The position numbers and the translations under genes were made by a program. Positions 1 through 64,000 of a stretch of 64,000 bases of DNA are shown here, in pieces (the first letter of the stretch is position 1; each line of letters begins with the position of its first letter). The stretch covers positions 40,880,985-40,944,984 of the forward strand of contig NC_081365.1 in the NCBI RefSeq assembly GCF_030684315.1, written 5' to 3'. This stretch comes from Stegostoma tigrinum (lineage: Eukaryota). The notes beneath the pieces were generated by a model. It searched no databases and was not told where the DNA came from. It saw only the letters and a list, made by a program, of their open reading frames with translations.

Positions 1-112
1 ACATGGGGGTAATGTGCAAACTCCACACAGACAGTCGCCCAAGGATTGAATTGAACCCAGGTCCCTGGCGCTGTGAGTCAACAGTGCAAACCACTGAACC
101 ACTGTGCCACCC
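1..112 (-). mobile_element. tRNA-derived V-SINE (HE1-like), 5' part, runs off window start
   Basis: Reverse complement reads gggtggcacagtggttcagtggtttgcactg...ctgggttcaattc...gactgtctgtgtggagtttgcac (A/B boxes plus V-domain); homologous to the copy at 17438-17800. Confidence 0.75.
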
Positions 113-1363
113 TAAACTTCATCACAATAGTCGTTCCCCTAATAGAGTTATTGTTAAAACAAGTAAAGATATGGTGGTCAAGCTTTGGAAAAGCTGAGGG
201 CAATCCAAACAAATGAATCAATGTTTGATATCCCTGAAATCACTAAACCTGTTAAAATGACAATTAATGCTTGTAATTTGGGTTGGGTACAGTTTTATGA
301 CAAGAAGATGAATCAGACATGGTGAAACCAACATTTTTCTAAGAAACTAAGTCAGCATGAAAAGAAATATTGTACAGTGGGAAAGGAAACTCTGAGATTG
401 TTACTGACTTTAAACATTTTAATGTTTATGTCCATCAAGACCACAAAGAAAAAAATGATATACACTATTTGGTGGAGTTTGCTAATTCAATCATGTGACA
501 TAAAGATTGTTCATTTGCTGGAAAGGATGATATCTTTGATGAGAAACTGTAAATGATGTAATGATATCGGAGATAAAGAAGGTGTCAATAAGCTGCATAA
601 ACTTGTATAATGAGCAGATGATAAATGTCAGTCGAATATTTTGTGTTTTATACAGTCTATGTTTTCACGCTTACATCAGAATGAACTAGATTTGTAAGTG
701 GTGTCTCATTTCCCAACGGTGGAGACATGTTGGAAATATATGTTTGTGTGGGCATATAATGTGAAAACTTGACGTTTTGGAGCTGCTTGGTCACTTTCTT
801 GATTGAAAAGGGCTTTTACCATGTGAGCTCTGGACAAAACGTGTGAACAATTTAATGCATGCGTGGCCTATCTGCTGTTTACAGAAAGCCAAAGGGCTGG
901 AGAATAAGATAAGCAAAACTTTCAGGCTGAAAAGAAAATATGGTTTATGGCCTTTACTGTTGGAATACCGATTTTGGAAATATCTTTCCTGATGGTTGCC
1001 CAGCAGCTGTTTCTGGATTTGACTGCTGTTTTCACAAACATAGATGGTTTTTCAGGAAGGAAACCGCTCTCACTCTTTCACTCATTAGAAATTCTCGGGA
1101 AACTGATGAAGTTTTCAAATATCAGCATTTACGACGATTGATGTAATAAAACTGAGCTCTTGCTCCTTTCCTAATACTTAGATACAGCCTGATTTCAATC
1201 CAAAATGAAGACCATCAATCTACAGTTGACAGCAATTTAATTTTGTTTGCATGAATACCAATGATCCATAAAATTTAATAAAATCTTATCCTTTGTTTTC
1301 AGATCCTTGGCCAATAGGGGTGCTTTTCCTTTTGCCTTTTTTAAAGAGCTATCATATCTGCAG

Positions 1364-1535
1364 GGATAACACAGTGTGGAGCTGGAGGAACACAGCAGGC
1401 CAGGCAGCATCAGAGGAGCAGGATGGTTGACATTTCAGGTCGGAACCCTTCTTTAGAAATGGGGGAGGGGAAAGGAAGCTCAGAAAGAAATAGAGAGAGG
1501 GGTGGGGCCGGAGAAGGTAGGTGGGATTTCTCAGC
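1364..1535 (-). mobile_element. Penelope-like element 3' end (older subfamily) with degenerate hammerhead
   Basis: gataacacagtgtggagctggaggaacacagcaggccaggcagcatc...gacatttcaggtcggaacccttct followed by a G-rich tract; matches the reverse complement of the PLE 3' end at 23900-24148. Confidence 0.7.
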
Positions 1536-2039
1536 TGCCTTCCCCCTCCCTCATCACAAAACTCCATCTTCCCAATGTTTTCAATGTGCCCTAATTTTGA
1601 CTTTTTAAAATCTGGTACCCTACTAGGCCAAATGACATCTGAGAGTTACCAGCCTTTATTGTACCTAATATTGCTATGTCCCATATTTTTACAGTGACAT
1701 TGGTGGCATTCTCTTGTTTTGTGAAGACAGGTTCATTTGATATCGCCGTATCCAAGGCTAGATGTTTTTCTGGTTCGTAACTAGTTCAACCCTTCCTTTG
1801 AATATCTTTTTACTATTTGTGGGTTAATAAGACTTTGTTTCCTGTTACACCATCTTTTGTCTCTATTATTTCATTCTTTACTTTTCTGTACCTCTACCGA
1901 ATGTATTCTGTTGGTTCTCTACTGTCTTCATTTAACTTTATTTATCATCAAACTGGAAACCCTCAGCAACTCAAGTAGCATCTGTGTAATGAGAAACAGA
2001 GTCAAATGCATTCCAAAACCAATGATTACTTTTCTTTGT

Positions 2040-2560
2040 TTTGTGGGTTGCATGCATCACTCGCATGGCCAGCTTTATTTGCCACTCTAAATTGCTCTTG
2101 AGAAGATGACCACCTTCCTGCGCCACTGGACTCCATGTGGCATGGATATACCTATGCTGCAGGTGAGGATGGAGTTCTAGGATTTTGACTAAATGACAGC
2201 AAGGGTACTATGCTTGGTTAGTTACTGAGATGGCAACTTGTCAGTGATCTCTGCTGCACTTATCTTCCTAAGTGGTAAAGGCCATTGTATTTGGAAAGTG
2301 TTGTTGAAAGAGGATTGGCGAGCTGCTGCAGTGCATTTGTAAATGGCAATTACTGCTGTCACTGTGCTGGTGGAGAGAGGGAATGTTTAAAGTGATGGAT
2401 TATTGCAGTTTATGGGCTTTCTTTGCTTGGAATATTGTCAAGCTTCTTGAGTATTTTGGAGTTGCACTCATCCAAGTAGTAGAATGTAATGCATTGCACT
2501 CCTAAATTGTTCCTTGTGGAGATTGTGGACAGGCTATGGGTTAATTGCTACTTGTCAACT
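2040..2560 (-). mobile_element. Degenerate L2/CR1-like LINE 3' fragment
   Basis: Starts with the reverse complement of the shared 3' tail (gctttatttgcc...aattgctcttgagaag); similar to 11905-13400 and 22540-22980. Confidence 0.5.
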
Positions 2561-5469
2561 TTGCCACCTGACTGTCTGTCCTGCCTGACTTGCTGATTGT
2601 TTCCTGTATTTTCAACTTCTAACGCTGATTTCCAATATCATGGTATGTTGCTTTGATTTAACCACCTGGCTGATGATCGCAGAACTCTAATGTCCATGGG
2701 ATTATTGAGAAATACTGAAGAAGATGGATCTGCAGCTGTATATTGTCCACAAAAATAGACATAAGACCAGTACCTATTGTAAAACAGACCCTCTAATTGT
2801 TCTTTAAACCTGTTTTTCATTGCACATCTCACTTAAGACCTTGTGATATAAAAGAACTGTTGAGGGGAAAGTATTGAAGTTAAATTAATAAGTTGTTACA
2901 GTTTAGATTTCTGCCCTAGTCAATCAACTTGCTCATCTTATAGGAGTCTTGCGCTTGGTATAATACCCACTACAGGCTAATACTTCATATAATACCACTA
3001 ATTATATTTTATTTTCATTTAGATTGTAGCAGGTTGCAGAGCCCACAAAGGATAATGGGAAATTTAGCATTTAAGAAGTTTTGACAAAATGCAGCAGGGC
3101 ATAAAAGCTACAGGATTCTATGAGCAAAACAGGAAACATTGAAGAAACCAGTCAGTTAGAGGAAGGCACCGTGGTAAAGGATATTAAAAAATCAGGTGGA
3201 AGTGAAGTTTTTTGCACGAGGCAGTTGTTTTGATGTGAATTATGTAGTCAAAGGAGAAATTTACATGGCTATGGAAAAACAGCAAGGGAGTGGGATTATT
3301 AGATAGCTTTTCATAAGTGTTGATGCTGATGCAATGGACCAGATGGCCTTCTTGTGTGTTGTATGATCCAAGTCTTCTATAAATTCAGCTGAGTCAGCTT
3401 ATAGACAATATGGTCTGAAAAGTAATAATAGAATAAATTAGATCATGTCAAGACTATAGTAACAATGTATTGGCTAGACGATTAATAGGGGTTACATCCG
3501 TTTTGAGACAATGGGAAAAATACTCAGAAAGCACTCACAGGATTTCAGGTGAATAATGTAAGGAACAGAATATGATGACATGAAGACTACAGATAAGGAC
3601 ATGGACTTCACCAGGAATTTAGTTACGTCTAAACAAGATATTATCATCAAAGATTACAATTTAAGGAATTTGTGCTATCCTTTCAGAGGGGGTTGTCAAT
3701 TGATTAGTGAATAGAATAGTGTAGGTTAGATGGGCTTCAGATTGGTTTCACAGGTAGGTGCAACATTGAGGGCCGAAGGAAACGTGCTGCGTTGTAGTGT
3801 TCTGTGATCGCATATAGGAGATAGAGAATGGAAAGGGAATCATATTTGATTGCTGGCTTACATATATTGTCCCCCTGAGATTTGCACTACAGTCTCAGCA
3901 TTTTATAACATATGTCAATGGCTTGTTGGGCTTTCAAAAATTAGATTAAAAAGAAGCCCTATATACATTGTAGGACAATTATTCCCTTGTCCCCCTTACC
4001 TGTCTTGTCTGGTCAATTAGAACCAGGGTACTTCATATCCCCCATGATTAATATTCTACATTTTGTAATCAATTCCCTAATTTTTCTGCATATTTCTTCC
4101 TTTGCTTCCCTTCCACAATTTAGTAGGCTGTAAAGTACACCTTGCAGTGTAGCAGATCATTTGTTATCTTCATCTTTATCCAAATGAATTCTACTTTTTG
4201 TTTTGTTGACAGTTGTGTTCCTTTATTTCTCCTGTCATTCTATTATCCCAGGTAAGTAAAGCTACTCTTTTTCCCATTTTCCCTCTCTATCCTTTCTGAA
4301 TAGGTTATACTTTGCAATATTTACTTCATAGTCTTGATTTTCCCACATCCATATTTCAATAATCTCTACTGTGACTGGTTTCACCTAACACATGGTTGCC
4401 TCCAGCTGTTTTGTTTCACTACAGACACTGTGTGCATTGCTTTTAAAAAACCATTAATTATCTTCTTAGAATCCAGTTCTATAACACTAATTGAGATATT
4501 AGGAGGAAAATTAATAGTGCGGATACAGCAGGTTTCTGAACAAGAAAGCATAATCTTAAAATTAGAGCTAGTCCATCTGGGATCTGTCATATTTTTCACG
4601 TAAAAATTATATTGGAAATCTGGAATTACTTCCACTTGAATTGTTCAAACTGATGTCAACAGATTTTTTCGGTTAGGTAATGAAATAAGAGATAACAACA
4701 ACTTGCATTAACATGGCAAAGTTAATGTAATAAACTGGCCCAATGTCTTCAGAGGAATGGTATCAAACAAACTTTAATGCTGGAGAAAAAGACCTGTGAT
4801 AGAATGAAGGCTGGATAAGATTCTACCACAGACCCTCTCCTTTGTTCTTCTCACCTGTGTCCACTGACATTAAAATGCATAAATTTCTATTTTTTTCAGG
4901 TTTCATGAAAGGTCACTAGCTAAGATTTTAGATTTATTTCTGTCCATAGATGCTGCCTGAGCTCCTGAGTTTCCCAGCCTTTCTTATTTCAGATTACCAG
5001 CATCTGCCGATTTTTGCTTTTGTAACTTTAGCAAATTATCCAGCTAAGAAAATATTAGGGTGGTTGACCTCAAACTGGCCAGAGGCTTGTTTTAAGGTGC
5101 ATCTTAAAGAAGAAATAATGGAAAGAAGTACAAAAAGTCAGAGCAGAAGGCTCGGTGATGTCATGAATAGACATTGGGCGAGGTCTCCCAGTCTGTTACA
5201 GTTCCAGATGGGATACCAAATGGAATTAAAGCGCCATGACCTCATACATAGGCAAAACATAATTGAAAGGCTGGATGGACTTCCACTGTTCTGAGCTTTC
5301 TTTTTCCTGCTCCTGCCCAACCTGTTGCAAACTCCAACCCTGCTTCTTCTCAATTCCCCTTGGTTTCATTGATAAATTCATTCAGCTTTCAATTTACGTT
5401 TATAAACACCATTCATGGCAGTCAACAACCAAGCAGCCGGCCAAGTAAAATCTCGCATTGCTCTTCAAT

Positions 5470-5810
5470 ACCCTCAGCCACCGCAAACCATGGCGCAAGC
5501 GCACCGCGGGCCGCCGCATAAACCTGGCAACCAGTGCGTCATGAGCTGACAGTTTTGTCTGCGTTGCCAAGGGATTGTTGCCATGCTAACCGGTGACTCG
5601 TGCCCGGCAGCTGTTGGAAAGAGAACGGATTTTGAACGCAGCATTCGAGCGGCAACCAAAGTGGGAGGCAGCCGGAAGGGTGGTCGCTGAGAAAGTGAGG
5701 CAGCGGATGGTGCAGCAAGGTCGCCATGCACAGGTGGGTGACAGCAGCACTCCCGTCCTATACTAAAGGGTGTCCAGCGCCGCTCACAGTTTAAAGGCCG
5801 GATTTTGGGG
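5470..5810 (+). promoter_or_regulatory. CCDC181: CpG-rich promoter / probable non-coding first exon of CCDC181 (candidate donor CAG|GTGGGT at 5733/5734)
   Basis: Clearest non-repeat CpG-dense stretch in the window. Contains X-box motifs and a good splice donor. The first coding exon at 24957 has a splice acceptor, so an upstream UTR exon is needed. The link to CCDC181 is inferred. Confidence 0.6.
5563..5590. promoter_or_regulatory. Tandem RFX X-box motifs (GTTGCCAAGGGATT, GTTGCCATGCTAAC)
   Basis: 5577-5590 closely matches the X-box consensus GTTGCCATGGCAAC. A weaker copy lies directly upstream, with GGCAAC half-sites near 5526 and 5651. Confidence 0.7.
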
Positions 5811-6227
5811 CTCGCTATTTTCCCTGTTCTATTTTTGCAAGCTGCTAATAAACCTGTCCCTGGATGTTATAACAGAACTCGAAGCAGGTGGAACCTGAAT
5901 CTAGATGTCTTGGTTCAAAGGTAGGGATGAGACCACTATACCAACCCTAATGTAGTAGTTTTGACTCTGGCACACTGAATACGGAACAACTTTATTCAGT
6001 TAACGAACAATCCAAATTACGGACCTTTTAAAAGAAGTGTGTAATATAAATTCGCAAACGATTTTTGATATCTTGTAGGATATGCAGCCATCTTGTTTAT
6101 TTATTAATAGCTGCATCTGTATTCGCAAATGATTTTTGACTGTGTTAAAAATGTAGAAAGTGAAGACAAATACTTAACGACACATTTGACGAATAAAGGC
6201 CAAGTAACTGCCGACGCTAAACATCGA

Positions 6228-6420
6228 AAACAAAAGCAGCAATTACTGGAAAAACTCAGCAGGTCTGGCAGCGTCTTTGTGGAGAAAACAGATTAACGTT
6301 TCGGTCTCGGTGACTGTTCAGTTCGAAAGAAGGATCATTGTATCTGAAACATTAACTCTGCTTTCTCTGCACAGACGCTGCGAGACCTGCTGAGTTTTTC
6401 CAGCAATTTCTGTTTTAGTT
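6228..6420. mobile_element. Older PLE-derived foldback element (second family)
   Basis: Inverted arms ctggaaaaactcagcaggtctggcagcgtct / agacgctgcgagacctgctgagtttttccag with hammerhead-like remnants (aacgtttcgg...ttcag; tgaaacatt) at the centre. Confidence 0.65.
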
Positions 6421-6648
6421 TATCAACGCATTTGATCGGGTATTGCTGTGCGTTATCTGTAAAATTATGTAATTGAGTTATAAATAGGATTCTATTAATT
6501 TTATTTTTTTTAAAAATTGATTTGCTTACGATAGTTACGTATAAGCAATGATTTTCTTTTTAACATTTGGTCATCTTCAAATATGATGTTTAAAACGGTG
6601 ATGCATGACAATGATCACGCTGTTTGAAAGTTGGGTCATGTATCTCCT

Positions 6649-8442
6649 CATGTATCCCCCAACACCTCATATTCACCATGGACGTCCAGTCCCTGTACAC
6701 CTGCATTCCGCATGGAGATGGCCTCAAGGTCCTCCACTTCTTCCTGTCCCACAGGCCAGACCAGTCCCCCTCCACCGACACTCTCATCCGCCTAGCTGAA
6801 CTCGTCCTCACACTCAACAACTTCTCTTTTGACTCCTCCCACTTCCTACAGACTAAGGGGGTGGCCATGGGCACCCGCATGGGCCCCAGCTATGCCTACC
6901 TCTTTGTAGGTTACGTGGAACAGTCCCTCTTCTGCACCTACCCAGGCCCCAAACCCCACCTCTTCCTCCGGTACATTGATGACTGTATCGGCGCCGCCTC
7001 TTGCTCCCCAGAGGAGCTCGAACAGTTCATTCACTTCACCAACACCTTCCACCCCAACCTTCAGTTCACCTGGGCCATCTCCAGCACATCCCTCACCTTC
7101 CTGGACCTCTCAGTCTCCATCTCAGGCAACCAGCTTGTAACTGATGTCCATTTCAAGCCCACCGACTCCCACAGCTACCTAGAATACACCTCCTCCCACC
7201 CACCCTCCTGCAAAAATTCCATCCCCTATTCCCAATTCCTCCGCCTCCGCCACATCTGCTCCCACGATAAGACATTCCACTCCCGCACATCCCAGATGTC
7301 CAAGTTCTTTAAGGACCGCAACTTTCCCCCCACAGTGATCAAGAACGCCCTTGACCGCGTCTCCCGTATTTCCCGCAACACATCCCTCACACCCCACCCC
7401 CGCCACAACCGCCCCAAGAGGATCCCCCTCGTTCTCACACACCACCCTACCAACCTCCGGATACAACGCATTATCCTCCGACACTTCCGCCATTTACAAT
7501 CCGACCCCACCACCCAAGACATTTTTCCATCCCCTCCCCTGTCAGCTTTCCGGAGAGACCACTCTCTCCGTGACTCCCTTGTTCGCTCCACACTGCCCTC
7601 CAACTCCACCACACCCGGCACCTTCCCCTGCAACCGCAGGAAATGCTACACTTGTCCCCACACCACCTCCCTCACCCCCATCCCGGGCCCCAAGATGACA
7701 TTCCACATTAAGCAGAGGTTCACCTGCACATCTGCCAATGTGGTATACTGCATCCACTGTACCCAGTGCGGCTTCCTCTACATTGGGGAAACCAAGTGGA
7801 GGCTCGGGGACCGCTTTGCAGAATACCTCCGCTCAGTTCGCAACAAACAACTGCACCTCCCAGTCGCAAACCATTTCCACTCCCCCTCCCATTCTCTAGA
7901 TGACATGTCCAACATGGGCCTCCTGCAGTGCCACAATGATGCCACCCGAAGGTTGCAGGAACAGCAACTCATATTCCGCCTGGGAACCCTGCAGCCATAT
8001 GGTATCAATGTGGACTTCACCAGTTTCAAAATCTCCCCTTCCCCTACTGCATCCCTAAACCAGCCCAGTTCGTCCCCTCCCCCCACTGCACCACACAACC
8101 AGCCCAGCTCTTCCCCCCCCCACCCACTGCATCCCAAACCCAGTCCAACCTGTCTCTGCCTCCCTAACCGGTTCTTCCTCTCACCCATCCCTTCCTCCCA
8201 CCCCAAGCCGTACCCCCAGCTACCTACTAACCTCATCCCACCTCCTTGACCTGTCCGTCTTCCCTGGACTGACCTATCCCCTCCCTACCTCCCCACCCAC
8301 ACTCTCTCCACCTATCTTCTTTACTCTCCATCTTCGGTCCGCCTCCCCCTCTCTGATGAAGGGTCTAGGCCCGAAATGTCAGCTTTTGTGCTCCTGAGAT
8401 GCTGCTTGGCCTGCTGTGTTCATCCAGCCTTACATTTTATTA
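6649..8442 (+). mobile_element. Penelope-like retroelement (Neptune-type), 5'-truncated; uninterrupted RT C-half + GIY-YIG endonuclease ORF (to 8249), 3' UTR with hammerhead motif
   Basis: ORF 6624-8249 has FTMDVQSLYT, QTKGVAMGTRMGPSYA, RYIDD, Cys linker CNRRKCYTCPH and VVYCIHC..CGFLYIGET. 13-bp TSD TCATGTATCTCCT at 6636-6648 and 8443-8455. Confidence 0.93.
8351..8382 (+). ncRNA. Minimal type I hammerhead ribozyme motif (stem III CG>TG mutated)
   Basis: ct-CTGATGA-agggtctaggccc-GAAA-tg-TC-ag. Confidence 0.65.
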
Positions 8443-11400
8443 TCATGTATCTCCTGTATGGTTTTCTGAATTAGTTATCACTTTTTAGGATTGGGGATAC
8501 TAAATGTAGATTAAATGTAAATCAAGCTGTATACCTCGCTTCTGTTCATAGCTGGTATGATTTTGATTCTGTCTTCCCAGGTTTACATTCCTTCCTGCAC
8601 AATCATTCTAGTGGGGCGGAAATTTTATTTTTAGGTTCCAACATTATTCTAACCAAGTAGAATATGCTCCCTTTTGAGTGTAGTTCAGTCTTCCAATTTA
8701 AACATTAGTCACTAATTGGTTTCCTACCCTTTTTACATATTTAATCTTCAGATTTGTTAGCCTTTTGATATTCATGTACATAACTTGCGTAATACAGCCT
8801 TTATTCAGCGTGAGTTATTTAACTCTTCTAAAGCTATTGTTGACAGAATCCCACCATGTATAACTTGAACTGTTGACTTTTACATGTTCCCTCTACCTTA
8901 GTTAAATTGAAGGTGTCCTGTCTTGGCCAATCCTATAAAAATTGTGTACACAACTGGACTTTACCTTTTTTGTGAGATGATGACTAATTTAAATGTTTGT
9001 TTAATTTCATTGCCTATATGGCAAGCATTGTTAATAAAGTACATGGTAGTTATTAAAATATTTTATTAGCTTCACTTTTAAACGGAAGTTGTGGAATCAG
9101 AATATTGAACAAAAAATTTAGACTGATACATAAATTCAGTACTGAGGGAATTCTGTGTTACCAGCATTGCTGTGTTTCAGTTGAGACTTTAATAGAGGTC
9201 CTTGACTGCTGTCTGCAACTGACATTAAAGTTTCAAGGTACTGTTTAATGAACAGAAGCGAGATCACTGAAACATATATGACCTAGATTCCCGATGGCCC
9301 AAAAGCCATGGGAGCAACTTAAACTGGACTGTGCAGAATCTCTGACACATCTGACTCCTTGGGCAATTCCCTGGAATTTGAATTGACTGATGGCAATTCC
9401 CCTGCACTTGTACCCTTTGAAAATGTACAATAAAGTCAGAGAATTCAAAGGTTTCTGATGCAGTTAAGCTCAATACGTACCCAGGAAAAATTATAGGATC
9501 TAAAACATATCCTGACGTCTGAGTGAGTGTTAACCTGAAGTCCGCACCCACCACTGAGCCCCACAAGCACACTTCCTCAACCTTTTACTCTCCATTGGAC
9601 CCCTAGCTCCCACCCTCTAACCAGTTCACCCTTCTATCAAACCAACTTCTCCACCCACTATACTGGCCTGATCCCCTAAGAAATGACACTTTTTCCCACC
9701 TGTTGAACTGAAAATACTTATCCCTTCCTGGATCTTGGTCCTACATTTCCACTCCAATGGATCCAACAACTCCCAACCCAAACCTACCAGCCTCGGCTAC
9801 CACACCACCTCCCTCTGAGTTCCTCTTATGCCAATCACTGGCCTGATGCAAGCCCCTCTTTCCCCAACCCCTAACCAACCTGCACCCACCTGACCACACC
9901 TTGATGGAATTGGCAATTTCTCCACACCCCCACGCTGGTCTGTTTGAGCCTGGACATGATGACATTGCTGCCTGGCCTTTTCCCTGACCCAAAACCCCTA
10001 ATTTACCCTACGCACTGATTCACGCTTGCGACTCTACCGACATCACCCACCTCTTCCACCTGGCACTCTTACCCACACTGATCTTAACCTAGTTAGCTTT
10101 TCACAGAGGTTGCCAAAGTGCTGGCTGTGCTGCTGGACTTTTAAATTATGGAACATAACTGCAAATGGGGATGTGGATTCTAAGAAGATTTTCCTGGCTG
10201 GATTGTAAATCCTGGAAAGATTCATAACTGGAGGCCCCTGAAATAGGGTTTCTGATTTTGATCAGAATATTTAGAAAAATTTGCTCATTCGTTTGCATAC
10301 ATTATAAGTGATTGTACTTTAACAAAACGTATTGATTGTGAAGCACTTTGCAAGGTTATGAAAGATATTGTATAAATGTTGGTTCCTATTGCCTTATAAT
10401 GCCACTTAATTGGTTAAAATAGGAGCTTCAATGAATGCAGATTTTTCTTAACTGCCATATTATATTATATTGGTGAATGTGACAGAATTCTGGTATTGAT
10501 ACAGTATATATGATACTACAATTTATATTTTTGAATGGGACAAATAGAATTTGTTACAGCTAAGTTCCCACCCAGAAAATTTTACTTTGTGCATTTTAAA
10601 ATACCTTAAATGCCTTGCTTGTTAACTGAACCAATTCCTCTGCTGGTGTATGAGTGAAAAAATGTTAGTACTACTACATTTTATGAAGCTTTTACTTTGT
10701 TCACTCTTTTGTTATAAGCTTTCTGTTCCAGGTGATTGAAAATACTGACAACGTTCAGTTTGACATTTTATATTATGTTGCAGGCTTTAAATTTCATGCC
10801 TCTGCATCTGTAGCTATAAGAACAACTCAATACTGCATTCATGTAAAAGTCATTTGAATGTTGTATTAGCTATGAGGAGCACAAGCATAGACATGCAACA
10901 TAATAAATTATCATGTTTACTTCACTATAGCAACCCCAGTGTGCTTTCTTAAATTACTCCACCTTTTGTGTCGAATTTTGGTTTCAAATGTAGCAAAATG
11001 AGTAGACTGAATTGTAATTTTTATGCCATAATCTTTTTGTTGGTTCTGTGGTGTACAGTCCTTTTTAAATGTTTTGTTCAAAATTTGCTGTTTGCACTAA
11101 GTGACTAATGTAATTGAAACTAGCTGCAAGATCTGTACATAAGCAAGGTGCTTGTACAAGAAAACAAAATGCAGCATGTCAAAATGCTCGATTATAGTTG
11201 TGTTTTGTGTACAATTATGGTGGTACAATTGGTAACCACAGGAACCAGGGTATGTGGTCAGGCATGAAGGTGAGGAGCTATGTGACAACATACCTGTGGT
11301 CTAGAAATAGGTAGAAAACTGGAAATAGTTAGAAAATAACCATATACGCATTACGGTCCCAGTTCCAACTGTTGTTTTGTGCTGATTTAACTGGCATGTG

Positions 11401-11574
11401 GGTTTGCTTTGATATTTTCTCAAAGAAGTGAAAATTGATTCGGTGTTCAATCATGTTTGTTGTCCTTGTCAGAAAGCGCATTTATTGTGACTGGAAAATT
11501 GGGCTAGACTTTGGTATAATGCTCTCCAGCTTTATCACTCCCAACATTTTTGACATCCTAGGTCTAAATATGAA

Positions 11575-11789
11575 GGTAAAATGTCAAAGAACTGTGGAGG
11601 CTGTAAATCAAGAACAAACAGAAAATGCTGGAAAAGCTCAATGGATCTGGCAGCATCTGTGAAGAAAAATCAGAGTTAATGTTTTGGGTCTTAAGGAAGG
11701 GTCACTGAAACCAAAATATTAACTTTGATTTTTCTTCACAGATGATGCCAGACCTGCTGAGATTTTCCAGCAACTTCTGTTTTTGTTCT
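11575..11789. mobile_element. Older PLE-derived asymmetric foldback element (second family)
   Basis: Inverted arms (gctggaaaagctc...ggcagcatctgtgaagaaaaatcagagttaat / attaactttgatttttcttcacagatgatgccag...ccagc); 10-bp TSD TAAATATGAA at 11565-11574 and 11790-11799. Confidence 0.75.
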
Positions 11790-11904
11790 TAAATATGAAC
11801 TTGTTTGGTTGAGGACAAAATGGAACTGTACTTTAAAAATAATCAAGACCTACAGAAAAGCTGAAGAGGGAACAAATATTTGGGTAGGGGCAATATTTTA
11901 TGTT

Positions 11905-13400
11905 CATGGATAAGGTCAGCACTTATTGCTGATCCCTATATTCTCTTGAGAAGGTGATAGTAAGCTCCTTCTTGAACCATTGCAGTCCATGAAGAGCAGG
12001 TACACCTATAGTACTGTCAGGAAGATAATTGAAGAATTTTGGCCTAAGTAGTGAAGAAAAAGTGAAATAATTCCAAACCAGGATAGTATGAGGCTTAGGA
12101 GATAATTTTCAGTTGAGGGTGCTCACATATATCTATCTAACATCTAGATGTTTTTGCTTGCAGGTTTTGAAGTTTCTGTTGAAGGAGCTATAATAAATAG
12201 CTGTATTGCATTTTTATATGGGTATATACTGCTTCTCTGTGTTGGTTGTGGAGGAATTGACTTTTGAAATTCATTTTGAGGTGCTAATTAAGTTGGCTGC
12301 TTTGTCCTAGATGATATTGAGCTTCTTGCATAGTTTTGAAGTTTCTGTCATCCAGACGTGCGGCGAGGATTCCGTAATACTCCTGACATATATCTTACAG
12401 ATGGTGGGAAGGGTATGGGGAGTTAGGAGGTAAGTTACTAGCTGCAGAAGTTCTAACCTCTGATTTACTCATGTAGCCACAGTATTTATGTGGCTGATTC
12501 ACGTCATTTTCTGGTCAACAGATACACCCAGGATGTTGATAATGGGGCATACACCAATGGTAAAGTCTTTGAATGTCAGTGGGAAATAGATTATGTGTGT
12601 TGGAGATGATCATAGCTTGAGGTGCAAATGTTACTTCTCTGGTCTTGTTGCATATGTACACGGTCCACTGTATTCTTGCCTGTGCAAATGTTTATGCTGA
12701 ACATAATGCTAGCATCCACGAATATCCTTCTCCTGACCTTATGATAGAAGGACCACCATTGACAAAGCAGCTGAAGACTGTTGGGTCCATGTAGGAAGAA
12801 TAGCTCATTAAACTAAGAGTGACTCTAGTCTGACTCTGGGAAGTTTCTGCAAAAGTCCTTTTATTTGCACTGTAAAACATTGTTTACTGTGAGGTTTTGC
12901 ACCCATCTCTCTCTGAGACTGTTCTTTACATTTCCTTAGACTCTAACGTACGATTGCTAATAATAGTTAGATTAACAACTACATCACTACACTACAGTTA
13001 TAAATTGTGGTTGAATACGGTTCAACTGCTGCTTATGTCCCCCAGCATCTTATGGATTGCAGTTTCAGTTCTAAATCTATCTGATTTAGCATGCTGGTTG
13101 TGCCACACATCATCATGAAAGCAATTTTTGGCGTGAAGACAAGGCTTCATCTCCACAAAGACTGTGGGGTTGTTACTGTCATGAATAGATGCATCTGTGA
13201 CAGATAGATATGTAAGAAAGAAGTCAAGCTTTTCCTCCTTTTGGTTCTGTCACCACCTAATACAGAACCAGTCTAGCAGATATGTTCTTTATCACACAGC
13301 CAGCTCAGTTATTACTGGTGCTGCTAACCCATTCTTGATGTTGTCAACAACATTGGATTTTGTCACAAGCCTCCACATAGAAACAAGGAAATCTTTGTCA
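11905..13400 (-). mobile_element. Degenerate L2/CR1-like LINE
   Basis: Begins with the reverse complement of the 3' tail (cagcacttattgctgatccctatattctcttgagaaggtg); collinear with 2040-2560. The 5' boundary is approximate. Confidence 0.5.
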
Positions 13401-13699
13401 CATCGACAGGGTCAGGTGTGCCCTTGTTGCTTCAGGTGCCTATGTCAATTCTGGATAATCTGTCCAATTTCATCCCTTTCTTTGGTATTTGTAGTGATTT
13501 TGATGCTGTCTGGGTCATTTCATAGGAAAGTTAGAATAAACCACCTTGCTGTGGACCACCCACATAAGGATAACAGATTTCCATCTCTAAAGGACATAAG
13601 TGAACTATTATTATTTATTTATTTATGTATGAACAATCAACAATGGCTTCATGGTTATCATTATTCTAGTTTTTTTTTAATCTCAAATTTAAATTCCGC

Positions 13700-13910
13700 C
13701 AGCTCCGTTAGCTTGACAGCCTGTTTGCAGTGCAGGGTAATGCCAGTAGCTTGTGTCCAATTCCCACGCCAGTTGAGGTTACTATGAAGAACTTTCTTCC
13801 TCAATGTCTCCCTTCATCTGAGGTATGGTGATCCTCAGGTTAAACCACCCAGTTGTGTCTCTCTCTCTATTGAGCTAGCAGCCCCTTAAGACTATGGTGA
13901 TTTTGCCTTT
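13700..13910 (+). mobile_element. Degenerate tRNA-derived SINE
   Basis: ctccgttagctt...ccaattccc head followed by tgaggtatggtgatcctcaggttaaaccacc core and atggtgattttgccttt tail. Confidence 0.4.
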
Positions 13911-14716
13911 GACTGCTTCAATAAACATTTCAAAGAAATCTGTGAAGCACAGTCACAGATACCTCAAGTTTAGATCCATTATAATGCATTTAAAGCTATA
14001 ACAATAAAAATGTTCTTTCAAAATCACTTTCCAAATGAAAATTTATTACTATTAGCTTTCTGTTATTCCAGTAATGGAGCGTTCATGCGAGTCACAGTAA
14101 GAACTTGAATTTACATGACTCCTTTGATTTGGGAAAAGAAAATGTCATGGAAATTAGACACTGTTCCATCTTCTTTGATAGGACCTGCCACTGCAAGGTA
14201 GGGGGAGAACAGTGCTGTCATATCCTGTCAACTTCACTGTAGTCTGTAATTTCTATACTAGTGGATCTTTTCTGGTCAAAGGTCATGACATTACCAATAT
14301 TTCTTAATTTACTATGCATTCAGGATGTCACTAAGCTGGAGGAATGCACTCTTTACTTTTCCCAGGTAGAGACCTTCCTAATGGTGCAAGGAGACATCAA
14401 GTATGCATTTAACTCTGCAGGTGCCACAATTCCAATGAGTAGATATTCTGCAACTACCTATGGTTCCACTCCTCAAACATACAAATATACATGATATGTG
14501 ACCATATTTAGATTGCTGTAAACTCATACTATTATTTCAGTAGTTGCCATCCTTTCGCCCTATGTCAGTCAGCCATTTCTGCCACAATTAAACCAAAGGT
14601 CATTGCTCAATGATCAGACTACCACTGTACATCTGGACTATGACCAAACTTGGATAACACATCTCCTAATAAGGACTATATTACCACAAAACCATCATGA
14701 AGCAGACCATTTCTGA

Positions 14717-14801
14717 CAGGAGCTGCAGAAGGGTCTAAGCCCAAAACGTCAGCTTTCCTGCTCGGCCTGCTGTATTCATCCAGCTCTACACCTTGTTATC
14801 T
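14717..14801 (+). mobile_element. Very short PLE 3'-end insertion (degenerate hammerhead + pLTR end)
   Basis: ctgcagaagggtctaagcccaaaacgtcagc...caccttgttatct, flanked by 10-bp TSD CCATTTCTGA (14707-14716, 14802-14811). Confidence 0.8.
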
Positions 14802-14869
14802 CCATTTCTGAAAGAAAGGTTTTGCTTAGGGGTGTGTGACAAAATGAAATTTATACTGCCGCAAGTGCT

Positions 14870-17400
14870 CTGGAGACAAAATTCCCTGAGCCCTTATTCA
14901 TCATGGCCAGCAACTTCAACCAGACCACCCTCAAGAGGGTGTTGTCAAAATACCACCAACATGTCTCCTGCCCTACTAGAGGACCGAACATTCTTGGCCA
15001 CTGCTATACAACCATCAAAGTCACCTACTGCTCCATACCCTGTACCCACACTTCAGAAAATGAGATCCCAATACTGTGTTCCTCCTCCCAGCTTACAAGC
15101 AAAAGCTGAAACAGGAGGGTCCTTCATATAAAGTATTACAGTGCTGGTCTGAGGCATTGAAGGAGCTTCTCTGGGACTGCTTGGAATCGGTGGACTGGAC
15201 CATGTTCAGTACTTTCATGGGCAACCTAGATGAGTACGCCACCACCATCATGGACTTCATTAGCAACTGTGTGGAGGACTTTGTGCCAAATAAGTCAATC
15301 CATTGTTCACCAACTGGAAATCTTGGATGAACGGGAAATCCACTGCCTATTGAGGACCAGGCATACAACATTCAAGTCAGTCGACCCAGACCTGTGGAGA
15401 AAATCTAGATATGACCGCTGCAAACCCATTTCAGACACCAAGAGGCAGTACTGGACCGAGTTAGTGGTTCAAACCAACTATACAGACACCTGCCACCTGT
15501 GGCAAGGCCTACACAGCATTATGGGATACAAAACAACGCAAAGCAAGATAGCTGGTTTAAAAACACATGCCTCCTTGATATGTTGAATGCTTTCTATGCT
15601 CAGCTCACCAGCTCTGACAGCCCCAGACTCACCTGTTCCCTCCGTCACTGCTGCATACGTCAGATCAGTCTTCCTGAGAGTCAACCCAAGGAAACCAACT
15701 GGCCCAGACGGAGTCCCTGGCCATATGCTTAGATCCTGTGTGAACCAGCTGGTGGAGATATTCACTGACATCCTCAGTCATTCCCTGCTACCAGCTAAAG
15801 TCCCAAGCTGCTTCAAGAAGATCACCTTTATTCCAGTGCCAAAGAAAACACATGCAGTGTGCCTTAATGTCTAACATACAGTGGCTTGGATTTCCATGAT
15901 CATGAAGTGCTTCGAGAGACTGATCATGGTCCACATCAACATGAGACTGCCAGCCTGCCTCAATCCACTGCAATTTGCCTACCAGTGAAACAGGTTCACA
16001 GCGGACACCATTTCCCTAGCCCTGTACTTATCCCTAGGACATCTGGATAACAAGATCACTTTTGTCAAGCTCCTACTCATCGACTACATCGCCACCTTCA
16101 ACACCATAATCCCTTCCAGATTAATCTCAAAACTGAGACGTAAATCTCTGTTTCGCCCTCTTCAACTGGATCCTCAGCTTCCTGGCCCACAGAGGAGGCG
16201 ATGACCTAGTAATATCACTGGACTGTTAATCCAGAGACCCAGATAACATTCTGGGGACATGGGTTTGAATCCCACCACAGCAAATGGTAGAATTTGAATT
16301 CAATAAATACTTGCAATTAAGAATCTGTTGATGAACATGAATCCATTGCCAATTATCGGAAAAACCCATCTGGTTCTCTAATGTCCTTTAGGAAAGGAAA
16401 CTGCCATCTTTACCTGGTATGGCCTAAGTATGACTCCAGACCCACAGCAATGTGGTTAACTCTTAACTTCCTTCTGGGCAATTCATAATGAGCAATAAAT
16501 GCTGCCTAGCCATTGATACCTTCATCCCATAAATAAATAAAACAAAAAGATGCAATCAGTGAAGATAGACAGACAACAGCACCTCGTCCATGATAATCCT
16601 CAACATTGGTGCCCTGCAAAGATGTGTTCTCAGCCCCCTACTGTACTCCCTGTGCACCCATGATGTGTACCCAAATTCTGAATGAATGCCATCTACGAGT
16701 TTGCTAACGATGGCACAGATATCAAAGCCACAATAAGTCAGAATACAGGAAGGAGATAGAGTGCTTGGTGTCTCAGTGTCAGCAAAACAAAAGAATTAAT
16801 TGTTGACTTCAGGAAGAAAGGAGGAGGACAAGCTCCATCTACAATCAGTGGAGCTAAGGCGGAGAGGGTCGAGTGCATCAAGTTCCTAGGAGTGACGATA
16901 ACTGACAATCTGTCCTGTACCTCCCAGGTAGACACTAAGGTCAAGAAAGCACAACAATACCTTTTCTTCCTTTGAAGAAATTCAGCATGTCCATTAGCAC
17001 TCTCAACAACTTTTACAGATGCTCCATAGAAAGCAATCTATTCAGATATGTCTGGAATGGCAGCTGGTCTGCCCAGGACCTTAAGAACCATAGAAAGTTC
17101 TGTGCACAGCCCATTTACACTTCTCACTGCCACAGAAGGTCTGTCAACATCCGGTAATACTGTCTTCTGTCAGGCAGGAACCAGAACAGATTGAACACGC
17201 ACCAGTGGGTTCAAAAATAGCTTCTTCCCTGCCATTATTAGACTACTAAATGGACTTCTCTAACTTCAAATAATGTTGAAGTTGCCAATGTTAATCTTGC
17301 TTTGTGCACCTCCTGTGCAGCCATAACCTTGTATGCCTTGCTCTGTCTAAGCACACTATGATCAACATGTCCTTGTTTGCTATGAACTGCCTGTACTGCT
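14870..17400 (+). mobile_element. Rex1/Babar-clade non-LTR retrotransposon, degenerate (EN C-part + RT)
   Basis: Frameshifted peptides NFNQTTLK..YHQHVSCPTRGPNILGHCY, KPTGPDGVPGHMLRSCVNQLVEIFTDI, VPSCFKKITFIPVPKK, LQFAY, KFLGVTITDNLS. Interrupted by a SINE at 16191-16548. Confidence 0.85.
16191..16548 (+). mobile_element. Deu-domain SINE (SacSINE1-like), full length, nested in the Rex1 element
   Basis: tRNA-like head (gggtttgaatcccaccac), core ggaaactgccatctttacctgg...tgactccagacccacagcaatgtgg, tail gagcaataaatgctg...aaataaataaaa; homologous to 53372-53735. Confidence 0.75.
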
Positions 17401-17437
17401 GCTTAGTTTCTAAGAAACCCCAAAGAATAAGCATAGT

Positions 17438-17800
17438 GGGGTGGCATGGTGGCTGAGTGGTTAGCATTGCTGTTTCACAGAGCTAGGGACCCAGCTTCAG
17501 TTCTAGACATGGGTGACTGTGTATGTGGAGTTTGCATGTTCCCCTGTGTTTGCCTGGGCTTCCTTCAGGTGCTCTGGTTTCCTCCCACAGTCCAAAGTTG
17601 GACAGGTTAGGTGTACTGGCCATGCTAAATTGCCATGTAGTGTCCAGGGGTGTGCAGGCTGAGTGGGTTAGCTGTGGGAAATGCAGGGTTATGGGGATAG
17701 GTTAGGGCGCTGTATCTGGGTGGGATGCTGTTTGGAGGGTTAGTGTGGACTCAATGACCACATGGCCTGCTTCCACACTGTAGGGAACTCTATGATTCTA
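17438..17800 (+). mobile_element. V-SINE (HE1-like), full length
   Basis: ggggtggcatggtggctgagtggttagc head, V-domain tgtggagtttgcatgttc...ggtgctctggtttcctcccacagtccaaag, CR1-type tail ctctatgattcta. Confidence 0.8.
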
Positions 17801-19110
17801 AGGGCAGGAGTAGGTTATTTGCCCCTTCAAGTCTGATCCACATTCATTTTGGTCATGGCTGATCATCCAACTCAATAGCCTGTTCTGGCTTTCACCTTGA
17901 TCCCTTTTAGCCCCAGTGTTATATCCAACTCCTTCTTGAAATTAAACAATGTTTTGGCCTTGATTGCTTTCTTTGGTAGTGAATTCTATAGGCTCACCAC
18001 TCTTTAGGTGAAGAAATTTCTCCTCATCTCCATCCTAAAAGGTTTACCTTGTCTCCTTAGACTGTGACCCCTGGATTCCCCCACCATCAGGAACATACTC
18101 CCTGCATCTATGCACTTTGCCCATTCACTCAGCTTGTTCAAATCACACTGGAGCATCCCTGCATCATCCTCATAGCTCACCCTCCCACCCAGCTTTGTGT
18201 AATCTGCAGATTTTGAGATATTAAATTTAGTTCGCTCTTCTAAATCATTAATATAAATTGTGACTAACTGGTATGAATCACACTGAGAGCCCACTAATTA
18301 TTACCTGCATTTGAAAAAGACCAATTTGTTCCTGTGCTTTGTTTCTTGTCTTCCAATCAGTTTTCTATCCATTTCAATACACCACCCCCAATCCCTTGTA
18401 CTTTCGTCTTACCTGCTGATGTCTTATGTGGAGCTTTGTCAAAAGCCTTTCAATAGTTCAAATAAACCAATTGACTGGGTCCTCTTATCAACTTATCTAG
18501 TGACATCCTTAAAGAATTCTTATAGATTTGTTGAGTTGATTACCTTTTGTAAATCTATGCTGACTCTGGCTGATCCTGACCTATCCCCTCCCTACCTCCC
18601 CACCTATACTCTCCTCTCCACTATCTTCTTTTCTCTCCATCTTCGGTCCGCTTCCCCCTCTCTCCCTATTTATTCCAGAGCCCTCTCCCCACCCCCCTCT
18701 GTGATGAAGGGTCTAGGCCTGAAACGCCAGCTTTTGTGCTCCTGAGATGCTGCTTGGCCTGCTGTGTTCATCCAGCTCCACACTTTGTTATCTTGGATTC
18801 TCCAGCATCTGCAGTTCCCATTATCTCTAATCCTGTTCTAGCTTTCAAAGTGCTCTGTTATTAAAACTTTTATAAAAGATCTAGCATTTTCCCAGCTTCT
18901 GCTGACTAGTCTATAATTCCCAATTTTCTCTCTACCTCCCTTTTTTTTAAAGTAGAAAGATTACATAGCCACTCTCCAATTAGTAGAAACCGTTCCAGGG
19001 TCGATAGAATCTTGGAAGATCACTACCAATGCATTCATTATTTCTTGGGTCACTTCCTTATGTCCTCTGAGATGTAGGTTATGAGGTCCTGGATACTTAT
19101 TGGCATGGGC
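17801..19110 (-). mobile_element. Degenerate CR1 LINE (RT and 3' UTR), interrupted by a PLE fragment
   Basis: Minus-strand peptides TIYINDLEE..ISKSADYTKLGG, LQCDLNKLSEWA, EMRRNFFT, LVVIFQDSIDPGTVSTNWRVA. Confidence 0.8.
18576..18827 (+). mobile_element. PLE 3' UTR fragment including the full terminal tail
   Basis: Near-identical to 23930-24148, then extends ttggattctccagcatctgcagttcccattatctc. Hammerhead core is mutated (gtgatga...gaaacgcc). Confidence 0.85.
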
Positions 19111-20769
19111 ATATTTTGCCCTTCTTTCTTCTGTGTTTCCTCTGAACTTCTGTTTCACTCACCATCTGAATGATTTTCGCCAGAGTCAGGTCTTCTTTGG
19201 AATGTAATAGATCTGACCAAGATTCTTCAGCATTCTGTACCATAATTCCATCCTTATGAAACTTAGGTTGAAGTTACTCCACCACTTTGGAGAGATCATT
19301 CATTAAATTGTCTATGCCTATGTGGAATTCCCATGATCATTTCCAAAGACTTCCAGTATTTCTTCAAAAATATTTGCTGCTTCTTTTACCCATTGATGAA
19401 CCATAATCTCATTAGCCAAATGCCTAATGTGTGTAGGAGAGTTTACTTATTTAGCTTTTAGTATCTAATCTGGAAGCTACTCTATAACTCTGAAATTTTA
19501 TTCAAGATGTCCAATTTTGTATTCTATCTGGCCCAACATGTATGGTATTGAGAATGCAGGATTCATAAACCAGCTTCCTAACCCTGGAGGCGATTAGGTA
19601 ACAAAAACTTCATTGTCACTGGGGCTGCACAGAACTGTATATATCACCATAACTATCCCATTCCTACTATAACTACGTTCCTTTTAACTTCCTCCACTTG
19701 AATTCCTCTCCGAACTGAGGTGTTGTGGTCAATTGTCTCATCATCACTACAGTCCCAATCCTGTTCACACGCGTTGCAGGACCTCAAACCATTTGGAGAA
19801 TTGTGAGATCGAAAGCTCCTCTAATGGTGGCTTCTAGATCACCGTACCTGCTTCACTCACTAAAGATCACCTCCAGTTCCTGACTATGCACGAAATCCAA
19901 AGTACTAGACTGAAATGTATGACTGCCTCTAGAACAACGTTTCCAGATAACATTTGCCTTCTCTGATGGATTGCTGTATCCAAAGTTTAATAAAGAGTGA
20001 TTCTGGGGTTGTATTATTTCTTAATACCTAACCTAGAGAGGAACTCTACAGTGACCTCCACTATTGGGTTCGCCTTTTTTTAAAGTACTCAGGAACATAA
20101 GATTTTATCATTCTAACCCTTGTTAACTGATAGAAAACACCTTCACAACAGTTAACACTCTCAGTGTAATGATGCATTCAAAATGCCACAGTAGGTGAAC
20201 TGAGATATTTGGTGTTTACCTGACCGCAGCAAAAATACAGGTACATTTTGGAACTTGTTAGAGTTTAGACCAAAACCCTGCCCTCCGCCTGTGTGCCAAG
20301 AATGAGGGTTGAACACCGATTACAGAAGATATGTGGTGTAGAAGACTTTGACATTCAGCTCAAACTTCTCTCCCTCTTTCTCCTCCTCTTTCCAGCCTTC
20401 TTCTTTCCAATTTCCTCTAACCCACATCTTGTTTCTTTCTTAAGCTTAGCTGAAAGACCACTACATCATGATGACTTCTGGTTTTAAGTTAATATTGTCA
20501 GCTTACCACTGCAAGATTTTAGGACATAAAAAAATTATCTTATCTATTTACATCTACAGAAACATAAAGATGTAATCTTGAGAAGATTGGAATTGTCCAA
20601 GGCTATTTTAGTGATGGCTGTTATATCCTTACAATTTGTTGACATTCTGGAGGTTGCCTGTCCACGATATGTGTATATTTAGGTTTTATGTTGTCATTAT
20701 GGAGCTAATGTAAATTAACATCTGATATAAATTGACTATTTTGCTACCTCTTGATCACTGACATGAAGA

Positions 20770-21245
20770 ATGTGAAGATATGAGAGAGAGTGCAGAAAAG
20801 ATTTACAATAATTTGTTTCAGAATGAAGGATTTAAGTAGTTTTGGTAGATTGAAGAAGCTCAACTCTTTTTATTTGTAAAGAGAAAAGTGAGATCAGATT
20901 TGGAAAAGGTCTTCAAAATGATGACAAGTCTAACAGAGCAGATGATCGAAAATGGTTGAGAAACAGAGGGTACCAACTTTAAGCTGTATGGCAAAAGAAC
21001 TAAGGACAACACGAGGAGAAACTTTGATGCAGCAGGTAATTCGGATTAGGAATGCACGCTGTGAGACTGTGGGAGAAACAGATTCAATCATGACTTTCAA
21101 AATGTAATTAGATAATTATCTAAAACAAAAAAAAGGCTATTTGAAAAAAGGCATGGAGGTGGGACTAGCTCAGTTTACTTTGCAAAAAGTGGCATTGACA
21201 TAACAGGCTGAATGACTTCCTTCTGTGCTATGGTCATTTGATGTA
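20770..21245 (+). mobile_element. Old CR1 LINE 3' fragment
   Basis: gagagagtgcagaaaagatttaca (ERVQKRFT) and a CR1 tail (ggctgaatgacttccttctgtgcta). Confidence 0.6.
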
Positions 21246-22539
21246 AAGATTTCCTTGATAATAGCAGAATCTTAAGAATGCACAGCATATTTGCACATAG
21301 ATCATTGTGCACCAAAGCTGTAAAATATTGGGAAATAATCATCATCACACCTAATGTACAGATGGCTTGTGATATTTAATGCCAGATATGCAAACTGGCT
21401 TATAACTAGATCTTGAATACAGTTCAACATTTGAGATCTTTTTGATAAAGATTGTGAGTTCACAGTGTAAGGACTGAATCTCACAATGGTATGCCTTGTC
21501 ATTACAGTAACACACAAAGTCAGTGGCCCTAATGTCATTGCCTAGAACAGTAAGTTGGCACCCTCTGTGTGATTAGGTACAAAAGCAATGGTGTTGACAT
21601 CATTGTTACACTCGCCATGTTAATTCTGGCCCCATCTTGAGCTTCCCTTGCCATCACACTCTGGCGTCCAGCTCACTGCCTGACTGTCCCGCCGTGAGCT
21701 TGCCTTACCACTTCACTCCTGCCCATGGTCTGTTGTCCTTTTTTTGAGCTTGACTTGTCATCCTGCTCTGCCCTCTGGCTCACTGCCCTAGTGTCACCCT
21801 GTCTTGGTCTCATCTTACCTTCCCATTCTGGCATTCAGAACAGTCCCCTGCCATGCACTGTGAACTTGATTCACTGCTGTATTTTTTTCCATGCATATCT
21901 GGACATTTACGTACTAAAATTTTCATAAATGTAACAATTCCAGGAAAGAATTTCCCTTTCTCTCTACTATTAATCTGATTCTAGAGGGTGGGATATATCT
22001 TTTCCACTCAAATATGATATTGTCTGTTAAGGCAGAATGCTGCTCTGTCAATTTGTAGTGAAGTGGCCCTGCAACTCTCTAATTCTGTATTAGCACATGT
22101 ACCTAGTGATGGTGTTGGCCTTGACTGCAGTCATTTCACAATGCTCTTTGTTCTTGGTTATGAGAAGTGCAACAAGACTGAAGAGGACTATTTTGTCTCT
22201 GAGGCTCCTGATTAACAGGCTACTCATGAAGAACTGCTTAGATGTCTTGAAGGTGAAGGGGTATCATGTTTAAAATATAGATTGGAGGAATAAGACATTT
22301 GTGTGTAGGCTTTTGCAAAAATATGCAAATTATAAAATTACAAAGTCAAAGAATGCCCATGATAAAGTGTGACACAGGGATGACGGTATACTATGAAATA
22401 CCGAGCGGTGTTGGAAAATAATTGCTGTATTCTTTAGACACAGATCAAGAAATAGCCGGTAGCGTGGAGCAGCAATGATGTTTTAATCCCCTTAAACATG
22501 GGAGTATAACGGTTATGTTAAAGGAATGGACTAGTCATA

Positions 22540-22980
22540 TTTGTGCAGTGGCTATAAGAGCAGACCAAAGTTTGGGAATCTTGTTGTGAGTAGCTCGCCT
22601 CCTAACTCGCCAAAATCTGTCCACCATGTAGAAGGCACAAGTCAGCATTATGATGGAATAATCCACCATTACCTGAATGAGTGCAGTTTTAGTAACACTC
22701 AAGAAGCTTGACACATCCCAGGACAAAACAACCCACTTGATTGGCACCACATCCACAATCATTCAGTCCTTCCAACAAGCACATGTTATACTAACAATAT
22801 GTACTATCTACAAGGTGAACTTCAGAAATTCACCCACAACCACTACCATTCAGAAAGACGAGGGGAACAGATAGATGGGAACACCTGCGAGTTCCTTCCA
22901 AACACTCACCAACCAGCCTTGGAAATATATTGCCTTCCTTCAGTGTCACTTGGTCCAAATCCTGGAACATCGCAGGTGGT
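22540..22980 (+). mobile_element. L2/CR1-like LINE fragment
   Basis: Reverse-complement homology to 12290-12490 and 2430-2540 (tccaccatgtagaaggcacaagtcagc, acactcaagaagcttgacac). Confidence 0.5.
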
Positions 22981-22984
22981 ATGA

Positions 22985-23450
22985 AAATTGGTGCAGCTGT
23001 AAATAATGAAAAGGATAGCCTTAGATTAGGTTACAGGCAGATATAGACTGGCTGGTGAGATGAGCCACTCAGCGGCAAATGTAATTCAATCCAGATAAGT
23101 ATTAGGTATTAGACTTGGGCAGGACAAAGAAAGTAAGGGATTACATGATGAACTGTAGGATCCTGGAAAGCACCTAGGATCAGAGGGACCTTGATGTGTA
23201 TGTCCATCAGTCCCTTAAGGTATCAGGACACATAGATGAAGTAGCTAAGAAGTCATATGGGAAATTTGCCTTTATTAGATGGGTCATAGAATTTAAGAGC
23301 GGGGACTTATGTCGGCACTGTATAAAACATTTGTTAGGCCATAGATAGAGAATCGTGTGCCGTTCCAGAATCCAAAATCACAGAGGAATGTGAGTGCAGT
23401 GGAGACGATACAAAGGAGATTTACCAATATCCTATTTGGGATTTCATTGA
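22985..23450 (+). mobile_element. CR1 LINE RT fragment
   Basis: cagagggaccttgatgtgtatgtccat (QRDL.VYVH), ctgtataaaacatttgttaggcc (LYKTFVRP), aggagatttacc. Confidence 0.7.
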
Positions 23451-23502
23451 AACCTTGCAAGCAAGGAACAATCATCTTGGTTGAATTGTGCTGAACTGTC
23501 CC

Positions 23503-24148
23503 CTGGGGACCGCTTTGCAGAACACCTCCGCTCGGTTCGCAGTAAACAACTGCACCTCCCAGTCGCAAACCATTTCTACTCCCCCTCCCATTCTTTAGAT
23601 GACATGTCCATCATGGGCCTCCTGCAGTGCCACAATGATGCCACCCGAAGGTTGCAGGAACAGCAACTCATATTCCGCCTGGGAACCCTGCAGCCCAATG
23701 GTATCAATGTGGACTTCACCAGCTTCAAAATCTCCCCTCCCCCCACTGCACCACACAACCAGCCCAGCTCTTCCCCTCCACTCACTGCATCCCAAAACCA
23801 GTCCAACCTGCCTCTGCCTCCCTAACCTGTTCTTCCTCTCACCCATCCCTTCCTCCCACCCCAAGCCGCACCTCCATCTCCTACCTACTAACCTCATCCC
23901 ACCTCCTTGACCTGTCCGTCTTCCCTGGACTGACCTATCCCCTCCCTACCTCCCCACCTACACTCTCCTCTCCACCTATCTTCTTTTCTCTCCATCTTCG
24001 GTCCGCCTCCCCCTCTCTCCCTATTTATTCCAGAACCCTCTCCCCATCCCCCTCTCTGATGAAGGGTCTAGGCCCGAAACGTCAGCTTTTGTGCTCCTGA
24101 GATGCTGCTGGGCCTGCTGTGTTCATCCAGCCTCACATTTTATTATCT
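23503..24148 (+). mobile_element. Penelope-like element, 5'-truncated (GIY-YIG C-half + 3' UTR + intact hammerhead motif)
   Basis: GDRFAEHLRSVRSKQLHLPVANHF...EQQLIFRLGTLQPNGIN; near-identical to 7806-8442. Possible short TSD TGTCCC. Confidence 0.92.
24054..24085 (+). ncRNA. Minimal type I hammerhead ribozyme motif, intact core; predicted cleavage after C24083
   Basis: ct-CTGATGA-a-GGGtctaggCCC-GAAA-cg-TC^ag: conserved CUGANGA, GAAA and UH boxes, stem II GGG/CCC, palindromic ACGU at stem III as in PLE-associated dimeric hammerheads. Stem I is only ~2 bp by eye. Confidence 0.75.
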
Positions 24149-24972
24149 TGTCCCTCAAAACCACTACATTACCCATGATGTACAGAGACTAGATAGAAAG
24201 TGTAAATGCTTTGTATCCTGAACTGAGTCTACAAGTATTTAACGAACACTTTGTGGTAAAAGATTATCCAGATATCTTGTTTTCTCTTGTATAGGCTTTT
24301 TCTACAGATGTTGCCTGAGTTTGTTTTCTCCCTCTCTCTCTCTTTATGCGTATGCATCCTCAGACATTAATAAATGTGCTGCAACCTGATGGTAATCCCC
24401 TGTGAGTTCTTGAAAATCAGAACCACATGCTGTGAAAACATGGATGACTTTTATTTCCTTCGAGACTCCTCTGCTGTTATATGTGTAAGATAATCTTAAA
24501 TTAATGAAATGACCAATGTAATTTTTAATACAGTTCTGCACCTACAAGACCATGCAATTTTAGGGGCCTCTTGTGCTCCAAGTATTGGTCAAAGATGTTT
24601 TCACTTTTGCGAGAAATAGAGCTGGGTGCATGTGCCTTGTTAGCAAAGATCCTTACGTTTTCTCCATTATGGTCAGAAGCATTTTGATTGAAGAGTTAAA
24701 GTCAGTTCTGCAAGCTTTTGTCATTCTAACACTTTACATCCAAAGGAACTGTGTCTGCAGACCGTTAGCTATATGTGCTGTAATGTGTTCTGGAGGGCTT
24801 GAAGATACGGTATGCAATTTGCTGTCATGTGTACTAACTACACCATAACTTTAGAAAGTTGGCCTATGTTGGTAGATACACATCTCAAAATCCTGTATAA
24901 CTCCTAGAATAAAAATAGCAATGTTTCACTGGCAAATCTTACTTTTCAAATCTTAGGAAGTGCTAAACAAAA

Positions 24973-25086
24973 ATGAGTGAAGAGAATAGCGTTACTTCAC
25001 AAGTTGAAGAATATGAAGATGACTTTGAGAAAGACCTTGATTGGCTAATCAACGAAGAAACAAAAAGTAGTGATGAAGATCCAGAG
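24973..25086 (+). CDS. CCDC181: CCDC181 coding exon 1 (exon starts 24957)
   Basis: MSEENSVTSQVEEYEDDFEKDLDWLINEETKSSDEDPE resembles the CCDC181 N-terminus as recalled (EYEDDFEKDLEWLINE). Acceptor tcttAG at 24955-56, donor GTaata, phase 0. Confidence 0.92.
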
Positions 25087-25663
25087 GTAATAAGTGAAAA
25101 CAGTTGTGTGTACCATACCAAATACTTGTCTTGATAATTGTATGGCACAGCCACTTCCATAGAGGTGTAAATTTAACCTTGATGTCGAGACCTTTCATGT
25201 ATAAAAGTTTGTTTTGTTAATTCAGCATAGTAGAATTGACAGATGCACTGTTGAATAAAATGAAAAATAAATGAACATCACTTTATTCTGCTTCTTCAAA
25301 AAAAATTACAAGTGCAAAACACAAAAGGAAACTAATGTAGTCAGACATCTCAAACCCGTTCATTTGTGATTAATTTAAACTTTTGTTTGAAATCACATTT
25401 TGTAATCATTTTCCTATGATCAACTTTGTGTATTTCCTTAAATTTCATGAACTCCTTTCAATATAAAATTGTCCAAGCTACTTTAAGTAAATGATATCAT
25501 TCCAGAGATTGTTTGCTAGCTGGATAAACTATCTCACATCAACACTTAAATGTAATATCTCTTTCTAGATAGATGGTAATTTTTAAACCTTGCCACACAG
25601 CCATGACCCTTCTATTAAAAAAAGTTGAGGTTTACTAAGATTAATGCTCTGATATTTCCACAG

Positions 25664-26599
25664 GTTTATGAAGAAAGTGAAGACATTGACGCCAAAATTA
25701 ACAAAGAGCTGGATGATGAAGAAATAAAAGAGAAAAATTCCATAGATGAGGAACAATCTGCAAGCTCTGTAGAAAAACTTTGTGAGCTGAATAAAGATTT
25801 AATAAACCATGCTGAGGTCACTAGAGGAGAAGAAAATGTTGTTGTCAATAACCCTGATCCTATATCAGATTCAGATAGTGAAGGTTCATTTCATAAATTG
25901 AAACTCGAGGATCAGCAAGAAGGAGAAGAGCAAACAGAGGAAGTAAAACGCTACATAATGGAAAAGATTGAGCAAGCCAACAAGAAGTTGCAGGATGAAG
26001 ATCCCATAGATAAAAATCGAGAACGCAGATTGAAGTTCAAAGACAATTTAGTTGACTTGGAGGTTCCCCCTATGCATTTACCTGAGACAGAAAAGGATAA
26101 TGGAGAGGTCACAGGTCAGATGTCTGAAATGTGCATTTCAAGCGATGTTCAAAAAGTCAATGCTAATACAGGAAATACAGGTGATGAAGACAAAATCAAA
26201 GACAAAAAAGTGTTAATGGAAAAAGATGGAAAATTTGAACTAGTGAGTTTACAGGATTTTGGGAATCAAGGTTTATTACCTCAGATTGCTGTTGCATTCA
26301 GTGAAAATGAGTGTAAACAATCTCATTGCTTCAATTCAGATAATCCTAAAGGAAACAACCTTACCAGCAGTCAGATCAGTTTATCTCCAAATGAAAATTT
26401 TCATATCCCAAAACCACCAGATGAACCAAAGGATCGAGCAACTTCTGCAGCTAATTTACAGAAGAATGGAGCTCAAAAGATCCTACCTCGAAGGGTCCAA
26501 TCTGCAATAATGTCTCCCAAACTGTCTACCCACCTGAACACCTCAGAACAAAAGGAGTTTAATTGGCGAACCCAAAAGAAAGATCAGCTTAAGACTGAG
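25664..26599 (+). CDS. CCDC181: CCDC181 coding exon 2 (large exon)
   Basis: Within ORF 25625-26806: EEVKRYIMEKIEQANKKLQDEDPIDKNRERRLKFKDNLVDLEVPP, KVLMEKDGKFELVSL. cacAG/GTaaac boundaries, 936 nt in frame. Confidence 0.92.
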
Positions 26600-28516
26600 G
26601 TAAACTTGGACTATTTAAGTTATGAAAACCAGGCTCTTTTGGAACAAGTTGATTTTTTTTCATGTTTATACGGATGTGTACCATGTTCATTGAAAATAGT
26701 ATTTGACAAAATAGGATATTTTGTTTTCTGTGCAGTGACGCAGGAGATTTTGCACTCATTAGCCATAAAACATAAAAGTTTAGCATACAAACAAGAACCA
26801 TGCTGAACCTGTATTGGCTCTTTGTGCATGATAAATCCCAAAATATCTTATTACTTTGTTTTCAGGGTCTTGTGTCTTTCTATATCTTGCTATAAATATT
26901 GATTCAATTTTAAGTTGAAGGGAAATGTCTGCCTCATCTTTGAGACGAAGTATGTCATGCTCCAAGAACCATCTGAGAAAATAGGAGAAATGTATGATGG
27001 AAACCAGAATGAACATGAAGACATCTGGCAGATAATCTATTCAATGCACTTTGAATTTTAGTGGATTGGACTTTTAAAAATGACAAAGACAAGTTCGAGC
27101 TTTGTACTTTTATTTTGTAGAAAGCAAAGGTTATCAAATACAATGAAGCACATCAAGAATATGCCAAGATTTATTAAAGTAAGGTGTACTACACTATTAC
27201 AGTAACATTCAATATTAAAGAATGTTTACTCTAGAAGATTTACAAATCACATTTATCATCAATGGACTCTTATGCTCAAAAATCACAAAATAGAAAAACA
27301 TGACGAAGCTCATCGAATCAATTGCAGGTCATCCATCTAAACTGAACCTATATTTTTCTCAAATTATTTTAGATTCTTACCTTCGTATCTGAGAGGCCAC
27401 TCTGTATTTGAATTATCCATTTCAGTGCCTCATTCTTTCCAGACACCCAGATTACAACAGGAAATGCCTTGTTTGATGTCTCTCTCAAGTGCAGACTCAA
27501 CTTCTTACAGTATTGCTTAATATTTTACCTCTATTTTCACATGACTGCCATTGTCATTACTCCTTTAAATTTTCATCGCTTTTTCTTCTAACACTACATA
27601 GTTCTGCTCTTTACACCAATATCAGCTTGTTTGTTATGAGACCATTTTTGTGGTTTCAAATGAGCATTAACTTAACATGACATTACACTTTCCAAGTAAT
27701 GTTGGTGTTGTGTGCACTGAATCCAAGGTTTCTGAAATTACTTCACACTGAGAACTCCAAACTCAGTATTGCATTAAACAATTGCTAGGCAGCTTTTCAG
27801 CTTTATCTTGTGTTTTACTGCTAACATTCTTGGTAACTGCTGCAATTGAAATTTAACCACTCATAGAAAAGAACTGTATGAACCCTTGTCTCTTGTCAGG
27901 GTGAAATGCAAATCCCTCTGATTCAAATCCATAGTTTAATGCAATGCTATTTAGTTCAAATTTATCCTTTCCCAGACTTCTAAAACTATGGAACCAAGCT
28001 ACCATACCTCCCTCAGACTTAATTTTGTTCCCATAATATAAGTTTTATAACTGACAGTTTGGTTTCAACACCATCTCTTAATGTATTCTTCCTGTTGATT
28101 TTGAATTGGCTTTCATTATGTGGCTTGGCCTTCCATGTGATTTTTTTTTAGTTTTAAATAAGTCACTGAGCTAATTTGTTCAATGTATCTCAATACATTC
28201 TGTAAATATTATAAGACCACAAGACATAGGAGTGGAAGTAAGGCCATTTGACCCATCGAGTCTACTCCGGCTTTTAATCATGGCTGATGGGCATTTCAAC
28301 TCCACTTCCCTGCACTCTTGCTGTATTATAGTTTAATGAAAGCGCATTGTAACTTGGTTGTAAATATTTAAATATCTCTAAGAAATCATCCACTGTATCT
28401 GTGAAAGGAGAAATGAGAGATGTATTTACACAAGAGTGGAATTGGTCAGGTGATTTTGTCAGTGCAGATGATGAATTAACCTCTTATGCGTTGGTTAAAT
28501 ATGATCTGTTGTGTAG

Positions 28517-28663
28517 ATAGGGGCAAAAAAAATTGAAGAAGAAATGCGGAAGAAAGAGGAGAACAAGATGGCTTTCGGGATCTGGCTTCAAAGGAAGAAG
28601 CAACAGCGCCAAGAAGAAAGAAGAATTCAATGTGCGAAGGAACTAGAAAGAAAGAATAATAAG
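28517..28663 (+). CDS. CCDC181: CCDC181 coding exon 3
   Basis: IGAKKIEEEMRKKEENKMAFGIWLQRKKQQRQEERRIQCAKELERKNNK; AG/GT boundaries, 147 nt. Confidence 0.88.
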
Positions 28664-29039
28664 GTACTGTAGTTAGACATGTTGAATTTATTCTGAAACT
28701 TGAACTCCTAGCTCTGCATAATGTATCAATTTGCAAGTAATTTTATGTGACACTGATTATGTTTATTACCATAAGCAACTTTGCATGTGAAGGGGATGGT
28801 ATCCATTTTATTTTGTGTACTTTTGTCAGTAGTATTATTTCATCATTTTATTTTCTTTTTAAAACTTTCATATCTACTTTTTGTTCTTAAATATTTTTAA
28901 GTTAAGTTTTCTATTTTGTTGTACTCTATTAAAAAGTTCTGCAGTATATTAAAACAAAACCACACTGATAGCTCATGCATTTTAATACACAGTATTTATA
29001 TATAGGGTATGGCATTTTCAGTGAAGTATACCTTACCTT

Positions 29040-29660
29040 GAGGTGTGCAGCGTCACTGATGCCAGTCTTTAAACAATTCGATTCGACTCATTTCACTTGA
29101 TATCAAGAAACTGGATATTACAAGGCTGCGGGCCCTGACAACATTCCGAAAACAGTACTGAAGGGTTGTGCTCCAGAACTTGCTACCCCCTAGCCAATTG
29201 CAAAGCTAAAAACTGGCACCTACTTGACCGTGATAATAAAATGTGAGGCTGGATGAACACAGCAGGCCCAGCAGCATCTCAGGAGCACAAAAGTTGACGT
29301 TTCGGGCCTAGACCCTTCATCAGAGTGCTCCACAGATGCTGCTGGGCCTGCTGTGTTCGTCCAGCCTCACATTTTATTATCTTGGATTCTCTAGCATCTG
29401 CAGTTCCCATTATCACCTGCTTGACTGTGACAATTTGCGTAGGTGATTCCTGGCCACAAAGATAAAGACAAATCCAACATGATCAGTTACCACCCCAACA
29501 GGTCTACTCCCAAACATCAGCAAAGCAATGGAAGTGTTGTGGACAATACTATTAAGTGGCACTTGCAATGGACTAACCTGCTCACTGCTGCTCAGTTTGA
29601 ATTCCACCAGTTCTTAACTTCAATGACCATGTTCAAACATGACAAAAATTCAACAGATGA
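29040..29660 (+). mobile_element. L2/CR1-like LINE RT fragment, interrupted by a PLE foldback
   Basis: aaggctgcgggccctgacaacattccg (KAAGPDNIP), tgtgctccagaacttgctaccccc (CAPELATP), gctcagtttgaattc. Confidence 0.65.
29234..29413. mobile_element. PLE-derived asymmetric foldback insertion
   Basis: Inverted pLTR arms with the tail on the right arm. Imperfect 17-bp TSD CACCTACTTGACCGTGA / CACCTGCTTGACTGTGA (29217-29233, 29414-29430). Confidence 0.85.
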
Positions 29661-29880
29661 GGTGACTTCACAGCAGGATTTGCTATGCACTGTTAATATC
29701 TGTAACAAAGGTATGACATGTAATGTTCAGTTTTTGAGCTAAAGTGTGAGAATGGGATGTCATAACAAGTCATGCACCACCATTCCCCTTGCTGTATCAA
29801 GTCCCTACCAGGCAGTTAAGTGATAACCCAGCAGGCTTTTCATTGATCACTTTCTGGCTCAGCAATGTCACTCCCTAGAT

Positions 29881-30080
29881 AACAAAGTCTGAAGCTAGAT
29901 GAACACAGCAGGCCAAGCAGCATCTTAGGAGCACAAAAGCTGACATTTTGGGCCTAGACCCTTCTTCAGAGAGCCTGAAATGTCAGCTTTTGTGCTCTTA
30001 AGATGCTGCTTGGCCTGCTGTGTTCATCCAGCTTCACACTTTGTTATCTCGGATTCTCCAGCAGTTCCCATTATCTCTGA
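29881..30080. mobile_element. PLE-derived asymmetric foldback insertion
   Basis: Inverted arms; 13-bp TSD TCACTCCCTAGAT (29868-29880, 30081-30093). Confidence 0.9.
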
Positions 30081-31584
30081 TCACTCCCTAGATGAAGCTG
30101 TTTGTCAGTCAGAGGTCAGCAGCTGCTAAGGCCATGGCTGCTGGCTGAAAAAACAGTTAAGTGTAAAGATCAGGAGTAATCGGAAGGAGAGTGTGAGTAT
30201 TTGGGGGGTGGGGGTTGTGTTGCAGAATGGGTATTATAGGAAAAAGCATATCAGGAAGTTCAGAGGGAAAGACAGGGAGGTAGCTTTCAACGATCATCCC
30301 AGCCGTCTTCAGCCCCCATCACCCCAGATTGGACAGATCAGGCCCATCCCCAACCCAGCAGGCAAGCCCATCCATTTGACTAGTCAAGAAGAATGACACT
30401 TCTCACCTGCTGGGACCACACTTGATCAGGTGAGTGACAGGTCATTTAAAGATCTTAATTAAAGATGGGTTGAGGAAGGTTGATCATGGGCCTTCCTGCC
30501 CAGAACAATTTTTGAAGTGGCAGGAAGCAGGTGGCTGTCTCCCTGGTGCCAACATTACCAAGCATTCGCCAGAGGGGAAAATCCTGGCCACTGTGCCGAA
30601 ATTAGATCAAGTGAAATTGGGATAATATTCAGAACATTCTGGAGTATTAATTACAAGTTGATTTAAAAAGAAAAGTTTTTTATAAAGGTTAATTTTATAG
30701 GAACTGCCTTAATTTTGTAGCTATTCAAGTTTTTAGTATAGCCGATTTAAACAAATGCACTTTAAACCTTATTATATTTGTACTGCTGCAAACAACATCA
30801 TCTCATCGAAATGTTTCATGAAGTACCACACAAAAACTGCATTTGCTTATTTTTCCTGCAGTTGTTCAGACAGCAGTTGCAAATGACAATCCACATTGGC
30901 TAATGTTGAGCTGGATCATCATTACCTGTGCCCCAGTTTAAATATTAACCAATTTTGAATATCATGGATACTTCCAAGTGATAGCTTATAACATTGACTA
31001 GCCTGGCTACTACACCAAATGATTAATTGTTTCAAAAATATCTTTAGTTCAAGAAGAAATTTTTATAAAAGGAGGAAATTAGTAATTTCTGTGATTCAGA
31101 ATCCCCTTTACTGCCGGTAATACCAAAACAAGTGCTGTTGAGCTGTACTCTACATAAATGTAACACCTGCCACAGCTTACAATGTATTGTGATACACTAA
31201 TAACCTGTAATAAAGCATGGTGGACTAAAACTTCTATTCCATAATTTCCTGCTTGATAATCTTTCAAATTTGTCCCTCACTAATAGGAAAATATCAGATG
31301 GAAGAGAGCACTGTCATGGAAAGGCAAATCAATTTCCTGTCAGTCATGGTTAATTTCAGCTCTTTCCTTTAGCTATTTGCTCAGCCAACAAAACAAGATT
31401 CAGAAAAAGAACCCAATGAGGAAGTATAGCTAAAAATGGAAAGAGACAATTTAGAACAACATATTATATAATTATTGTACTTAAACAATTACACTTACAC
31501 TCTCACAGAAGAAAATTGTGTGTTTTCTATATCTGCTAGGATAATCATATCAGTTTGTAAAACTGCTTATTTTTGTTTTCATAG

Positions 31585-31739
31585 GAACATCGAGACCCAA
31601 ATGAAGCCTTCAATCTCTGGCTAAAGAAAAAACGGGAGCAGCAAATTAAAGAGCAGCAAATAGAAGCCATGAGAAAAAGGGAACAAGATTACAACTCAAA
31701 AGTTCACACAAGGGAAGATTCTGAAAAAGCCTTTAAGCA
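31585..31739 (+). CDS. CCDC181: CCDC181 coding exon 4
   Basis: EHRDPNEAFNLWLKKKREQQIKEQQIEAMRKREQDYNSKVHTREDSEKAFK; catAG/GTaag, ends phase 2. Confidence 0.9.
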
Positions 31740-31924
31740 GTAAGAAAAGTTTTTAATACTAAATTGTGTATCGCCTTTTATTCCATTTTGCAAGAAAGGA
31801 TTGGTGACTTAAACTGTGAACAAGTAAAAAGATTGGATGCCAAATTCTAGCAACAACTGTGGGATTGCTTGAGTTTATATTGACTGTATCAATTGATGGT
31901 CTTTGCAAATGTCTAAAGAACATG

Positions 31925-32550
31925 TTTTGCGAATAGAGTGATAGAGATGTACAGCACAGAAACAGATCCTTCAACCTAACTTGTCCATGCTGACCTGATA
32001 CACTAAATTAATCTAGTCCCATTTTCCAGCACTTGGCCCAATTCCTCCAAACCCTTCCCATTCATATACCCATCCAGATGCCTATTAAATGTTGTAGTAG
32101 TACCAGCACCCACCACTTCTCCTGGCAGTTCATTCCACACATGCATCACCCTCTCTGTGGAAAGAGTTGCCCCTTAGGTCCCTTTTAAATCTTTCCCATC
32201 TTACCCCAAACCTATGCCTTATATCTTGGGACTTCCCTACCCAGGGGAAAAGACCTTGACCATTCACCATATCCATGCTGCTCATGCCCTACGATGCTCC
32301 AGGGAAAATAACCCCAGTCCATTCAGCACCTTCCTTTAGGTCAAACCCTCCAACCCTGGCCACATCCTTGTCAATCTTTTCTAAACCCTTTCAGGTTTCA
32401 CCAACATCTTTCCTATAGCAGGGAGACCAGAATTGAACATAGTATTCCAAAATTCGTAACATGACCTCCCAACTCCTCTACCAAATGCACTGATTAATCA
32501 AGGCATGCTTACCAAACCTCATCTTCACTTCACAACTCAACTTTCAAGGA
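31925..32550 (-). mobile_element. CR1 LINE 3' fragment
   Basis: CR1 3' UTR reverse complement (atagag...gtacagcacagaaacagatccttc) and accagaattgaacatagtattcca (LEYYVQFW). Confidence 0.75.
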
Positions 32551-32707
32551 ACTTATACTTTATGATTTAATTAATTATAAAGATAAGAGGTGCTGAGAAT
32601 AGGTGTAAACTATTTGGTTTACAGTTATAATTGTTGAACTTTACTTTGCTTAATTCAGCAAGAGATTGATTCAGTCACTTTTCTTTCTTACTTCTAAATC
32701 ATTGCAG

Positions 32708-32876
32708 GTGGCTAAAACGAAAGAAAGCTGAGAAACGGGCAGAGCAATTGGCTGCAAAGGAGCGATGCAGGAAATTTCTGATGGAAGCTAGAAGAGTTAA
32801 AAGAATGCAAACTTTACTGTGCACCCTTAGTGAATCCAAATCATTTCAGTTTGACAATTATGGTTACAGGTTCTAG
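32708..32876 (+). CDS. CCDC181: CCDC181 last coding exon
   Basis: (Q)WLKRKKAEKRAEQLAAKERCRKFLMEARRVKRMQTLLCTLSESKSFQFDNYGYRF*; phase-compatible. Spliced CDS is 1521 nt (506 aa). AATAAA at 33102 and 33258. Confidence 0.9.
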
Positions 32877-34559
32877 AAAATCATGGTCATGAATTTTCTC
32901 GTTACATTTTGAATGCCTCATTGCAGAGTTCAAATGAGCAAAAATCTGCCAATGGTTTGCAAACCAGACTGTCAGTAGTATGAATACATCTGAAAAAAAT
33001 TTCAACAACACTATCTTTAATGTGTAATTTTTAACAAGCTCATACATCAGTGCTAACGTTTCAAAACCTTCTGAACATTCCACGACACATGATTAGATCG
33101 GAATAAATTATCTGCACAGTCTGTAAGTTGTTAATGTTTTTTCTATGCCCGTTAAAAGATTCTTTTAAGCATTTATGTTCTTTTTATTTTAATAGGATAG
33201 AGTAAACCAGTGTTAAGTAATATTGACACTTCCCACAAGTCATTGACAGTTATTAAAAATAAACAAATGATTGGTCTTGTTGCAATGAATGGTGTAGTTC
33301 TGTATGTGCAAGCAGTGAGTTAATTTTTACCTACTCATGTGAGCTAAACCTTTTAAACTTGGGGATATATTTTTTGACTATCAATCAATTATATCTACAG
33401 CTCATTTTACAAATACATTTATAAGTTCCTCTCCCCTTTGAATTTTTGCATTTGTTTTAGGTAAAAAAAGGGTGATACTCAACTCTGTTTTCTGGTAATG
33501 CCAGTGTAAGGAACTGTTAGTTGACAGTATTTAGAAGTACCCTATTGATTTGCTGCTTTCCATTTAGAAATTTCCTAACTTGCATTCAGTTCTTCCCACA
33601 ATAGCCTTGCTGAAATCAGGAGTTTGTCTTGCAGAATCCACTTCATAGGCACACATACCAATGTGTTTCCCCTTCCTCAGTTGTGTGTAGTTTCTTTGGG
33701 GTTTCTGCTCTTCTGATATAATTTTGAGTGAAACTTTATTTCTATCAAGATTACACTAGTAAGGTGTAGAAGCCTTGAGGAAGTTCCTAGAATAATGATT
33801 TTTTTCTCTCAGTACCTGTCTTCAGAGCTATTTACCAATAAGTCTGCCTCTTGAATGTTGTAGAATTCTTTCAATTTCTTTGAACAGTGGGTTATAATTG
33901 ACTCAGTTGTACCATATTTCATTTAGATTCTAAATAGACAAAATTTTAACAGTAGAAGACTAACCATTATGAGAATAATGCCCGGTGTAATTTACAGCTT
34001 TGCGGTAGTACTGAAAGCTGTTCAAAAACAACATTTATAACAAGCGTGGAATTTGACTGTTCACTTAAAGTTTCTGTCAAAGAGGAATTAATGATGTTTG
34101 GCCAGGGTTAATGATATGTCAGTGTTATCGCACTGCTACTGTATCGACATAAAATTCTGCATAAATGTTGTGGGTAAATGTCATGACTTTAGAAGGAAAA
34201 TATGTATCTTGTGGTCATAAAAATGTTTTCCAAAGATTCAACCAATGTTTGATATTCATAAATAGTGCACAAAGCTTTGTTATAAAAGAGTTGTGATTGT
34301 GTCATATAATGTCATCCATCCAATGTGATATTTAATTTTCTGTGATATTAAAAAATTCTTAATTTACCTATGGGCTTACTCTTTGTTTCCTGCAGTGGCT
34401 CTTTCTAACAAACAAACCTGAAATCATTTTGAGAAATTTTTTGAAATTTTTCGGTTTTTAAGTAGTAACAGAGAAATAGGCTGGTTGGCAGGTCTTGCTT
34501 GTCCCTGCCTTTCATCGGTCGAACTGAGAAGTGTAATGGAGAACCAATACCCATAGTCA

Positions 34560-37500
34560 GGTTTGCTTGAGCTATATGGGATGGTTTAAACTAGATTGGC
34601 AGGGGGTGGGAAACCAGATTTGTAATTCAGAGGGTGAGGTATTCAGCCTTCCAACAGACACAACAGGGAGAGAGGTTATTTATAAAGAAATGTGGTCAAT
34701 GGAATGTAATTGTGGACACAGATGGTTTGAGATGTGTACAATGCTAGAAGTGTCAGAAATAAGGCGGATGAACTTAGAGCATGGGTTGGTACTTGAAATT
34801 ATGATATTGTGGCCATTACAGAAACTTGGGTAACCAGGGACAGAAATGGTTGTTGGAAGTTCTGGGATTTGGATGCTTTAAAAGAAATAGGGAGGGTGGA
34901 AAAAGAGGCAGGTGAGTGGCACTGCTAATCAGGTCTAGTTTAGCAGCTACTGGAAGGCAGTTTGAGAATGATATGTCCACAGAGTCAGTTTGGGTTGAGG
35001 TCAGGAACAGGAAAGAAGTAGTCATTTTGGGGTTTTTTTACAGACCTCCTCCTAATAGTTACATGGATAGAACATTACAGCACAGTACAGGCCCTTTGGC
35101 CCTCGATGTTGTGCTGCCCTGTCATACTGATCTGAAGCCCATCTAACCTACACTATTCCATGCACGTCCATATGCTTGCCCAATGATGACTTAGATGTAC
35201 TTAAAGTTGGCGAATCTACTACCGTTGCAGGCAAAGCATTCCATTCCCTTACTACTCTGTGAGTAAAGACAGTTGCAGAGAAGTAGAGGAGTGTATTGGG
35301 AGGCAGATACTGGAAAAGTGCCGAAGTCACAGGGTTGTAGTCACAGGGTTGTAGTCATGGGTGACTTCAACTTTCCAAATATTGATTAGAAACATTTTAG
35401 TTGTAATAGTTTAGATGGAGCGGATCTTGTCCAGTGTGTTCAGGAATGATTCCTGACACAGTGTGTAGACAGACCGACATGAGGAGAAGCCACTTTGGAT
35501 TTGGTGTATGGCAATGAACCAGGCCAAGTGTTAGATCTGTTGGTCGGAGAACATTTTGGCATTAGCGATCATAACTCTGTTACTTTTACAATAGTCATGG
35601 AAAAGGATAGGTACATACAGCAGGGTAAGGTTTATAATTGGGGGAAAGGTAATTATAATTCTTTTAGGCAAGAACTGGGTAACGTAAAATGGGAACAGAT
35701 GCTGTCAGGAAGAGCACTATTAAATTGTGGAGATTGTTTAAGGAATGCATACTGCATGTGCTCGATATTTGTCCCTAGCAGGCAGGGAAAATGCTGTCGA
35801 GTGAGGGATCCTTGGTTCTCAAGAGATGTCAAACTGCTGGTTAAGAGGAAGAAGGATGCTTATATAAGTTTTAGGAAACAAGGAATGGAAAAGGTTATAG
35901 AGGGATTCAAGTTATCCAGGAAGGAGCTCAAGAAAGGGCTTAGGACAGCTGTAAGGGAGCACAAGAAAACCTTGGCAGATTGGATCAAGGAAAACTCCAA
36001 GGATTTTTACACATACGTGGGGAATAAGAGAATGACCAGAGAAAGGGTAGGGCCAATCAAGGATTGTAAAGGGAATTTGTGCAAGGAGCCTAAAAAGATA
36101 GGAAAGGTCCTGAATGAATATTTTTCTTTGGCATTCACAACTGAGTGGGACCTAGCTGTATTGGAGGACAGTGTGAAACAGGCTGGTAGGCTAGAGGAGG
36201 TTGATGTTAGTAAGGAAGATGCACTAGGAATTTTGAGGAACTTGAAGATAGATAAGTACCCCTGGCCTGATGGGATTTATCCGAGGACTCTAAGGGAAGA
36301 GATCAGAGGGCCTTTGGCAATGATCTTTTCGTCCTCACTGCCTATGGGTTTAGTGCCGGAAGATTGGAGAGAGGCAAACGTCATTCCCTTGTTCAAAAAA
36401 GGGATTAGGGATAACCCTGGAAATTACAGGCCAGTTAGTCTTATGTCAGTGGTGGGCAAATTATTGGAAAGGGCTCTGAGAGATAGGATTTAGATCACTT
36501 GGAAAAACACAGTTTGATTTTTGATAGCATGGATTTGTGAGGGGTAGATTATGCCTCACAAATCTTACTGAATTCTTTGAAGAGGTGACCAAACATATGC
36601 ATGAAGGTAGAGCAGTGGCTGTGGTATACATGGATTTAAGTAAGGCATTTGATAAGATTCCCCATGGTAGGCTCATGCAGAAGGTAAGGAGGCATGGGAT
36701 AGGGGGAAATATGGCAGATTGGATTCAGAATTGGCTGACCCTTAGAAGACAAAGGGTGGTAGTGGACGGAAAATATTCAACATGGTGCTCAGTTACGAAT
36801 GGTGTACCACAAGGATCTGTTCTAGGACCTCTTCTATTAGTGATTTTTGTAAATGATTTGGATGAAGGAGTAGAAGGTTGGATTAGTAAATTTGTGAACA
36901 ATATGAAGGTGGGTCAAGTTGTGGATAGTGCTGAGGGCTGTTCTGGATTACAAAGGGACATTGATAGGGTGCAGAGCTGGGCTGAGAAGTGTCAGATGGA
37001 ATTTAACCCTGAAAAGCATGAGGTGATTCATTTTGGAGGGACAAACTTGAAAACAGAATACAGGGTTAATGGGAAGATGCTTGGCAGTGTGGAGGAGCAG
37101 AGGGATCTTGGGGTTCATGTCCACAGTTCCCTGAAAGCTGCCACCCAGGTGGATAGAATTCTTAAGAAGTGTGTCAGCTTTCATTAATAGAGGAATTGAG
37201 TTCATGAGCTGTGAAGTTAAGCTGCAGCTGTACAAAATCCTGGTTTGGCCACATCTGGTGTTTTGTGTCCAGTTCTGGTCGCCTCATTCAGAAAGATGTG
37301 GAAGCTTTGGAAAAGGTGCAGAGAAGATTTACCAGGGTGTTGCCTGGAATGGAGGGAAGGTCTTACAAGGAAAGCTTGAGAGATCTAGGGCTTTTCTCTT
37401 TAGAATGACGAAGTACGAGAGGTGACTTGATAGAGGTGTACAAAATGATCAGAGGTATAGATGGAGTGGATCGCTAGAGACTTTTTCCTAGGGTGGAGGT

Positions 37501-37775
37501 AGCTATTACAAGGGGACATAGTTTTAAAATGAGTGGAGGTAGATACAGGGGACAGTTCAGAGGTAGGTTCTTTACTCGGAGAGTGGTCAGGGTGTGGGAT
37601 GCATTGCCGGAGAGGGTAGTCGAGTCAGCCTCGGGCATTTAAGCGGCTATTAGATCAGCATTTCGATGATAGTATAAAGTAGGGGTGGAGGTTAGATTTT
37701 AGGATTACGGTAAAAGTTCAGCATAACATCGTGGGCTGAACGGCCTGTACTGTGCTACACTGTTCTATGTTCTAT
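34560..37775 (+). mobile_element. CR1 LINE, near-complete ORF2 (APE endonuclease + RT), several stops and frameshifts
   Basis: [63 protein letters not shown]; 3' tail ttctatgttctat. Confidence 0.92.
35067..35268 (-). mobile_element. Short young CR1 3' end nested in the older CR1
   Basis: Near-identical to 47203-47405 (atagaacattacagcacagtacaggccc...tactactctgtgagtaaaga). Confidence 0.85.
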
Positions 37776-38789
37776 AGTCTGGTTGGGGTCAAAGGATTGC
37801 CTTACTAAGTCACAAAACTCAAACCATTACAGTCCTGATCATGATTGACCAATCTGAGGGAAACATGATATTTTATCAGAAGGAAGTTTGCCAGCCGTTT
37901 GCTCACCATATCAATTCTTATACAGCATAGTAGTTTACCTGCACATTTTACTTGTTGTTTTACTTGAAATTGGGGTGAGAAGGAGGGCACCTTGAACAAG
38001 GAATGTCATTCATTATTGAGCTGTACACTGTTTAAGCATAGAAATGCAAATTCTTCCATTACCCCTCCCCTTTGTCTGGATGCTGTATAAGATAATGGCC
38101 CTGAAGCATTAATGTTGGAGCCTGCATTATCAGACTGGGTAAAACTTAATGTCATATGGACTTGGGAGGAGAAAGACAGAATATTGTAGCTTCTAGTGGT
38201 GTGGGTGAAGATCTATTTCCCTATGTCTCCCAATGGAGCTGGGAGACAATGTTTAACTTACTAATCTAACTTGTACTTAGTTGCTACCATGCAATAAATT
38301 ACATCTTGTTTAAGACAACAGCCTTGTCTCTTTAAGACTCACTAGTGGTTTTCCTCTAGCACTGTGAATGAATTAGGTTCTCAGTCTAGGTGAGGATGTT
38401 GGCAGTAAATTAGCCCAACTACACACTGATGTTGGCACAATGCCACATGATAAAAGCAGAGGGCAATATTACTTAATACCACAAGGCAACAATGAGAATT
38501 CCAGTGGAACCAAGAACTAAGAACTTCAGTGGACCCAGGAGTAGTTCTGGATATTCACAGCCTTCATGGTTTTAACAATTACTCGTAGACATTCGGCAGC
38601 TGCAGCAGCGAACAGTGAAACAACCATCAGGCAAGCTCATGGAAAAAGCAACAGTCAGGAGGAACACATAATAGTGAAGCCTTCTATTTTAAGACCTGGG
38701 GAAACCAATGCAGAAGACAGCATGAGCCAGCAGTTTGTCACACCTGGCAGCTACAGATTTCATTGGAAAGCAAGAATCTGTAAGAACAG

Positions 38790-39013
38790 AGATAATGGGA
38801 ACTGCTGATGCTGGAGAATCCGAGGTAACAAAGAGTGAAGCTGGATGAACACAGCAGGCCAAGCAACATCTTAGGAGCACAAAAGCTGACGTTTCGAGCC
38901 TAGACCCTTCATCAGAAGGGTCTTTTCTGATGAAGGGTCTAGGCCCAAAACGTCAGCTTTTGTGCTCCTAAGATGCTGCTTGGCCTGCTGTGCTCATCAG
39001 CTCCACACTTTGT
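38790..39013. mobile_element. PLE-derived asymmetric foldback insertion with hammerhead motifs on both strands
   Basis: Inverted arms meeting at tcatcagaagggtcttttctgatga; 15-bp TSD AATCTGTAAGAACAG (38775-38789, 39014-39028). Confidence 0.9.
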
Positions 39014-42000
39014 AATCTGTAAGAACAGTCCGGATTAGAGGTTCTGCAAGGAAAAGAGCAGGTGTTGGCTCTATTGGGCCCTCTTGTAACACAGTTGTAG
39101 CATCCCTACCCCTGGACTGGGAAGCATGAGTTCCCGTCCCACCAGCTCCAGAGATGTGTAATAACATCTCTGAACAGGTTGATTATAAAAACTAGGTTAA
39201 ATGAAAAAAATAAAATTCTTGTTGGACAAAAGGAAAGCTTTAACAATGCAGGACAGGCTGGGAAGGCCAGGAGTCATAGCAGAAGTATTTGCAGCTTGCA
39301 ACAATATGCCTAGCTAACGGACACTGAATCAAGGCTACAATGTGAAAGTCTAGAGACATTGAAATAATTTACACTCAGATCGCTGCAGAATTAAGTTGAC
39401 AAAAGGACAAATTGAAAGCCTAAGCTTGCAGAATGTGGAAAAAGAAAAGACAGTAAGGGGCTTTTTGGTTCCATGATAAGAGTGAACAATCCAGAATTTA
39501 AACCATGGGCCAGGTGAGAACAATTTATTGGCACCTGGCACCAGGCACCAGACTTTTATTTAGTAAAGTTGTGGATAAGGACAAGAGTTGTTTATCAGGC
39601 CATGAAAAGTGGAAAGTTCACTTGCCCGTGAAAATCCTGCAAATTCCCATGTTTCCTGCAGAAGGTAGCTATCCTCCATTTTGGCAAATCAGACAAGAAC
39701 TGACCATGAAATGATAACCATTCATTAACTACATTGCTGTTGACCTGTAGATACTTGTAAGCAAGACTAGTTTTTTTTAAAATAACAATTGACAGTGGTT
39801 GGACATTCACCCTTATACTAATTTATTATTTAAGATTTGTGTTATTGAGTTCAAATTTCATCATCTGCAGTTGGTGGATTTGGACTTATCTCCACTGAAC
39901 ATTATCCTGGATGTTCTGGATTATTAGTCTAGTGACATTACCACTCCTCCCCAAATTGTGAATGAAGATTTTCATATACATATGAAGATGGACTGCATAC
40001 AAGTGCGTTGGAGTCAGCACTTTGCTAGTTCAATCTACATCCACAGATTTAAAGCAAACAATGAAAAGCAATTACCTGATCCACTTTCCATGAAGGGAAT
40101 TCATGAAATTAAACGCCCACCAGATGATGATGTGGGACAACTACCCGACTCTGCAAGCAAGAGTCCCTCTGTGAAAGAAATCCTTGGGATTAAGGGCTAC
40201 CCAAAGAGGAAAAGTGTCTTTAGTGAAGGACATTCAACAGACAAAAGGTCATCCAGTGTAGAGGAACCTTACTGACCATACAGGATCAAGGTCAGAGTCA
40301 TGGAAGCATGACCTACCAATCTCATAAACTAAAAAGGAATATATTCTGGGAGAATTGTGAAACTTTAACCACCAGAACTTGTTAGGTCAAAGACTTGGGA
40401 AGTGAGGTAGTGATGAATAATTATATACACACATATATAAATGTTAACTATCGGGAAAAAGAAGATTGAGAGTTTGGGAGATGTTATATATGGTAATGAT
40501 TCTAAAAGGATTATTGTTAGACATGACATTTATCTCCACACAACCTGATTTTATAAGAACAGGAGTGGGTAAAGGCAGAACATCTTAGGATCTTGTAGTG
40601 TGAAGATTTATATTCAAGTCTCCCAATAAGCTGAAAAAAACACTTTGGCCCAGAAATTCTGATGGCTAGATTGACATTCCTGCAGGGTAAATTGATTGCA
40701 TGTCCGACCAATGCAAAAATAATTCTGATGCACCTGACTTTAAGAGACTTGTAGTGAAATTAAATTCTGATTGCCACATACACGGTGATTGGAAATAGCC
40801 AAAAAAGTTGCATACAGTCAGATATTTCCAAGTGTTGCAACTGACTTAAACTTAATACTTACCCAGGAATTGTTAGACGTTTAAGCACCTACTCCAACTC
40901 TTGGATAGCTATTAATCTCACCTTTTGACTCAATGTGGACTACACTCCATGAACCTACCTGACATTCCATCCCATTACCAACTGGCCACTCAACCCCCAA
41001 ACTTATGTGTTTGTCATAGTTTTTGCTAGACATTTAAACTATGGAAAATGACAGTTGCTGCAATAACAGGGGGAATGTTTTTGACTATGATCTTCTCTAG
41101 TATTATCTGTGAAGTTTCCTGATAGGTTTAGAAATAGGATTTCCAACCCTGATTGGAATTTTTGGCCTGATGTCCAACTTACATACTTGATTGTTATTAT
41201 TCAATAAACTACCACTTGTTTAAGACAAGAGTTTCTTCTTGTCAAGATTCTGGTATTTTTTTTCTTTGCAACTATAAATGAAACAGGTCTTTAGACATGG
41301 CCAAGCAAAGATGATGACTGGAGCAATCTACTGAAATTAAAGCTGTTATAGGCTACCATCACAGCACTAACCACACTTCATCTCTCTAAACTTAGCATTG
41401 GGATGTGGGTGCAGTTGGGCTCAGTGAAGAGGTGGGTGGCGTGGCAAGGTAAGGCATATAACTGTGATAACTGCAGATATAACATTCCTGTGGCTAACAG
41501 CAATCACAGGAAAAATTATGGTTCAACAGAGAGGTTTTGTTGTAATTTTGTAGCCTTCGCTAGTTGACACACAAAGTTTTGATCCATATTACAAAAGAGA
41601 TACCACAGCAGGTGCAAAAATGCTACACCATCATCAAAGGGTTTTTTTTTGTTTGATATGCATATGTAAAGCTATCCAATTAATCCCACTCCTTTGCATA
41701 TTTTCCATTGACCTAAAACTTATTTCTTTTTGATTATCTGTCATTTGAAAGTTATTATTGAATCTACTTTCAACATTCACAGAGGTAATGCATTCTAGAT
41801 CATAAGAGATTGCTTATTTCTAAAGGCCTACCTTTAGAGTTTTCCTTCACCATATGGGAAAGTGCCTATTCTGCACCCAGACTGTTGTCAGTCACTATTT
41901 TGTTTATGAGTTTTTGATTGCAATTCATCTGCACAAAATCTCTTACTGAAATAAGTCTACTTCAGCTAAGAGTATCCATATTTTATTGTTCTTTATTTAT

Positions 42001-45000
42001 TTCTCTAATTCTTTTAAACTCAATATTATGATCATGATTCCCTGCTCAAGAAATTGATTGATAAACCACCTTCTTCACAGTTTATACCAAAATGTATGTC
42101 TACAACTATAGCCATCTTCTTTTGTGCCAGTCCAACTCCAACCAGTGCAGAGTGTTCCCCCGGTTCCCATTGAATCTAGTTTTGCTACAGCTTTTTGCTT
42201 GATCAAATACTTCATCAAATGTGGCTTTGGTGTGAAAAGCTGTCACTGTCACCTATAGTTCAAGTCTTTTCTCCTGTTTGAACTAAAGCTATAATGAGTT
42301 CAGGAACTAAGTGGCCCTGTCCGAAGTGAAAGTGAGTTTCAGGGAGCAGGCTATGGCTCAGCATGTGCTGCTTGATAGCACCTTGATGACCCAGTGATGA
42401 CTAATGACCAAGAGTTGACTATTTGAGCAGTAATGGTCCAGGTTGGATTTGCCCTACTTTTGTGGACAGATTTTGAACGTTAATTCTATTAAGAGGCTGG
42501 AAAGAAGAGGAAGTTCAGAGCCCTACTATTTTTTGGATTATTAACCTGAAATGACGAGGCAGAAATTGATAAAGTATGGCCTCTGAAAAAGATTGAGCAA
42601 GAGTCTAACATTGGCAGCAATCAAAGATGAAACATTAAGACAGACTATATTGGATGGTAAGAAACTGGATGGGAGGGTGGTGACAATATTGAAATCAGAA
42701 TTGAGGGAAAAATGACAGTGGGATGCAGAGTTGCAGTGAACAGAAGAGCTTACATCTCCATGGACTATTGCCAATTATGGGTGAATGTATAGTTATTATG
42801 TCAAATAGAGCATTGTTTGACTATCATGGAAAAATAGAATTTAAAACAAAAACCTTTTATTCAATACCACTTATGGTATAATCAAATCCTGGAATGAAAT
42901 GAAGATTCAGGATATTTCCTGCGATGTTTAGATGACTTATACACTATACAATGTTTAAAAGACACTTAGATAAGGACATGCATAGGAAAGATTTGAGGGA
43001 TATGGGCCAGGAATTGGCAAGTGGGACAAAGTGTTTGGCATGGACTGGTTAGACCAAAGTGTCAGTTTCCATGCCATATGACTCTATGTAGGATTGCATA
43101 ATACAGAAACAATCCATTAGGCTCAACCGGTTTTTGCTGGTCTTTATTCTCTATACATACCTCATCTCGTGTTGTTTCACCCAACTCTGTAAACCTATTT
43201 ACTTTTTTTCACCTTCAAAGATTATCTAGCTCCCCTTTTAATGCAGCTTTTTCACTTGTCGTAATTTCTTTTTATGGGAGTGTACACTACATCCATATCA
43301 CCCTTCAAGTAACGACATTTCTTTTGAATTTCATATTGTACCTATTTATGACAATCAAACATTTATGGTCTCTACTCTTGGCCTCACCTGCAACTTCAAC
43401 CCTATCAGTATTAATCCTATCACTATTAAGTCAGTCCTCAGCCTTCTCTTTTCAATTATGTCTATTAATTATAACTTTAATCTCTCAAATCCATTTCAAT
43501 TATTGGAATACTTTAATACATTTTGCAAAATCTACATGCCTGATGTTTTATAATTTTTGATAGTCATTTGTTTTGGGGGAGAAAATCTATACTTTTTGTT
43601 GCGGTGATGGTACCTTTAAGCTTTAGATTTCTCTGGATAATTTCAAGTAAATTGATAAATGAGACCAAGTTGCCTGGAAGATTTATTAAGAAGCTAATTG
43701 TAGCAGAGAATATATTGTGCATGTATAGTTTGATTTCAAGCAGATTTTTAGTTGAAGTTCAGAACAAAATGGCTGCAGAGTAACTTTTCCAAACAAAATT
43801 TAGGTTCTGGCTAAAATAATTTAACCCTCCTGTTAATTGATGGATTCCTAAAAGTGATTTAGCATTCTGTGTTAGCCAGTTGGGAAGACAGTTTTAAATG
43901 TGATACTACACTATTAAAGAAGCTTTGATGTGTTAAGGTGTGTCTATACTTAAGACATTGCTGACAACTGTGTTGAATGGAGAGTGTACAGCCATGGAAT
44001 GTTTGAAAGATATGAAGGGAAATATTGCTGAAAGTAAGCCTAAGGTACAAGGTAACTCAACTCTATGTATCTTTGAAACAATAACACGTTAATCTTCCAA
44101 TTTTTGATAAGTATAAATTTTGGGATTTAAATGAAATAATTTTAGGAGGAAATTCATGTTTAAAAGCTCACTTTACAACATAAATAACTGTATCCTTTGC
44201 AATTTTAATGTTTTTAATGTTACTTAGAATGTAGTTAGTAACGTTTTTGTTCATTGATTTTTGTGCAGTAAAAAAATTGTTTTAAACTATGAATCTCGTA
44301 ACTTCATTCTTTGAATAAATACCTAGGTTTTCAGATTCCAGAAACAATTCTGAAGGGTTGTGTTGATCGAGATCGTAACAAAATGGAATCGAGATCTTTG
44401 CATTGTATTTTTAAGTATGGACTAATTAAGATTTGGCGTAAGATTTGTATACTTTTGCTTCTGTTCTGGTTGTGTCAGCATTGCAGACTAACATTTATAA
44501 TCTATCATCATTTATAATGCTAGTTCTAGCTGAGCCTGACAATGACCTACTGATATGATGGTCCTGCTAAGAAAAAAACATACATGATTTTGTCCTTGCG
44601 AAGAGTGATTGTTGATAAACTGCCTTTGAGGACTGTGGGGATGGCTTCCTCTGTTTTACTATTGTCAGAGACCACTAGATGCTTGTTTATGTTGATTTCA
44701 CGAATGCATTCCATATTTTAAAGAAAGTATGGTCAGTTTACTTTTCTCTCTTCTTGCTACAATGATTCAATTTCCAAATCTCATACAATTGTGAATGGGT
44801 GGTTCAGTGGACATTCCTGGTTAAGCCAGTCAACAATGGAATACTTCACTAACTGGGAGCCAGGAAAACTTGAAATTGCTGAGGTACAACCTTTGTTGAA
44901 GATACTGGCCTCTGTGGTGTTATTTTCAATGGTGACAAGAGAAAAACCCATTCCTGAAGACATTTGCTCACAACAGTTGTCTTTGAGCTCGGGTAAACAT

Positions 45001-47196
45001 TTCTGGCATCATGCCATTATCTCAGAAGCTTGATTTATTCAATCCTGCTGTTAAAGTCTGAGGCCAATATGTGGGAAGAATACATTATTTTTTCCAGGCA
45101 AATGACATTAGGGCAGATGAAAAACAAAGAGTAATTCTCCTGACAGCTTGTGGACCTGCAGCTTTATCGGTTATCAGGAGCCTAACTCTCCCTAAGGCAC
45201 CAGATACTAAAACCTTTCAATAGTTGATGGATTTAACTAAAGGATATTATGACACCAACCATCCTCTAACACTGAGGTGATATTGGTTTTACTCAGCATT
45301 TTGAGAACCAGGGGAATCAGAATCAGGATTTTTGACTAGGTTAAGATGACTGGCAGAGGTATGTGACTTATATTTAACCCTTAATGAGATGCTGACAGAC
45401 TGCTTGGTACGCGGGTTTAATGATGTAACTATACAAATCAGCCTAGGACCTGAAGCCTAACTGCACAACAACTGACTTTATCATTGGAAAATGCAGCAAG
45501 TGGAGCATATGAGTTGCAGCATTTTTGGATGGAAGTGGACAGCCTTACCAGTCCAACTGAGCTTGAGGAACATCACTTGAGAGAAGACAATTGCATAGCC
45601 TCACTCAGGGCATATCCTGAAGAGGGACTCGAGGTCAGCTCACAGCAAATCCCCAAAACAAAGTCAAGCTTCAACCAATTGGTTAAAATTTTCTTCAGGA
45701 TCTGGACCACCAAGCCATTGAAGTTGCTGCTGGTATGCATACTTAAGACAGCAAAAGAATCCCTCTAGACCTAAATTAAGTAACTTATAGGCCAATATCC
45801 AGTTAAGTGCGTGCCTGGAAAGTTTACTACATCTGGTTTGGAGCAGTTAAATTGCTTAGCAACATCCAAATCAGAAACAATCAAAGTAAATGTCTGGTTC
45901 TAATGGAGATCAATAATGCTGTGGCCGTTTCATTGAATGCAGAACCAGTCTTCAACAAAATTCATTGTGGACTTCAGAATAGCAGCTGGTTCAGTTAACA
46001 ATTGTAGGAAAATTGCTGGGGCAAAACTGGTTGAGAAAGATTCACCAAAATTGGTTCAACATTTTTTGATTAAAAAATGGCTGCTTGAGTGAATTAAATA
46101 CCTGAACGTTTTTCAAGAAGGTCTAGGTCTATCTGAGGAGCCAAGGCCAACTTGCATGTTGACCAGGAAGCAATTCCACAATTCTACAAGACCCACCCAG
46201 TGCCATATGCCATATGGGCAAAAGTAGAGACAGAAATCAGAAGGTTCCAAAGCAAAGGAATCATCAAACTAGTCCAGTTGCAGAATGGACAGCACCGGTC
46301 ATAGTGATTATGAAGCCTGATAGCTGGTTCATCTTTGTGGGGTTTTAAACAAACAGCAGCTGGAAAAATACCCTAATCCCTTACAAGGGAGGGGCTGTTC
46401 TTCCCAAAACTGGATTGCAGCCATGTGTACTTGCAATTGTGGCTAGATGATTTCTAGAAATATGCTACAATTAATACTCATAAGGGTTTTACCAATATAC
46501 AAGACCATTTGGGTTATTGTCAGCATGTGCAATTTTTCAGGGGACAATGGAGAGCATTTCACAGGATCTACCCTGGTTGCAATTTATTTAGATGATGTGC
46601 TAATAACAGGGAAGGCCAATAAGGAGAACTTAGACAACTTGGGCATAGTCCTTAGATATTTCTCCCAGGCAGGCAAACACCATAGAACGGAAAAATGTGT
46701 TCCAAGCACCCCAAGTGACTTTGAGCAACAGAATTGACAAACCAGGTCACACATATGGGAACATAACAGGAGGGCGATTAAAGGATCCCTAGGTCTCAGG
46801 TCGGTACCAGAGCTTTTGTCTTTTTTGGAGTGGGTGAATTATTATCGAAAATTCACACACAGCCTGGCCTCCATCCTTTGCGTCAACTCTTAAAAAAAGG
46901 TCAGACTTGGAAACGGTCGCATAGCCAAGGCACGGCTTTCAGTGAAATGAAGAAACAGATATCAAATTTCACAGTGTCGGCACACTATGATCCCAAGGAA
47001 GATCTGGTATTGACACGCAATGCCTCCCTATACAGTATCGGGTTGTAATTAGCTCATAGGTAGCCCAATGGAGAGGAACACCCAATCCAGGACTTTGGCT
47101 AATGCAGAGTCTTATTATGCTCAGATAGAGAAGGAAGGTTTGGCGGTCATATTTGGAGTCAGGAAGTGACATCAACACCTTTATGGATGTAATTTT

Positions 47197-48717
47197 ACAT
47201 ACATAGAACATAACAGCACAGTACAGGCCCTTCGGCCCTCGAGGTTGTGCCAACCTGTCATATTGATCTCAAGCCCATCTAACCTACACTATTCCATGTA
47301 CATCCACATGCTCATCCAATGACGACTTAAATGCACCTAAAGTTGGCGAATCTACAACCATTGCAGGCAAAGCGTCCCATTCTGTTACTACTCTCTGAGT
47401 AAAGAAACTACCCCTGACATCTGTTCTATATCTTTCACCCCTCAATTTAAAGCTATGCCCTCTCGTGCTCGCCGTCACCATCCTAGGAAAAAGACTCTCC
47501 CTATCCACCCTATCTAACCCTCTGATTATTTTATATTTTTCAATTAAGTCACCTCTCAACCTCCTTCTCTCTAATGAAAATAGCCTCAAGTCCCTCAGCC
47601 TTTCCTCGTAAGACCTTCCCTCCATACCAGGCAACATCCTAGTAAATCTCCTCTGCACCCTTTCCAAAGCTTCCACGTCCTTCTTATAATGCGGTGACCA
47701 GAACTGTACACAATACTCCAAGTGCGGCCGCACCAGAGTTTTGTACAGCTGCAGCATAACCTCTTGGTTCCAGAACTTGATCCCTCTATTAATAAAAGCT
47801 AAAACACTGTATGCCTTTTTAACAGTCCTGTCAACCTGGGTGGCAACTTTCAATGATCTGTGTACATGGACACCGAGATCTCTCTGCTCATCTACACTAC
47901 TAAGAATCTTACCATTAGCCCTGTACTTTGCCTTCTGGTTACTCCTACCAAAGTGCATCACCTCACACTTGTCTGCATTAAACTCCATTTGCCACCTCTC
48001 AGCCCAGCTCTGCAGCTTATCGGTGATAATGGGAACTGCAGATGCTGGAGAATCCAAGATAATAAAGTGTGAAGCTGGATGAACACAGCAGGCCAAGCAG
48101 CATATCAGGAGCACAAAAGCTTTTGTGCTCCTGATATGCTGCTTGGCCTGCTGTGTTCATCCAGCTTCACACTTTATTATCTGCAGCTTATCTATGTCTC
48201 TCTGCAACCTACAGCATCCTTCGTCACTATCCACAACTCCACCGACCTTAGTGTCGTCTGCAAATTTACTAACCCATCCTTCTACGCCCTCATCCAGGTC
48301 ATTTATAAAAATGACAAACAGCAGTGGACCCAACACCGACCCTTGCGGTACACCACTAGTAACTGGTCTCCAGGATGAACATTTGCCATCAACTACCACC
48401 CTCTGTCTTCTTTCAGCAAGCCAATTTCTGATCCAAACTGCTATATCTCCCACAATTCCATTCCTCCGCATTTTGTACAATAGCCTACTGTGGGGAACCT
48501 TATCGAACGCCTTGCTGAAATCCATATACACCACATCGACCGGTTTACTCTCATCTACCTGTTTGGTCACCTTCTCAAAGAACTCAATAAGGTTTGTGAG
48601 GCACAACCTACCCTTCACAAAACCGTGCTGACGATCCCTAACCAATTTATTCTTTTCTAGATGATGATAAATCCTATTTCCTTATAATCTTTTCCAAACA
48701 CTTTACCAACAACTGAG
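47197..48717 (-). mobile_element. Young 5'-truncated CR1 LINE inserted in the Gypsy RNase H region
   Basis: Minus ORFs [33 protein letters not shown] and QRDLGVHVH..LEYCVQFW; 8-bp TSD GTAATTTT (47189-47196, 48718-48725). Confidence 0.93.
48022..48179. mobile_element. PLE-derived foldback centred on AAAAGCTTTT, nested in CR1
   Basis: Perfect palindrome of ~60 bp per arm plus tail; 13-bp TSD TCTGCAGCTTATC (48009-48021, 48180-48192). Confidence 0.92.
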
Positions 48718-51700
48718 GTAATTTTGTAATAACGGACCACATACCCCTGTTAGGTCTGCTTAAAGAGGGCAAGTCAGTGCTGCCTATAACTCCAGGCCGA
48801 CTTCAGCAGTGGGGTCTAATACTAGGTAAGTATAATTACAAATTCAAACATCGTTTTAGGAGGCCAAGTAATAAATGCAGATACATTGAGCAGCCTCCTG
48901 CTGGCAGATATACAATCGATGGTACAACCACTGGAAATGTCCATAATGTTTTCAAATTTTCTGGATACAATTCCAGTCACAGCTGACAATATCAGACTTT
49001 GCAGACATAGTAAGATCTAATTCTGGTAAAACTGAAACAGCTGGTGATGATGGCAGAACTAAAGGGTCAGAATTGAAGCCTTTTTGGACCCAACAAGACC
49101 AGATCACAATATAGGATGACATATTATTACAGGAAGTAAGAGTGATTGTCCGAAGCTAAAGTACTATCTGAACTTCACCAGGGATATCCGGGGGTTCCAA
49201 AATGAAAATGTCAGTGAAAAGTTATGTCTGGTGGCCCAGGCTAGATACAGACACAGCTGCATTGGTGGGGCAGCACCCAGACAAAGATTACCACCAACAT
49301 CTTCCACACACTCATGGGAAGGGCAGTGTAAACCCTGGACTTGGTTACACTATGCAGGTCCTTTCACAGGCTCAATGTTCTTAGTCATTGTGGACGCCTT
49401 GTCAAACTGGTTGAAGTGCACAAAGTTTATTCATCAAACACACAGACAGTGATAGAAAAACTGCACACATATTTTGCAACACACAAATCCCGGACATATT
49501 GGTCACAGATAACAGGCCATCGTTTACTGGCAGGGATTTAAGGATATTTCATAAAGGTGAATGGTATTCACCATATAAGGACAGCTCCACACCATTCAAC
49601 GGTTTGGCAGAAATAGCAGCCCAAACTTAAAAGGCAGGTTTAAAAAAACAGCCAACAGCTTCACTGAATACAAACTGTCCCAGGGATAGCTCTAGTAGAG
49701 TTGCTAACTGGTAGGAGACTACATACTAGGTTAAATTTGATCTTTCCAGACCTAGTAGGGGTGGGGGATGCGTAAGGAACACCAATACCAGATACAAAAC
49801 TCCACTAAGCAAGAGAGACATCATCCTTCAGGGAATAAATTTTGATGGGCAAACCCCAAAAATGGCCCTTCATGGGTATGACACATGGTTGAGGTCAGGT
49901 CCAGTGACGAATAAAGTTTGGGTTAGTGTGACAGTCCTGAACAAACACAAAGACAACATGAAAGCTGCAAACTCATCCATGGTGTGGTAGCAAAACATGC
50001 CCAGCTCAACAGCCTTTCCAACCGTTCTGGAACTCACGGGTTCTCCCTCCCGATCAAAGTTTTAAGATACTCAGAATCTGAGATGAATATGGTGGATTTC
50101 ACCACCTCAGCGCCTTTGCTGCCTCGTGAAGTGGATGAAATTCTTCCAGGATGCTGCAGGCGCAACAGGCAAGTTACTGCTCTTTACATACTGCCTGTCC
50201 CAGAGGCAGAGTTGGAGGAACTTGACCCAGTGCTAAAACATCCCACGAAGAGCTACGAAAGGCTTATATCCTCAGACTCAGGCAGGGAGGGATGCAGCAA
50301 TTGTACGGAGGTTGTCCAGGTGGAGATCACAGAAAATAAGTTCCCTGGTTGGGGCTATCTGCCTGGTCCAATCAGGGAGCCCTGGCTGACAGCTAAGAAC
50401 AAGACAGTCAGACATTCTGTTCACTCTAAGAGCTGGCTTAGACAGCTTGATCAGCCTCAAGGACTCTCCATGTTAAAGAGAGGGCAATGTGGTGATGGGA
50501 TGCTGACATCTGTGGAATTATTTCAGCTAATATCCCAAGATTGAGTGAATTGAAACCAAAATATGCCAAGATGCAGCTGTATTGTCTAAATGCAACTAAT
50601 ATGCCCAATCTGTAATTTTTCTGCGTAAGAAAATACATATACCAACCTGCCAATTACTGATATTTATATTGATGAAACAAATCCACCACTCCAGCTTATC
50701 CGAAATCTCACTTTTCACAATGGTCCACTGAATAAGACTCATTTACTTGGTACAAATCATGAAATTGTATTAATTACTACAGCCAATTTACTGAATTTGC
50801 CTTGAAGGTTACCACACGATTGGTGTTATTTGGGTCAGTATTTTAAGACTTTGAGCAACAAATTTTGAATGAACACCAAATTAGCGGGCCTAAACAACCC
50901 TTCTAGATTGCAAAAGGTACTCTCTCTTATTTCCTTGCTCTTTCACTACATCCTTTTACATTCTTCCTTTGCGAGTGCATGTGAAAATACTTTTTAAATT
51001 GTGATATGTCTCTGCTACAATTTTTATTTAAATAATTGCATGTTTTAATAACCTGTATGAAAAGAATTCTATATATCTTGATATGTCTGTTAATCTCGAG
51101 TCTTTGAAAACTCAAGTCTTTATGCTCTTTTAGCCTGTAATTCAACATTCTATTCAACTGAAAAGACTAAAGAATGGATGGACAAACATTTTACAGTTGT
51201 ATCAAAAGCAAAACGGCATATTTCTTTATAAATTGAATACTCTGACTTGTACAATACTTCATAGGTGACACAATATAGACCACACTGATCTAACTGGATA
51301 TTTTGTTAACACTTGATCAGATATAGTCATTTTCAACTCTGCACCACATTTAAGAAGATAGAAAATTCCGCTTTTCCACTCATACATATAAATACACATT
51401 AAAACACAAAAAAAAACAAGTGGCAGTATAAATACATAATCATTGTCATAACTGGGCGAAACCTGAGGTAAAGATTCAGGCAGTTTATGAGAGAGAATAG
51501 TGATGAATACATCACTGTGCTTCTTAGACCGATATATCGTATTGCTTATATTTTTAAGAAAAATGTGCATATGTGCAAATAAGAAAATCCTTTAAAACAT
51601 AATGATTGCATCAAAGTATTGCCAGTTTTAAAGTCAACAATAACAGCAGTAACAGTGCACAACCTGTTCATGTCACTGTAACTTTTTCATTAGAAATAGG

Positions 51701-51886
51701 TCATAACACTATTAACTCTCCTGTGCATTGGTTGCAACAATTAAATGTGATATTTTCATATCTAGTATATGGGTGGAAACGTCCTATGCTCTTTTTATTA
51801 GAGAGAAGCGATGATGGTGAAGTATCACAAAATGGTACATCAGTCATTCCTTTGCTGCACAGTGTAGGATCCAACATGTTTAAAAC
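51701..51886 (-). CDS. BLZF1: BLZF1/Golgin-45 last coding exon
   Basis: VLNMLDPTLCSKG...KKSIGRFHPYTRYENITFNCCNQCTGELIVL* matches the Golgin-45 C-terminus; acceptor ttgcAG. Confidence 0.95.
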   Translation of the reverse strand, partial: VLNMLDPTLCSKGMTDVPFCDTSPSSLLSNKKSIGRFHPYTRYENITFNCCNQCTGELIVL

Positions 51887-52047
51887 CTGCAAATAAAAGA
51901 AAAAGAATCTGTGCTAAGTCAGCTCTTGGTAGTACTTATTTGAAGCAGTAATGATTGTAAAATAACATTCAGTTTATTCTAATTGTCAAAGCACAAGGGT
52001 ACATGAACTTGCAGTTTGCAGTGGTAAATAAACAAATTATTATCGTA

Positions 52048-52268
52048 GATAATGGGAACTGCAGATGCTGGAGATTCCAAGATAATAAAATGTGAGGCTG
52101 GATGAACACAGCAGGCCAAGCAGCATCTCAGGAGCACAAAAGCTGACGTTTCGGGCCTAGACCCTTCATCAGAGCCTCTCTGATGAAAGGTCTAGGCCCG
52201 AAACGTCAGCTTTTGTGCTCCTGAGATGCTGCTTGGCCTGCTGTGTTCATCCAGCCTCACATTTTATT
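52048..52268. mobile_element. PLE-derived asymmetric foldback insertion with hammerhead motifs on both strands
   Basis: ~90-bp near-perfect arms meeting at tcatcagagcctctctgatga; 14-bp TSD AAATTATTATCGTA (52034-52047, 52269-52282). Confidence 0.92.
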
Positions 52269-52824
52269 AAATTATTATCGTAATTTGTTTCCAGAAGAAA
52301 CTATATATTTGACTCAAAGACTAAATACTTGGTTTAATTAACAATTGACTAGTTCACTATCTAGCTTGATAACTGTACTAAACTTAACTGATTTATACTT
52401 TTATTATGAATCCACTATTGGACAATTTGTAAAATGTTTTGCCATATGCAAACTCATGGAGATGTTGGTTTTACATTTGTTGATCAATTTTGAACCATAT
52501 CTTTCACAAGCGGCCTAACAGGTCTTACAACTGATTCTAAAGAAAAGGTCCTACATTCAAAATGTCAACTCTGCTTTCTCTGCTGCCAGACCCACTGAGT
52601 TTCTTCATAAGTTTCTGTGCTTTTTTTTAGAAAAAGAGAATCAGCATAAGTGGGTCGTGTTGAAGTTGGCAAACTGTATCTGGTTTAACTAACAGGAAGC
52701 ATTGTTGGGATATGGAGTATTTACAATCTATATTAATGATTTTAATGAAGGGATCAATTGTATTGTATCATTAGCCTATTTAGCTACAGATATGTGCTAG
52801 AGAGCACATAGTGAGGAGGACAGA

Positions 52825-53058
52825 GATAACAAGGTGTAGAGCTGGATGAACACAGCAGGCCAAGCAGCATCACAGGGGCAGGAAAGCTGATGTTTCCGGC
52901 CTAGACCCTTCTTCAGAAATACAGAAATTTCTGAAGAAGGGTCTACGCCCGAAACTTCAGCTTTCCTGCTCCTATGATGCTGCTTGGCCTGCTGTGTTCA
53001 TCCAGCTCTACACCTTGTTATCTCTGATTCTCCAGCATGTGCAGTTCCTACTATCTAG
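52825..53058. mobile_element. PLE-derived asymmetric foldback insertion (CUGAAGA-core subfamily)
   Basis: Arms meet at cttcagaaatacagaaatttctgaag; 14-bp TSD GTGAGGAGGACAGA (52811-52824, 53059-53072). Confidence 0.9.
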
Positions 53059-53371
53059 GTGAGGAGGACAGATGTGTCTGTACTAAGATATATTAAAAGT
53101 TAAGTGAGTAGGTAAAAAGCTGGCAGATGGGAGCATTATGTGGGAAAATGTGAGGTTCTCCCTGTTCTTTGGCAGGAAGAACAGAGGAGCAGAATAATAT
53201 TTAAGTGGAGACATTACAGAATTCTCCAGCATAGTGAGATCTGGTTCTCATTATACATGAATTACAAAAAGATAGCTTGCAGGGAAAGAAGGTAATCAGA
53301 AAAACAAACTGAAAGACAGTCTTGATTGAAAGAGGGAGTGGAGTAGAAGAGCAGGAAAGAGTCTTGTTTTT

Positions 53372-53735
53372 TCTTTTCATTCATTCATTCACAGGACGAG
53401 GGCGTTGCTGACTAGATAGCATTTACTGCCCATACCTAATTGCCCAGAGAACAGTTTAGAGTCAGCCACATTGATGTGGGTCTAGAGTCACATGTAGGCC
53501 AAACCAGGTAAGGATGGCAGTTTCCTTCCTTAAAGGGCATTAGTGAACCAGATGGGTTTTTACGACAACTGACAATGGATTCATGGTCATCATTAGATTC
53601 TTAATTCCAGATATTTTATTGAATTCAAATTCCACCATCTGCCCTGGTGGGATTTGAACCTAGGTCCCCAGAACATTATCTGGATCTCTGGATTAACAGT
53701 CCAGCAATAATACCACTAGGCCATTGCCTTCCCCT
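53372..53735 (-). mobile_element. Deu-domain SINE (SacSINE1-like), full length
   Basis: Reverse-complement match to 16191-16548, with a (ttca)n tail at the left end. Confidence 0.78.
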
Positions 53736-54969
53736 GTAGTACTACCATCCAGAGCACTGATGGGACTGCACCTTGAGTACTATGTATACTTTTGACTCTT
53801 TACTTAGGAGAGCATTGGAAGCTGTTTGGAAATGATTCATAAAGGTTGATTCCTGGAATGAAGTGGTTGTGTTAAAAAATTACAGATTTCTCACTTAAGG
53901 CAAAGACAAAGACAAAGACAAAGAAACTTTTCCCTTAAAAGGATCATTCATCTTTTGAATTCTCTCCTACAAAGAACAGTGGAGGCTGGGTGATTATCCA
54001 AAACTGCTATTTAGAGATTTGATTTGACAAGCTGGGGAGATGGGGTTATGAATGACACACAGGAAAGTGGTGTTAAGATTACAATCAGATCAGCCAAGAT
54101 CTTCCTAAATGGTACAACAGGCTTAATTCTAATGCTCTTATTTCTCAAAATCTTATAACGTTACATTCCGTACGCTTATTATCTGACAGAAAAAAATCCC
54201 AAGTGTTTGTGAATGGCAATATTTTGATTTTCATATCACAATTAATTTAAATAATTAGTTCATTTTATTCCTAAGCCTATACCATTTCAAATAGAATTCG
54301 ATAGTTCGAATGTGGTGCTAAATCCAGTAAGCATTGAAGTCAGTCTTATTCACATAATTAAGTATTGTACAAAACAGGTATTGAATAGACTGTAAATTAA
54401 ACATTAATAATTAACATTATTAATATGGTGGGAGGAAACTCAAATGCATTCACCTAATTGTTTGACAAGTGATAGTCAAACAACTCAACTTTAACAATGA
54501 CTTCTGAAGGGGTAAAATATTGGTCTAGTTCCTCAACATACAAATTGAGTGACAAATCAGACATGTTGGACCCTAAGGACAGTTGCAGCACAAGAGTGTC
54601 AATTTACACGACCACTACTGTATCCATTTCAAAGTTAATGTTAGCACACAGGAGTAGGCATTTAATATTGCTCCTTTTGACACTGTCTAACTTAAATGTT
54701 GTTAAATTATTAGGATCCAAAATCTTAATGGACATCACGAGATCCATATTAACATTAACAGTACTGCAATAACTCCACCCAACCTCCAGTATTTCTCTCT
54801 CATCTTCTCGTCCAACCCCGAACTGTTCTTTCCCTTCCATCCTCCTTACCTATGTCCCCATCCTCCTCCATGCCTACCCTCCCCATTCTGATCCCTACGC
54901 TTCTCCTCCATCCGTCCCTCCTGCTCCCCTTACCCCTCCATTCTCCTTCCTTGTAGAATTGTACAGTAC

Positions 54970-55189
54970 CTTTTCAGCCATCTTTTCAGCAGGTGTGTTG
55001 CAGAATTCAACCTGTTGGTTGGTCTTTTGTATATTACTTGTGCTCAGTCTTCCAAGAAGTTGAGAATTAATAGCCTCTGCTAACTTAAGATTGACAGAAG
55101 CAAGTTCTACAGTGGTATGCGGTTGTGCATTAGGATAATAAGTTTGTTGTCGGCCCCATTGCAGAGATACTAAGAGCTCCTTGAGGAAT
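54970..55189 (-). CDS. BLZF1: BLZF1 coding exon 5
   Basis: FLKELLVSLQWGRQQTYYPNAQPHTTVELA...VEFCNTPAEKMAEK; cacAG/GTactg. Confidence 0.93.
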
Positions 55190-56694
55190 CTGTGAAGAAT
55201 AATGAAAACGAATGATTTCACAGCTGGTCCTGCACAGAACTAATCTATACAAGGTGTATGCTTTATTCTAGGTAACAATGATCTTGTCTTTCTGAGCATA
55301 ATATTTGTAGTGCAATTGTCACTAGAAAGATCTGATCTTCTTGGAGGTGCACCTAATTATTACAGGAGGGTGACTGCTGTTACCTTAGTTTACTACCATT
55401 TATGAACGCTTCAGAGATCATAAATTAGTTTCAAGTATTTGAAGCATCATTACAAATAAACATAGTTGCATTCTAAACAGTATTTTCCTCGATTAACATT
55501 CTTTAACTAATAATCAGTGTTGAAAGTAGATGAAGACCAAAAATGGTCTGTCATTTTTCCGGGTCAAGGAATCATGTAATTGTAGCATTTGTTACGACCT
55601 GTAATGAATGCTTCTCGGCCATTTCAACCAGGCAGAAATATTTGACGTTAAACAGACAGAATCCTTAGTTTTTGGTTTATTTACCTCCCTTTAGATGTTG
55701 CACCTAAAGTGATGTTAGCATTTCAACATTTGATATTAAATGATGTATTACAGGATGAAGATTGTACAAACAATAAAACATGACCTTGTTGATTATTACA
55801 TGCAAAGCGAACCAAAAGACAAAGGCAGGACTTCAATGACTACTTTTCAACGAACCCCCTTTTAACTTTGCTTCAAAGGCAATATAGGTGGGCAACAATA
55901 CTCTAATTCTGTTAATAAATATGGGAATATATTCAAAATTAACATGACTCTACACCCCAGGAAAATCACTACTATATCAGCTTGGTAATCTTCAGGATAT
56001 AACATTTCCTTATGAAGATGAATATTAAAATGTATTTTTAAGAGGTATTTTGCAAAAATGTGATTTTATACACTTGTGCATTTTGGTCAATCTCGCCATG
56101 TTTCCTGATGACAGGAGACTCAGTGGAGCCCTGTGTTCTCCCTTCATGCACAAACTGTTATCAGCACTTCCTGGCCAACTGTACCTCCAACCATGCCATA
56201 TACACACACACCCTTAGGATCCCCCCTCCAAATTCACGCACTCCGTATTCCCAACAGTTTCATCGAATTTCACAGTGACCCCACAAGCACATTCATGACC
56301 AAGCTAACATGACTCAAAACGAGCACCAATTCACCACGATCAGTTGAAACATACGATTTGCTACTGCCTCCTTAAAGAAGATTCTGATGTTGAACCTTTT
56401 TTTCTCTTTTTGCATGGGACAATTATTGCAATACTTTAAGGCTAATCACAATACAACATTTCATTAGATTTTTAACATTTTCATTCATGGCATATGGAAA
56501 TCACTAGCTAGGCAAGTACATCACTTGGATATACTCATACGCACGGTTCTAAATCCTCTATATCATTGTCCATGAGCAACTTCTGTAATGTGCATATCCA
56601 CAGAATAGGTGCATTGCTGTAACAGAAATCGGACCAGGGCAGAAGAAAGAGAACGGATGTGAGGTTTTGGGGGGGTGGGGGGGTTGTGGGGGAT

Positions 56695-56860
56695 GAGTCA
56701 GAGACAGAGAGAGAGAGACAGCAGGCGAGAAAGCAGACACAATGGAAGAAAGATAGACCGAGCGTGCAAATGGACATAAGGGCAGGGGACGAGAAAGAGA
56801 GAGAGCGAGAGAGAGAGCGCGCGAGAGAGAGAGAGAAAGAAAGAAAGATGTGGGGAAGGG
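56695..56860. repeat. GA-rich simple repeat
   Basis: (GA)n runs with GC interruptions. Confidence 0.8.
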
Positions 56861-58098
56861 GTAAAGTGAGAGGACAGATAGAGGCAACAGAGGGAACCTA
56901 GGAGCCAGAATGCCCTCTCTCTCTCCCTCCACCTTCATCGTTTTTCTTCCCGGAATCTGTGATCGTCTACATCTCAATCTTCCATCTCCAACCCTGGTCC
57001 CAACTTCTCCCTCTCCTCGTCCTAAAACCCGATATCTCCAATAATCACCCGTCCCACCCAATCACCTCTCCCAAATTCTTCCCCTGAAGCTGTTTGTATG
57101 AGCGTGTATGTGCTGCTGTTAGCAAATACAGTATGTAGAAAAAGTGTTTTGTGTCTTGTGAAATTTTTTATGCACTTAAGTGCTCTACAATTTATTTTGA
57201 TGGAATGACTCTAAACTGCCCCATGGGAATTAGGGATGGGCAATAAATGCTAACTTAGCCAGTGACACCCACATTTGGTGAATGTGTATAAAAAAAATTA
57301 TCAACATCCATCCTTTCCCTTCCAGTACTCAAGTTTAAACATCTCACTCACTTTTGACTGACAAAATCTATAAATACTAACGGACAGTGCAGATCCTACC
57401 TCACTAACTTTGGGACTTTCCATTTCTAACATATTTTCATTTACATCAACTGGAGCCTCTGTTTCCAAATCTAGAGTGGGGGAAGAAAAAGGCTGCTGCA
57501 TCAGACTTATGAACCATCACCCATGGGCCTGATGAACCTTGAGGAGATGTGATCCACTGCTCCTCCCTTTCCCAAGTCCTCTGGGCACTTGTTTGGCTGC
57601 TTGGATGCAACGGTGGCCAAGAGGAAGAGGGGTCATTTTAAACAGAAGTGTGGAATTTTTTTTTCATTTCTTATTTTGGTATAACTTCTAGGCCCAGATT
57701 TTGTAGGAAGAACATTAGTAAGACAGTCAGTGTTCATCACAGTGAAAAGGGAAAACCAGACAGCAACATCTGGGTTCTGCACACGCACAAATGAAAGTTT
57801 TGAAGGTAAGAAATTTGTGTTCAGTTGCCCTGTTCTTTGCTGCACTGGTACCTTACTGATAGACATATATGAAAGCTGAGGTACTTACCCAGTAGATACT
57901 CTCCTGGTATGATATAAAACATCAGGGCCTATCAATTCAGTAAGTGCAAGTCTAAACAGAATGGCTTGATAAGTTACATTGCGACTATTAGTTTAGGACC
58001 GGTCTTAATCAAAGTTTGGTGCTGACAGCAGTTTAAATGTTGACAGGGTATTGCGTAATAGATAAAATGTGATATGACTGAAATGGATGGAAACATAC

Positions 58099-58227
58099 TC
58101 ATGGGATTCAACCATATCTTGACGAAATTGCTCACGCTCACTGAGAAGATCTTGTATTGCACTCTGGGTTTCTCGGACATGACGCTGCAGCGATGTTCTA
58201 ATGTGTGCTAATTCCTCTGTCATCACT
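58099..58227 (-). CDS. BLZF1: BLZF1 coding exon 4
   Basis: VMTEELAHIRTSLQRHVRETQSAIQDLLSEREQFRQDMVESH; tgcAG/GTatgt, phase 2-2. Confidence 0.93.
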
Positions 58228-58614
58228 CTGCATGGAAAGAAGATTAAAATAAATGAAATCTGGGTAATTACTGTTTAGAATTTTTTTACAAAATGACAAA
58301 GTGTGTCTACAGTTATAAAAATGAAAAGGCACTTAAGAAAGCCATTAACATGGGCCAAAAATCACATTTTACATTATCTATACGGCACATGTTAAAGGAA
58401 TTTAAACTGCAATATATATTTTTGGGTATAAGATGATATTCTAATCATTTAAATTTCTCTTGGCAACTAAAACCAGGGTATATAAAAGTCTAGGATGTAC
58501 GAATTTATCTGATTTAACTATTTGTGTTCTTTAATTATGATTAGATAGAGTATGTAGCATAGATCTAGTCCGTGCCAGCATTTTTGATCAAATGAAGCCT
58601 TCTACTATCTCTGA

Positions 58615-58950
58615 GCTGGAGAACTGAATCCAGTTTTGGGCACCACACCTTAGGAAGGATGTACAGGCATTAGAAAGGGTGTGGAATAGATTCACAAGTA
58701 TCAGTCCAGAGATGAGGACTTCAATAATACAGAAAAATTACTCCAGATTATTTTTCTTGCAAGTTGAAAGCTTTGCTGAGGCACCAAACGTGGACTGAAG
58801 TCAAGGGTTACTGTGGGGAAGCCAGTGGAGAACAAACTAAAAATGGAGTTGAGACCACAACCAGATCAACAATGATCTAACTGAGTGGTGGCACAGGCTT
58901 GAAACACCGAATGGCCTATTCGTGTTCTTAAGTTCTATATTCCTATGATA
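58615..58950 (+). mobile_element. Old CR1 3' fragment
   Basis: cagttttgggcaccacaccttaggaaggatgta (QFWAPHLRKDV) and tail gaatggcctattcgtgttc. Confidence 0.65.
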
Positions 58951-59632
58951 GAGGCTTAAGGCAGGAAATTGGACCTTTAACTGAAAAGGGCAGATTTATA
59001 TGGGCACAAAGAAAATACAGAGGATTGACATTAGGTAAATAACAGGTCCAGCATAGACATGACAGGCCAAATGGTTTTCGCCTGTAATCATTCCATCATC
59101 GAACTTTTATCATTACAGCCCTGTGCTCTGTTCTCTCTAATAATAGTTAATTCTTAAATGTAACTATACAATTCATCTTGACTGCTCCTTGTTGTAGCAT
59201 GTTTCACACACAGTAATTGAGTTTCTTCTGAATCCCATTTTAATTTCTGGAGTCTCAGGCTGCACATCCTAGTGGATATTTTTGTGCCACTTTCAGTGCT
59301 CCTATTTGTTTCTATATAATATGGCAACCTGAACTACACACAAGTGTGGTCAAGGTTAACATATTTTTTGTTTTTCAATTCTATCTAGAAATAAATCAAG
59401 TGTTTCATTTACTTTTGCTGTGGTCTTATTGTCACAGCTTTTATATGACAAGTGTCATCATACCTCTAGATCCATTTGACTACCACAACTGCCACCCCCA
59501 CCACGATCCCCACCAATTGGATTATTATTTCCAAGTTATATATTACCTAATTTCCTCACCAAAATGTTAATACATGCATTTTTCAGTCTTGAGGCTCATG
59601 CCAAATAAAAGCACAAATCCTTAAATTTGTTA

Positions 59633-59846
59633 GAGATAATGGGAACTGCAGATGCTGCAGAATCCAAGATAATAAAGTGTGAAGCTGGATGAACACAGCA
59701 GGTCAAGCAGCATCTCAGGAGCACAAAAGCTGATGTTTCGGGCCTAGACCCTTCATCAGAGGGTGGGTCTAGGCCCGAAACGTCAGTTTTTGTGCTCCTG
59801 AGATGCTGCTTGGCCTGCTGTGTTCATCCAGCTTCACACCGTGTTC
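59633..59846. mobile_element. PLE-derived asymmetric foldback insertion
   Basis: Arms meet at tcatcagagggt|gggtctagg; 15-bp TSD TCCTTAAATTTGTTA (59618-59632, 59847-59861). Confidence 0.9.
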
Positions 59847-60456
59847 TCCTTAAATTTGTTAATGCCTTCTTAAAATTTGTTGCAATCCTCTATACTCTGA
59901 CCATTCTCCAAAACCCACCACACCATTTGGTATTAAGTGAAATCTTACAAATTATGAATCCTATTGTGGTCCCAAGTACCAATCCTCACGGTACCCCACT
60001 TAAACTGTTCATCACACTAAATAATTACTCATTAACCCTTACTGAAATAATTAGTTGGGAATTATTTAACTGGACACCTAGGACTCCATTGGAATTATCA
60101 CGAGAGACACTCAGTCTTGTGAAGTTAGAACAGTTACTTTTAATTCAGTTTTTAAATGTATGTAAAATTTATTGCACAATTTCACAAGAAGTAATGAAAC
60201 ATTTAAGCAAATACAAGGGTTCAAAATCAGATTTGCGACGTACACGAAAAAGACCACCAGTGCAGAATGGCAATTAGCATTACCTGTTATCATCACTTCA
60301 TACCTGAACAAAATACTAACAATAATAGTCCTCCCTATTGTTATATGTGGAAATGAACATGAAGCAGAGGAATTAGAAAATGTTAGTAAAATATAAGCCA
60401 AAAGACATTGTCTAAAATGAAGTATTTTCTTACAAATGACCGTAAAAGTATACAAC

Positions 60457-60656
60457 CTGCTTGCAAGAAACTTGCTGCGCCACACATCGCATTGTATCGT
60501 CATCCGCTCCAGCTGCTCAGAGAGCTGAGCTAGGTTTTGATTCAAAGTCTCGTTTTCCAGGATTAATTGATTTTTTTCACGAGCCAAGCGCTCAAAGTGA
60601 TACTGAAGGTCATTGCCAACAGAAGCTACAAGTAATTTTTTTAGTTCACGATTTAT
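60457..60656 (-). CDS. BLZF1: BLZF1 coding exon 3
   Basis: INRELKKLLVASVGNDLQYHFERLAREKNQLILENE...QCDVWRSKFLAS; ttcAG/GTtgta. Confidence 0.95.
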
Positions 60657-62056
60657 CTGAAATAGATTAAAAACATTGAGTTGTTAAATATATTGAGTTT
60701 TTTTTATCCACATAGAACCTATCAATTATTGTTAATTTTGCAAAGTTCAGTTCAATTCTACTTGTTCTTTGGGGGATGTGCTTGAAGACTGTTGAAGATT
60801 GGCAAGATGGTATAGAAACGTGGAAGTGGTGGGTGCATTACCTTTCAGATACCATGCCGTTTGCAAGAGTGATGGCGGATGGCCTTCTCACCCTGAGTCA
60901 AGTTAAGTCAGTCTCTTCTGACATCTATCCAGCAGTGGGAGTGCAGCGCAGGCTCAGTTGGGTTAATCCTGGTGACATAGAGTGTACAGACCTGACAGCC
61001 TGAGACATGATGCCACCTGCCAACAAGACCTTGCTTTCGTGACTGCCCCCCCACTCCATTGCCTGGTTGAAAGAGTGCAGATCCATTAATGTGACTGCCT
61101 CCTTTAGCTGTAGCCCCAGCAATGGCCACATCCTTAATGGAAATGCTAAGCTGCTAGGCATCTGATTGGATGAGCAACCCCAAGAGGCAATTAATTGGCT
61201 TCCACTCATGTGCTGTGTACCTGGATTCCACTAACCACGGAAGCTTACCCCTTACATCCACACTTGGCACCAGGACCTCTGGTACCAATCAATAAATCCA
61301 ACCCCATTTTTTTTTCTACAGATTTCAATATAAACACCCATTGTATTAAGAGAAAGGCAACCCTGCTGAAACGATTTTCTCACTAATGTTTGATGAATGA
61401 CACAGAGGTCCTCGGGTTTACTCAAAAATATAATGTTATAAAGTGCTGTAAAGACTTAAATTTTTAAATTGAGTAGAAGGTGGTGAAGGAGTGCATAATT
61501 GACTGATCTTGCATTCCATGTACAACTTTCTGTTTGCCTGAGACTGATGGATTTTAGTTGTTATATCCAAACCGCCTACTGAGATGATGGCCTGCACTTT
61601 ACTAATTTTCTATTAAGCAGTTTATTCAACTCATAACTTTATAGCAGATGATGCTAACATGATATAAAAACTAAAAATACTGGAAATACTCAGCAGCCCA
61701 GTCAGCATCCGTGCGCAGGGAAACAACGGTATTACAGAACAATGATACAAATACTGAGTTGCTAAGTGCTTTCAACAATTTGTTTTTATAAACATCACAT
61801 CTGTGATCATAATGTATATTTCTCCCTTCTCCCCCTACATATCCGAGGCTCACCACACCAGTTGCTTCTCCGTCATTTTTCATTTCAAAAGGTCTAGCTT
61901 GTTTTTTCTCCTCACAGGTAAGGATGATGTTCAGTTTTTTTCCAGCAATTTGTTTTGCAGTACTTTAACTTATAGTTAACAGCCAAATGTGAACACCAAA
62001 CTAGAACATGGCTTTCAAGGTACGTTGACACCACTTAACAGTTATTGTTATCTCAC

Positions 62057-62502
62057 CTCAGTCTGTATCCGGATTTGGTTAGCCAGCCCCTCTTTATCTT
62101 GTAGGAGTTTTCTTTCTGAGCTTTGCGATTTTTCAATGGAGACTTTTAGTTCTGTCAGTTCTCTCTTGAGTTCAGCAGCGTTTTCTGGATGATTTGACAA
62201 CTCCCCTTTATGAGAACCTGCGGAGTCATTTAACTTTGTATTCTTTGTAGGAATTTCATGAATTAGAGCTGCTTTGGGTACCAGGATTTTTATGGCTTCT
62301 ACCTCAACAGCTTGGTCAGGCTGAACCTTCCCAAGCTGAAGAACACCAGGCTTGGTGACAATTTGGGAAGAATTGGAAACTGCATTAGCTCGTGGAGTGT
62401 GATGACATTTTTTATTTACTCCTGCGGCATTCTCGATTGGTTTGGCTGATTCTTCTGTTTCCATTCCATCTCCAGGTCCACGGATAGGCTGTACTATCTG
62501 AA
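62057..62502 (-). CDS. BLZF1: BLZF1 coding exon 2
   Basis: QIVQPIRGPGDGMETEE...PGVLQLGK...ILVPKAA...LLQDKEGLANQIRIQTE; ttttAG/GTgaga. Confidence 0.93.
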
Positions 62503-62789
62503 CTAAAATGTAAAAAAGGAAAGGCTATGAATACAAAATTAACAAATTTAGCTTTGATGGCTCAATGATATTGGTCTAGCTTAGACAATATCGTGGCAAT
62601 AGTCTATGCAAGAGTTGAAATAGTTGAAACTGTATTGATTTGAAATGCTAAGAATAAAAATAACCACTAGGGCCTACTATAATTTCAAAATTTATATCCA
62701 AATAAATACTGACCACTCCAAAGCACAATTATTTCACAGCAGACATCATTCAAGCATGACCCTCTCTCGATAATACAATGTATTTTGAA

Positions 62790-62945
62790 AACTGAAAGAA
62801 CTGCTGACGTTGTGAATCAGGAGCAAAAAAATGTTGCTGGAAAAGCTCAGCAGGTCTGGCAGCGTTAATGTTTTGTGTCTCCTGATCCTTCCTCTTTCTG
62901 ACCAGACCTAAAACGTTAACTATGATTTTTTTTCTTCACGATAAC
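62790..62945. mobile_element. Degenerate older PLE foldback remnant
   Basis: aaagaactgctgacgttgtgaatc...gctggaaaagctcagcaggtctggcagc...aaacgttaactatgattttt; similar to 11575-11789. Confidence 0.55.
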
Positions 62946-63713
62946 TTCTGGTAAGAATACTATTAATATTATTCTTTGAATCACAGTACTTTAATTCACA
63001 CTTCCTAAATTACACTATTTCAGTTATAGGTATCACATAGGTTAACATAGAAGGCTTAGAAATATTTGAAACAAGCAGTTTGAGTTTACAATTGAAAGAC
63101 ACAAGTCATCCATAAAGTGAAAAAAAGAGAACTGTTATTATCTGACCCCACCATAAAGTAACAAAATTGTAACAAACTTAAACTCTGTTGAGCAGATATT
63201 GCCCAACTCACTTGTTCTCCTTTCACAGGTCTCCTAGCACTAATCATCCAAAGGTTCTGAACATTCTTTCTTTCCTGCCCATATCTTCTAGTCCACCTTC
63301 TCTCCCATTCCTCCTCCTCCTCCTTAAACCCTACACCCACTTCTGAAAATAACTCTGAGCTTCGTACAAATAATAAAAGCATATTATTTGAAAAACATGT
63401 CTGGCAGCTCAATGGCTACATTTTACAGGATTGAATTTAGGCAAACTTCTGAGTTGACTCGATTGCTCTATGGAGTAACCAGTTCTAAAAATTAATAGAC
63501 TGCATGAAGGATTTTCTGAACTTATAAAAAAGAAATAATTTTTGTACTAGGTGTTCACACTTGCTACCAAAAGAACACTGACATATGACTGGGACTAAGG
63601 GTTTAAAATCAATTGCAGCTGATGCTCCTGCATTCTTTTGATCTGGGCAACTTGTGATTTTTAAAAGAATAAATTTAATTGCAAAGATTTTAATTCATTC
63701 TTAAGCAAAATAC

Positions 63714-63726
63714 CTTTATTCTCCAT
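63714..63726 (-). CDS. BLZF1: BLZF1 first coding exon (MENK-V; exon 63789-63714)
   Basis: Acceptor ttttttcccAG, in-frame upstream TAA, Kozak AGGATGG, donor G|GTattt in phase 1 matching the next exon. Gives a 397-aa protein. Confidence 0.75.
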
Positions 63727-64000
63727 CCTGATGACTTATGTCAAAATCCCAACAATGTGTTGAATTTTAGTTCCGTTGCTAATTTTCACCTGGGAAAAAA
63801 TAATTCAAATTACTCTGCTGAACCCGTTACCAGATCAGCACACACAACAGTTTATTAAGTCATTCTAAGAAGTCTGAAGTAATTAACTATGGGGGAAAAA
63901 ATTAAATTGTATATTACATGATTCATAACTATTTATTGTTCATTTAAAATTAAAGACATAGTAAATTAGTTTTAGTTTCTATTATTTTCTATCGACTTTA

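Follow-up and report, generated by a model that had tools for sequence, protein, structure and literature searches.

The window analysed here is a 64,000-nt stretch of the Stegostoma tigrinum genome (NC_081365.1). Our analysis showed that it carries a 5′-truncated Penelope-like element (PLE) at 6649..8442 on the + strand, comprising a reverse transcriptase (RT) domain, a CxxxxCxxC linker, an endonuclease (EN) domain of the GIY-YIG type, a 3′ UTR and a hammerhead motif. Its end is untailed, at site 1, and a 13-bp target site duplication (TSD) flanks it (6636-6648 / 8443-8455). Longer relatives of this parent element were found, and elements of the parent type have open frames of up to 1184 aa with RT and, at the C-terminus, GIY-YIG in a single ORF. 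The domain matches (RVT_1, E=8e-5; GIY-YIG, E=0.003) are both under the Pfam curated cut-offs. The translations contain C-x4-C-x2-C between RT and EN, in agreement with the motif CX2-5CxxC of the Neptune clade, which occurs in Nematis too (PMC8557442). A pattern search, used in place of a DNA search with the 126 bases after the tail that gave no matches, revealed 2148 exact junctions at which the tail runs on into the ORF's beginning, as in a partial tandem with a pLTR.

The minimal type I hammerhead of PLEs has a CUGANGA/GAAA core, an extra base after position 9, a palindromic 15.2-16.2 and a short helix I (PMC4209133). Read by eye against this description, in sequence only, the parent element has a predicted hammerhead of this type at 8351..8382 (+), with CUGAUGA at 8353-8359, a GUC ending at 8380 and a helix I of 2 bp. 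Rfam gave no hammerhead match at gathering score, and folding of -31..+190 was without signal (z=1.38). Arm positions are counted below from the hammerhead GUC, the base that follows it being +1.

The initial annotation had listed seven foldback insertions further along the window. All seven are present and start where it placed them, with lengths of 158-234 bp, and each has, as described there, one arm reaching the tail end (~+97) and another reaching the first ATTATC (~+64) or its vicinity. Perfect TSDs of 13-15 bp were recovered by script in six of the seven. None of the following is assigned to a strand. In the first (29234..29413) the left arm is untailed and extends to -29, and the right arm is tailed and begins at ~+8; its 17-bp TSD, read by eye, has two mismatches, and the script recovered a 12-bp core of it. 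The second (29881..30080) joins an untailed arm to -31 with a tailed arm from -11 (TSD 13 bp), and the third (38790..39013) a tailed arm to ~-33 with an untailed arm from -28 (TSD 15 bp). At 48022..48179, inside an older RT-coding element, the arms meet +1/+1 through a 4-bp palindrome (TSD 13 bp); this is the only copy in the window that turns at the cut site. The insertion at 52048..52268 has a blunt centre between a tailed arm to -29 and an untailed arm from -32 (TSD 14 bp). That at 52825..53058 belongs to an older subfamily, and both of its arms extend to ~-28 around a 12-nt centre (TSD 14 bp). The last (59633..59846) has a tailed arm to ~-30/-35 and an untailed arm from -19 (TSD 15 bp). 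Lone arms, all on the + strand, were also found: a tailed one at 18576..18828 reaching -150, an untailed one at 23504..24150 reaching -613, and a short untailed one at 14728..14801 with a 13-bp TSD. For three inserts, contigs from runs X3 and X5 reach across unique flanking sequence into the outer ends of the insert, each contig with 0-2 differences; these contigs stop short of the centres and may derive from the source sample.

We then used a position-blind sample of 24 blocks of 50 kb together with the window (~1.26 Mb). There were 76 head-to-head pairs against no tail-to-tail neighbours in 1.264 Mb, which excludes chance. Among the 43 blind TSD-bounded pairs with a module identity of at least 88%, 41 combined a tailed with an untailed arm; none had two tails, none lacked both, and two had a short end that could not be classed. 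Without filters the same combination was found in 71 of the 76 pairs, and the rule extends to kilobase-long pairs. TSDs are 12-17 bp, with outer ends at +92..+108 for the tailed and +51..+67 for the untailed arm. The target flanks are twofold symmetric: of 93 flanks, 58 have A at -8 and 61 have T on the mirror side, against a background of 29%. Short foldbacks numbered 33-52 in 1.2 Mb, that is one per 23-36 kb and not one per ~9 kb as first estimated, and the genome is estimated to hold ~0.9-1.4e5 copies.

These results support the PLE origin of the foldbacks. The insertions are real and PLE-derived, but to call them a family, as had been done, is too strong, since kilobase-long pairs obey the same rule of one tail per pair and the layout has been published. 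EN+ PLEs are known to have a head-to-head inverted pLTR and an optional 30-40 bp 'tail' (PMC3846280, PMC8557442, PMC2377424). As in that layout, an inverted 5′-truncated copy adjoins the 5′ end, the tail is at one end, and the TSD surrounds the whole unit; unlike in the published cases, the foldback arms are often only 60-130 nt, pairing is strict, the stop is sharp and looks capped, and templates are sometimes mixed. The seven insertions are the short end of the published PLE inverted-copy-plus-tail insertion, and neither a separate family nor a MITE.

The high copy number, the recurrence of some centres and the presence of one jump in 75 copies would suit a MITE-like or SINE-like foldback family amplified whole from a few masters, and the foldbacks resemble MITEs in being short, palindromic, numerous and flanked by TSDs. 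However, their TSDs are long and variable, their outer ends unequal and ragged, and their origin is in a retroelement. Neither fixed termini with a fixed short TSD nor a clonal internal structure was found, and the tail rule continues into kilobase pairs, so that amplification of this kind is refuted for the sample and altogether hardly credible, in line with the initial annotation. Its statement that every centre differs holds for the seven in the window; outside it identical centres recur, one of them in 6 of 50 places (the first 50 listed, counted by eye). Nevertheless, the 36 blind short pairs fall into 35 junction classes, and copies with the same centre have TSDs of unequal length and do not share their outer ends, which supports the proposal that each insertion was made anew. 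Foldbacks of this kind are likely mislabelled as MITEs.

The foldbacks also share with non-LTR retrozymes (bioRxiv 10.64898/2026.07.22.740005; PMC7229834; PMC4209133) their derivation from PLE ends, their hammerhead and their lack of coding capacity. Unlike retrozymes, which consist of direct tandem units each with a hammerhead, they are inverted, lack the post-tail sequence and are likely immobile. Related arrays elsewhere do consist of such direct units, and tandem deletion derivatives of 270-570 bp fit the retrozyme class. The foldback stubs are likely dead on arrival: every deletion derivative has kept at least 76 nt beyond its tail, and the stubs lack this sequence.

Regarding the origin of the second arm, the initial annotation had left a choice between priming from both target ends and a single cDNA that snaps back. 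In the latter case one cDNA would fold back or self-prime and copy itself, the endonuclease trimming the new arm at site 1; self-priming on an antisense template has been proposed (PMC3846280). Many centres do lie on short palindromes, and the arm-against-arm comparison suggested in that annotation showed that arms mostly share subfamily letters (mismatch 0.104 within pairs, 0.326 when shuffled). Both arms had the same haplotype in 52 of 55 pairs, and a private junction was common to both arms in four of five deletion-derivative pairs; this likeness is compatible with a single RNA or with gene conversion at a later time no less than with two RNAs. In the other three of the 55 pairs the two main haplotypes are mixed, clearly so in two (L245, L283), and in L224 one 15-bp TSD encloses an ordinary arm to -845 together with an array of a 362-bp deletion derivative. 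Moreover, of 41 pairs, 24 have the longer arm on the untailed side, where the excess can be as much as ~1.2 kb, 12 have it on the tailed side and 5 have equal arms; tail-only arms occur opposite full untailed arms (B171, B161), and many centres are blunt and loop-free. A copied arm cannot outgrow its template or lack what its partner has, and snap-back is therefore contradicted as a general route and quite improbable. The self-priming proposal in the literature is likewise contradicted by strict pairing, the sharp stop and mixed templates. The data support priming at either end of the target.

The turn was said to lie always at the hammerhead. Junctions do cluster around the motif, but of 51 TSD-bounded tail/no-tail pairs, 10 have both arms turning 144-1681 nt upstream of the cut site and 8 have both turning downstream of it. 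Stops accumulate upstream of the cut site, at -27..-34, where the rate per nucleotide is 0.0495 (44 of 111 arms at risk). This zone maps to the 5′ edge of the parent hammerhead, and single arms that have a TSD to themselves stop in it as well. For the cut site (+3..-2) the rate is 0.0097, one fifth of this and equal to that at +20..+4. These rates, with the extra C that marks the upstream stop (see below), speak against the claim that the arms turn at an RNA end made by hammerhead cleavage. Such an end would explain the clustering and the arms ending exactly at +1, which are 6 of 170 blind arms and include both arms of 48022..48179. Position +1, however, is part of a 4-bp palindrome, as are +10/+11 and +16/+17, which are used equally. 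Of 39 short pairs only two include an arm ending at +1, an RNA end left by cleavage would carry no cap, and an Anolis element inserts even with its hammerhead mutated (PMC11167929). As a general explanation cleavage is thus very improbable, although cut RNA may have been used for some insertions, given the six exact ends.

The stop at -27..-34 is accompanied by a single extra base. The untemplated base was C in 74 of 75 same-strand jumps and in 35 of 44 joins to the partner arm, although the latter could also come from a -31 partner that carries a small deletion. Among the first 100 of 179 listed, read by eye, the C follows stops at -29 (19), -30 (3) and -31 (34) alike. Against a cap mark, C is the next base in only 10 of 22 arms joined to non-element DNA, read by eye with a pattern that excluded G. 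In 20 of the 75 that were fetched, the jumps affect one arm only, occur in several subfamilies, have up to three repeats and never lie upstream of -33. We considered a master carrying a 43-nt duplication as the origin of the jump junctions and rejected it. A splice acceptor at -31, like the one at helix I in D. virilis (PMC4209133), was also rejected: no AG precedes the position, and 100 strings had no common upstream exon. RTs are able to add a C without a cap. The extra C is likely the mark of a copied RNA cap, and untemplated 5′ G in L1 and SVA has been attributed to cap copying (PMC3287187).

Alternatively, with two primers likewise, the -27..-34 stop could be a roadblock on a longer RNA (entry of a C-rich tract, a bound protein or a cDNA G-quadruplex) and not an RNA end. 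The stop coincides with entry into the C-run, falls at its first C in subfamilies that differ in their upstream letters, and a few fillers resemble slipped copies of the run. By contrast, the two arms of a pair tend to be both short or both long (29 short-short, 10 long-long and 2 mixed among 41; p=6e-8), and none of 11 second-pass arms stops at -27..-34 (by eye; p=0.007), although such arms form a processive subset. A physical end would also suit the single extra C and the jumps that start repeatedly from the stop, and we regard the roadblock as unlikely.

The explanation that we favour, and consider fairly probable from the sequences in hand, is that two target-primed reverse transcriptions, one per staggered nick, both ran off the capped 5′ end of uncut element RNA ~30 bases upstream of the cut site. 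A dimeric PLE protein would nick both strands ~14-15 bp apart; synthesis from one 3′-OH would begin at the end of the tail (+97..+108), and from its counterpart at site 1 (+58..+67). On an mRNA starting at -29..-32 both cDNAs would be only ~95-130 nt, with the cap copied by the RT as one C. The D. virilis start site lies in the pLTR (PMC2377424). Their ends would join bluntly or via 1-6 bp of microhomology from the element's own palindromes, and joining would trim the arms back into or past the hammerhead. The two cDNAs may come from one RNA or from two of the same locus, at least sometimes from two. A second template pool without an end at -31, such as read-through tandems or circles, would give kilobase-long pairs by the same route. 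Long copies ending at -31 on a second pass were considered, and this idea failed. A point against the model is that in long copies 5′ ends do not accumulate at -31, as they would with a plain mRNA dimer.

L1 twin priming likewise starts a cDNA from each 3′ end of the target, and microhomology joins the two. L1 arms come from non-overlapping parts, one starting on poly(A), whereas the arms of a foldback begin at two fixed internal sites of one module, which both of them copy, and nearly every pair has overlapping arms; only a few tail-only arms would suit the L1 type. Poseidon of Anolis carolinensis is also comparable. In vitro, both strands are nicked and extended and two RT starts bound the tail; a dimer is predicted, the RNA is needed to ~55 nt past the second site, and an element with a dead hammerhead still inserts (PMC11167929). 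The foldbacks agree in the two strands, the two tail-bounding start sites and the dispensable hammerhead cut. They differ in showing one site per strand, where PMC11167929 saw no strand difference in start, and belong to a different clade. The main text of that study does not treat inverted pairs.

Tentatively, PLE integration might consist of an obligate double target-priming in which a dimer allots to either DNA strand its own RNA start site. The hammerhead would then sort templates: uncut capped mRNA would yield abortive 'strong-stop' foldbacks, and long, more-than-unit and rolling insertions would derive from mRNA that had been circularised after cleavage by its two hammerhead copies. If so, the ~1e5 foldbacks would be a fossil map of where transcription of the element starts and of failed replication.

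The origin of the inverted ends and the one-sided tail of PLEs was left open in PMC3846280, PMC8557442 and PMC11167929, and the Stegostoma genome holds enough events to choose among the proposals. Self-priming is disfavoured by our results, which also tie the two start sites known from in vitro work to one DNA strand each. A start site, a cap mark and two pools of template are predicted from them. Within the non-subscription literature we found no description of the pairing rule, of such short foldbacks or of a cap mark in PLEs. The foldbacks would also supply hairpins of DNA and RNA in large number: ~1e5 near-perfect ones of 100-280 bp, in some cases apparently within introns, might contribute to RNA editing, to small RNAs or to instability through cruciforms. 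The predicted RNA folds of the seven foldbacks in the window range from -116 to -193 kcal/mol.

The foldbacks are real. On re-reading of the window sequence, the seven inserts (29234-29413, 29881-30080, 38790-39013, 48022-48179, 52048-52268, 52825-53058 and 59633-59846), their TSDs and the one-sided tail were as claimed in the initial annotation. The two arms of each insert are mutually inverted copies of the 3′ end of a Penelope-like element (PLE), whose 5′-truncated parent copy lies at 6649-8442. Positions were numbered with +1 as the first base 3′ of the hammerhead GUC, which places the C of CUGAUGA at −27, the end of site 1 (the first ATTATC) at +64 and the end of the tail at +97; two natural copies, L101 and L213, served as coordinate references. 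For a blind sample of the 3.2 Gb assembly, whose repeats presumably resemble those of sharks, we took 50 kb blocks from 20 contigs, 24 in all and each at a round-number position; with the window added, the sample comes to 1.264 Mb. This sample contained 76 head-to-head pairs versus no tail-to-tail neighbours. The 1.2 Mb outside the window held 52 short pairs, 33 of them with a TSD found, so the density is one short foldback per 23-36 kb, or by extrapolation about 0.9-1.4 × 10^5 per genome; the earlier figure of about one per 9 kb reflected a window that is enriched relative to the blind blocks. With a single exact pattern, 7850 foldbacks whose arms both extend past −26 were counted.

The parent family is very large: 141 aa of the parent RT gave 73,803 first-look candidates, and a 17-base hammerhead-edge pattern, combined with one further A/T filter, had 106,661 exact matches. 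RT, a C-x4-C-x2-C linker and GIY-YIG were present in twenty long-frame copies (picked from 150 scored). Exact matches to the tail continuing into the ORF start numbered 2148; the next unit therefore begins with the tail, as in other PLEs.

Strict selection (module identity of at least 88%, TSD of at least 10 bp) kept 43 blind pairs and excluded the other 33 of 76. A tailed arm faced an untailed arm in 41 of the 43, the other two having an unclassed short end, and the TSD was 12-17 bp long in 42. The tailed arm was on the left in 22 pairs; in 19 it was the right-hand one. With both filters lifted, tail and no tail were combined in 71 of the 76 pairs, and two more joined them after TSD subtraction; one had two tails (a tail-only arm), and two had none, both without TSD. 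Outer ends spread across +92 to +108 and +51 to +67, with a target match of mostly 0-3 bp. The rule is also true of kilobase arms, and the foldbacks are therefore the short end of a continuum. One exception was the long head-to-head pair at locus L103, in which neither end has a tail and mirror-image flanks take the place of a TSD. Tail-only inverted arms opposite a full arm were seen in blind blocks B171 (1662-1789), B161 (21003) and B061 (46474), the outcome to be expected when two primers share an RNA and one of them is blocked at site 1. At five loci (L204, L205, L208, L216 and L220), tailed arms have their 3′ end about 18-24 nt beyond the tail, a putative minor third start zone.

The view that the foldbacks are not an amplifying MITE was upheld. 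The 36 blind short pairs fell into 35 junction classes, and same-centre copies (7 groups) differed in TSD length and outer ends; the MITE reading was rejected. The statement that the centre differs in every copy is right for the seven window copies, but across the genome identical centres turn up repeatedly, since arm ends concentrate at few positions.

The initial annotation had left two origins side by side, namely two cDNAs primed from both target ends, or one cDNA that snaps back and copies itself; self-priming is proposed for PLE inverted ends in PMC3846280. Arms of one pair usually share subfamily letters, as snap-back would have it: in 99 pairs from all loci gathered, mates were closer (mismatch 0.104) than shuffled arms (0.326), a likeness that age-matching and gene conversion could have partly raised. 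However, the untailed arm was the longer in 24 of the 41 strict pairs (tailed in 12, equal in 5), and snap-back is disfavoured because a self-copied arm cannot exceed its template in length and copying an untailed arm cannot add a tail. Two templates are also combined where both main haplotypes are mixed within a pair (3 of 55, clearly so in two) and at locus L224, where a single TSD surrounds an ordinary arm joined to an array of deletion derivatives (internally deleted PLE units). In four other deletion-derivative pairs, a private deletion was common to both arms. Arm lengths and mixed templates favour the two-cDNA origin over snap-back. TSD flanks were A-rich on the left in 58 of 93 and T-rich at mirror positions in 61 of 93, versus a 29% background, a symmetry that would fit a dimeric nickase.

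The 170 blind arms had a per-nt stop rate of 0.0495 at −27 to −34 and of about 0.0009 between −51 and −1000. It was 0.0097 both at +20 to +4 and at +3 to −2, and the pile coincides with the hammerhead motif's 5′ edge, about 30 nt from the cut site, which argues against the claimed delimitation of the RNA by ribozyme cleavage. In 22 of 39 short TSD-bounded pairs an arm ends in the −27 to −34 zone, in two an arm ends at the cut site, and in 8 both arms end downstream of the cut. Joins were mostly blunt where the two arms both end in the zone; arms trimmed within the module were joined mostly via 1-6 bp overlaps. Arm lengths were coupled (29 short-short, 10 long-long and 2 mixed pairs; p = 6e-8), an indication of two template pools. 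Of the second-pass arms, which run beyond one full unit, none of 11 reaching −27 stopped there (by eye, in the first 30 of 2148 tail-ORF loci, 26 distinct places; p = 0.007 versus 44 of 111). Second passes often finish inside the tail or just beyond. Many unit-length copies, among them L101, L106, L203, L207, L209, L214 and L221, start within the tail or shortly before it (+46 to +88), as though the RT had halted on return to its own start. In block B066 (12286), CCCTAA telomere-like repeats fill the centre between the arms.

Of 86 true stops at −31, read by eye in the first 100 of 10,647 listed with G excluded and 14 read-through variants set aside, 64 were followed by C, though the partner arm could have supplied many of the Cs. 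Where a C would be templated by neither side, it was found at 35 of 44 and 74 of 75 junctions in two tests. It followed stops at −29 and −30 as well as at −31. Against a cap mark, C was present in only 10 of 22 joins to non-element DNA. In the 20 that were inspected of the 75 jump junctions, the jump was confined to one arm, involved several subfamilies, was repeated for as many as three extra rounds and at no point extended upstream of −33. At L312, L313, L319 and L323, a unit of 41-48 nt recurs two to four times within one arm; the unit (about −31 to +10 or +18, plus one G) is nearly exactly a minimal hammerhead, and a G at +10 or +18 is where the jumps land. The stop lies in sequence similar to a pyrimidine-rich TCT or initiator motif. 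The untemplated C is likely the mark of a copied RNA cap. PMC3287187 attributes an untemplated 5′ G of L1 and SVA insertions to cap copying.

Judged from these sequences, the element RNA likely begins at the hammerhead 5′ edge; this would explain why the hammerhead lies at the foldback centre, and the stubs would then derive from uncut RNA. We propose that a dimer would nick both target strands, one target end priming at the tail end and the other at site 1, and that both cDNAs would extend until they either fail or reach the 5′ end of the RNA, before their 3′ ends are joined. A capped mRNA starting at −29 to −32 would yield short stubs, and read-through or circular RNA long pairs and arrays.

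In all 13 deletion derivatives inspected, 76 nt or more of the sequence following the tail is retained. Foldbacks retain no more than about 11 nt of it and are therefore likely not copyable again. Deletion derivatives of 270-570 bp are arrayed in tandem at L224 (G000:C1:49656422-49659448), L217, L218 and L230; each unit comprises the 3′ end, hammerhead, tail and 76-285 nt from the ORF start, and a single private junction recurs along the array. Evenly spaced tail-ORF matches near C1:104860946, 110519784 and 135852211 are of the same type. These arrays look like PLE-derived retrozymes copied over several rounds. Those at L217, L218 and L224 all end 38-40 nt past the tail, where a protein footprint may have its edge.

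The overall layout, an inverted copy with a one-sided tail, is already known. PMC4209133 proposes circles and describes Schistosoma hammerhead pairs on opposite strands, 100-700 bp apart; further PLE and retrozyme work was also compared (PMC11167929, PMC8557442, PMC2377424, PMC7229834, bioRxiv 10.64898/2026.07.22.740005). Our search of openly accessible papers gave no account of the pairing rule, stop zone or cap mark. The importance lies in new testable points on PLE replication, not in the foldbacks as a family.

Other features of the window were host exons at 60114-60683 (minus strand, Pfam PF08227 match), 62051-62524 (minus) and 25619-26806 (plus), which presumably resemble BLZF1/golgin-45 and CCDC181. 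Older RT-coding elements with RVT_1 matches, which we assume to be CR1-like, lie at 35483-37626 and 47284-48681, the latter carrying the inserted 48022 foldback. One contig of the sequence run X1 (from another organism, RNA being a guess) joins 51500-51884 to 54968-55189, and the foldbacks at 52048 and 52825 are therefore probably in an intron.

Follow-up and report, generated by a model that had tools for sequence, protein, structure and literature searches.

At positions 48022–48179 of the window, the whole stretch of 64,000 nucleotides that was analysed, lies a 158-base hairpin inserted between two 13-bp target-site duplications on the forward strand (48009–48021 on the left and 48180–48192 on the right), identified from the sequence and from a contig joint. 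Coordinates are in window numbering throughout, and element positions, given with a plus or minus sign, are counted from the predicted hammerhead cut. The insert is a zero-loop palindrome: a perfect inverted repeat of 63 nt per arm (48057–48119 and 48120–48182), 100% complementary with a spacer of 0 nt, centred on AGCT at 48118–48121. According to the sequence, an inverted-repeat search and comparison with the parent element, this AGCT, which belongs to both arms, corresponds to the first four bases past the predicted cut GUC^AG. The preliminary description had placed the symmetry axis at the predicted end of the cleavage product and had found the hammerhead core missing from the centre; both points are borne out.

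Alignment to the parent showed that the arms are unequal. The long arm (48022–48121, reverse strand), on the left, runs from +1 to about +97/+100 and includes a "tail" of about 34 nt (about 48022–48056, same strand). The short arm (48118–48182, forward strand), on the right, runs from +1 to +65, and its final 3 nt are common to the right target duplication. The variant previously described as common to both arms and foreign to the other copies is a G>T change at +18, present at 48104 in the long arm (reverse strand) and at the mirror position 48135; none of 168 bystander arms carries it. The unequal arms and the 13-bp duplication had been overlooked, as had the fact that the cut route accounts for a small minority of insertions.

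The insert splits the reverse transcriptase (RT) frame of a host LINE copy (approximate limits 47200–48700, reverse strand), which we take to be of CR1/L2 type; in stop-to-stop translations, this frame runs on past both sides of the insert. Contig comparison gave a joint, 48008>48180, at which 13 letters match both sides; the comparison covered contigs from four runs, and the element, like its LINE flank, is high-copy. An assembly foldback artefact was rejected, since the arms differ in length, a target duplication is present and the host frame is collinear. The host LINE itself interrupts decayed frames at 46400–47200 and 48700–50000, which presumably resemble LTR-retroelement pol, giving three nested insertions. 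Elsewhere in the window, another long hairpin (11646–11752) has a weak microRNA-precursor score and falls outside the Penelope-like family by sequence comparison.

Parent element and hammerhead motif

A 5'-truncated parent copy lies at 6615–8454 on the forward strand, where ORF and profile matches reveal a frame with RT, HTH_animal and GIY-YIG parts followed by the hammerhead-bearing end. Its ORF (6615–8249, 544 codons) runs into the same end sequence as the insert at 48022–48179. It matches RVT_1 (E=2e-4) and then GIY-YIG (E=0.014), both below the Pfam cut-offs, and its top Atlas cluster is RVT_1/HTH_animal/GIY-YIG (0.98, 215/256 features). On the order of RT and GIY-YIG in the ORF and on the Atlas match, we call the parent an endonuclease-positive Penelope-like element (PLE), a class assignment made from sequence. 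Around 12 relatives inside the window display the arrangement attributed to the parent in the preliminary description, reading CTGATGA-A-GGGTCTAGGCCC-GAAA-C-GTC^AGCTTTTG. Alignment places among them a single-arm copy with an intact motif at 24054–24150 (forward strand, predicted cut 24083^24084), and the common head-to-head form, joined upstream of the hammerhead at about -30, is represented by the reference copy at 52045–52269. When contigs of run X1 were compared with 24000–24150, 3 of the 12 rows listed reached back to 24084 (+1).

From 1.56 Mb of bystander sequence, we estimate about 290,000 arms of this subfamily in the genome; the genome-wide counts given below cover 3.2 Gb. At 95% likeness the element is near-absent in two other organisms. 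Inverted, 5'-truncated copies with a 30–40-nt tail on one end are found in the family and at 48022–48179. In type, the insert is an end-stub in head-to-head arrangement that belongs to a Penelope-like element, and structures of this kind are known. A non-LTR retrozyme was considered and rejected, as the window holds no tandem array and the parent has an RT–GIY-YIG ORF.

The motif comprises the core CUGAnGA, GAAA and a UH triplet, a stem II of GGGUC/GGCCC with G10.1–C11.1, and an extra base after A9. We took 212 such motifs from retrieved loci with a regular expression that presupposes the core. Helix I is just 2 bp long: pair 1 is formed in 200 of the 212, pair 2 in 181 and pair 3 in 50, and pair 2 covaries (C–G in 102, U–G in 46, U–A in 30). 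According to PMC4209133, as far as its accessible text goes, helix I is usually 4–5 bp, and 2 bp in a variant of D. virilis. By its core and stem II the motif fits a minimal type I hammerhead, for which self-cleavage is predicted. Folding prediction of the monomer and co-folding did not return the hammerhead form; an alternative hairpin, CUGAU/GUCAG with its base at +2, dominates. The palindromic helix III ACGU is present, and co-folding did not yield an active dimer. Dimeric cleavage of such hammerhead variants was reportedly described in a 2017 paper. An Rfam scan gave no hammerhead match, only hairpin look-alikes on other copies.

Two side observations concern the motif. G(+2) is lost, as a single nucleotide, in 6 of 30 loci (L236–L239, L245 and L251); this would break pair 2 of helix I, and the loss marks either a sublineage or a trace of end processing. 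A second, older hammerhead-bearing family (L070, L255, L310 and others) has a longer stem II and the cut GUU^AAC, and constitutes a natural control, the bases after its cut not being self-complementary.

Junctions genome-wide

The genome-wide junction count suggested in the preliminary description was carried out. Exact zero-loop palindromes centred on AGCT at the cut number 727 and a reversed control pattern gave 0 matches, so the junction is not a product of chance. With gaps of 0–30 nt allowed, AGCT anchors yielded 2274 palindromes. The four other symmetric centres gave between 24 and 313: GGCC upstream, in stem II (313), CTAG (144), ACGT 5 nt upstream of the cut (53, with a CpG-tolerant pattern) and GGCC downstream, at +29 (24). 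Arm anchors were counted for AGCT (352k), ACGT (346k), upstream GGCC (765k), CTAG (383k) and downstream GGCC (547k); per anchor, AGCT joins are 5.1 times more frequent than those at upstream GGCC, 5.5 times than at CTAG, 13 times than at ACGT and 47 times than at downstream GGCC. By inspection, AGCT has the least extra pairing of the five. The anchor-scaled controls predict 15–144 AGCT joins, which leaves 80–98% of the 727 as excess, and the count is thus not accounted for by self-complementarity alone.

These figures bear on the possibility that the RNA is not cleaved at all, and that cDNAs truncated at random, or hairpin tips deleted later, are joined at AGCT for its self-complementarity. 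Symmetric 4-mers other than AGCT are indeed used (313, 144, 53 and 24 times), and microhomology is seen at many asymmetric joins. Against this, ACGT, an equal 4-mer only 5 nt away that would require a shorter deletion, is 13 times rarer. Moreover, arm mismatch is 1.6% in AGCT-type copies (47 copies) and 4.0% in long-centred bystanders (22 copies) with the same anchors (p=0.014). The AGCT copies thus appear to be the younger and not the older group, which argues against deletions piling up after insertion, with the caveat that loss or homogenisation of perfect hairpins could shift the mismatch likewise. A-tails at the scissile bond, described below, are also left unaccounted for, and altogether we find cleavage-free joining unlikely. 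The specific alternative raised in the preliminary description, a later deletion between two AGCT copies, is likewise disfavoured, though possible at this single locus.

AGCT-type haplotypes match the bystander mix (p=0.46), which indicates that the junction arose many times, at insertion. One amplifying palindromic master was rejected, since at least 13 haplotype strings occur among 51 copies in bystander proportions. A permissive search found target duplications of at least 8 bp, mostly 14–18 bp, in 40 of the 51 AGCT-type copies.

We then analysed arm starts without symmetry, using patterns that demand four non-parent bases ahead of the start and leave out the exact symmetric class. Raw counts were 373 at -1, 1350 at +1, 433 at +2 and 513 at +3. 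Classification of 90 of the 1350 matches at +1, and of 30 at each other position, returned true starts (asymmetric inverted or single) in 65/90 at +1, 24/30 at -1, 26/30 at +2 and 25/30 at +3, that is, by extrapolation, about 975, 298, 375 and 428, respectively. Because A-rich junction additions inflate starts on A, an A-start control was run at +17 (655 matches, 27/30 true). After this control, the non-symmetric excess per anchor at +1 is 1.5–1.9 times, and 1.3–1.6 times for single arms; as an indirect genomic trace of cleavage, this result is positive but modest. Among 100 matches listed and read by eye, non-symmetric starts at +1 and at -3 number 7 each.

An end at +1 could also come from stalling of the RT at the CUGAU/GUCAG hairpin, from transcription starting at TCA(+1)G, or from a host nuclease acting at CpA. 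The alternative hairpin is the predicted monomer fold, and we assume that TCAG at the cut resembles an initiator. Yet starts at +2 and +3, the positions expected for a stall at the hairpin, form no spike (433 and 513 versus 373 at -1), and the site lies at the predicted cut of a hammerhead motif that is conserved and shows covariation. The A-rich inserts described in the next section also speak against an end made without the ribozyme, which we judge very unlikely.

Most arms read through the cut. Between -5 and +5 begin 11 of 153 bystander arms, and we estimate that about 1–1.5% of arms begin at the cut. The main cluster of starts (48 of the 153; L001–L355 plus the window) lies at -35 to -26, the front edge of the hammerhead, and could reflect an RNA start, an RT stop in a C-rich tract or CTCT/AGAG microhomology. 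Cleavage would accordingly be a side route, or be mostly undone without a scar, most templates being either uncut or seamlessly rejoined. Direct tandems, with a further copy that begins exactly at +1 behind the 3' end of the element, were seen at L153, L267 and L294.

A-rich inserts at the predicted cut

To find scars, we searched collinear copies for a net gain of at least 2 nt between -5 and +8. Among the 100 matches listed of 147 found, 39 were read by eye as having untemplated, A-rich bases inserted precisely between C(-1) and A(+1). These inserts measure 2–13 nt and some are mixed with T, G or C; C(-1) is absent in 8 of the 39 scarred copies and four bases are absent in 1. The remaining 61 listed comprise slips and duplications, along with a few inserts of other kinds; 4 of the slips concern an AAA run already present, and one insert, short and AT-rich, lies at about -2/-3. 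In a control segment with a CpA, 21 matches and 0 A-rich inserts were found, about 38 being expected at the scar rate (39/100 listed versus 0/21, Fisher p=1.7e-4). Older subfamilies showed A-scars in 2/35 and 2/34 matches, or about 2e-4 per intact copy versus 3.3e-4, with denominators resting on 4 and 6 bystander copies. Small deletions around the cut (165 matches, 100 listed) gave no clear cut-site signal. In five scarred loci that were retrieved, haplotypes and tails differ, and the copies extend upstream into the element body, to -1253 and beyond.

In the simplest reading, a scar would mark where a 3' end at -1, after trimming and tailing, was joined to the 5' end at +1; these two ends look like the two products of hammerhead cleavage. 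Oligoadenylation, as in RNA decay, would be the source of the tails. A stall or a transcription start, by comparison, yields no tailed 3' end at -1, and the control CpA, with its 0 scars, speaks against a host nuclease.

Four A-scarred loci have a partner arm, which ends at +1, +1, +9 and about +20. In all 9 loci with a long-arm lesion at the cut and a partner, the partner ends at +1 (three times, one of them taken from the junction as printed, BLAST having placed it at -3), +2, +8, +9, about +20, -593 and -997. Among 20 long-arm entries used for comparison, 3 end at or after +1 and 1 at +1/+2. These partner-arm stops are suggestive of a template jump rather than RNA ligation, in a post hoc test on small numbers (3/9 versus 1/20, Fisher p=0.076).

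Formation of the two arms

We analysed 304 head-to-head pairs. A long arm (ending at +90 to +98) is combined with a short arm (+55 to +75) in 251 of them, whereas 14 have two long and 8 two short arms. Single arms use either 3' site (31 long, 18 short), and pairs lacking a long arm altogether (15/304) are rarer than short arms among the single ones (18/49; p=4e-9), whereas snap-back from a short first arm would produce many such pairs. The two arms agree in subfamily haplotype: at +49, 10 of 178 pairs are discordant versus 85.8 expected. This concordance led us to reject two different RNA templates per insertion for most pairs. In four pairs (L197:1474, L005:1465, L246:1458 and L112:1450) the arms differ in haplotype at 3–5 sites, which suggests occasional use of two RNAs. 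Together, long-with-short pairing and haplotype concordance fit two RTs working at adjacent sites on one RNA, one per target strand. In vitro, both target strands are cut and then extended by the protein of an anole element, which begins at two internal sites that bound the tail, according to the accessible text of PMC11167929.

The preliminary description had proposed that the cDNA annealed or snapped back through AGCT. Annealing through AGCT fits the data; snapping back does not. Self-priming of the second arm on the first cDNA of a cleaved RNA would explain why the arms have a common haplotype and a private variant, and palindromic inverted junctions of rotifer Penelope elements have been read in this way (PMC3846280, accessible text). 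However, a single strand cannot form a zero-loop centre, the end of the second arm is a fixed site which also serves single arms, long-with-short pairs are far commoner than predicted from either start, and the few pairs with discordant arms, one of them at 5 sites, also speak against such a scheme. We therefore hold snap-back to be highly improbable, and favour two primed cDNAs, with which the long-with-short pairing agrees.

Discussion

The structure of the insert, its target duplication, the fixed 3' ends, the haplotype identity of the arms, the junction excess and the A-rich inserts are direct observations. From these, it is very probable that the element RNA is cleaved by its ribozyme in vivo, in the germline. 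The earlier reading of the insert as a fossil of such cleavage is supported at the level of the family, through the AGCT excess, the spike of starts at +1 and the A-tail scars at the scissile bond. The copy at 48022–48179 is itself likely to derive from a cleaved RNA; no feature sets it apart from the 2–20% background of AGCT joins.

The mechanism that we propose, from cleaved RNA through twin-primed cDNAs to joining via AGCT, seems reasonably likely as a whole. In the germline, the hammerhead would cut the RNA, probably acting as a dimer or with protein assistance, and the target would receive a 13-bp staggered cut. Two RTs would then be primed from opposite strands on the same RNA, with start sites at +98 and +64, the long arm coming from a cDNA primed from the top target strand and the short arm from one primed from the bottom strand. 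Both cDNAs would run off the new 5' end of the cleaved RNA, leaving AGCT-3' ends that could anneal end to end over 4 bp before fill-in; alternatively, one AGCT end may invade the AGCT of its partner, with the same product. In scarred copies, one cDNA would have jumped from the +1 end onto the oligoadenylated 5' cleavage product. Whether the copies record the entire in vivo cycle (germline cleavage by the ribozyme itself, a 5' product that is trimmed and oligoadenylated, an end-to-end template jump over the cut and an RT dimer that primes twice on one RNA) is a question on which we find the evidence evenly balanced.

Several known systems resemble the one described here. Pen2 and Pen3a of Adineta vaga (PMC3846280; scheme in PMC8557442; accessible texts) likewise show head-to-head arms, a palindromic junction and target duplication, with a 30–40-nt tail on one arm and an RT and GIY-YIG parent (PMC3846280). 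Here, in contrast, the junction is mapped genome-wide, one class falls exactly at the hammerhead cut, and two primed cDNAs are favoured over self-priming. PAc (Poseidon of Anolis carolinensis) is similar in having two internal sites where the RT starts and which delimit the tail, in cutting and extension of both target strands, and in the hammerhead in its pLTR; in the accessible text of PMC11167929, ribozyme mutants left insertion unaffected and RNA-seq showed no ends at the cut. The traces of cleaved templates seen here, as a minority route, differ from this picture, and a minority route agrees with the dispensability in vitro reported there.

In metazoan PLEs, minimal type I hammerheads (PMC4209133) have the same CUGAnGA/GAAA/UH core, an extra base before stem II, G10.1–C11.1, a palindromic minimal helix III and, in D. 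virilis, a 2-bp helix I; the variant described here differs in being known from sequence alone. In vivo evidence is absent from the accessible text of that paper, where cleavage and re-joining are merely proposed, and the role of PLE hammerheads is described as unclear in that of PMC8557442. A parallel is provided by R2 elements (PMC3774820, accessible text), which have an HDV-like ribozyme at the 5' end: their genomic 5' junctions record its cut, and the cDNA, having run off the end so created, is joined through microhomology or with added bases. Ribozyme and element class are different, however, and the R2 cut sets the normal 5' end, whereas here it concerns about 1% of arms; A-tailed joins to the upstream fragment are present here and were not encountered for R2 in that text. 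Animal non-LTR retrozymes (PMC7229834; bioRxiv 10.64898/2026.07.22.740005; accessible texts) also have a type I hammerhead and are PLE-related. Their RNAs undergo self-cleavage and RtcB-mediated ligation in vitro, and their cleavage products, too, are proposed to be rejoined. Unlike these tandem non-coding units, the copies here are dispersed inverted stubs from the end of an ORF-bearing element. In the Penelope-hammerhead literature, mainly open-access main texts, we found no cut-centred junction excess, A-tail scars or twin priming.

The structure at this locus is ordinary; the family to which it belongs offers good evidence for a ribozyme that cuts the template of transposition. If the full cycle is true, an RT dimer priming from two fixed sites would help to give a joint account of the tail, the head-to-head arms and the cut-centred palindromes. 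The counts quantify the cut route, at about 1–1.5% of arms, and specific products are predicted for the in vitro system already in use. Together, counts of junctions and of A-tail scars would make up a DNA-only assay of ribozyme activity, applicable to any genome rich in Penelope-like elements.
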